Shown here piece after piece: positions 1 through 32,000 of a stretch of 32,000 bases of DNA (positions within the stretch are counted from its first letter, which is position 1; the number at the start of each line of letters is the position of its first letter). The notes below the pieces were generated by a model. The model did not search any database. It saw only the letters and a program-made list of their open reading frames with translations, and was not told the DNA's origin. Location: contig FP565575.1 in the NCBI GenBank assembly GCA_000091165.1, forward strand, positions 2,074,376 to 2,106,375, written 5' to 3'. The translations under genes were made by a program, and so were the position numbers. The stretch is from Candidatus Methylomirabilis oxygeniifera. Its GTDB lineage: Bacteria > Methylomirabilota > Methylomirabilia > Methylomirabilales > Methylomirabilaceae.

Positions 1-429
1 TCGCTTATCCGGCGGCACGATCAGGTTCCAGCTTTTCTTCATATCCGCCATAGAGAGCTCGGGAGGTGTGGGCGGGTCATGCTGGATGTAACGGGCCATC
101 AGGTCGCTTTCGGCGTCGGTGAGAATGCCTTGCCGACCCCAGTCCGGCATCCCGCCTCCCGTACCATTCACGATGAACGCTTTCAAAACCGGTGTAGTCA
201 AAGCGCGGGTTTTTGCCGGCAGAAGCTGCGGACCGGTTGCACCTTTTCTCAAGACCCCGTGACAGCCCGCGCACCGGTCGAAATAGATCTGCTTGGCCGC
301 CTCAAGTTCGCCAGGGGCCAGCGGTGGAGCCGGTGGAAGCGCCGGCGGCGCCTCCGCAGCCAGAACCGGAACGGTCCATAGCATGCCTAGCGCCACAGTT
401 AACACCGTCAACTTTGTTCTAGTCGTCAT
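1..429 (-). CDS. nirS: Cytochrome cd1 nitrite reductase (NirS), N-terminal 143 codons; gene continues past the left edge
   Basis: Edge-open ORF, absent from the supplied track. Reverse-strand ATG at 429..427 is directly preceded by AAGGAGAGGGC. My translation: MTTRTKLTVLTVALGMLWTVPVLAAEAPP (signal peptide) ...AAKQIYFDRCAGCHGVLRKGATGPQLLP...FIVNGTGGGMPDWGRQGILT... The CxxCH haem-c motif plus GMPxWG match the N-terminal cytochrome c domain of cd1 NirS. The frame stays open to base 1. Confidence 0.75.
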   Translation of the reverse strand, partial: MTTRTKLTVLTVALGMLWTVPVLAAEAPPALPPAPPLAPGELEAAKQIYFDRCAGCHGVLRKGATGPQLLPAKTRALTTPVLKAFIVNGTGGGMPDWGRQGILTDAESDLMARYIQHDPPTPPELSMADMKKSWNLIVPPDKR

Positions 430-773
430 GCCCTCTCCTTTCGTTAAATGGTATCCACAGGCATTCCACGGTTAGCGCGCTGTCAGACCTTACTCGCGAC
501 TCCACGTTGACTGCATACCGTTTATACTGCTCAACTGTATGCTTCTGTGACTGGTGAGCCTATTTGACACACTACCAAGCCGCATTGGGGGCCACTATCG
601 CACCGCCAGCGTCCGCCTGTCAAGGGTTTTCTTGGGCCGGACCGGACAACATATTTCGATTGAAAGCGTCTGGACAGCAATGGTAGGGTAGAGACAGAGC
701 TATACGCCGCTTTTCAGCATACAGCACCCGGAGGAACGCGAAGCCGGGAACGGACGAGTCATGGAGATACGAG

Positions 774-1832
774 ATGTTTGAGACCATCGAATGGACATCG
801 GCAGGCATGGTCCGGCTTTTGGATCAACGCCGGTTGCCGGCGGAGGAAGTGTATGTGGAGTGCCGCGATGCGGCGGCGGTCGCGCAGGCAATCCGGTCGA
901 TGCAGATTCGCGGAGCCCCGGCGATCGGTGTGGCCGGCGCCATGGGCTTGGCGTTAGCGGCGCAGTCGATTCAGGCAAGCAGTTTCGAGGAGTTCGATGC
1001 GGAGTTATCGCGCCATGGCGAGGCGCTGCGCCGGACCCGCCCTACAGCCGTGAATCTGGCATGGGGGATCGAGCGGATGCTGCGGTGCGCTCAGCAGCAT
1101 AAGGCCCTCCCGATCGCCGAGCTCGTTGAGGCCCTCATTCGGGAGGCGCAACAGATCCGGGAGGAAGACATCCGGGACAACCGGGCGATCGGCGCATACG
1201 GCCAAGGACTGATCCCCGATGGAGCCGCCGTCCTGACTCACTGTAATGCCGGGGCCCTGGCAACCGCCGGCTATGGAACCGCCCTAGGAGTGATCCGCGC
1301 GGCGCACGCGGCCGGGACCAGACTGTCGGTGTGGGCCGGTGAGACCAGACCGTTTCTGCAAGGCGCCAGACTGACCGCCTGGGAGTTGCAGCAGGACGGC
1401 ATTCCGGTGACGCTCATCACCGACAATATGGCGGGACACCTGATGCAGCGGGGCGAGATCGATCTCGTCATTGTTGGAGCCGACCGGATCGCTCGTAACG
1501 GCGACGTGGCGAATAAGATCGGAACCTACACCCTGGCCGTTCTGGCGCAAGCGCACGGGCTCCCGTTCTATGTCGCAGCCCCCCTGTCCACTCTGGATCT
1601 GTCGCTTCGCGACGGCGAGGCAATCCCGATCGAGGAGCGCGATCCCAAAGAGGTCACCGATTGGGCCGGTGTTCGGACCGCACCGGTGGGTGTGAGGGCG
1701 AGAAATCCCGTCTTCGACGTGACACCACACCGCTATATTACCGCCCTGATTACCGATCGGGGCATAGTCCGGTCCCCCTATGACTCAGGCTTATCCGCAC
1801 TGACCGGGATCGGCCCTTCGGGCAGGGTATAG
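774..1832 (+). CDS. mtnA: S-methyl-5-thioribose-1-phosphate isomerase (eIF-2B alpha/beta/delta family)
   Basis: 352-aa ORF with family hallmarks: [46 protein letters not shown]. The stop codon lies inside the heptamer repeat at 1824..1865. Confidence 0.9.
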
Positions 1833-1865
1833 GGTATAGGGTATGGGGTATAGGGTATGGGGTAG
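1824..1865 (+). repeat. Six tandem copies of a G-rich heptamer (RGGGTAT): AGGGTAT x3, GGGGTAT, AGGGTAT, GGGGTAG
   Basis: Read directly from the sequence. It spans the mtnA stop codon (TAG inside AGGGTATAG) and the first ATG of the next ORF. Six G3-4 tracts separated by 3-4 nt loops fit the G3+N1-7 G-quadruplex pattern on the + (mRNA-sense) strand. Confidence 0.9.
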
Positions 1866-4149
1866 TCGATACCCTGGATTCTATGCGTTACGTTCTACAC
1901 ACCGCTTGGTTATAATACTCTCCGCCTTTTTGCTGGTGCTGCTGGCGCCGTTGCACGCCACCGCCCAGGAGGCGTCGGTCGGATCCTTATGGCAAAAGGC
2001 GCTCGAACACATCGAGACCAACGATAACCAGGCGATACCCCTGCTCGACGATCTGCGCCACCGCGAGGGCTTCTCCAGGGCGCACGAGGCCCACTTCCTC
2101 CTGGGTGTGGCGCTATACAGACAGAAGCAGTGGCAGGAGGCCGCCGACGTATTGGAGGCAGCGGCCGCGCAGGAACCGCTGCTTGGCGACTATGCCCTGC
2201 ACTATGCCGCATCTGCCTACCAAACCCTTGGTCTGAACGCTCAGGCGCTGGCGGTGCTCTCACGTCTGCTTCATGAGCACCCGGACAGTCTGCTCACCGA
2301 ACGAGCTCGACAGGAGCGTGCACGGCTCTATCTCGGCGCAAATCAGCTTACGCAAGCCGAGGAGGCATACCGGGATTACCTGGCTCGCGCTTCGAATGAG
2401 GCGAGACGGCGAGAGGCGCTACTTGCACTGGCGGAGATCGCCCTGAAACTTGTCCCCGACCCCGATCGGGGAGCAGATAAACGACGGGAAGCCGACGCGT
2501 TGTTACGCGAGCTGTGGCTCAAGCATCCGGGAACCTGGGAGGCTGCGCGGGCCGGCGAACTCCTGGCCTCGATGGCGGAGGCGCCGCCCTTCACGGCTGA
2601 TGAGCAGTTCGAGCGAGCGCTCAGTCTGTACCGCAGCAGTCAGTACAGCCTGGCAATTACTGCATTTGCGCCCTTCTTAGACGAAGGCTCTCGCCCCTTC
2701 GACGGGGGCCAGGACAGGTTTACCTCGCGCGCAAGACTGTGGAGCGGTATCAGCCATTTTCAACGCCGGGATTACCGCCTGGCCATCAGCCTCTTGTCGC
2801 CTATGGGTCAGGACCGCTCGCTGTATTCGGCGGAAGCGCTGTACTGGATCGGACGAAGCTATGCCAGAGTTGATGACCGCGAACAGGCTGTCATGGCGTG
2901 GACCCGCCTGATCGATATCTACCCAAACAGCCCCTTCACTGCGGAGTCGCTCTACCTGATGGCGCTCCAGCACATCGACAACAGCCAACCGAAGCGGGCA
3001 ATACAAACCCTGGATCGGCTCATCAGAAATTACCAGTCGAGCCGGTTCATCGACGCCGCGTTGTGGGCCCGGGCCTGGATTCATTACAGGCAGTCGGCGC
3101 TCAAACGAGCACTCGCCGATTTACAACGACTCCAGGCGAGAGGTGCGTCAGATCCGCGATTTCAAGTGCAAGTCCTGTATTGGCAGGGGCGGGTCTTTGA
3201 AGGCCTGAAAAAAAGAAAAAAGGCAACGGAGACGTACCGGAGGCTGCTCAGTATTCACAGCGACGACGACTATTACGCCGAACAGACGTATCGCCGCCTC
3301 AGGACGCTGGGCCAAAGGGCCGCGCAGACTCGCATGCCTGTCACGAGGCGGGAGGTAGGAGGCGGGAAGCGGTTGGAATCTCCACCCGCCACCCTCCAGC
3401 CCATAGCCTGTTCTTCATCCCCTGTACCCTGCTCGTCAGGGGTCGCAAAAGCTAGGCTACTCACGGAGTTGAAACTGGGGGAAGAGGCATCGGAGGAGTT
3501 CCGGGCTCTCGCCGGGAGGTATGCGGACGACCGTGGGGTCTTATATGAGGCCTGTAGCGCGTTGCTTGACTTGGGATATCTCGAAAAAGGTGTGCGGATC
3601 GCAAAGCGCCTCCTTCGCCCACTGTACCTACAAACTCGACCCGCTGAGCCGATACCAGGGTACTGGGAGTGCCTTTACCCGCTTGGATATTGGGAACTGG
3701 TACAAGAGCAGAGTGCGCGTTATACCCTTGATCCGTACCTGGTGGTGGCACTGATCCGGGAGGAGAGTGCGTTTGGTGAACGGGTCGTATCATCTTCCGG
3801 GGCCGTCGGGTTGATGCAACTGCTCCCCACAACCGCTAACGGCCTGGTCAATAATACGGGAAAACCGGTGGAACCGGTGAAGCTCGACGTACCGCCAACT
3901 AATATCGCGCTCGGCACTCGATACCTGGCAATGATGATCAAGGAGTTCAAGGGCAATCGGGCCAGGGCGTTGGCCGCATACAATGCCGGGCCGAACCAGG
4001 TGCGCCGATGGTTAGAACGGTTGGGGGATCGAGTTGATGATGAGTTCATTGAAGAGATCCCATTCGCAGAAACAAGAGCGTATGTAAAGCGTGTTCTTGG
4101 AAGCTATTATCGCTACCGTACGCAGTATGGCAAAGAATCAGGTGGTTAG
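1843..4149 (+). CDS. Soluble lytic murein transglycosylase (Slt70-like: TPR/superhelical N-domain + C-terminal SLT lysozyme-like domain)
   Basis: C-terminal SLT motif LIREESAFGERVVSSSGAVGLMQLLPTTA ... AYNAGP. The N-terminal part is long, helical and repeat-rich. Signal-like segment VIILSAFLLVLLAPLHATAQEA. Start uncertain: the ATG at 1843 lies in the heptamer repeat, and an in-frame TTG at 1906 just before the hydrophobic core is an alternative. Confidence 0.85.
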   Translation: MGYRVWGSRYPGFYALRSTHRLVIILSAFLLVLLAPLHATAQEASVGSLWQKALEHIETNDNQAIPLLDDLRHREGFSRAHEAHFLLGVALYRQKQWQEAADVLEAAAAQEPLLGDYALHYAASAYQTLGLNAQALAVLSRLLHEHPDSLLTERARQERARLYLGANQLTQAEEAYRDYLARASNEARRREALLALAEIALKLVPDPDRGADKRREADALLRELWLKHPGTWEAARAGELLASMAEAPPFTADEQFERALSLYRSSQYSLAITAFAPFLDEGSRPFDGGQDRFTSRARLWSGISHFQRRDYRLAISLLSPMGQDRSLYSAEALYWIGRSYARVDDREQAVMAWTRLIDIYPNSPFTAESLYLMALQHIDNSQPKRAIQTLDRLIRNYQSSRFIDAALWARAWIHYRQSALKRALADLQRLQARGASDPRFQVQVLYWQGRVFEGLKKRKKATETYRRLLSIHSDDDYYAEQTYRRLRTLGQRAAQTRMPVTRREVGGGKRLESPPATLQPIACSSSPVPCSSGVAKARLLTELKLGEEASEEFRALAGRYADDRGVLYEACSALLDLGYLEKGVRIAKRLLRPLYLQTRPAEPIPGYWECLYPLGYWELVQEQSARYTLDPYLVVALIREESAFGERVVSSSGAVGLMQLLPTTANGLVNNTGKPVEPVKLDVPPTNIALGTRYLAMMIKEFKGNRARALAAYNAGPNQVRRWLERLGDRVDDEFIEEIPFAETRAYVKRVLGSYYRYRTQYGKESGG

Positions 4150-4171
4150 GCTAAAGACTGAAGGCTGAAGG

Positions 4172-5377
4172 ATGACGCTGGCAGGCAAAAAGATTGTGCT
4201 GGGTGTGACCGGGAGCATCGCCGCCTATAAGGCTGTCGAGCTGGTGCGGGCGCTTACTGCGGCGGAGGCCAACGTCCGGGTCGTCATGACCGCCTCGGCC
4301 CAACGCTTTGTGACCCCCCTGACACTGGCCACGCTCTCCCGACAAGCGGTACTGACCGACCAATCGGCTTGGGAGGCTCAGATGCCTCACCTCACCGTAG
4401 CACGCAAAACCGATCTGCTCCTCGTCGCTCCGGCCACGGCCGGCCGGATCGCCAAATTTGCTCATGGGCTCGCCGACGATCTGCTGAGTACCCTCTTTCT
4501 GGCCTGCACGCGGCCGGTGGTCCTGGCACCAGCCATGGACGCGGAGATGTATCGCCACCCCGTCGTCCAGGACAACCTGGCGCGGCTACGGAGCTGGGGA
4601 GTTCGGATTGTCGGCCCTGCAACGGGGGAGTTAGCCTCGGGAGTATGGGGTCCAGGCCGGCTGGCCGAGATCAGCGAGATTGTGCACACCGTCGACGAGA
4701 TACTCGGTCGGCAGCGCGATCTCAGCAACGAGGTGGTCCTGATTACTGCCGGCCCGACGCACGAGCCGCTCGATCCGGTCCGCTACCTGACTACCCGCGC
4801 TTCCGGCAAGATGGGGTATGCCTTAGCGGAAGAGGCGGTTATGCGAGGCGCACGCACAATTCTGATCAGTGGCCCGTCCTCCTTGGCGCCACCCCACGGC
4901 GCGGAGTGCATCGTGGTCGAGACCGCCCTGCAGATGCGCACGGCGGTGCTGGATCGGCTGGCTGAGTCGACGGTGATCATCAAGGCCGCCGCAGTCAGTG
5001 ACTACCGCCCGACTCACCCGGCCGAGTCAAAGCTCACGAAATGCGATGCGCCCATGATGTTGGAGTTAGCACCAAATCCGGACATCCTGCGCGAGATCGG
5101 CACACAGAAGGGGGCGAGGATTGTGGTCGGTTTTGCGGCGGAAACCGGTGAACTTGTGCAACGGGCTCGCCACAAGCTGTCAACCAAGCACCTCGACCTG
5201 ATCGTGGCGAACGACGTGACCCAAGAGGGCGCCGGTTTCGCCTGTGAGACCAATCGAGTGATCATCCTCGATCCGGATGGAGGGGTCGAAGAGCTTCCGC
5301 TGCTTCCCAAGCGGCTGGTGGCGCAACGGATCCTCGATCGCGTAGTGAGCCTGCGGCAACAGAAAAATAGGGTATAG
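4172..5377 (+). CDS. coaBC: Bifunctional phosphopantothenoylcysteine decarboxylase / phosphopantothenate-cysteine ligase
   Basis: N-terminal flavoprotein motif KKIVLGVTGSIAAYKAVELVRAL. C-terminal CoaB part ITAGPTHEPLDPVRYLTTRASGKMG ... AAAVSDY. 401 aa is the typical Dfp size. GAAGG lies upstream of the ATG. Confidence 0.92.
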   Translation: MTLAGKKIVLGVTGSIAAYKAVELVRALTAAEANVRVVMTASAQRFVTPLTLATLSRQAVLTDQSAWEAQMPHLTVARKTDLLLVAPATAGRIAKFAHGLADDLLSTLFLACTRPVVLAPAMDAEMYRHPVVQDNLARLRSWGVRIVGPATGELASGVWGPGRLAEISEIVHTVDEILGRQRDLSNEVVLITAGPTHEPLDPVRYLTTRASGKMGYALAEEAVMRGARTILISGPSSLAPPHGAECIVVETALQMRTAVLDRLAESTVIIKAAAVSDYRPTHPAESKLTKCDAPMMLELAPNPDILREIGTQKGARIVVGFAAETGELVQRARHKLSTKHLDLIVANDVTQEGAGFACETNRVIILDPDGGVEELPLLPKRLVAQRILDRVVSLRQQKNRV

Positions 5378-5396
5378 GGTGTAGGGGTTAGGGTAT
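5369..5396 (+). repeat. Second, degenerate copy of the G-rich heptamer repeat (AGGGTAT AGGGTGT AGGGGTT AGGGTAT)
   Basis: Read directly. It overlaps the coaBC stop (again ...AGGGTATAG) and runs into the TAGGAGG ribosome-binding site of the downstream UDG gene. It has four G3-4 tracts. Confidence 0.8.
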
Positions 5397-5409
5397 TAGG
5401 AGGCGCAGT

Positions 5410-6144
5410 ATGATTGAAATCGCCGGTCCCGAGATTGACGAGCTTCGCGAGCTGATCGGTCAGACACGCGCCCACGTTCGCAGGCAGCAACGCTTGGGTG
5501 TGGAACGTCTGTACGTCGCGTGGCCTGAACGCGCGGAGGGGCTTCCTGAACCATCCCCGACGCTTACCAAGGTGCGGGAGACGGTGGGGGAGTGCACGCG
5601 GTGCAAGCTGCACAAGGATCGGAAGCATATCGTGTTCGGGATCGGGAACCCGAAGGCCTGGCTGGTCTTCGTTGGGGAGGCGCCAGGGGCGGATGAAGAC
5701 GAACAGGGCGAGCCGTTCGTCGGACGAGCCGGACAGTTGCTGACCAGGATCATCGAGGCGATGAAGCTGACCCGCGAACAGGTGTATATCTGTAACATCG
5801 TGAAGTGCCGGCCCCCGGCCAATCGCAACCCGGAACCGGATGAGATCGCCGCCTGCGAGCCGTTCCTGGTCGCACAGCTTCAGGCTATCCGGCCGAAATT
5901 GATCTGCGCGCTGGGCACCTTTGCGGCCCAGACGCTCCTGCGCACCAGGGAGCCGATCTCGAAACTACGTGGGCGATTTCACGACTATCATGGGATCCTG
6001 GTCCTGCCCACCTTCCATCCCGCCTATCTGCTGCGTAACCCGCACGAAAAGAAGACGGTCTGGGAGGACATGAAACTTCTGATGCGGGAGTACGAGCAAC
6101 TCGGTAACACGCGGCCTCTCGCCTCAGCGCCAGAATTCTCTTGA
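5410..6144 (+). CDS. Uracil-DNA glycosylase, family 4 (Fe-S type)
   Basis: Motifs GECTRCKLH ... [27 protein letters not shown] ... HPAYLLR. RBS TAGGAGG lies 7 nt upstream of the ATG. Confidence 0.9.
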
Positions 6145-6197
6145 CGATCCGATCGAGATAACACAATTTAATACACAATACTCGAAGGAGGTGTGAC

Positions 6198-6527
6198 ATG
6201 TTCAAGCCTGGATGGTACACGTGGTGGTACGGCGGCGTCATGACCTGTCTTGCGACCGCCCTATTTCTCTTCCTGTCAGCTTCGGCTGACGCCGGTCTGG
6301 TTTCCGGACGCGTCAATGATGCAAAAGGGACATTTCAGTCCGGAGGAAGTTTCCGCGTAAAAGATTCATCCGGCAAGGTGATCAAAGATTCCGTGAAAAC
6401 AGATGAGTCGAAAGGGTATAGTCTCTTCCTGCCTCCCGGTATCTACACGGCGGAGTTCAGCGATGGCAGAAGCGCAGTCATTCAGAGCCATCCGGAGCCG
6501 ATACGGCAGGACATTCAGTTAAAGTGA
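6198..6527 (+). CDS. Small secreted protein, carboxypeptidase-regulatory-like (beta-sandwich) domain candidate
   Basis: Strong RBS GAAGGAGG 7 nt before the ATG. Hydrophobic signal VMTCLATALFLFLSASADAG. The pattern SGRVxDxxG...V...G...TDxxGxYSLxLPPGxY resembles CarboxypepD_reg-type domains. The domain call is from memory only. Confidence 0.55.
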   Translation: MFKPGWYTWWYGGVMTCLATALFLFLSASADAGLVSGRVNDAKGTFQSGGSFRVKDSSGKVIKDSVKTDESKGYSLFLPPGIYTAEFSDGRSAVIQSHPEPIRQDIQLK

Positions 6528-6542
6528 GTGCAGAGGAAGGCC

Positions 6543-7517
6543 ATGCCACCCGATCATGAAGGGGGTTTCAGTCGCGTCCTGCACGTGATCGATACCATAG
6601 CCAAACTTGCCACGCCGGTAGCGGTGATTATCGCGGCATGGGTAGGCGCTCGCCTTGCGAACTCTTTCCAGCAAAGAATGGCGGAAACTACATTGCACAG
6701 TCAGCGACAGATTGCGGGCACTACCCTGCTCAGTGAGCGGGAAAAGGCCGAGAGCGAGCTGCGGGCCTCCATGTTTAACAGTCTCATCAATCCGTTCGTC
6801 GGATCCCAGGGTGGCGAGCAGATTTCTGCCGATCGGGAACAACTGTTGGTAGAGCTGCTGGCTCTCAACTTTCACGAACACTTTGAACTGAAGCCGTTAT
6901 TCGAGCGCGTAGATCAGAGACTCGCCAGGGAAGGAAAGCTGGAGGCGCGTAGCGCGTTAAGGTCGATTGCCGATCGAATTATCGATCGGCAGACAGCCGC
7001 GCTGAGCAAGGAGGGGAGTAGTAACAGCTCAACAGGGGATGGGGCGAGGATTGACGTGTTGACCATTACCGAACCGCCGCGAGCCCCCGGCCAGAAGGCG
7101 GTGTTTGAGTTGCTTGCAGCCAACGAGCAACGACCGTTTCAGATTGTTGGAACATTGAAGGAACCGATCGAGGATCTGAAATCGCCCGATGGAGCCCAGA
7201 AAGTCACGATCGTCGTCGATGACGCCGATTGGGCAAACCAGAAGTTTAAGATCCAATTGCTTATGGTCGGCACCAAGTCCGGCTTGGTGAACTCCAATAC
7301 GGCATTTACGCTCAGCAGGTTCGATTTTCCACTGACCGACAATACCCTCTTTTCAGATGGGAACCGCATCGCGTTGGCTGTCTCAAGCATTCGCGTTGAT
7401 GGGGTGCTCAAGAGTGCGGCTCTCAAGTTGATCTGGTTCCCAAAAAATTATTTTACGCCGCGGGAGCGGCCGCTGGATTACGCCGAGTTTCTGAAACTGG
7501 TAGGAAAGAAAACATAG
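6543..7517 (+). CDS. Hypothetical N-terminally membrane-anchored protein (no recognisable domain)
   Basis: ORF 6528..7517. I prefer the ATG at 6543, which follows GAGGAAGG. One N-terminal TM helix (IAKLATPVAVIIAAWVGARLA), then a helical region and a probable beta-rich C-terminal half. G+C is lower than in the flanks. Confidence 0.55.
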   Translation: MPPDHEGGFSRVLHVIDTIAKLATPVAVIIAAWVGARLANSFQQRMAETTLHSQRQIAGTTLLSEREKAESELRASMFNSLINPFVGSQGGEQISADREQLLVELLALNFHEHFELKPLFERVDQRLAREGKLEARSALRSIADRIIDRQTAALSKEGSSNSSTGDGARIDVLTITEPPRAPGQKAVFELLAANEQRPFQIVGTLKEPIEDLKSPDGAQKVTIVVDDADWANQKFKIQLLMVGTKSGLVNSNTAFTLSRFDFPLTDNTLFSDGNRIALAVSSIRVDGVLKSAALKLIWFPKNYFTPRERPLDYAEFLKLVGKKT

Positions 7518-7574
7518 GGTGTTCGTAGGTATATCATGCCCAGGCGTGACCATAAGAGAAAGGAGAAGTATAGG

Positions 7575-8270
7575 ATGACAAGAAGGGCGCCAGTCTTTGT
7601 TGCTATAGTGCTGAGCTTGGCCCTCACGGGATGCCGGATGAAGAGCGATATGAATCTCAAGGCTGCCAAGGTAAGCTCCTCAGCCGTCTACTGCCTCTTC
7701 GATCCATCCTGTGCGGTAACCGTCATCGACAGTAGTACCACTCCCATCCCGATGCAGGCTGGGGGAACGGCTTTCCTTCAGTCCCGCACCTTCACGGGTA
7801 AGCCTGGTACACCGGCGAGCGGTCTGTACGGGTATGAGTACCGGATTGATCTCGAGAAGGCCGTTCAGACCAAGATTCAGGTCGAGGAGCTCGGTGAGGA
7901 GATCACGTACATGCCTTGTCTGCGGTCTATAACGTTTGAGTTCGGTCCTATCATCGATACCTTGGATTACGATAGCGATGGGAAGGCCGGAGACCTGGCC
8001 TATGTCGTGACGAGCGGCGGTCCTGGAAAGATAGGCCTGGGATCTATAGAGCGGTACCACGGCCTGCTTACGTTTATCTTCGACTCTCCCCTCTGCGTCG
8101 GAAGTCCCCAGGGTCAGGGCGATAGTACCTTCGTCTTCGGCCTTGCCTCCGCAAAGCCGCCGAGGTCCGTCGAGTCAACTATCAAGGAGACAGCCGGTTT
8201 GGGCGCGGCATCACCAAAGATGAAGAAAAATATCAAATACAAAGTGCAGGTCCATGCGCCTCAGATTTGA
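7575..8270 (+). CDS. Hypothetical lipoprotein
   Basis: ORF 7536..8270. An internal ATG at 7575 follows AAGGAGAAG and gives MTRRAPVFVAIVLSLALTGC, a signal peptide with a lipobox (L-A-L-T-G-C). No recognisable domain. Confidence 0.6.
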   Translation: MTRRAPVFVAIVLSLALTGCRMKSDMNLKAAKVSSSAVYCLFDPSCAVTVIDSSTTPIPMQAGGTAFLQSRTFTGKPGTPASGLYGYEYRIDLEKAVQTKIQVEELGEEITYMPCLRSITFEFGPIIDTLDYDSDGKAGDLAYVVTSGGPGKIGLGSIERYHGLLTFIFDSPLCVGSPQGQGDSTFVFGLASAKPPRSVESTIKETAGLGAASPKMKKNIKYKVQVHAPQI

Positions 8271-8461
8271 GGCCAGCCATCAGATGACACAAGCACCTGT
8301 GGCGATCAGGCAGAAAATCTGATCTGGCGCAAGACCCAGGCCGACCGTGGACCGGTAGCGAATAACCGTCACCGGTCTACGGTCGGGAAGCCACCTCCAG
8401 GCGGTGCTCGCTTTTACTACAGTCCTTTACAGATAAAGGCCGCCTCAGCTATAGTCCGGGT

Positions 8462-11062
8462 ATGGCCACCAAAGCCGATCATCTTCTCGCCGACATCGTC
8501 CTGCCGGTTCCACCACGAAGAGTCCTGACGTATACTATCCCGCCCTCCATGCAGCAACAGGCGGATGTCGGCAAGCGAGCACTCGTCCCGCTCGGCCCTC
8601 GCCTGGTGACCGGATATATTGTCGGCCTCGACACGTTCAGTGACCAGCGTTCAGCAACCAGCCGTCAGACTTCAGAGCTCAAGCCGATCGACGCAATCCT
8701 GGACATCGAGCCGCTTCTGGATCACCACATGCTGGATTTGACGCGCCTGGTCGCGGACTACTATATGACGTCGTGGGGGTCGGTGATTCGAACAGCCCTG
8801 CCGCCCGGGATCGATCGCAGTACGGTCCGTACTGTTCAGCTTGTCGAGCCGCAGGACATGGCTCCGCATGCTGTAAGCGGAGAACAGCTCGCCCAGGAGA
8901 TTGGATGGTTCGACCCCTCTCAGCAGCAGATACTGACTACACTGCACGCACAACGCCGGATGTCGCTGGCATCGCTCAAACGGCAATGGCCGAACGAACA
9001 GGTTGACCGGCTTATCCGGTTGCTTGTCAGGCACAACCTGGCAAGGATAGAATATCAGGAACGTCTACCCTCAGTTCGGCCCGTCTTCCGACCCTTGCTC
9101 AGCCTGGCGGTCGACCGGGCCGCAGCGGAGATCGAGTTGGCCGCGCTCCGACGCCGGGCACCGCGACAGGCCTCGCTACTTGATCGGCTGTTGCAATCCG
9201 GTGTAGCGCTCACGTCCGCAGAGGCTGCCATCATTGCCGGCGCCTCCGGGATCCGCAGTCTTATCGCGAAAGGCGTCATCCGCCGCACCACGGAGGAGAT
9301 CGAGCGATCGCCATGGGACGAGACGACTATTGTCACAAGCGCCTGGCCGGAACCCAACTCAGCCCAGCACACGGCAATTCACGGACTCCTGGAGGGACTC
9401 TCGTCAGGTGCATTTCTCCCGGCGCTGCTCTATGGCGCAACGGGGAGCGGAAAAACCGAGGTCTATCTCCGGGTCATCGGCGAGGTGGTACGACAGGGAG
9501 GGCAGGCGCTGATACTCGTTCCGGAAATCGCCCTAACTCCTGTCACTGCCGATCGATTCCGCTCCCGCTTCGGCAATCGGGTTGCGTTGTTGCACAGCGC
9601 TCTCTCACCCGGCGAGCGGCTGGATCAATGGCGTCGCATCAAGCGCGGACTGGCCGACATTGTCGTAGGCACGCGGTCGGCGGTCTTCGCTCCCCTCTCC
9701 CGCCTTCGCCTCATCGTAGTCGATGAAGAGCACGACGCATCCTACAAGCAGCAGGATGAGCCGCACTATCACGCAAGAGACGTAGCATTGACCAGAGGAG
9801 AGATGTTGGGAATTACCGTCCTCCTCGGCTCCGCCACCCCAAGCTATGAAAGCATTCATCGCGCAAAGGAAGGGGCTTATCGACTGTTTCGACTTCCTGA
9901 GCGGGTGGAGGACAGGGCGCTGCCTCGGATGACACTGATCGATATGCGCGAAGAACGCCTGGCCCGGCATGTTTCAGGCCGGAATGCGCGGCGCGAGGCG
10001 CAAAATCCCCCCACCCCCCCTTCACAAAAGGGGGGCGCGGGGGGATTTGGAGGACGACAGGCGGAGAAGGGGCCGCTTATTTTCTCCAGGCGGCTGGCGG
10101 ACGCGATCAAGGAGGTACTGACAAAAGGGGAGCAGGTCCTGCTGTTCATCAATCGCCGAGGCTACGCCAGGTTGTTACTCTGCCGCGAGTGTGGTTTTAC
10201 CTTGCGGTGTCCGCATTGCAGTGTCTCGCTTATCTACCATGCGGTGGATAGCAGGATGCGCTGCCACTACTGCGATTATCGAGAACGGCCGCCGGAACAT
10301 TGTCCTCAGTGCGGTGGGATTGCGTGTGGATGGCTCGGATACGGAACACAGCAGGTCGAAGCCGCTGCTCGACTCCTCGTCCCGAATGCATCCATCGTCA
10401 GGATGGATCGCGACACCACCAGGCAACGGCGCGCACACCAGCAGATTCTCGCGGGCGTCCAGCAGAGGCGCACGCAAATTCTTATCGGGACGCAGATGGT
10501 CGGGAAAGGACATGACTTTCCCGGCATCACGTTAGTCGGCATCCTCTCCGCGGACGCCTCCATGCAGATCCCGGATTTCAGAGCCGGAGAGCGGACCTAT
10601 GCGCTGCTCACACAGGTGGCCGGGCGGGCCGGCCGCGGGAACCGCCCCGGCCACGTCATTGTCCAGACCTATAATCCGGAGCACTATTGCATCCTCGCGG
10701 CCCGCAATCACGATTATGAAGCGCTGTACGCGCTCGAGCGGCCGCTCAGAGAGGAGCGCGGTCTTCCTCCCTTCGGCTTTCTTGTCCTGCTCCTGATCAC
10801 GTCTTCACATGAGGGGCAGGCACAAGAAAAGGCTGAGCAACTCGCCGGTCTGCTCCTGGAGCGGGCCGTTTCGCCCCTTACTGTCGAGGGGCCGGCGTCG
10901 GCGCCGGTGTATCGATTAAAAGGACGCTATCGCTGGCAGATCCTCGCCAAAGGTCCTGACCCGAGTGCGCTGCATAACTGGGTCAAAGAGACGATTGCCC
11001 TGCTTCCGCCGTCAGGACAGGCCGGCATCGACATTGATGTCGATCCGGTCGATCTGTGTTGA
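8462..11062 (+). CDS. priA: Primosomal protein N' (replication-restart helicase PriA)
   Basis: Walker A LLYGATGSGKTEVYL, DEEHD box, and the Cys-rich zinc-binding insert CRECGFTLRCPHCSVSLIYH...CHYCDY...CPQCG. 866 aa. It carries an unusual low-complexity insertion (see findings). Confidence 0.93.
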   Translation: MATKADHLLADIVLPVPPRRVLTYTIPPSMQQQADVGKRALVPLGPRLVTGYIVGLDTFSDQRSATSRQTSELKPIDAILDIEPLLDHHMLDLTRLVADYYMTSWGSVIRTALPPGIDRSTVRTVQLVEPQDMAPHAVSGEQLAQEIGWFDPSQQQILTTLHAQRRMSLASLKRQWPNEQVDRLIRLLVRHNLARIEYQERLPSVRPVFRPLLSLAVDRAAAEIELAALRRRAPRQASLLDRLLQSGVALTSAEAAIIAGASGIRSLIAKGVIRRTTEEIERSPWDETTIVTSAWPEPNSAQHTAIHGLLEGLSSGAFLPALLYGATGSGKTEVYLRVIGEVVRQGGQALILVPEIALTPVTADRFRSRFGNRVALLHSALSPGERLDQWRRIKRGLADIVVGTRSAVFAPLSRLRLIVVDEEHDASYKQQDEPHYHARDVALTRGEMLGITVLLGSATPSYESIHRAKEGAYRLFRLPERVEDRALPRMTLIDMREERLARHVSGRNARREAQNPPTPPSQKGGAGGFGGRQAEKGPLIFSRRLADAIKEVLTKGEQVLLFINRRGYARLLLCRECGFTLRCPHCSVSLIYHAVDSRMRCHYCDYRERPPEHCPQCGGIACGWLGYGTQQVEAAARLLVPNASIVRMDRDTTRQRRAHQQILAGVQQRRTQILIGTQMVGKGHDFPGITLVGILSADASMQIPDFRAGERTYALLTQVAGRAGRGNRPGHVIVQTYNPEHYCILAARNHDYEALYALERPLREERGLPPFGFLVLLLITSSHEGQAQEKAEQLAGLLLERAVSPLTVEGPASAPVYRLKGRYRWQILAKGPDPSALHNWVKETIALLPPSGQAGIDIDVDPVDLC
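10003..10048. repeat. Imperfect C-run/G-run palindrome embedded in-frame in priA
   Basis: AAATCCCCCC-A-CCCCCCC ttcacaaaa GGGGGG-CGC-GGGGGGATTT. The outer 10-nt arms are perfect reverse complements. It is translated as QNPPTPPSQKGGAGGFG. Confidence 0.85.
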
Positions 11063-11071
11063 GCAAGCAGC

Positions 11072-11124
11072 GATCAGCCGTCAGCTTTCAACGTCCTTTG
11101 CTGACGGCTGATCATTTGTCTTTT
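11072..11124 (+). terminator. Rho-independent terminator after priA
   Basis: Perfect 14-bp stem GATCAGCCGTCAGC (11072..11085) / GCTGACGGCTGATC (11100..11113), followed by ATTTGTCTTTT. Confidence 0.75.
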
Positions 11125-11132
11125 GACCGGTG

Positions 11133-11954
11133 ATGTATTACAGTAGCAACGTCATGGCTAAAATGGTGGGCTGGCGAGAGGCTGATTCGTGGCTTCACAA
11201 GGGAGAATCCCTGGATGGCCTTGGCTCTTCCGATCTGAAAGTCATCCAGAGCCTGACGGGTTTCCGCCATTCGATGGATGCGCTATTGCTGGCGCAGTGG
11301 GCCGCGCCGCGATCGACCGACCGGGTCCTTGATCTCGGCTGCGGAAACGGCGTGATCGCCTTCCTGCTGGCTCATCGACATCCGGAGCTTCGCATAGTCG
11401 GGCTTGAGGTTCAGCCCGCCTTGGCCGATCGGGCCAGGCGGGGAGTGCACCTCAACGGGTTACAGGGCCGCATCGAGATCGTGGAGGGCGACCTCCGTCA
11501 GGCCAAAGGGCTGCTACCGATCGCGGGTTTTGATATGGTTCTCTGTAACCCGCCATATCGAGAGTTGGCCAGCGGACGGCTCAGTCCGGATCCGGAGATC
11601 CGACAGGCCAAACATGAGTTGACCGCCACCCTAGAGGAGGCGATTGCGGCCGTCCGATACCTGCTCGCTCCAAAAGGGCGAGCGTGCCTGATCTACCATG
11701 CCTCACGGCTCGTCGATCTGCTGAGCAGTCTCAGGGCCGTGCGGCTGGAACCGAAGAGATTGCGGTTGGTCCACTCTTACCCCGGCGCCGAGGCGGAACT
11801 GAGCTTGGTGGAGGCGCGACGGCACGGGCGACCGGGACTGCAGATCCTTGCCCCTCTGTTCGTCTATCAGGCACGAGGCGGCCCTTTATCGCCTGACATG
11901 GAAGCGATCTATCGCGGTTTGACCTTGTCTGAAGTTCGGAGTACAGTCGCATGA
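11133..11954 (+). CDS. Class I SAM-dependent N6-adenine methyltransferase, tRNA1(Val) m6A37 (YfiC/TrmN6)-like
   Basis: SAM motif I VLDLGCGNGVIAF and the catalytic NPPY tetrapeptide (VLCNPPYRE). Start ambiguous (GTG 11130, ATG 11133, ATG 11154). The stop overlaps the next start (ATGA). Confidence 0.75.
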   Translation: MYYSSNVMAKMVGWREADSWLHKGESLDGLGSSDLKVIQSLTGFRHSMDALLLAQWAAPRSTDRVLDLGCGNGVIAFLLAHRHPELRIVGLEVQPALADRARRGVHLNGLQGRIEIVEGDLRQAKGLLPIAGFDMVLCNPPYRELASGRLSPDPEIRQAKHELTATLEEAIAAVRYLLAPKGRACLIYHASRLVDLLSSLRAVRLEPKRLRLVHSYPGAEAELSLVEARRHGRPGLQILAPLFVYQARGGPLSPDMEAIYRGLTLSEVRSTVA

Positions 11955-12808
11955 GTCGATACACCATCGCGCTTGCTCAGATGAACCCGGCCCTCGGCGA
12001 TCTGGAACGCAATCTTGCTCTGCATGAAAAGACGGCCGAGGAGGCGATCGGCCGCGGAGCCGGTCTGCTGATCTGTCCTGAATTGAGTCTGACCGGATAC
12101 TTTCTCAAAGACATCGTCTCATCCGTAGCCCTTCCCTTGGCCAGTCCCATTCTCGACAGACTCAGAGACTTGAGCCGTCGTATCGATCTTGTGGTCGGGC
12201 TGGTTGAAGAGTCGCCCGAACATCTGCTCTACAATGCCGCCCTCTATCTCTCCAGGGGCGAGATCCGACACGTCCACCGGAAGGTCTACCTGCCCACGTA
12301 CGGGATCTTCGATGAGCAACGATATCTCGCGGAGGGCAGTCGGATCAGAACATTTCAAGCGGACATCGGTCGATCTGCGATCTTGATCTGCGAGGATATG
12401 TGGCATCCATCGGTCGCGTGTATTGCCTCTCTCGATGGGATGGACATCCTCATCTCGCCCTCCGCCAGTCCGGGTCGCGGGGGTCTTGAGGAAGGTCGCA
12501 CGTTCGCGAATGCCAGAGCCTGGGAAACGATCAATCGGGCCTATGCCCAGCTCTTTACCTGCTATGTCCTGTACGCGAATCGTGTCGGTTACGAGGATGG
12601 CGCCTGCTTCTGGGGCGGCTCAGAGGTGATCGCCCCATCCGGCGAACCGGTGGCCAAGGCAGAGTACCTCAGCGAGCAGATCCTGATAGCCGAAATCGAC
12701 TCGGCAGAGGTTCGGCGGGCCAGAATAGTGAATCCGCTGCTTCGAGACGAGCGAATGGATGTCACGCTTCGAGAACTGGAGCGGGTAAAGCGAGAGGTGG
12801 CCAGGTGA
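11951..12808 (+). CDS. Carbon-nitrogen hydrolase (nitrilase superfamily), probable glutaminase partner of NadE
   Basis: Glu/Lys/Cys triad contexts [29 protein letters not shown]. It has 4-nt overlaps with both neighbours (ATGA at 11951, GTGA at 12805), implying translational coupling to nadE. Confidence 0.85.
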
Positions 12809-13626
12809 TCGCTCCCTCCCTGCATTGCGAATTCGTCCAAAAGATTCTGACCGGGTTTATTGGCAATGAGGTCCAAAAGGCCGGTTTCAGCCGTGTCGTG
12901 ATCGGGCTTTCCGGCGGGGTCGATTCGGCGCTATCCGCATATCTCGGGGCGAAGGCCCTTGGGGCCGAGAATGTCTGGGCCCTCCTGATGCCGTACAAAA
13001 CCAGCAGTCCGGAGAGTCGAGAGCACGCTGAGCTGGTCGTGAAGCAACTCCGCATCCAATCGGACGTCATCGACATCACACCGATGGTAGACGCCTACTT
13101 CGAACGTTTCCCAGAGTCGGATCACGTTCGCCGGGGCAATAAGATGGCCCGCGAGCGGATGACGATCCTTTTCGACCATTCCGCTAAGCTGAAGGCGCTG
13201 GTTCTCGGCACCAGCAACAAAACGGAACTACTGCTGGGGTACGGCACACTGTATGGCGATATGGCCAGCGCTATTAATCCCCTTGGCGATCTGTACAAGA
13301 CCCAGGTTCGGCAACTGGCTTGCTACATGGGTATCCCGGAGGCTATCGTCCAAAAGGCGCCCAGCGGGGATCTCTGGGTCGGACAGACCGACGAGGCGGA
13401 GCTTGGCTTTAGTTACGAGGAGGTCGATCGGGTTCTCAATCTGATGGTAGACCGTCGTTACGAAATCCCTGAGATTATTGCTGCCGGCTTCGACGAGCGG
13501 TTCGTCCGGGCGGTTCTCGCCAAGGTCCAGGCCTCCCAGTACAAGCGCCGCCCACCCCTTATCGCCAAGATCTCTGCCCGCACGATTGACCGCGACTTCC
13601 GCTATCCCCGCGACTGGGGTAAGTAG
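12805..13626 (+). CDS. nadE: NAD+ synthetase (synthetase domain only)
   Basis: PP-loop [17 protein letters not shown]. 273 aa is the size of single-domain NadE. The GTG start overlaps the upstream stop. Confidence 0.9.
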
Positions 13627-13825
13627 CGGCGCTATCGGATCCACAGCGGATTCATTCCCCGAAGCTTGCTGCAAGTTCGTTATACCGGCGAAAGCCGGTA
13701 TCTAGAGAACCCGGAGGATTCCCCCGTATCCAGTGCGGAGCAGGCGTATTGAGCACGGAATGACTGGCCAGATCCCCTCCTCGACAACGCAGGCCTCACG
13801 AACCGGTCGGCGGCGAACCCTTTCC

Positions 13826-14383
13826 CTACTTGAAAGCATAGTTTATGTAGACGTGGTACGCTATGAGCAGCAACAACGCCATAGATAATCCGACATGGGC
13901 GCTGATCCACACCGGTCTGTACCAGGGCTTGTGGATTTTGACGATCTGAAAATTGAACAAGCCGGTGAGGAATGCCAGCAACAACGTCAGGCTGAGGATT
14001 TCGAGATAGCCGTATCCCAAGGTTTGGGAATGGCCAAAGAAAAACAACAGAAGCAGAGCGCCAAAAAGTTTGTGGCGACCCATCATGGTTGCGGCATTGC
14101 GCTGCTCCCCCTGAGCGCGCTTCACGGAAAAACGCCACTGATAAAGAACAAACGCAAACAATCCGAAACCTGTGGCGAGCTTATACGTGTTGTCGTCTTG
14201 CAGTCCGGTCAACAAGGTCCACTGCCACCCGGTCGATTGCTGGACAATCAAAGCCACCAGCAGGAACAGGCCCAGCCAAAAATACCCCTTGGTGGGTACA
14301 CCGGACCTCAGGCTGTCCGTCAGTGACGATTTAAGTCGGTTGAAGCCTTGTATAACGACCAGGCTTTTAACGGGCAACGACAA
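13826..14383 (-). CDS. His-rich 4-TM integral membrane protein (possible b-type haem/redox membrane subunit)
   Basis: C-terminal ~185 codons of track ORF 13826..14683. Four hydrophobic helices carry conserved-looking His residues (GRHKLFG, FFFGHSQ, ISAHVG, IAYHVY). The first ~100 codons of the track ORF overlap the upstream gene, so I place the start at an in-frame TTG (14383 or 14377) overlapping that gene's stop. The function is inferred only. Confidence 0.5.
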   Translation of the reverse strand: MSLPVKSLVVIQGFNRLKSSLTDSLRSGVPTKGYFWLGLFLLVALIVQQSTGWQWTLLTGLQDDNTYKLATGFGLFAFVLYQWRFSVKRAQGEQRNAATMMGRHKLFGALLLLFFFGHSQTLGYGYLEILSLTLLLAFLTGLFNFQIVKIHKPWYRPVWISAHVGLSMALLLLIAYHVYINYAFK

Positions 14384-15245
14384 GAGCGCCCCCTTCTTTG
14401 TTCGCTGCTGATCCGGGTTTTGGCTTGCTTGCCAGTGAGCTGAGCACCGCCAAAGTGTGCGGGGCTGTGCGCCTGGCGATTTCTCCCATGAACACCTCAG
14501 AGCTCGGCAGGAAATAACCCTCAGCCGGCCAGCGTTCGCCAATGGCGGGGGGATTGGCAAATTTCCGCGCCTTTTCAAGATAAGACTCGTAGGCTTCCTT
14601 GAAGCCTTGGCGTAAGGCGTCGAGCGTGCGGAGCAACTCGTCCATGGACACGCTGCCGCTTGGATACATCCACGTGGTCGCACCCATCACATCATTAAGC
14701 TTCCAGTCGTGCTTGGGTGATTGTTCGTGCTTGTTATGGCATTGAATGCAGCCCTCGACGACCGCCACATCACTGAACATGGCGACCTGCATTTGAATGT
14801 CGGGCATGAAAAAGAATTGCGGCTTAAGGGTTTGCTTGACCACCTGGAATTTTTCCAACTGCAGCCCCTCGAAGCGGTTCGCTGAGTTGACGGGATAGTC
14901 CGACCCCAGAAACAGGCTGAGCGGCGTCGGGTTCTTTTCCAGGCTTTTCGCCGTCTCACGTAGAAACAATGCGGGCAAAGGACCGGCCTCTACGTCCGCC
15001 TCACGCCAACGCTCGTCGAACTTCAAACCGGTCTGCTTGCCCGCGCCGACCACTTCCTTGGTCCACATTGCTCTCACCACGTCGTTTTCCGCCTTGAGAA
15101 TCTCAAACATCCGTTCCACCGGGATGGCCGCGTCGGCGGCCTTCTGCTCTTCCAATGGCGGCGGGGCACTGACAAACAGATAGATGCTCAAGGCACCCAG
15201 CGCCAGACAGGCGATCCAGAAGTTTTGTTTAGCCATCGTGACCAT
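14367..15245 (-). CDS. Membrane-anchored/periplasmic c-type haem protein with DUF3365 (Tll0287-like, PAS-like fold) domain
   Basis: Single CxxCH (VVEGCIQCHNKH) near the C-terminal third, preceded by S-D-Y-P-V-N-S-A-N-R-F and followed by D-W-K-L-N-D-V-M-G-A. This is the pattern I associate with DUF3365. N-terminal anchor AKQNFWIACLALGALSIYLFVSA. Start at ATG 15245 or 15236, overlapping the upstream stop by 8-17 nt. Confidence 0.65.
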   Translation of the reverse strand: MVTMAKQNFWIACLALGALSIYLFVSAPPPLEEQKAADAAIPVERMFEILKAENDVVRAMWTKEVVGAGKQTGLKFDERWREADVEAGPLPALFLRETAKSLEKNPTPLSLFLGSDYPVNSANRFEGLQLEKFQVVKQTLKPQFFFMPDIQMQVAMFSDVAVVEGCIQCHNKHEQSPKHDWKLNDVMGATTWMYPSGSVSMDELLRTLDALRQGFKEAYESYLEKARKFANPPAIGERWPAEGYFLPSSEVFMGEIARRTAPHTLAVLSSLASKPKPGSAANKEGGALVVAR

Positions 15246-15933
15246 CCTGTTTTGCTTTGTAGTGAAGGGTTGTCCCATAAGGGGAGGGGCCACCGTCAAA
15301 ATAGGCGCGGATTTTCTCTTTCGGCATTCGCTTGTCGACCGATTTCTCAGTCTTCATGACGTGGTTGCCGTGGAAGTCGTGGCAGCCCAGGCAGGAGTCC
15401 CATTGCTTGTCGGCGATCAGGTCCGCATGGGACACGTCGATGGGATCTTTCTTTAAGCGGGTGTCCTTGTGGCAGTTCACGCAATAGTCGGTCTCCGCCA
15501 ACGTGACACGCCTCCCCTGGTGCTCGGCGTGGCAAGAGACACACTGATGGGGACGCAGCTTTTCCCGAGCCTGGCTGAAACGGGGCTCGAGGAAGCGATA
15601 GACCGGGTGGCGGTCATTGGGTCGCTCGTGACAGGCCATGCAGTCCGCATTACCTACGGGAAGCCGTCCGAAGTAGGCGGGCACTTTACGCCAACCAACG
15701 GCATGGCGCAGATTGGCCTGAATCTGCTGGCGGAGGCTGCCTGGTGCGTTTTTATGGCAGGCCGCGCAGGCAAGCTTGCCGTGTCCTGTATTCATGGGTC
15801 CTTTCGCATGAAACCACTCCCCGACGGGAAGCACGGTAAACGCCAGGATCGCAAATCCCAAACAGAAGCCGATCGCATAGGCGCGGTTTTGCCATTTCCG
15901 TGCCCCTCCAAGTTTCGCTCTCATGGCCGCCAC
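15229..15933 (-). CDS. Membrane-anchored pentahaem cytochrome c (NapC/NirT/NrfH-like architecture)
   Basis: Five CxxCH motifs in 234 aa: CAACH, CMACH, CVSCH, CVNCH, CLGCH. N-terminal TM helix AYAIGFCLGFAILAFTVLPV. Confidence 0.85.
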   Translation of the reverse strand: MAAMRAKLGGARKWQNRAYAIGFCLGFAILAFTVLPVGEWFHAKGPMNTGHGKLACAACHKNAPGSLRQQIQANLRHAVGWRKVPAYFGRLPVGNADCMACHERPNDRHPVYRFLEPRFSQAREKLRPHQCVSCHAEHQGRRVTLAETDYCVNCHKDTRLKKDPIDVSHADLIADKQWDSCLGCHDFHGNHVMKTEKSVDKRMPKEKIRAYFDGGPSPYGTTLHYKAKQDGHDG

Positions 15934-16044
15934 GTCAAGCTACGCGCCAGAAACTCACGCTGATGCATTAGGCCTTATCATGTCTGTCTACTGTGTAGCT
16001 TACCGGTAGCGAAGATGAAACGTCTATTCACCCTCCGAATGAAG

Positions 16045-16090
16045 AGGGTGGGGGTGATCCGAAGGCAACCACTTGGCTCACCCCCACCCT
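16045..16090. repeat. GGGTGGGGG/CCCCCACCC palindromic hairpin element
   Basis: AGGGTGGGGGTGA (16045..16057) and TCACCCCCACCCT (16078..16090) are perfect 13-nt reverse complements with a 20-nt loop. The element lies between the 95-aa ORF and the pentahaem gene. Confidence 0.85.
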
Positions 16091-16122
16091 ATGCTTCCGG
16101 CCCTCAAGAGAACTTCTGAGAG

Positions 16123-16410
16123 CTACTCGATGACCTCCATAATCCGACTCTGCACATTTGTGGCTAACTCCATGAGCTCGCTACGAAGCGCCTTGCGCTC
16201 ATCGAGGGCCAAAATCTTATCGAAGTTGCTGAAGTCGCCGACCTCAATCGTAATGACCCGCTCCAACTTATTCGCCAAGTGGTCCCCATAGATGTGGAAC
16301 CTCGAGACCCCTTGGTTGGCGAGCCAGAATTTTTTCATTTTACCGACTAAGAAGGCATCCAATGCGTCTTCTTTTCCTGGTGCGACTTCACACATGATGT
16401 GGTAGATCAT
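16123..16410 (-). CDS. Small (95 aa) cytoplasmic alpha/beta protein, ferredoxin-like-fold candidate, function unknown
   Basis: ORF with a GGAGGAGC-type RBS region (AAAGGAGGAGCAACG before the ATG at 16410). No signal peptide. The alternating beta/alpha pattern MIYHIMCEV...RFHIYGD...ITIEVGDF is a fold guess only. Confidence 0.5.
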   Translation of the reverse strand: MIYHIMCEVAPGKEDALDAFLVGKMKKFWLANQGVSRFHIYGDHLANKLERVITIEVGDFSNFDKILALDERKALRSELMELATNVQSRIMEVIE

Positions 16411-16644
16411 CGTTGCTCCTCCTTTGACATCGGGTGTACGTTATGGTTGCCTTTCCTCGCCCCTGCACACGTCATCGATCACCCCCTCTCGGGATCAGTG
16501 CGTCGAACTGCCGCATACTCATCGATCGCTTCGAGTGCTCTTGGGGGGCGCGCCGACTGTCGTCATTGAGTGCGATCCTGACGCACGCCTGCTACTGTAG
16601 CACTTAGCCATCATTCAGCGCACCGCTGCCATTGGGCTTAACGA

Positions 16645-17025
16645 CTATCGTCCTCCGGTAAAGCCTCTGACATAGACAACCAGATCCTTGATCTCGGACT
16701 CGGAAAACTTTAGCCCATATGCCGGCATCCCCCCCTTACTACCCTGCTTAATACTCCTGAAGAGGGCGTCATCGGACCGTGTTTGCATAAAGGCTGAGTT
16801 GGTTAAGTCTGGCACCCTAAACATAAAAAAAAGTGCTAATGCCTGAAACCCATTCCCCTTGCCGCTGGTGCCGTGGCATCTGGAGCATTTTGACTCGAAG
16901 TTCGACTGCCCGCTTACCGCACTTTTCGTCTCCGCGCCGGACGCGGAAGAGGCCCCCACAACGAACAACATCACCATCACGCCTAACCACTGGCAACGGA
17001 GCCGGGACAGAAAAAAAACGCGCAT
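16645..17025 (-). CDS. Monohaem class I c-type cytochrome, periplasmic
   Basis: CSRCHG haem motif plus a distal Met context GSKGGMPAYG. I prefer the ATG at 17025, 8 nt after GAGGAGGG, which gives the signal peptide MRVFFLSRLRCQWLGVMVMLFVVGASSASGAE. Confidence 0.8.
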   Translation of the reverse strand: MRVFFLSRLRCQWLGVMVMLFVVGASSASGAETKSAVSGQSNFESKCSRCHGTSGKGNGFQALALFFMFRVPDLTNSAFMQTRSDDALFRSIKQGSKGGMPAYGLKFSESEIKDLVVYVRGFTGGR

Positions 17026-17202
17026 CGTAATTGCCCTCCTCTCATCTAAAGGTGTAACCTGTGCGTGCATCGTTTTGTCACTCGTGTATACGTGGTTAGT
17101 GCGCTAACTCCATGATACCAAAGGGTCACGACCGGAACAATGCTTTTAAGCTGTAACGTTCGGGGTCGGATCTCACGTGTGAGGCGTCCGCGTTGACAAA
17201 GC

Positions 17203-17243
17203 GATACCTCCCAGCCAGCGCTACCACTGTACTGGGAGGTATC
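17203..17243 (-). terminator. Hairpin downstream of nod copy A (possible terminator/attenuator)
   Basis: Perfect 12-bp inverted repeat GATACCTCCCAG (17203..17214) / CTGGGAGGTATC (17232..17243), 37 nt after the stop. Only a weak U-tract (GCUUUGUC) follows on the - strand. Confidence 0.45.
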
Positions 17244-17279
17244 AGCATGAAGTGTGCTGTGCCTACCTGGATTCTCAGG

Positions 17280-19706
17280 TTAGAATGCCTCGTCGCCGGC
17301 CGCCCAAGCCTCCCGCTCCTTCGCCTTCTCCCTGTCGTAGATGGTCCATTCACCTTCCTCGACGACAGAGGCTTCGCGGACCATCCGCCCTGCTCTTGAC
17401 AGAATGAAATAGACGAGAGGCAACACGCCGCCAAACAGGAAGACCGCGCCGCCGATCGTGCGCATCCACGTCAAGGTAATCCACACACTATCCGTGACGT
17501 GCGCCTGTGCTCGGGCAGCCCAAAGGCCTTCCTTGAAGACGGTTGCAACCTGGTACAGACCGACAGGGAACAAGTCCAACATCATCATCAGCACCAAGCC
17601 GACCTGCAACGACCAGAAAATGCCCTTGATCAGCTTCTCATTCCAGGCAGAGCGCTGGAACAGGTGCTGGCAGGCAAACAGCATACCGGCAATGGCGATG
17701 TTACCCTTGACACCGAACATGGCGGCATGGGCATGGTTGCCGGTGAGGTAGGTGCCGTGCTCATAGTAGTTGACGATGGGCAGGTTGATCAACGAGCCGA
17801 AGACACCCGCGCCGAAGATGTTCCAGAAGTTGACGGCAAGAATGAACGTCCAGACGCCGTCCATCACGAAGCGCTGCTTACCCTCGGCAATGTTTTCATG
17901 GGCCTTGGTCCGCTCCGTCCGCATCTTCCAGGCGTCCAGGGTGATCAACAGCAGCGGCAGCACCTGCATGGTGGAGAAGACGCTGCCCAGTGCGATGATC
18001 CCTGTCGGCTTGGCGATCCAGTAGAAGTTGTGGGAGATCCCGATCAGGGCGGTTACCAGGAACATCATGACGGCCAGGAAGATAACCCGCTCGGCCATCG
18101 CCCGGTTGACCAGACCCATCTGCACCAGCATGTACCCAACGATACAGGTGGTGAAGACCTCGAAGGTGACCTCAACCCACATGTGAATGTTCATCCACCG
18201 CCAGTAGTCGGCGATGGCGAAGTTCTGCGATGGGGTCATGAACATCCCGAAGAACAGGAACAGCACCATGATACCGCTGCCGTAGAACAGCCAAGCCGGC
18301 ACTGACCAGAGGTTCTGGCTGGTGATCCAGGGCTTCACAGCGCGGAAGATGATGTAGACCCACAGACAGAACGAGGCCAGCATCAGGATATGCCAGAAGC
18401 GGCCCAGCTCCAGGAACTCCCAGCCCTGGCTGCCGAACCAGTAGGCCATGTCGTCGGTCATGTACCCCGTGTGGCCAAGGTAGATGCCGAACAGCGCGCC
18501 TGCGCCGACGATCAGACATAGTGTAAAGAGCAGGTTGATCAGGAACCGCTGGCCGTTCGGCACCTTCGAAATGCGGGGCAGGAAGAAGAGAGTGTAGCCG
18601 ACCCAGGCCATGAAGAACCAGTAGATCTGCACAATGGTATGCCACCCGCGAGTAACGGTGAAGGGGATGGTGAACCCCAATACCGTTGTGGCGATGGCAC
18701 TACCCGGTCCACCGCCGACGAAATCTTCGGCGCTCAGGATACCGGCCAGCACCTGCACCAGGAACAGGATGACAGCGAACGCAAAGAACTTATAGGTGGC
18801 GCGCTGAGTCGGCCGCACATAGGCATCGCCCTTGTTTTCAAGGTCGACCGTGGTGAGCGACCAATCGCGCCCGTTGAACGGCTCGCCGGGCAGGACCTTC
18901 ATCTCCCCGTAGACGTACAGGACCAGCATGGTGCCACAGAACAGCACGAAGATCGAGATGAAACTCCAGAGATAGGTCTCGAACGTCGGAGTATTACCGA
19001 CTAGCGGATCGGGTGGCCAGTTGTGAGTGTAGGTATAGTCAAAACCCGGCCGATTCGCCCCGGAGACCCAACCTCCCCAGAAGAAATATCCCGCTAGTGC
19101 TTTGAGGTCTTCAGGGCTACTGATATGATTCTCGATCCTGCCCTTCATGAACGCTTCTTCGTAGGTGGCATCCGTAAACATGCGCGTATAGTGCGTGATC
19201 AACTCCTGATACGCAAAGACCTGAGCCGGATTGATACGGATGATGTTAGCAGCCGCATCATACCCGTTCTCATGGATTTCGCGCTTGACCCTGACCGAGA
19301 TCATATCGCGATCCGCCTGGGTGACGGGACGCTCCTTCGCGATCTCATTTTCGTAGAACTTGCTCATTGATACATAGGTATGGTGTAGTGCTTCAGCGGT
19401 GAAATCCGGACCGCGTTCACCGCCGTCTCCCCAAAAAGAGCCATAGGTCATCAGACCTTTCAGATGAAAGACCTGTTTCCCGCGCTGGATCTGCCACTCG
19501 GGGATGACGGTTTCTCCGGTAGATGACAAGACATAATTGGTCAATGGCGGAGCTGAGGTATAAGTCCATACACCGAGGGCAACCAACCCAATGACACTGA
19601 TAACGGTCACGATCAAGGCGTGAAGCCACCAGTACTTCTTAATCAGCAAGGCTTGGCCGAAGGTCCTATTAGTTTTCCCCATTCCACTACTTGAACTAGA
19701 TCTCAT
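17280..19706 (-). CDS. nod: qNOR-like haem-copper oxidase with substituted quinol and FeB sites; putative nitric oxide dismutase, copy A
   Basis: Track ORF 17280..19727. I prefer the ATG at 19706, 6 nt after AGGAGG. It has a NorB-type core (RGWH; HMWVEVTFEVF; YYEHGTYLTGNHAHAAMFG) and a long N-terminal NorC-like extension with no CxxCH, which is qNOR architecture. It reads SAEDFVGG where qNORs read AHYxVEG, and ISHNFYW where NORs read GxGHHxY. Confidence 0.9.
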   Translation of the reverse strand: MRSSSSSGMGKTNRTFGQALLIKKYWWLHALIVTVISVIGLVALGVWTYTSAPPLTNYVLSSTGETVIPEWQIQRGKQVFHLKGLMTYGSFWGDGGERGPDFTAEALHHTYVSMSKFYENEIAKERPVTQADRDMISVRVKREIHENGYDAAANIIRINPAQVFAYQELITHYTRMFTDATYEEAFMKGRIENHISSPEDLKALAGYFFWGGWVSGANRPGFDYTYTHNWPPDPLVGNTPTFETYLWSFISIFVLFCGTMLVLYVYGEMKVLPGEPFNGRDWSLTTVDLENKGDAYVRPTQRATYKFFAFAVILFLVQVLAGILSAEDFVGGGPGSAIATTVLGFTIPFTVTRGWHTIVQIYWFFMAWVGYTLFFLPRISKVPNGQRFLINLLFTLCLIVGAGALFGIYLGHTGYMTDDMAYWFGSQGWEFLELGRFWHILMLASFCLWVYIIFRAVKPWITSQNLWSVPAWLFYGSGIMVLFLFFGMFMTPSQNFAIADYWRWMNIHMWVEVTFEVFTTCIVGYMLVQMGLVNRAMAERVIFLAVMMFLVTALIGISHNFYWIAKPTGIIALGSVFSTMQVLPLLLITLDAWKMRTERTKAHENIAEGKQRFVMDGVWTFILAVNFWNIFGAGVFGSLINLPIVNYYEHGTYLTGNHAHAAMFGVKGNIAIAGMLFACQHLFQRSAWNEKLIKGIFWSLQVGLVLMMMLDLFPVGLYQVATVFKEGLWAARAQAHVTDSVWITLTWMRTIGGAVFLFGGVLPLVYFILSRAGRMVREASVVEEGEWTIYDREKAKEREAWAAGDEAF

Positions 19707-20001
19707 CGCTACCTCCTGTGGCCACACCTTTTACTGAGGTGGTCACATTCCCATTTCCACTGCTTGTTCTTTTCTTTCCATCCAATCTTTCCATCCAAGT
19801 CATCGTTGATGCCTATCGCGTCGGGGGCGCACGTACTTGGTCGGCAAACCGGAGACCGCGGGTTAGCCGCCCAAAGCCTGATCGACCATCCGGTAACCCT
19901 TTGCTCAACCTCTCGATCCACGTCATAGGCCTCATGAGCGCACTCCTCCTTGACTCCAGCGCCATCAGCTTACAGTCAAAATGTAGACTCTCCGGCAGGG
20001 C

Positions 20002-20043
20002 TTGTAAATTGGATGATCGGCTTAATTTTCGATGCAAATGCAT
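20002..20043 (-). promoter_or_regulatory. Conserved 42-bp cis element upstream of nod copy A (+ strand: TTGTAAAT-N21-GATGCAAATGCAT)
   Basis: It has the same end motifs and the same 21-nt spacing as the element at 23247..23288 upstream of copy B. It contains the near-palindrome ATGCAAATGCAT. It lies ~300 nt upstream of the start codon. Confidence 0.55.
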
Positions 20044-20475
20044 TAGTCCTGTGGAGTGTAATTGTTGGCCTCAGAACCAGTAAGCCGTGTTAACCACCCG
20101 GCGGGACAAATCGGCAGAGGGTCTGTCCAGGAGGGGTGAGACGACTATCTTTTCAAGTCACTTGCATCGGCCGGGATAAGCTCCAGGCGTTACTATAGAA
20201 CACCGTTATAGGTATTATAGGACGCGGTCGACACTAAGTCAAGCGGTCGCGTCCCATAGTGGCCAGATGACCCACGTTAACTCTTCGGCGCGATAATAAC
20301 AACGTTCTACTTATTCTTATTGAGGATGGGGAAGATTTGGAGGGTGTGGAGATTGTCGGGAGAGCGCACTTCGAGCGAGCAAAGGCGTGCATAGGACTAC
20401 GAAAGCGGTCAGAGGTCAGGCGGGTATCCGGCGGCTTGTGCGGCTGGCCAGCCTCAGAAGAAGGGATGGGGGAGC

Positions 20476-20526
20476 ATAAAAAACAATACCCCCCGGCACA
20501 ACATCTCTGTTGTGCCGGGGGGTATT
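20476..20526 (-). terminator. Rho-independent terminator after nod copy B
   Basis: Perfect 18-bp stem AATACCCCCCGGCACAAC (20485..20502) / GTTGTGCCGGGGGGTATT (20509..20526) with a 6-nt loop. On the - strand it is followed by GUUUUUUAU (20476..20484). Confidence 0.85.
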
Positions 20527-20566
20527 GAAAGTGCGTGCTACTTACGTGCAGACTAAGAACGTTAGA

Positions 20567-22999
20567 CTAGAACGCCTCGTCAGAAGCGGCCCAAGCCTCT
20601 CGCTCTTTCGCCTTCTCTCTGTCGTAGATCGTCCACTCGCCCTCTTCAACGACGGCAGCTTCGCGGACCATCCGTCCAGCCCTCGACAGAATGAACCAGC
20701 ACAGAGGCAGAACACCACCGAACAGGAAGACCACGCCGCCGATTGACCGAAGCCAAGTCAGCGTGTGCCATACCTCGTTGGTGACGAACGACTGCTGGCG
20801 GCCATACCAGAACCCATACTGGAAGATGTGGGCGAGCTGATACAGACCGACCGGGAACATATCCATGAGCATCATCATCACGATGCCGACCTGCAGGGAC
20901 CAAAAGACAGTCTTGATCAGCTTCTCATTCCAGGCAGAGCGCTGGAACAGGTGCTGGCAGGCAAACAGCATACCGGCAATGGCGATGTTACCCTTGACAC
21001 CGAACATGGCGCCATGGGCATGGTTGTTGGTGAGGTAGGTGCCGTGCTCATAGTAGTTGACGATGGGCAGGTTGATCAACGAGCCCATGACACCGGCACC
21101 GAAGATGTTCCAGAAGTTGACGGCGAGGATGAACGTCCAGACACCGTCCATCACGAAGCGCTGCTTGCCCTCAGAAAGGTGCTCATGGGCCTTGGTCCGC
21201 TCCGTCCGCATCTTCCAGGCGTCCAGGGTGATCAACAGCAGCGGCAGCACCTGCATGGTGGAGAAGACGCTGCCCAGTGCGATGATCCCTGTCGGCTTGG
21301 CGATCCAGTAGAAGTTGTGGGAGATCCCGATCAGGGCGGTTACCAGGAACATCATGACGGCCAGGAAGATAACCCGCTCGGCCATCGCCCGGTTGACCAG
21401 ACCCATCTGCACCAGCATGTACCCAACGATACAGGTGGTGAAGACCTCGAAGGTGACCTCAACCCACATGTGAATGTTCATCCACCGCCAGTAGTCGGAG
21501 ATGGCGAAGTTCTGCGATGGGGTCATGAACATCCCGAAGAACAGGAACAGCACCATGATACCGCTGCCGTAGAACAGCCAAGCCGGCACTGACCAGAGGT
21601 TCTGGCTGGTGATCCAGGGCTTCACAGCGCGGAAGATGATGTAGACCCACAGACAGAACGAGGCCAGCATCAGGATATGCCAGAAGCGGCCCAGCTCCAG
21701 GAACTCCCAGCCCTGGCTGCCGAACCAGTAGGCCATGTCGTCGGTCAGCATACCAGTGTGGCCGGCATAAATCCCGAACAGCGCACCGGCGCCAACGAGC
21801 ACGCACAGCGCAAAGAGTAGGTTGATCAGGAACCGCTGCCCGTTGGGTACCTTCGAAATGCGGGGCAGGAAGAAAAGGGTGTAGCCAACCCAGGCCATGA
21901 AGAACCAGTAGATCTGGACGATGGCATGATAGCTTCGGACGACGCTGAAGGGGATGACGAGTCCGAACGCGCCCAAGATCGCTTCACCCGGTCCACCGCC
22001 GACGAAATCCTCGGCGCCCAGGATACCGGCCAGCACCTGCACCAGGAACAGGATGACAGCGAACGCAAAGAACTTATAGGTGGCGCGCTGAGTCGGCCGC
22101 ACATAGGCATCGCCCTTGTTTTCAAGGTCGACCGTGGTGAGCGACCAATCGCGCCCGTTGAACGGCTCGCCGGGCAGGGACTTCATTTCGCCATAGACGT
22201 ACAGGACCAGCATGGTGCCAGCGAACAGCACGAGGATCGAGAGGAAGCTCCAGATGTACGTCGCGTACGTCGGGAGGTTGCCGGCATCAGGATCATACGG
22301 CCAGTTGTGGGTATAGCTGTAGATCTCGCCCGGTCGATTTGCGCCGGCTACCCAGCCGCCCCAGAAGAAGTAACCCGCCAATCCCTTGATGTCCTCCGGG
22401 TTGCTGACATAGCTCTGAATCCGACCCTTCTGGAATGCCTCTTCATAGGTGGGATCGGTGAACATCTTGGTGTAATGGTCGACCAATTCATTATACGCAA
22501 AGATCTGGGCATCGTTCAGGCGGATGACGCCTGCTGCTGCGTCATAACCGTTCTGATGAATCTCTCGCTTGACCTTTCCCGCGATCCCGTCCTTCTCGTC
22601 CTGGGTTGCGGGGCGGCCCTGCTCTTTCTCAATCTGCATCTCATAGTACTTGCCCATGGAGACGAAGGTTCGATGCAGAGCTTCTGCGGTGAAATCCGGT
22701 CCGCGCTCTGCGCCGTCACCCCAGAAGGATCCGTAGAGCATCAGACCCTTCAGGTGAAACACCTGCTTTCCACGATTCATGGAATGCTCAGCAATGACCA
22801 CGTCCCCTGATTTGCTTACGAAGTTAACCAGAGGGGGAGCGCCCGCGTAGGTCCAGACGCCGAGAGCAATCAAACCGATGGTGCTAATCGCGGTAACGAT
22901 CAAAGCATGAAGCCACCAATACTTCTTGATAAGTAGTACTTGTGCAAATGTCCTCTCGTTCTTGCCCTTTGCTGCAGTTCCGCTGGGATTCGGACTCAT
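20567..22999 (-). CDS. nod: qNOR-like haem-copper oxidase with substituted quinol and FeB sites; putative nitric oxide dismutase, copy B
   Basis: Track ORF 20567..23038. I prefer the ATG at 22999, 5 nt after GGGAGGT. Same architecture and same diagnostic substitutions as copy A (GAEDFVGG; ISHNFYW; NHAHGAMFG). Confidence 0.9.
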   Translation of the reverse strand: MSPNPSGTAAKGKNERTFAQVLLIKKYWWLHALIVTAISTIGLIALGVWTYAGAPPLVNFVSKSGDVVIAEHSMNRGKQVFHLKGLMLYGSFWGDGAERGPDFTAEALHRTFVSMGKYYEMQIEKEQGRPATQDEKDGIAGKVKREIHQNGYDAAAGVIRLNDAQIFAYNELVDHYTKMFTDPTYEEAFQKGRIQSYVSNPEDIKGLAGYFFWGGWVAGANRPGEIYSYTHNWPYDPDAGNLPTYATYIWSFLSILVLFAGTMLVLYVYGEMKSLPGEPFNGRDWSLTTVDLENKGDAYVRPTQRATYKFFAFAVILFLVQVLAGILGAEDFVGGGPGEAILGAFGLVIPFSVVRSYHAIVQIYWFFMAWVGYTLFFLPRISKVPNGQRFLINLLFALCVLVGAGALFGIYAGHTGMLTDDMAYWFGSQGWEFLELGRFWHILMLASFCLWVYIIFRAVKPWITSQNLWSVPAWLFYGSGIMVLFLFFGMFMTPSQNFAISDYWRWMNIHMWVEVTFEVFTTCIVGYMLVQMGLVNRAMAERVIFLAVMMFLVTALIGISHNFYWIAKPTGIIALGSVFSTMQVLPLLLITLDAWKMRTERTKAHEHLSEGKQRFVMDGVWTFILAVNFWNIFGAGVMGSLINLPIVNYYEHGTYLTNNHAHGAMFGVKGNIAIAGMLFACQHLFQRSAWNEKLIKTVFWSLQVGIVMMMLMDMFPVGLYQLAHIFQYGFWYGRQQSFVTNEVWHTLTWLRSIGGVVFLFGGVLPLCWFILSRAGRMVREAAVVEEGEWTIYDREKAKEREAWAASDEAF

Positions 23000-23246
23000 T
23001 GTTACCTCCCGTGGTTCTACCTCATTCGAGGTGACCACCTTGCATTGTTATTACCGTGCCGTCTTGAGTTGGGATGATCCCAATTCACCGGGGGCGCCCG
23101 CGCTTCGCGAACAGTGCACAGGGCGCGGGTTTGACGGCAACCGCCTGTTGGAACAGGCGGTGACCCGCTACACTGCTTACCGATTCTCATCATACCGTCC
23201 ATGGGGAACGCCTCCTCTGCGCCAATACTGCGATCCCCTGTAGGCT

Positions 23247-23288
23247 TTGTAAATCCTGCGACTGAATCAATCCGCGATGCATATGTAC
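23247..23288 (-). promoter_or_regulatory. Conserved cis element upstream of nod copy B, proximal copy (TTGTAAAT-N21-GATGCATATGTAC)
   Basis: Read directly. It matches 20002..20043 in end motifs and spacing, and is repeated 69 bp further upstream. Confidence 0.55.
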
Positions 23289-23315
23289 TATACTATTTAC
23301 TATCCTCAGTGAGAC

Positions 23316-23358
23316 TCGTAAATCCTGCGATTGACTCAATATGCTGATGCATATGCAC
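23316..23358 (-). promoter_or_regulatory. Conserved cis element upstream of nod copy B, distal copy (TCGTAAATCCTGCGATTGACTCAAT...GATGCATATGCAC)
   Basis: Direct repeat of 23247..23288. They share GTAAATCCTGCGA.TGA.TCAAT and GATGCATATG.AC. It is bracketed by a perfect 10-bp inverted repeat, CCTCAGTGAG (23304..23313) / CTCACTGAGG (23361..23370). Confidence 0.55.
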
Positions 23359-23569
23359 CACTCACTGAGGTTTTAGAGAGATCCCAGGGACGCGAGAGGG
23401 TAAAACATATAAAACAGGGTTTACCCGATCACGCAGTAACCCGACGATCTGTCGGTCGGTCCATGGCGCGGTGCTTATCAAGACTGCGTCCATCAGAACA
23501 GTATTCTGATACACAATAGAAGAACCGATCCTCACTAGATTTGGCTGTGAATCGCTTCATCCTCGCCCA

Positions 23570-24472
23570 TCACGCTGCCTTATTGGGCTCCTTTGGAGCC
23601 CCTGGCGCCTGTCCTGCCTCCGCGCGAGCCGCAGGCTCCCGCCGTGCAATCTCGTTCACGTAGGCGACAGCCTCCAGTCGTGAGTGAACCTTGAGCTTAC
23701 TGAAGATGTTCTGGATGTGGTTTCTCACTGTAGTTTTACTGATGAAAAGCTGCTCCGCGATAGCCGCCGTCGTTGCGCCCGTCCGCATCAGGGTAACAAC
23801 CTGCAGCTCTCGCCGAGTTAAGTCACCGACAGGAGATACGGTCTTTTCGCTCGCCGTAAGTTGAGTCTGAGCCAGTTGTTGCCGAACAAGCACCTCAAGC
23901 TGGTGCGCCGCAGTGACATCACGGAAGAGATGAACAACTGTCGGGGGTTGGTTGTCCTCACAGGGAAGAGCAACACAGCTCACATCGATCCATAGCGGTT
24001 TACCCGTCCTCGTCCGAGTAGCCATCTCGAAATGCTGGATCAGATCTCCACGGCTCAACGTCATCTTCAGCGGGCAAGGCCACTGACAAAGCTGATTGCC
24101 GTTACTATCACGGCCGTTGAAGAACTCACGGCATTGCTGTCCGACAACTTGTTGCGCGGAAGCTTCCAGGATAGTTTCAGCGGCTTGGTTGCAGAACAGA
24201 ATCTCTCCGGTCGGCGCACTGACAAACACGCCATCGGCCGTCTCAGCGAAAAGCTTGAAGGCGGCTTCGCGTGGTTCCGTAGGCTGTCCGCTTCCCGGCT
24301 CGTTTCGCGAATCCTTTTCATCGACTTCATCAACTGCAGGTGTAAGCCGATGCTCGTCTTCGCCGTCTATGCGGTAGTCGACTGCCTCGCCTGTACGGAC
24401 ACCGCCATCACGCCGCAGGCCTGCCCTGGAAATTCGCACCGAACGTTTCGGTCCGTTGCCTGAATGCGCCAT
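23570..24472 (-). CDS. PAS-domain / LuxR-type HTH transcriptional regulator
   Basis: C-terminal LuxR/FixJ HTH LTRRELQVVTLMRTGATTAAIAEQLFISKTTVRNHIQNIFSKLKVHSRLEAVAY. The central segment is PAS-like (FKLFAETADGVFVSAPTGEILFCNQAAETILEASAQQVVGQQCREFF...) and contains six Cys. No receiver domain. Confidence 0.85.
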   Translation of the reverse strand: MAHSGNGPKRSVRISRAGLRRDGGVRTGEAVDYRIDGEDEHRLTPAVDEVDEKDSRNEPGSGQPTEPREAAFKLFAETADGVFVSAPTGEILFCNQAAETILEASAQQVVGQQCREFFNGRDSNGNQLCQWPCPLKMTLSRGDLIQHFEMATRTRTGKPLWIDVSCVALPCEDNQPPTVVHLFRDVTAAHQLEVLVRQQLAQTQLTASEKTVSPVGDLTRRELQVVTLMRTGATTAAIAEQLFISKTTVRNHIQNIFSKLKVHSRLEAVAYVNEIARREPAARAEAGQAPGAPKEPNKAA

Positions 24473-24714
24473 AGTTTTAATATAAAGTCCTCATTACGAC
24501 CTGTCAAGCCGAAAAAAGGGGATACAGATCCGCACGTATTTGCAAGGCTGACCCGATGCCTGGTACGCACGACCGGATCAGCACGGGTAATGGGGTCGGG
24601 CTTGTGACAGATACAGTGTCGCCGCTCCGCGCGACCGTCACTTCTGCCAAGGCGTATTTCATCGTTATGTTGCCGGAGGTGCGGCTGCGAGCCCTGGGAG
24701 ACCGAAGAAAACGC

Positions 24715-24743
24715 TTGACAGGGGATGCGGGCTGTGCGATAGT
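24715..24743 (+). promoter_or_regulatory. Sigma70-like promoter candidate for the porin gene
   Basis: TTGACA (24715..24720), 17 nt spacer, GATAGT (24738..24743). It lies ~180 nt upstream of the porin ATG. Confidence 0.4.
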
Positions 24744-24920
24744 GACGCCCATCCTAAGGTCTAAGGCCCCACTGCAAGTCCGCACGGAGGTTAGGAAGCC
24801 CGCGTACGCCAAGCTAGAGATGGTCTCATCGGGGCGGGGTTGCTTCAGAGCCCCGCATCAGCAAAGCGCTCTGAATTCAGGAGCGCCGTGGTTAACCTAA
24901 AGAGCAGAGGGAGGGGGATC

Positions 24921-26444
24921 ATGGCTCAAAGAGGGTGGTGGATTCGTGGTGCCGTTGTGGGCAGTGCTTTACTGCTCGCTCCGGTTGGGGCGTGGGCCGA
25001 CAAGCTCACGGATCTCGAGCAGGCCTTTGATGCGCAGCAGAAGTCGTTGCAGCAGTTGCAACAGGAGATGCAGCGGCTGCGGCAGGAGCGATCCGCGCAA
25101 CAGGAAGATGTCACCAGGCGCGTGATGGAGGTAGAAAAGAAGGCTGCAGAGGCCGCGGCATCGGCATGGCAAGTCGGATTTGATCCTTGGCCAGGGAAAG
25201 GCTTCTACGTGAAGTCGACCGACGGCCAGCACCGACTGAGTATCGGCGGGTACGTGCAAACCTTGGCGCAAGTCGAGGCATCGCGAAATGAAGAGGATGT
25301 CGACTCAGCAGACAAGTCGGCAGCGATCAATCGACATAGGGCCAGCACCTTGAAGCTGCACCGCGTCAGGCTCCACTTTGATGTTCAACTCTTCAAGGAC
25401 TTTGGTCTCCACATCAACCCGGAGTTCGTCGGCCCCACCGATACCAAGGGCAGCGGACCCTCCAGCACCACACGGATCGAAGCGGCGTTTGGTCACTACA
25501 CGTATGCCCCCTGGTTGAGGGTAAAGGTGGGGCAGTTCAGGGACCAGTACGCGCTCGAGAACGGCTCGGTCCCTCAGGACCTGTACTTCGCCGCTCAGCG
25601 GTCGTTTATCACCAGAGCGCTGTCTCCAGACCTGCAGATGGGTCTCATGCTCTTCGGTGGGACGAAGCTCGCCGACATGCTGCCCATCTCCTACAGCGTG
25701 GGCGTCTATAACGGTTGCGGCCGGGTCGATCAGTGCACCACCGATAACGACGGCGATAAGGAGTATACCGGTCGAATCACCATTGCGCCCCCGATGCCGA
25801 TCGGGAATCTCACCGTCGGCGCCAACGCCGATTTCCGCACCTTCAACAATAAGAAGGGTGGCGCTCGCGACCTTGCGACGAATCCCGTCGCCGGCACCAA
25901 CTACCACCGCTTCAACCCGACCAGCGTGTTGGGCGACCTCTTCGGGGGTGACGGTAACGGCACGAGCATGAACGGCTTCCGGATCAACGGCGACCGCACC
26001 ACGACCGGTGCCGACTTTGTGTATGACCTCTACCCGATCATCCTGACGGGTGAGTTCCACTACGCCTCCCAGGAGCGCGACGGATTGGGCACGGGCAGCA
26101 ACGTCAATCTCGATGATCTCCGCATGATGGGTGGCTATGGAACCGTCGGCTATTGGGTCTTCGGCAACAAACTGAAGGGCCTGCTGGTCAACGGCCGCTA
26201 CGAGCACCTGCGGGTCGACGATACGAAGGGCAATTTCACAGCGGCTGCCGGTACTAATGAGCAGACGTTGAGGGTGCGCGTCGGCACCATGGGCGCAACC
26301 TGGTATGTCAACCCCAACATCTTCGTCCGGGCTAACTACGTGCTTACCGACGTCAACCCGGGGAAAAACTTCTTTGGGGTGAGCAACAATACGCAAGGCG
26401 AGTTGACCCACCAGGGAATCGCCGAGGCGGTATTCAAGTTCTAA
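24921..26444 (+). CDS. Outer-membrane anion-selective porin, OprO/OprP (Porin_O_P) family
   Basis: I prefer the ATG at 24921, after GAGGGAGGGGG. Signal peptide MAQRGWWIRGAVVGSALLLAPVGAWA. The N-terminal coiled coil LTDLEQAFDAQQKSLQQLQQEMQRLRQER is common in this family. Alternating beta-strand patterns. C-terminal ...EAVFKF with terminal Phe, the OMP signature. Confidence 0.75.
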   Translation: MAQRGWWIRGAVVGSALLLAPVGAWADKLTDLEQAFDAQQKSLQQLQQEMQRLRQERSAQQEDVTRRVMEVEKKAAEAAASAWQVGFDPWPGKGFYVKSTDGQHRLSIGGYVQTLAQVEASRNEEDVDSADKSAAINRHRASTLKLHRVRLHFDVQLFKDFGLHINPEFVGPTDTKGSGPSSTTRIEAAFGHYTYAPWLRVKVGQFRDQYALENGSVPQDLYFAAQRSFITRALSPDLQMGLMLFGGTKLADMLPISYSVGVYNGCGRVDQCTTDNDGDKEYTGRITIAPPMPIGNLTVGANADFRTFNNKKGGARDLATNPVAGTNYHRFNPTSVLGDLFGGDGNGTSMNGFRINGDRTTTGADFVYDLYPIILTGEFHYASQERDGLGTGSNVNLDDLRMMGGYGTVGYWVFGNKLKGLLVNGRYEHLRVDDTKGNFTAAAGTNEQTLRVRVGTMGATWYVNPNIFVRANYVLTDVNPGKNFFGVSNNTQGELTHQGIAEAVFKF

Positions 26445-26572
26445 TCTAGGAATTGATGGCAGGTTCTCCCGAAGCTCACCAGGCGCAGAGTTCGTATGGG
26501 AACGGCACTTGGTGAGCTTCGGCAATCTGCTAACGCAACAGTCTTGAGTCGAGGAAGGAAGGAGATCTTATC

Positions 26573-26824
26573 ATGAAGTTCATCACGTTAGCCAAGGTGA
26601 GGCCTGGCGCATGGTCCAGGCTGACCAGCGAGCTTCCTGCTGCCTGCTATGAGGGGATGAAGTGGGCGTACGTCACCTACGGCCAATATGATGTGGCGTT
26701 CGAATGGGAAGCGAAGGATTTGGAAACAGCAAATAAGGTCATGAAGCATATGGCCGGATCCGACCTTCTGGCATCTGAGACTTTGGTCGTCGCTTCGACG
26801 CTGAAGGAATTCGGCCAAGTCTAG
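26573..26824 (+). CDS. GYD-domain protein (small alpha/beta protein of unknown function)
   Basis: 83 aa. MKFITLAKV...YVTYGQYDVAFEWEA matches the GYD family signature around G-x-Y-D. RBS GGAAGGAAGGAG upstream. Confidence 0.7.
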   Translation: MKFITLAKVRPGAWSRLTSELPAACYEGMKWAYVTYGQYDVAFEWEAKDLETANKVMKHMAGSDLLASETLVVASTLKEFGQV

Positions 26825-26854
26825 CCACTATTCCCAGAACTTTAATCTGATCCC

Positions 26855-26890
26855 CGCAATAAACGCAATCCACGCGATAGGCGCAATCGA
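26855..26890. repeat. Four tandem 9-bp units with conserved hexamer (CGCAATAAA CGCAATCCA CGCGATAGG CGCAATCGA)
   Basis: Read directly. It sits in the intergenic region 30 nt after the GYD gene stop. Confidence 0.8.
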
Positions 26891-27038
26891 CGCCTCAAGA
26901 TTTTGACCACCCACTGCACCGCGCGCCGTACCAGTCGCTTTCTTTTCGTACCGAACGTATCAAACGACCTCTTACGCCTTCCTACTACCCCCTAGACTCC
27001 TAGAGCGTTGGACCGCCCTAAAACCGCAGAAGTTAGGC

Positions 27039-27067
27039 TTGACAAACTTATGGGAGCGATTTATCCT
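27039..27067 (+). promoter_or_regulatory. Sigma70-like promoter candidate upstream of ftsH
   Basis: TTGACA (27039..27044), 17 nt spacer, TATCCT (27062..27067). This implies a ~245-nt leader before the ftsH start. Confidence 0.45.
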
Positions 27068-27317
27068 GGCTACGTATGGCGTAGCTCCTGTAGGTAATCA
27101 CCGGGAGTAAACCAGAGAGGCGTAGAGTGTGCCCCTCTTGTCGGCTTCCCTAACTGAACGTGGACATACTGATGAGAAAGAAAGGGTGGGCTGGCCGGTA
27201 CGCGGGGATTAGTATGAGAGACTTTCGCTTAGAAAGGTGTTATGCGTCTTGTATGACGTCCCGGATTTTTGGTGCACGGTTTCAGTACGTCCGGATAACA
27301 CAAAGGAGGTTATTGCC

Positions 27318-29246
27318 GTGAACAAGCGTTACCTGAAGGTTGCGGGTGTGGTCGCCCTGATCCTCGTGGTCACGGCCGTAGCCTTTCTACCGTTCTATTG
27401 GAATCCCAAGAAAGCTTCTAGTCAGGTGATCTTCAGTGACTTTATAGACCTAGTGGAAAAGGGGGAGCTCGCCGGAACGGTGATCTTCAACGAAAACAGC
27501 CACACCCTTTACTTCCATATCGCTTCAGGACAGCACCTGCGGACAGTGTACAGCAAAGAGGCTACCGCATCTCTACAAGAGCTGCTGAAGCAGAAGGGCG
27601 TCCACTTTGCTGTTGAGCCACAAAGCGGAGGCTCAATCTGGGTCAGCCTGTTATTCAACTTCCTGCCCTTCCTTCTGATTATCGGACTGTTTGTGCTGAT
27701 GAGCCGACGGTCCCAGATGGGGGGTGGTGGCGGCGGTCCGATGGCATTCGGAAAATCAAAGGCCAAACTCCACGACGCATCCAAGCCCAAGGTGACGTTC
27801 GCGGACGTCGCCGGAGAGGAAGAGCCAAAGGAAGAGCTGCTGGAGGTTATTGAGTTTTTGAAACATCCTCAAAAGTATCAGGCGCTGCACGCCAAAATCC
27901 CAAGAGGATTGCTGCTGGTAGGTCCCCCAGGCTGCGGAAAGACGCTCCTGGCCAAGGCCGTTGCCGGGGAGGCCGGGGTCCCCTTCTTCTCGCTTTCCGG
28001 TTCCGAGTTCGTGGAGGTCTTCGTCGGTGTGGGCGCCAGCCGCGTCCGCGATCTGTTTGAGCAGGCCAAGAAGAACGCCCCGTGCCTGGTCTTCATCGAC
28101 GAGATCGACGCAGTAGGTCGCCACCGCGGGGCCGGCCTTGGTGGCGGCAATGATGAGCGCGAGCAGACGTTAAACCAACTACTGGTGGCCATGGACGGCT
28201 TTGAGGCCAATATCGGGATCATTGTGATTGCCGCCACCAACCGACCGGATATCCTGGATCCTGCGTTGCTGCGCCCAGGGCGATTTGACCGGCGCATCAT
28301 CGTGGATAACCCGGACAGCAAAGGCCGTAAGGCGATCCTGCAAGTGCACCTGCGCGAGATACCGCTGGCAGCAGACGTCAACGTTGACGTGCTCGCCAAA
28401 CAGACGCCTGGATTTTCAGGAGCGGATCTTGCCAGCGTGGTGAACGAGGGGGCGCTTTTGGCTGCCCGGCGCGACAAAGACCGCGTCAGTATGGTCGACT
28501 TTGACGAGGCGGTCGAGCGAGTCATTGCGGGGCCGTTGCGCCGCAGTCGCGCCTTGACTCCGAAAGAGCGCGAGATGGTGGCCTATCATGAAGCCGGCCA
28601 TGCCATCCTGCGTAAGCTCCTGCCTAAGGCCGATCCGCCCCATAAGGTGACGATTGTCTCGCGCGGGATGGCGCTTGGCTATGTCATGGGAGCACCGCCG
28701 GAGGACCGCTACACCCGGACGCGCTCCGAACTGATGGCGGAGGTCAGTGTCGGCATGGGTGGCCGTGTCGCCGAGGATCTGATCTTCGGCGAGATTACCA
28801 CCGGCGCCTCAAATGACTTTGAGCAGGCCACCAACATGGTGCGCCGAATGGTGACCAATTTCGGGATGTCGGATAAACTCGGTCCGGTGACCCTGGGTAG
28901 ACAGGGCGGTCCCGTCTTTCTCGGTCGCGATATGATCGACAGTAGAAACTACAGTGAGGAGATCGCCTACCAGATCGACCAGGAGGTCCGCCGGATCATC
29001 GATGAGTGCTACCAGGTGGCCCGCCAGGCGATCGAGACAAACCGCGAGAAACTGCAGCGGGTGGCAAAAGCCCTGATCGAACGCGAAACCCTCTATGCCG
29101 AGGAGTTGGACGACGTGATGGCGGGAAAGGTCGTAGCGCTTGAACCATCGCGGGCTGCCGCCAGTGGTGAAGCAGCGGTTGTCGAGGCCGGCACTGAGAA
29201 TGCGTCGCCCGCGACGCCGTCGGCGCCTGCGCCACCACCGGCCTGA
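27318..29246 (+). CDS. ftsH: ATP-dependent zinc metalloprotease FtsH
   Basis: AAA+ Walker [24 protein letters not shown], Walker [14 protein letters not shown] region, Zn motif HEAGHAI. I prefer the GTG at 27318, 7 nt after AAGGAGG, over the upstream start at 27237. Two N-terminal TM helices. Confidence 0.95.
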
Positions 29247-29284
29247 ACTGCGGTATCCCGCGTGACCGGAAGGGCCCAAATAAA

Positions 29285-29331
29285 AACCCTCTCACGGAAT
29301 TCACACCATCCGTGAGAGGGTTAACTTTTTT
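29285..29331. terminator. Bidirectional rho-independent terminator between ftsH (+) and the PmoD-like gene (-)
   Basis: 13-bp stem AACCCTCTCACGG (29285..29297) / CCGTGAGAGGGTT (29310..29322). It is flanked by an A-run (AAATAAAAA) on the left and a T-run (AACTTTTTT) on the right. Confidence 0.85.
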
Positions 29332-29427
29332 AACAGGTTTCAGACAGTTGTCATTTCTAGCTTGACCCGGAATCCAGTGCCTTTCTGGATTCCCGCTTTC
29401 GCGAGGACGACATCTGTAGAAGAAAGG

Positions 29428-30192
29428 TTACGCCGCTTTTTTCTTGCGTCTCACATACAGCACGGCGCCGATTCCCACGCCGGCAACCGTCATCACCAAA
29501 ATTGCCGGATTGCTCATCATGGACGGACCGCGCGCGCCCCCCCCCCTGGGTGTCTTCAATCCGACGGTAAAGGGGAAGCTGAAGGTCGAATCGTGTGCAT
29601 GATACGCCTCCTCTTCCGCTGTACTGGTATGCTGCTCGGCGCCGTCGTGACTGTGACTGACCGCCTCCGGTGCGTCGCCTCCGGCACGTGATCTCGCTCC
29701 CTGCTCCTCAACCTCCAGTACCGCCCTATACTTCCCGGCTTTTCCGAAATCCGTCTCAGCCCGCACGACACCTGAAGGATAGACCTGTTGAGGGATATAC
29801 AGAACCGTTTGGGCGTCTTCACGCTCGGTGGCCTCGACGACGCGGACCGCCACAGGGGTCTTTCGCAGGGCATCGCTGATAAGATCAAACGTCAGCGTCG
29901 CCTTTCCTGTTCTTGGAATATCCCGACAGTAGGATTGAAACTCTTCCTTCATCGCATCCACGTACCGCCTCAGGTCCGCATCCTTAAGCTCTTTGAGCTG
30001 AGCCAGCTGTGAGGCCCGGTCCGCCGTCCCATGCTGATAGGCGCTGAAGTGAATGAGATACTGCCCTTTCTCCCTCGAACAGAGATCGTTCTCCGTGATC
30101 CCACCCATGCCGCCGCCACCGTGAGCCCATGCCTGCGACGCTCCCATCACAGCCATCAGCGCTACAACTCCAATCGAAACACACTGCTTCAT
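29428..30192 (-). CDS. Periplasmic His-rich protein with C-terminal TM anchor; PmoD/AmoD-like copper-protein candidate
   Basis: Signal peptide MKQCVSIGVVALMAVMGASQAWA with predicted cleavage before HGGGGMGG. Motif C-SREKGQY-L-I-H (C-X7-L-X-H). His-rich acidic linker SHSHDGAEQHTSTAEEEAYHAHD. C-terminal TM AILVMTVAGVGIGAVLYV plus RRKKK. It lies downstream of pmoB on the same strand. Confidence 0.65.
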   Translation of the reverse strand: MKQCVSIGVVALMAVMGASQAWAHGGGGMGGITENDLCSREKGQYLIHFSAYQHGTADRASQLAQLKELKDADLRRYVDAMKEEFQSYCRDIPRTGKATLTFDLISDALRKTPVAVRVVEATEREDAQTVLYIPQQVYPSGVVRAETDFGKAGKYRAVLEVEEQGARSRAGGDAPEAVSHSHDGAEQHTSTAEEEAYHAHDSTFSFPFTVGLKTPRGGGARGPSMMSNPAILVMTVAGVGIGAVLYVRRKKKAA

Positions 30193-30425
30193 GGCCTAAC
30201 CTACTTCCATCGCGACCATCCCCTGTTGGTCTTTCTCGTACGCTCCCGAAGCACCGCCGTAGTGCATACAACAGATCCCTGCACGCATTGCGTTCACTGA
30301 ATCGGTCGAGGGAGGTATGTCAACGAGATTCCGTTCATGGCTCGACAAAGTCCTGACAGGGACGGATGATAAAGGGGATTGTGAGGCACTACACTAACCG
30401 TGAGGAATGTTGAATGCGGTGGTGA

Positions 30426-30479
30426 GGGTCCCCCACCCCTTGAATTCTCCGTTATGTGAAGCTCAAGGGGTGGGGACCC
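30426..30479. repeat. CCCCCACCCC/GGGGTGGGG palindromic hairpin element downstream of the pmoB-associated micro-ORF
   Basis: GGGTCCCCCACCCCTTGA (30426..30443) versus TCAAGGGGTGGGGACCC (30463..30479): reverse complements with a single-nt bulge. The 19-nt loop contains CTTCACATAA on the - strand. No U-tract follows. Confidence 0.8.
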
Positions 30480-30491
30480 TTCCACCTCCAC

Positions 30492-30575
30492 CTATGCCTG
30501 GTTCACCAGTGTCATCAGAACAAATATCAGCATGATAAGTAGCGCTAAGTTCATCCCTTGTGCGGCGAATTCCAT
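30492..30575 (-). CDS. 27-codon single-TM micro-ORF immediately downstream of pmoB (candidate small membrane peptide)
   Basis: ATG at 30575 lies 6 nt after the strong RBS GGAAGGAGGGAG, which starts 2 nt after the pmoB stop. It encodes MEFAAQGMNLALLIMLIFVLMTLVNQA, one hydrophobic helix. It is too short for the ORF track, where it appears only as the tail of the 87-aa ORF 30492..30755. Confidence 0.45.
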   Translation of the reverse strand: MEFAAQGMNLALLIMLIFVLMTLVNQA

Positions 30576-30594
30576 GATCGTCTCCCTCCTTCCG

Positions 30595-31863
30595 CTATTT
30601 GTACTGGGTAGTCGGCCGCCATTTGCCTCCGCCGGACAGGGCCGTTGCGCCACCCTCGAAGGACGGAATGACCGGGCCGCCGACCTCAACAATTTGTCTG
30701 TTCTTATCCGCATCAAAGAACTCAAAGAGTCCGCCGTACCGGCTGTCTGAGTCATAGATCAACTCAGCCAACCGCTGATATTCCCATTCCGCATCGGTCG
30801 CATCTATCGACATCGTTACGGTCTGGCCTGGAGGGATGGGACCGGCCGGCTCCACCTTGATTTTGAGTCGCGAGTCAGGGAAGAGGGCCGGATCCCGAAA
30901 CTGCAGGTTGGCCGTGATGAATCCTCCCAATTGCTGAGGCCTGTTTGAACCGTTTGTGACCTCTATCACCATCCCAAGAGAACGTCCAGGTACGGTATAG
31001 ACCGCTGTGACAGGCCTGGCCTTCACCGTGGCATGGGAATACGGCGTAAACTCTGTCGTGGGCTTCAGTTCGGGAGTATCCATCCGACCGGTCTGCAGCG
31101 GGATGGTGATTGGGTAGGCGCCGTTCGTCGTGACGTAGCCGATAGCGACGATGAGGACCGTGGCGATCATCAGTACGAGTCCAAGCGTCCGATCGCCGGG
31201 GCTAACAAGCTCCTCCTCAGGTACCACTCCCACCTGGAAGAGACGTCGCGTAAATGGCCGTCGTACCCACCACAGCAACCAGAACACACCGACAAAAGTC
31301 CAGAGGAGCCACCAGCCGATGATCCGACCTTGCCCATGGACCTCCATATTCACTGTCGTACCATCAATGGTGGTAACGTTATTGGTGAAGTTACTCCAGT
31401 CGCCATCGACGGTGACGAACTCGCCTCCACCGACCAGGGGCCCTCCACCCTCGATATTCACCATCGGGTGAACGTGATAGGTCCCGGTGACCCGGCCCAT
31501 AATATTCATTCTATAATCATAGTCTCCGCCAAGTTGAGTACTGGTGGCGTTGATGACCGGCATGCCATTCATCCATGCCTCTTTCTTGAGCATTGATGGC
31601 CCAGGCACGGAGTAATGGAGAAAGATCGATTCGGGGGTGTTTACGGCCCTCGGCCATTCACTAAATGTATGGAACTTTCCCGTCAGATCCATGGTCTCGC
31701 CAGGCTGTACCCGAGCTTTTGACCATTTCGTATCGTAGAACGTTATTGTACGCATCCGAAGAAACGGCTCTTGCGATCGCTCGCCATGCGCCCATGCCGT
31801 TCCAGCGGATACGGCGATCACTCCAAGCAAGATCGCCGACAACGCCGCTCGTCCTATCCTCAT
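30595..31863 (-). CDS. pmoB: Particulate methane monooxygenase subunit B
   Basis: I prefer the ATG at 31863 after GGGAGGATAACG. The signal peptide ends ...GTAWA, then HGERSQEPFLRMRTITFYD (compare the canonical mature PmoB N-terminus HGEKSQ..F.RMRT). HxH copper-ligand motif TYHVHPMVNIEGGGP. Two internal TM helices (IIGWWLLWTFVGVFWLLWWV; LGLVLMIATVLIVAIGYV). Two cupredoxin-like halves. Confidence 0.92.
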   Translation of the reverse strand: MRIGRAALSAILLGVIAVSAGTAWAHGERSQEPFLRMRTITFYDTKWSKARVQPGETMDLTGKFHTFSEWPRAVNTPESIFLHYSVPGPSMLKKEAWMNGMPVINATSTQLGGDYDYRMNIMGRVTGTYHVHPMVNIEGGGPLVGGGEFVTVDGDWSNFTNNVTTIDGTTVNMEVHGQGRIIGWWLLWTFVGVFWLLWWVRRPFTRRLFQVGVVPEEELVSPGDRTLGLVLMIATVLIVAIGYVTTNGAYPITIPLQTGRMDTPELKPTTEFTPYSHATVKARPVTAVYTVPGRSLGMVIEVTNGSNRPQQLGGFITANLQFRDPALFPDSRLKIKVEPAGPIPPGQTVTMSIDATDAEWEYQRLAELIYDSDSRYGGLFEFFDADKNRQIVEVGGPVIPSFEGGATALSGGGKWRPTTQYK

Positions 31864-31929
31864 CGTTATCCTCCCAGGTTCGTGGGTAAGCGTCAACACA
31901 TTCGCATCATAGCGCCACATGGGGTTGCC

Positions 31930-32000
31930 TTATAGCCTTCCATCGAGAACCCCACGGCCCACATCGATGACAACTACGTCCGCGAGATCCATGCCGGCCT
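31930..32000 (-). CDS. 3' end (about 22 codons) of an upstream co-directional gene; pmoA expected from the canonical pmoCAB order but not verifiable here
   Basis: Edge-open reverse frame ...AGMDLADVVVIDVGRGVLDGRL ends with TAA (31932..31930), 66 nt before the pmoB start. GC3-rich codons. Identity is inferred from operon order only. Confidence 0.3.
   Translation of the reverse strand, partial: AGMDLADVVVIDVGRGVLDGRL

Follow-up and report, generated by a model that had tools for sequence, protein, structure and literature searches.

The 32,000-nucleotide stretch of DNA analyzed here, hereafter the window, carries the three main modules of the intra-aerobic pathway as published, and these are very probably neighbors rather than parts of one operon or one contiguous island. 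In this pathway, a periplasmic cd1-type NirS converts nitrite to NO. A conversion of 2 NO to N2 + O2 is proposed for two qNor-derived membrane enzymes of the haem-copper oxidase type, Nod1 and Nod2, and pMMO (PmoCAB, with PmoD) would use the Nod-derived O2 for methane hydroxylation. Of the routes proposed for biological O2 formation without light, the one encoded by this locus, which is coupled to methane oxidation, is the best known, and it is relevant to methane and nitrogen cycling.

The regulator and PmoD encoded in the window match CBE69506.1 and CBE69515.1 of Ca. Methylomirabilis oxyfera exactly, which places the window in the chromosome of that species. Every gene highlighted in a preliminary description of this DNA, and the pathway itself, has already been published for the M. 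oxyfera genome. The tags concerned are Damo_2408-2415 for nap, nirS and haem d1 genes, Damo_2434 and Damo_2437 for NOD1 and NOD2, and Damo_2448, Damo_2450 and Damo_2451 for pmoB, pmoA and pmoC, which fall within the published range Damo_2448-2451 (PMC3413370, PMC6094997). The co-location is real, goes beyond chance, is conserved in the genus and is already known. The published accounts (PMC3413370, PMC6094997) list the genes singly, without comment on how close together they lie, on the ancestral block or on the promoter differences. Our additions are modest and comprise conservation across the genus, the placement of two modules on the flanks of a block that predates the genus, and conserved promoter regions that differ. 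The gene order is nirS / mtnA…nadE / nod1 / nod2 / PAS-LuxR / porin / GYD / ftsH / pmoD / pmoBAC, and the features are as follows.

1..429 (-): nirS, first 143 codons, signal peptide and haem c domain with CAGCH (Pfam, identity to L082 NirS)
594..623 (-): putative nirS promoter (sequence and alignment of four Methylomirabilis genomes)
774..13626 (+): housekeeping block, 11 genes unrelated to the pathway (Pfam)
13826..17070 (-): accessory redox gene group 3' of nod1 (ORF starts maximal, overlapping), made up of the next five entries
16645-17070 (-): mono-haem cytochrome c
16123-16410 (-): 95-aa ORF
15229-15933 (-): 5-CXXCH cytochrome
14367-15299 (-): Tll0287-like protein with one CXXCH
13826-14683 (-): membrane protein, no function assigned
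17280..19706 (-): nod1 (Damo_2434), putative NO dismutase, 808 aa (Pfam, accession order)
19980..20036 (-): conserved nod1 upstream element (sequence comparison)
20484..20527 (-): intrinsic-terminator-like hairpin after nod2 (sequence prediction)
20567..22999 (-): nod2 (Damo_2437), putative NO dismutase, 810 aa (Pfam, 3AYF alignment)
23000..23232 (-): conserved nod2 5' leader (predicted hairpins and a short ORF, 23202..23017, with SD and ATG)
23249..23351 (-): two tandem nod upstream elements, ATATGCATC-N-TCGCAGGATTTAC (sequence comparison)
23570..24472 (-): PAS + LuxR/GerE one-component regulator (CBE69506.1), directly 5' of nod2 (Pfam)
24840..26444 (+): Porin_O_P family outer-membrane porin (Pfam; position conserved in relatives)
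26573..26824 (+): GYD-domain protein, 83 aa (Pfam)
27237..29246 (+): FtsH-type AAA/M41 membrane protease (642 aa from the start called in a sister strain)
29428..30192 (-): pmoD (CBE69515.1), 254 aa (match to PDB 6CPD PmoD, E 2e-6)
30595..31863 (-): pmoB (Damo_2448), 422 aa (PF04744, NCBIfam AmoB_BACT)
31974..32000 (-): pmoA (Damo_2450), last 8 codons and stop (identical PmoA C-terminus)

All elements named in the preliminary description are present and were correctly identified, including the c-type cytochromes (one mono-haem, one 5-CXXCH), the porin and the PAS-GerE regulator. Its observation that nosZ and norBC are missing between the modules also holds, as neither is found among the 23 gene-like ORFs scanned in the window. 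No tRNA was detected in the 32 kb, no Rfam family matched, and NCBIfam lacks an informative model for any of Nod, PmoD and the Tll0287-like gene group.

The two genes cut by the window edges are likewise what they had been taken to be. The translation of 1-429 (-) comprises a signal peptide and a CXXCH cytochrome c domain, and all 143 of its residues are identical to the N-terminal residues of a protein of 546 aa with cytochrome c and Cytochrom_D1 domains on an M. oxyfera contig (L082). On that contig, the cytochrome c N-terminus continues into Cytochrom_D1 and is followed by nirJ and nirF, which identifies the gene as cd1-type nirS. Beyond the window start lie the remainder of nirS together with nirJ, nirF, napA, napB and nirD/L. 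At the right edge, the gene tail at 32000..31977 (-) encodes RPAWISRT*, which matches the C-terminus of PmoA exactly. Just 8 codons of pmoA fall in the window and pmoC lies outside it, and both are found on L081 and L101. PmoB (PF04744, E 9e-121; NCBIfam AmoB_BACT above cut-off), which probably starts at 31863 (422 aa) rather than 31920, is thus preceded by pmoA and pmoC in the pmoCAB order. As in the pmoCAB(D) operons of aerobic methanotrophs, the order is C-A-B and then pmoD, the alignment of PmoB with PmoB chains from solved pMMO structures runs end to end (E 3e-100) and PmoD matches PDB 6CPD. The M. oxyfera operon, however, lies ~7.5 kb from tandem nod genes, an arrangement absent from the nod-carrying loci examined outside NC10.

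Nod1 and Nod2 each combine a COX1 domain (PF00115) with an N-terminal NorB_cytochrome_c-like domain (PF22085) that is haem-free in both proteins, a qNor-like architecture. The two are 83% identical, in agreement with the published 84% (PMC3413370). They share this two-domain architecture with the Geobacillus stearothermophilus qNOR (PDB 3AYF/3AYG), the alignment spanning the full length (E 4e-130), and FeB ligands His508 and His559 are retained, as is residue Glu512 (3AYF numbering). In contrast, FeB ligand His560 is replaced by Asn (ISHNFYW versus GIGHHYYY, the Nod1 motif being identical) and catalytic-site Glu581 by Gln (STMQVLP in both paralogues versus SALEVIP in 3AYF). Quinol-site residues His328, Glu332 and Asp746 have given way to Glu, Gly and Gly, respectively, and the AEDFVGG and IGG motifs at these positions are common to Nod1 and Nod2. 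Because of these replacements, which are features listed for Nod (PMC3413370), the proteins are not canonical qNORs, and both lack the quinol site.

The nirS and nod genes are separated by ~13 kb of housekeeping genes. These are an mtnA-like gene (IF-2B), a SLT/TPR transglycosylase gene, coaBC, udg, three genes without known function, priA, and genes for a methyltransferase, a CN-hydrolase and nadE. The preliminary description was silent on this run of 11 unrelated genes (774-13626), as it was on the ftsH and GYD genes between nod and pmo. In two outgroups (L098, PriA 68% identical; L099, 47%), the same block is present without adjoining nirS, nod or pmo, a comparison that covers the flanks of the block. 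On this evidence the mtnA…nadE block predates the genus Methylomirabilis. A nirS-nirJ-nirF-napAB group adjoins the left edge of this ancestral block, and a nod1/nod2/PAS-LuxR/porin/GYD/ftsH/pmoD/pmoBAC group its right edge.

The modules also appear to be transcribed separately. Separate conserved promoter regions precede nirS, nod1, nod2, the regulator, the porin, ftsH and pmoC, although our promoter and terminator calls are sequence predictions whose support comes from conservation in a single genus. Both strands carry genes, and a strong predicted terminator, a perfect 20-bp stem with a T run behind it, is found ~40 nt past the stop codon of nod2. With both strands used, a terminator after nod2 and separate promoters, the region does not have the organization of a single operon, and nirS, nod1, nod2 and pmoCAB are predicted to be separate transcription units. 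Their conserved promoter regions differ from one module to the next. Transcription of nirS would proceed from a strong sigma-70-type site, CTTGACAGG-N18-GATAGT, which is conserved in four Methylomirabilis genomes. For pmoCAB, sigma-54-type and sigma-70-type sites are predicted upstream of pmoC, beside a gene beyond the window that encodes a Fer2-domain enhancer-binding protein. Within the window, no sigma-54 site was found with one mismatch allowed. The differing promoter sequences are compatible with a common upstream signal.

The nod genes share an element of their own. Upstream of nod1, TGCATC-N21-ATTTAC overlaps a -35-like TTTACA and a -10-like TACATT, and a second promoter-like site lies at 20242-20214 (-). 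Two tandem copies of the element, 69 bp apart, precede nod2. A cis-element common to nirS, nod and pmo was considered and rejected, since TGCATC-N21/22-ATTTAC occurs upstream of nod only and not upstream of nirS or pmoC. Its halves have no convincing matches elsewhere in the window, and regions upstream of nod in organisms other than Methylomirabilis gave no match to the element. It seems reasonable to speculate that the adjacent PAS-LuxR regulator binds this element, downstream of which both nod genes carry long conserved leaders. Each leader contains a short ORF with an SD and ATG as well as a motif common to both. This ORF may encode a small protein, but a 1-nt indel gives closely related strains different C-termini, and in L076 the frame is broken by a 20-nt insertion. 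The leader RNA has 9 compensated pairs, from 6 sequences of one genus, which are too few for a structure claim. The common element and the long leader could guide regulatory experiments.

Neighborhoods of nod in other organisms place the regulator with nod. Among ~72 loci outside NC10 with the H-N-Q signature, pmoB lies within 10 kb of nod in none and nirS is nearby in 2. Outside NC10, at least 7 loci have a LuxR-type gene directly upstream of nod, and a LuxR-type regulator immediately 5' of nod has been reported across phyla (bioRxiv 10.1101/2023.11.21.568154). The loci of other phyla therefore resemble that of M. oxyfera in this regulator, but differ from it in that pmo is absent, nirS is rare within 10 kb, and no second nod copy has been seen at the same locus. 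The regulator that had been called dedicated to the locus is indeed present, but its tie is to nod and not to the whole region. A link between FtsH and nod in organisms other than NC10 was discarded as well, because it is seen at only three related acidobacterial loci and is unconvincing given how conserved FtsH is.

Within the genus, the linkage that the preliminary description proposed to check is conserved. Long NC10 contigs were few in our genome scan, since the nod paralogues are a frequent break point of assemblies, and synteny was read from look-ups anchored on PmoB and PriA. Other Methylomirabilis genomes, with PriA 75-85% identical, preserve the neighborhood order. The series pmoCAB-pmoD-ftsH-GYD-porin-regulator-nod is retained in L088, L089, L092, L093 and L094, and nirS-mtnA…nadE-nod-nod-regulator in L095 and L097, of which L088 and L095 belong to one 188,888-bp contig (positions 1-31,638). 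M. limnetica (L096) shows the nirS…priA linkage, and the regulator-to-pmoD stretch is unbroken in all genomes examined. Around these modules, genes come and go. The accessory redox group 3' of nod1 is present in L002 and L097 and absent in L095, M. limnetica has an extra peptidase gene, and M. iodofontis retains mtnA/coaBC remnants. The cytochromes that had been counted as part of the locus are there in M. oxyfera, but are missing at the same position in one species (GCA_003104975.1). Selection and shared ancestry are inseparable as causes of conserved gene order in one genus, because the unrelated intervening genes are equally conserved.

How the modules came to lie together admits readings other than that of neighbors flanking an older block. 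The entire 32 kb might be one functional unit, a supra-operon or island that was assembled or acquired and then kept together by selection, with PAS-LuxR as the common regulator and the cytochromes and porin as dedicated parts. The chance that three random points fall within 32 kb on a 2.75-Mb circle is low (P ~4e-4), the order is conserved across species with the regulator-to-pmoD segment intact throughout, and nod and pmo transcripts rise and fall in parallel in Ca. M. tolerans (PMC8906906). We nevertheless consider one unit unlikely. A 13-kb block older than the genus splits nirS from nod, and the opposite strands, the terminator and at least 5 predicted promoter regions divide what remains. 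Moreover, the nod element is absent before nirS and pmoC, pmoC has its sigma-54-type site and its own adjoining activator gene, LuxR-type genes accompany nod in phyla without nearby pmo, and the cytochrome group is missing in L095. The window also lacks tRNA genes and integrase or transposase domains, and its G+C shift is small (0.53-0.61 in the nod-pmo part versus 0.54-0.63 in the housekeeping part). The absence of nirS and nod-pmo beside the block in L098 and L099 would, however, be in keeping with an acquired island. The single-locus reading is thus only partly supported. The modules do lie within 32 kb, but the housekeeping block, the separate predicted units and the different promoters argue against a compact locus.

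At the other extreme, the co-location could be a functionally meaningless accident in the ancestor of the genus, with too little time since for rearrangement. The equal conservation of unrelated intervening genes would be expected in this case. Methanol dehydrogenases, H4MPT enzymes, nar and other nor genes map to different parts of the genome (PMC6094997), and the nod neighborhood is inconsistent across phyla (bioRxiv 10.1101/2023.11.21.568154). However, the chance probability given above is low, the gene flux has not separated the modules, and both adjoin the same ancestral block, which together make a mere accident quite improbable. Perhaps proximity itself has been selected, such that coupled transcription, translation and membrane insertion set Nod beside pMMO, with support from FtsH, PmoD and the porin and with a nod-specific switch. 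If so, O2 would pass to pMMO before escaping, FtsH, PmoD and the porin would be maintenance and supply factors, and the rate at which O2 is produced would be set by PAS-LuxR, the tandem element and the structured leader. This idea is highly speculative, and we give it little credence.

A separate doubt concerns the chemistry. The qNor-like proteins might instead be other NO-handling enzymes, such as cytochrome-fed NO reductases or NO sensors or scavengers, in which case no O2-producing step would be encoded. Nod activity has never been demonstrated with isolated enzyme (PMC6094997). Our literature search found no biochemical characterization of any Nod enzyme and the PDB sequence matches include no Nod structure, and for these reasons the conversion of 2 NO to N2 + O2 by the putative dismutases stays a proposal. 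Cytochrome genes directly 3' of nod1 in M. oxyfera and L097 would suit a cytochrome-fed enzyme, and nod-signature genes are widespread in organisms without known O2-dependent hydrocarbon activation. Yet the cytochrome group is dispensable in L095, and both paralogues have substitutions at the quinol site and at key catalytic residues, with H560N/E581Q present in 78 of the 78 nod-type genes checked. Furthermore, both nod genes are highly expressed with products among the most abundant (PMC3413370), little N2O is produced (PMC3413370), and an N2O reductase gene was not identified (PMC3413370, PMC6094997). A function other than dismutation therefore strikes us as very unlikely.

Across species, nod orthologues are 91-95% identical and paralogues 82-85%, and this excess of orthologue over paralogue identity indicates that the duplication is older than the species split.

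Pfam scans of the window resolved 23 gene-like ORFs, arranged as follows.

429..1 (-), N-terminus of nirS
774-1832, mtnA-like gene (IF-2B)
1843-4149, SLT/TPR transglycosylase
4172-5377, coaBC
5410-6144, udg
6198-8270 (+), three genes of unknown function (109, 329 and 244 aa), without Pfam match
8462-11062, priA
11130-13626, methyltransferase, CN-hydrolase and nadE
13826-17070 (-), membrane-protein gene of unknown function, Tll0287-like gene, 5-CXXCH cytochrome, 95-aa ORF and mono-haem cytochrome c
17280-19706 (-) and 20567-22999 (-), the two qNor-like genes nod1 and nod2
adjacent to nod, PAS-GerE (PAS-LuxR) regulator, CBE69506.1 (Pfam and exact sequence match)
24840-26444 (+), Porin_O_P porin
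26573-26824 (+), GYD protein (83 aa)
27237-29246 (+), ftsH
29428-30192 (-), pmoD (254 aa; exact match to CBE69515.1, annotated 'pmoD')
right edge, pmoB and then the end of pmoA

Identical and profile matches bear out the preliminary description in placing nirS, two nod-like genes, pmoB and the tail of pmoA within this window. All 143 residues read from 429..1(-) recur unchanged at the N-terminus of a 546-aa protein with cytochrome c and Cytochrom_D1 domains, encoded on an M. oxyfera MAG contig where the full nirS is followed downstream by nirJ, nirF, napA, napB and a nirD/L-type gene. The final eight codons at the right edge (RPAWISRT*) encode the C-terminal end of a 243-aa PmoA, and pmoC lies just outside. 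PmoB, with a probable start at 31863 (422 aa), matches PF04744 (E 9e-121), exceeds the AmoB_BACT threshold of NCBIfam and aligns with the PmoB chains of solved pMMO structures (E 3e-100), and PmoD matches the solved PmoD of PDB 6CPD (E 2e-6). No nosZ, norC or canonical norB gene was found among the 23 ORFs in the Pfam scans, as had been described for the stretch between the modules, and the window holds no tRNAs or Rfam families. The three consecutive genes at 6198-8270(+), inside the housekeeping block, have a lower G+C content (0.54), and their conservation extends through Methylomirabilis and not to the outgroups; the M. limnetica homologue of the 109-aa gene is marked CarboxypepD_reg.

The exact matches CBE69506.1 and CBE69515.1 are Ca. 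Methylomirabilis oxyfera records and place the window in the published type genome. The preliminary description correctly recovers a locus already in the literature, comprising nap/nirS (Damo_2408-2415), NOD1 (Damo_2434), NOD2 (Damo_2437) and pmo (Damo_2448-2451), whose tags and roles have been reported (PMC3413370, PMC6094997). New but minor are a layout of two modules on either side of an ancestral block, a dispensable cytochrome group, and a nod-specific upstream element and leader.

In alignment with the qNOR of G. stearothermophilus (3AYF), Nod2 carries Asn in place of His560 and Gln in place of Glu581, and its quinol site has Glu, Gly and Gly where the qNOR has His328, Glu332 and Asp746. 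Nod1, which is 83% identical to Nod2, has the same signature motifs, and it is by these features that DAMO_2434 and DAMO_2437 were defined as putative NO dismutases (PMC3413370). No purified Nod is reported in the literature found, no Nod structure occurs among the PDB sequence matches, and NO dismutation by the two proteins is a proposal. Because nod orthologues are closer between species (91-95% identical) than are the paralogues (82-85%), the tandem duplication is older than the species split.

The linkage is conserved across Methylomirabilis, against the refuting case named in the preliminary description, that related genomes would show none. By PmoB-anchored look-up, the order pmoC-pmoA-pmoB-pmoD-ftsH-GYD-porin-regulator-nod recurs in five further assemblies (PmoB 87-91% identical), and published tags for M. 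lanthanidiphila (NOD mela_02433/02434, pmoA mela_02442) are consistent with it. By PriA-anchored look-up, nirS-mtnA…nadE-nod-nod-regulator is found in GCA_003104975.1 and, with the cytochrome group included, in GCA_900218215.1; in M. limnetica, nirS…priA is followed by the contig end. In GCA_003104975.1, nirS, nod and pmo share one 188,888-bp contig, with the entire arrangement at positions 1-31,638.

Random placement would bring three positions on the chromosome within 32 kb of one another with a probability of about 4e-4, and thus the proximity of nirS, nod and pmo is unlikely to be an accident. The unrelated intervening genes are equally conserved in order, so conservation within the genus cannot show selection for proximity. 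Two relatives at greater distance (PriA 68% and 47% identical) also keep the block mtnA-SLT-coaBC-udg-priA-…-CN-hydrolase-nadE, flanked on the left by groESL and a helicase gene or by a response-regulator gene, and on the right by unrelated genes. None of nirS, nod or pmo lies beside it there. Therefore, this housekeeping block predates the genus, and its two ends adjoin separate modules, the nir/nap group at one and the nod-pmo group at the other. M. oxyfera strains and GCA_900218215.1 carry the cytochrome group beside nod1 (cytochrome c, 5-haem cytochrome, Tll0287-like and membrane proteins; 13826-17070(-)), which is dispensable, being missing at that position in GCA_003104975.1, where 99 bp separate nadE from nod1 (L095, 15080-15179). 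Of the compact locus first described, the proximity stands; the reading as a single unit is limited by the older block, the absent cytochrome group and the differing predicted promoter regions.

Two observations concern the borders of the block. In M. oxyfera the tgt-yajC pair is on the left side of the nir/nap group (L082, 1-1266), but it lies inverted and to the right of the block in the outgroup GCA_975100275.1 (L098, 22053-22508), which suggests that nir/nap insertion was accompanied by an inversion. Between its porin and nod-regulator genes, M. iodofontis bin48 (L076, 3234-4131) carries inverted, frame-broken fragments of both mtnA (aa 2-45) and coaBC, reflecting either an earlier rearrangement between these borders or an assembly artefact.

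Transcription signals predicted from sequence for nirS, nod and pmo point to separately controlled units. Both nod genes share a TGCATC-N21/22-ATTTAC element about 280-350 nt 5' of the start codon, overlapping a -35-like TTTACA, with one copy before nod1 (20004-20036(-)) and a tandem pair before nod2 (23249-23281(-) and 23318-23351(-)). These are its only matches in the window, and neither nirS nor pmoC has it upstream. The shuffle statistic is not independent evidence, because the three sites were themselves the source of the pattern; retention of the element in front of nod at nine further Methylomirabilis loci is. The adjacent PAS-LuxR regulator is a candidate to bind it. A conserved CTTGACAGG-N18-GATAGT site instead precedes nirS. 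Outside the window, pmoC is preceded by a conserved sigma-70-type CTTGACAGG…TATGCT site and a conserved sigma-54-type TGGCA(C/T)-N5-TTGC about 330 nt before the gene, a type with no site inside the window. A gene for a Fer2, sigma-54-activator and HTH_8 protein lies beside pmoC, and together these features (L101, 1115-3267; L093, 269-283) suggest that control of pMMO is redox-sensing and enhancer-dependent. Both nod genes are highly expressed (PMC3413370), and nod and pmo transcripts change in parallel in Ca. M. tolerans (PMC8906906), which is compatible with nod/pmo co-expression but is no proof of common control.

A perfect 20-bp hairpin and T run downstream of nod2 (20484-20527) form a predicted terminator. 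The 5' leaders of nod2 (23000-23232(-)) and nod1 (19707-19980(-)) are long and conserved, and the hairpin GTGGYCACCT…AGGnAGARCCAC directly precedes both ribosome-binding sites. Nine compensated pairs appear in a six-sequence alignment. Both leaders also hold a short ORF with SD and ATG (common pattern M..M..I…G.P…R.TR.L…RAPP), whose frame is not preserved in M. iodofontis. The leader is a candidate RNA or peptide element.

In other phyla, nod-type loci are 58-73% identical, with the His-Asn-Gln signature in 78 of 79 matches. None has pmoB within 10 kb of nod, and nirS-like sequence occurs near nod only in L036 and L048. A LuxR-type gene lies directly upstream of nod in at least seven of these loci, in agreement with bioRxiv 10.1101/2023.11.21.568154. 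Thus, what had been called a dedicated regulator travels with nod and belongs to it rather than to the region as a whole. In three acidobacterial loci, an FtsH homologue (52-54% identical to that of the window) lies 0.3-4 kb from nod (L007, 13371-15077; L012, 4035-5747; L013, 6329-8014), and in Methylomirabilis ftsH sits between nod and pmo. The acidobacterial proximity may be coincidence, as the three loci are interrelated and FtsH is highly conserved. Finally, one gammaproteobacterial locus (L038, 15948-16088) pairs a gene bearing the nod signature with another qNor-like gene, about 4 kb distant, that has the canonical His-His-Glu residues.

Follow-up and report, generated by a model that had tools for sequence, protein, structure and literature searches.

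Since 2010, research on the nitrogen and methane cycles has asked whether an enzyme with haem and non-haem metal can convert nitric oxide straight into N2 and O2, and the locus described here is where that question first arose. The nod gene is already in use as an environmental marker. DAMO_2434 and DAMO_2437 are the founding sequences of the NO dismutase (Nod) hypothesis, which was put forward with the same argument as is made here and with the Glu to Gln replacement in both proteins already described (Ettwig et al., 2012; PMC3413370). In Candidatus Methylomirabilis oxyfera N2 is the end product, N2O is bypassed and no N2O reductase is recognisable in the genome; labelled nitrite gives rise to 18O-labelled O2, transcripts and proteins of both genes rank with the most abundant, and expression of the canonical paralogue DAMO_1889 is weak (PMC3413370). 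The organism also encodes qNOR, sNOR and gNOR (PMC11214002), so that other candidate enzymes exist. In papers to mid-2026 and in the PDB copy searched we came upon no structure of a Nod, no assay of its activity and no analysis of its metals; a 2024 preprint notes no published biochemical characterisations and a July 2026 review calls Nod 'as-yet uncharacterized', so the caveat on purified protein in the first-pass annotation of this DNA still holds.

The window, i.e. the whole stretch of 32,000 nucleotides analysed, carries two genes in tandem on the minus strand, at 17280..19706 (808 aa from an ATG) and 20567..22999 (810 aa). Translation, exact look-up and Pfam searches identified both: the products are 100% identical over their full length to the deposited proteins CBE69496 and CBE69502, encoded on the 2,752,854-bp Ca. 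Methylomirabilis oxyfera genome and given as DAMO_2434 and DAMO_2437 in the accession list of Ettwig et al. (2012; PMC3413370). The locus tags named in the first-pass annotation were the right ones, as were its ORF lengths and its starts, with GGAGGT 5 nt 5' of the DAMO_2434 ATG and an identical Shine-Dalgarno sequence at DAMO_2437. The pair is the already published set of candidate nitric oxide dismutase genes of this methane oxidiser, for which formation of O2 and N2 from NO without light has been proposed, and both proteins belong to the published Nod clade. Since the window genes are DAMO_2434 and DAMO_2437 themselves, the Nod interpretation is supported but already known; gene pair, substitutions and hypothesis were all in print in 2010–2012, there is no new object here, and a reading of the pair as novel is not supported.

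Each protein combines PF22085 (NorB_cytochrome_c-like; residues 59–232 in DAMO_2434 and 60–235 in DAMO_2437) with PF00115 (COX1; residues 303–755 and 306–757), and NCBIfam gave no useful family assignment. A motif check of both translations found no CxxCH, which bears out the proposed haem-copper-oxidase core with a fused, haem-free NorC-like extension, the architecture expected of both qNOR (EC 1.7.5.2) and Nod. A cNOR (NorCB) would have a separate haem-c NorC, usually together with norQ/norD, whereas here the domain is fused and haem-free; Pfam searches of 25 other window ORFs gave no NorC match and no norQ/norD-like gene, the sole AAA protein having the FtsH domain set (M41 peptidase). The AlphaFold2 model (pTM 0.82) had the qNOR 3AYF as its best PDB match (TM 0.84/0.90), and the chain sequences of the PDB copy searched (2026 copy, releases to April 2026) included no Nod, solely canonical qNOR and cNOR relatives.

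The substitutions lie on functional columns in a HMMER alignment to the Geobacillus stearothermophilus qNOR 3AYF (E = 5e-129), which agrees with a MAFFT alignment of 141 sequences in which residues were counted over 122 Nod-group and 17 canonical qNOR-like representatives; these column assignments come from the sequence alignments, the structure comparison having given scores only. Key residues on the minus strand are E327, G331, H356, H508, E512, H559, N560, Q581, H658, H660, W747, R749 and G753 in DAMO_2434, equivalent to E330, G334, H358, H510, E514, H561, N562, Q583, H660, H662, W749, R751 and G755 in DAMO_2437. Alignment against qNOR and cNOR had been named beforehand as the check on the two motifs SHN and AEDFVG, and these do fall on the FeB and quinol columns. 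The helix-VII His-His pair reads SHN in both proteins, with Asn560 (AAC, 18027..18029) and Asn562 (AAC, 21314..21316) on the column of the FeB ligand His560 of G. stearothermophilus qNOR; the His sextet of a qNOR is thereby reduced to five of six, the third FeB His being Asn as in Nod. This position is Asn in 121/122 Nod-group sequences and His in 17/17 canonical ones. Near the binuclear centre, Gln581 (17964..17966) and Gln583 (21251–21253) occupy the column of the qNOR catalytic Glu581, which is Gln in 122/122 Nod-group and Glu in 17/17 canonical sequences. The first-pass annotation counted two altered sites, both of which are real, and overlooked this Glu581 change together with that of Asp746 to Gly. 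Every haem ligand is kept, as are Glu512 and two of the FeB histidines. The motifs RGWH/RSYH, HMWVE and NHAHAA/NHAHGA, which had been listed as intact haem-ligand contexts, are all found in the two proteins, but in HMWVE the His (His508) ligates FeB instead of haem.

The former quinol (Qi) site on TM3 reads AEDFVG in DAMO_2434 (18714..18731, minus strand) and in DAMO_2437 (21998..22015, minus strand), exactly where it was first placed, with Glu327 for His328 and Gly331 for Glu332 in DAMO_2434 (Geobacillus numbering for the qNOR residues). His occurs at position 327 in 0/122 Nod-group sequences, where the residue varies (E, T, M, N, F), versus 16/17 canonical ones. On TM14 of DAMO_2434 (W747-M-R749-T-I-G-G753; 17448..17468, minus strand) the quinol-site Asp is replaced by Gly753, the Geobacillus Asp746 column being Gly in 118/122 Nod-group and Asp in 16/17 canonical sequences, and the Trp and Arg equivalent to AxqNOR Trp718 and Arg720 are retained. 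Judged from these alignments, the four Nod changes covary almost perfectly and are not a product of chance. Of the His/Arg/Asp quinol site beside haem b of the qNORs (G. stearothermophilus His328/Asp746; Persephonella marina His295/Arg705/Asp709) only Arg749 is left, accompanied by Trp747. Mutation of His295, Arg705 or Asp709 in the P. marina enzyme abolishes activity (PMC13087809), so that Nod, having lost the His and the Asp, would be expected not to use quinol in the canonical way. Residues 332–348, just past the former quinol site, are the least conserved Nod stretch (0.55 vs 0.86 for the core), which fits a pocket released from selection. The haem b ligands H356 and H660, Glu512 and Arg749 are found in 122/122 Nod sequences, and position 747 is aromatic (Trp or Tyr) in 117/122, matching the second quinol (Qo) site proposed at Trp718/Arg720 from the cryoEM structure of AxqNOR (PMC13087809). 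The proposal that both proteins are qNOR-like NO dismutase candidates with altered quinol and FeB sites is thus supported, and Ettwig et al. (2012) argue likewise.

The four-site signature was found in 120 cluster representatives at 61–100% identity; the source MAGs bear labels such as Acidobacteria, Gamma-, Delta- and Alphaproteobacteria, Planctomycetes, Chloroflexi and Nitrospinae. The Nod group spans at least nine phylum-level labels. We compared the neighbours of nod in six other loci, one of them from another member of the Methylomirabilota and four from outside Methylomirabilis. Only a PAS-LuxR regulator and the tandem copy recur, both within Methylomirabilis alone; in the four loci from outside the genus nod is single-copy and without PAS-LuxR or cytochrome neighbours, and no conserved accessory gene lies beside nod in the loci from Gamma-, Delta- and Alphaproteobacteria and Acidobacteria. 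Outside Methylomirabilis, no gene partner of Nod is conserved in the loci compared.

The minus strand also carries, immediately downstream of DAMO_2434, a cluster that encodes a monohaem cytochrome c (16645–17070), a pentahaem cytochrome c (15229–15933), a cytochrome-b-like membrane protein and a Tll0287-like protein with haem c. As a Nod-specific module this cluster was rejected after GTDB genomes had been scanned with the pentahaem protein and searched by tblastn with all cluster members: the pentahaem/Tll0287-like pair is present in 79/80 loci, and a Nod-type gene is adjacent in two only, both Methylomirabilis-type, with one further locus (L055) having a weak match of 26% identity about 5 kb away. 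The cluster is also absent beside nod in the other Methylomirabilota locus and in four other phyla.

DAMO_2434 and DAMO_2437 are predicted to form separate transcription units. An intrinsic terminator hairpin with a 20-bp stem and a T-run (20484..20527, minus strand) lies 40 nt past the DAMO_2437 stop codon; two further Methylomirabilis genomes have it too, with compensatory changes. Two candidate promoters of DAMO_2434 are predicted on the minus strand, a sigma-70-like TTTACA-17-TACATT at 19980..20008 and a second, closer to consensus, at 20214–20242. The motif CATTTGCATCG at 20030..20040 (minus strand), about 25 nt 5' of the DAMO_2434 −35 element, has further copies upstream of DAMO_2437 (23275–23285 and 23345–23355) and is a candidate shared operator. 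A gene for a PAS protein with a LuxR/GerE-HTH (23570..24472, minus strand), a candidate regulator only, lies directly upstream of the nod pair and occupies the equivalent place in three further Methylomirabilis loci. ORFs within the 860-bp spacer (e.g. 19718–20083) had no Pfam match and were unconserved between genomes, and were treated as non-coding; Rfam and tRNA scans of the whole window gave no matches. The multi-gene 'system' suggested at first pass is not supported, given two separate transcription units and no conserved partner gene beside nod in other phyla.

The catalytic cores of the two paralogues have been homogenised by recurrent gene conversion, whilst paralogue-specific sequence persists in the periplasmic domains, in the loop past the defunct quinol site and in the region of TM14. 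Assembly collapse is an unlikely source of the identical tracts, because two independent MAG assemblies repeat this pattern of core versus periphery with different tract boundaries. One might suppose that the paralogues are kept as a functional pair and not out of simple redundancy, either as a Nod heterodimer, an idea that draws on active qNORs being reported as dimers, or as isoforms docking different partners, possibly the neighbouring c-type cytochromes via the strictly conserved haem b; we regard such pairing as rather improbable. Were isoforms to dock cytochromes in this way, Nod chemistry in Methylomirabilis would not be purely electron-neutral dismutation.

We consider it moderately probable that Nod turns NO into N2 and O2 and that this O2 then feeds pMMO, an explanation that we take from the literature and that appears the most likely mechanism. 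Each Nod is a membrane protein of one subunit and 14 helices whose NorC-like periplasmic domain is free of haem. Besides the low-spin haem b and the catalytic haem b3 it retains a non-haem metal site, presumably ligated by His508 and His559, with Asn560 replacing the third His and the nearby catalytic Glu581 now Gln. With the His and Asp that bind quinol beside haem b gone, it would be unable to take electrons from quinol; two NO would bind at the haem b3/metal centre, the N-N bond would form as in NORs, and the oxygens would be recombined so that N2 and O2 are released. The pMMO supplied with this O2 would be that encoded 7.6 kb from nod in the same window (pmoB, 30595–31920). The analysis itself establishes the identity of the genes, their architecture, and the substitutions with their covariation throughout the clade; we infer the dismutation chemistry, the identity of the metal and the source of the O2.

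Some evidence runs against dismutation. A pure dismutase has no obvious need of an electron-transfer haem, yet the haem b ligands are invariant, and Nod-expressing foraminifera are reported to make N2O (cited in bioRxiv 2023.11.21.568154). Both points would suit an enzyme that is still an NO reductase, forming N2O or another reduced product, and has merely acquired a new electron donor, with haem b receiving its electrons, no longer by way of the lost inner quinol site, through a residual outer one at Trp747/Arg749 or from c-type cytochromes of the periplasm that dock on the NorC-like domain. The invariance of Glu512 and Arg749, the near-constant aromatic residue at 747 in the position of the proposed AxqNOR Qo site, the cytochrome genes directly downstream of DAMO_2434 and the state of published Nod biochemistry all leave room for such a reductase. 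We nonetheless hold it to be unlikely, though worth keeping in mind: M. oxyfera forms N2 with neither a recognisable N2O reductase nor N2O turnover (PMC3413370), the replacement of the third FeB His and of Glu581 in essentially all members argues against unchanged NOR chemistry, and the cytochrome cluster is missing beside nod in the other Methylomirabilota locus and in four other phyla, its pentahaem/Tll0287-like pair seldom having nod as a neighbour. Very unlikely, in our view, is that the abundant Nod serves as an NO buffer, detoxifier or sensor, with N2 and the methane oxidant coming from elsewhere, e.g. from pMMO using NO directly or from another NOR-family enzyme. NO-dependent pMMO chemistry was not fully discarded by Ettwig et al. 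(2012; PMC3413370), the additional NOR families of M. oxyfera would be available for the purpose, and a report of NO-driven O2 release in Pseudomonas aeruginosa (PMC8608891) may point the same way. Against this, the M. oxyfera pMMO has a canonical appearance and its direct use of NO does not fit the stoichiometry observed (PMC3413370), very high expression would be costly for a mere sensor, and the near-invariance of N560, Q581, H508, H559 and the haem b3 ligand across the Nod-bearing phyla amounts to purifying selection on a remodelled active site, which points to a catalytic role. If true, NO dismutation would be the fourth way in which O2 is formed in biology, would bypass N2O and would account for 'aerobic' hydrocarbon oxidation in anoxic habitats. 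Concerted evolution of the cores, separate units with a shared upstream motif, the lack of partners across phyla and the retained haem b and Trp/Arg could help in the design of biochemistry.

Among known enzymes, chlorite dismutase (Cld) has an unrelated soluble fold, a different substrate and mechanism and no sequence relationship to Nod. The analogy is one of function alone: formation of an O-O bond and light-free release of O2, proposed or shown for a haem enzyme (discussed in PMC3413370). The qNOR/NorZ enzymes (G. stearothermophilus 3AYF, Alcaligenes xylosoxidans 8BGW, Neisseria meningitidis 8ZGP) have in common with Nod a single polypeptide in which a 12-helix haem-copper-oxidase core follows a NorC-like N-terminal domain devoid of haem, with TM-scores of 0.81–0.84 (query) and 0.87–0.90 (target) at 28–31% identity. 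Shared are the haem b and b3 ligands, His508, His559, Glu512, the Ca-site Glu430 and Arg749, whilst Nod has Asn for His560, Gln for Glu581, Val for Gly513 and, ahead of the His pair, Ile-Ser for Thr-Gly, and differs in its quinol site as well (His328 to Glu, Glu332 to Gly, Asp746 to Gly). The cNOR NorB subunits (Pseudomonas aeruginosa 3O0R_B, Roseobacter 4XYD_A) match in the core fold over residues ~300–770 (E ~1e-27; TM on target 0.84–0.86), but have a separate haem-c NorC subunit, no fused N-terminal domain and a full three-His FeB site. The four-site signature is shared with gammaproteobacterium HdN1, Muricauda ruestringensis and the environmental nod clades. With the Nod of Ettwig et al. 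(2010, 2012) the window shares identical sequences, the tandem layout and the signature (His to Asn, Glu to Gln, quinol site lost), and is the type locus; the only additions to that work are the gene-conversion tracts, the transcription-unit structure, the statistics on neighbouring genes and the observation that Trp/Arg of the proposed Qo site are kept.

The two ORFs lie on the reverse strand at 17280-19706 (808 aa) and 20567-22999 (810 aa), each starting at an ATG preceded by a GGAGGT Shine-Dalgarno sequence, and an exact-sequence look-up identified their products as CBE69496.1 and CBE69502.1 of Candidatus Methylomirabilis oxyfera, which Ettwig et al. (2012; PMC3413370) assign to DAMO_2434 and DAMO_2437, the very tags named in the first-pass annotation. 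Pfam placed the NorB cytochrome-c-like domain PF22085 (residues ~60-235, E ~1e-45) and the haem-copper-oxidase subunit I domain PF00115 (residues ~303-757, E ~1e-49) in both proteins, and a motif scan of both found no CxxCH, bearing out the qNOR-like core with a NorC-like N-terminal extension lacking this motif. Ettwig et al. (2012) reported 84% amino-acid identity between the two, found their transcripts and proteins to be amongst those of highest abundance, noted that all histidines are retained except one changed to Asn, that the catalytic Glu is Gln, that the proton channel is altered and that a proper quinol site is missing, and from the residue changes and abundance proposed that both are NO dismutases (Nod). 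The window is the type locus of that hypothesis and, since it is the founding example, the gene pair and its reading are already known; the underlying biological question of NO dismutation remains important.

Alignment columns were assigned using HMMER against the Geobacillus stearothermophilus qNOR (3AYF, E = 5e-129) and two MAFFT alignments, all concordant in placing the SHN and AEDFVG changes on the FeB-ligand and quinol columns, as had been claimed. In DAMO_2434 the haem b ligands His356 and His660, the haem b3 ligand His658, the FeB ligands His508 and His559, Glu512 and the Ca-site Glu430 are retained relative to qNOR, whilst Asn560 stands instead of the FeB ligand His560, Gln581 instead of Glu581, Glu327 instead of the quinol-site His328, Gly331 instead of Glu332 and Gly753 instead of Asp746. 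The Asn codons (AAC; 18027-18029 and 21314-21316, reverse strand) and the AEDFVG motifs (18714-18731 and 21998-22015, reverse strand) had been located exactly. The first-pass annotation took the HMWVE His, an FeB ligand, for a haem ligand, and its list of altered sites included the His to Asn change and the quinol-site motif but overlooked the replacement of Glu581 by Gln and of Asp746 by Gly.

These replacements were compared between a Nod group of 122 sequences (the two window ORFs and 120 cluster representatives, 61-100% identity) and 17 canonical, full-length qNOR-like representatives, for which 1.84 billion proteins had been scanned exhaustively with HMMER. Position 560 was Asn in 121/122 Nod sequences and His in 17/17 canonical ones, position 581 Gln in 122/122 against Glu in 17/17, position 753 Gly in 118/122 against Asp in 16/17, and His at position 327 occurred in none of the 122 Nod sequences compared with 16/17. 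One Nod-group sequence has Thr in place of Asn560. Asn560, Gln581 and Gly753 are also present in two more distant representatives, P0138 (53% identity) and P0139 (44%). In P0139 they stand alongside a His retained at the quinol-site position 327, so that this protein may represent an evolutionary step from qNOR towards Nod.

The paralogues are 83% identical overall, at nucleotide and amino-acid level alike, but the likeness is mosaic. Codons 272-326, 423-602 and 663-692 show 99-100% nucleotide identity with zero synonymous differences, compared with 62-76% identity and ~11-16 synonymous differences per 30 codons in the periplasmic domain (codons 1-241); at the flanking rate, a run of 180 codons would lack any synonymous difference with a probability of ~1e-40. 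In two other Methylomirabilis genomes (L001, 6928-12427; L003, 6776-12424), making three with the window, core likeness was higher between paralogues within a genome (0.93-1.00) than between orthologues (0.91-0.96), whilst the N-terminal domain and residues ~321-360 and 721-760, unlike the core, followed paralogue or lineage identity. Together, the tracts free of synonymous change and the closeness of paralogues in the core indicate, at the sequence level, recurrent gene conversion of the segment carrying His508, His559, Asn560 and Gln581; collapse of the two copies during assembly is a less likely cause of the identical tracts.

The 'system' proposed by the first-pass annotation was not supported, as the genes look like two separate transcription units, given a terminator hairpin after DAMO_2437 (20527-20484, reverse strand; 20-bp stem and T-run, 40 nt past the stop codon) and sigma-70-like matches, candidate promoters, before DAMO_2434 (19980-20008 and 20214-20242, reverse strand), and nod is a lone gene in the loci examined from other phyla. 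L001 and L003 share this strong hairpin, with compensatory base substitutions. The motif CATWTGCATCG (six matches in the window, 1.2 expected) lies upstream of both genes, about 25 nt ahead of a -35 element reading TTTACA, and is present once before DAMO_2434 (20030-20040) and duplicated before DAMO_2437 (23275-23285 and 23345-23355; all reverse strand). It is followed by TCGCAGGATTTAC or ATTTACAA, is conserved in L001 and L003, and is a candidate shared operator at which the PAS-LuxR regulator encoded upstream of the pair (23570-24472) possibly acts; this gene and the tandem nod arrangement recur in L001, L003 and the GTDB locus L008. The 860-bp spacer (19707-20566) holds only unconserved ORFs, such as 19718-20083, for which a Pfam scan gave no match, and varies from 640 to 860 bp among genomes, so that the two locus tags between the nod genes may not be real genes.

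Downstream of DAMO_2434, a five-gene cluster (13826-17070, reverse strand) encodes a monohaem cytochrome c, a 95-aa protein, a pentahaem cytochrome c, a Tll0287-like protein with CIQCH and a cytochrome-b-like membrane protein. The cluster was found in some Methylomirabilis genomes (L003, L008 and L009) and is absent at the nod position in L001, whose nod is immediately followed by nadE. Its pentahaem/Tll0287-like pair (14367-15933, reverse strand) occurs in 79/80 GTDB genome loci from many phyla, including Methylococcales, Flavobacteriaceae, Myxococcota, Chloroflexota and Nitrospirota, and adjoins a Nod-type gene in only two, both Methylomirabilis-type; a third locus, L055, has a weak haem-copper-oxidase match (26% identity) ~5 kb away. 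Several loci have a small membrane protein after the pair; the literature searched made no mention of the tags DAMO_2431-2433. On L008 (DATMXF010000229.1, 1510-12055), labelled 'Patescibacteria group bacterium', the nod locus shares 97% identity with DAMO_2434 and is accompanied by the entire cytochrome cluster and the PAS-LuxR gene; this is probably a mis-binned Methylomirabilis contig, and L010, labelled Methylococcaceae (77-83% identity to the cytochrome pair), may be a similar case. On the other side, 7.6 kb separate the nod pair from pmoB (30595-31920, reverse strand; Pfam E = 9e-121), which encodes subunit B of particulate methane monooxygenase (pMMO), so that the proposed O2 producer and the O2 consumer are near neighbours.

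The best-supported and published explanation, to which we give somewhat better than even credence, its chemistry being putative, is that the haem b3/non-haem-metal centre would take up two NO and rearrange them to N2 and O2 with no external electrons or protons, the O2 supplying pMMO. The candidate dismutase reading is supported, and the support for its mechanism comes from the physiology of M. oxyfera, in which N2 is the end product despite no recognisable N2O reductase in the genome, N2O is bypassed, labelled nitrite yields 18O2 and both nod genes are very highly expressed (PMC3413370). Ettwig et al. (2012) themselves term the chemistry speculation, a 2024 preprint (bioRxiv 2023.11.21.568154) states that no biochemical characterisation of Nod has been published and that foraminifera expressing it produce N2O, a July 2026 review calls it 'as-yet uncharacterized', and the PDB chain sequences and structures searched (releases to April 2026) included no Nod.

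Canonical quinol oxidation should be abolished, as the His and Asp beside haem b are gone; in Persephonella marina qNOR, mutating the homologous His295, Arg705 or Asp709 completely abolished activity (PMC13087809). Residues 332-348, the least conserved Nod-group stretch (0.55 against 0.86 in the core) and poorly predicted by AlphaFold2 (pLDDT < 50), are consistent with a quinol pocket released from selection. Judged from conservation, however, this anatomy is not simple decay, since all 122 sequences keep the electron-entry haem b ligands, Glu512 and Arg749, and 117 of the 122 have Trp or Tyr at position 747. Arg749 and residue 747 match a proposed outer quinol (Qo) site, which leaves room for a less favoured reading, that Nod may still exchange electrons. 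As rivals to dismutation, we consider a reductase drawing on another electron donor unlikely, and a non-catalytic or bystander role very improbable.

The AlphaFold2 model of Nod (pLDDT 76, pTM 0.82) had 3AYF as its best PDB match (TM 0.84/0.90), followed by the Alcaligenes and Neisseria qNORs and then by cNOR NorB and cbb3 oxidases. In the Gamma-, Delta- and Alphaproteobacteria and Acidobacteria loci examined nod stands alone among unrelated neighbours, and so Nod behaves, as far as gene context suggests, as a single-subunit enzyme without dedicated partner genes, as qNORs do. Compared with Alcaligenes xylosoxidans qNOR (AxqNOR), whose Qo site was proposed in 2026 at Trp718/Arg720 (PMC13087809), Nod keeps the Trp and Arg in an aligned Trp-x-Arg (W747/R749; 17460-17468 and 20747-20755, reverse strand) whilst it has lost the inner-site His and Asp.
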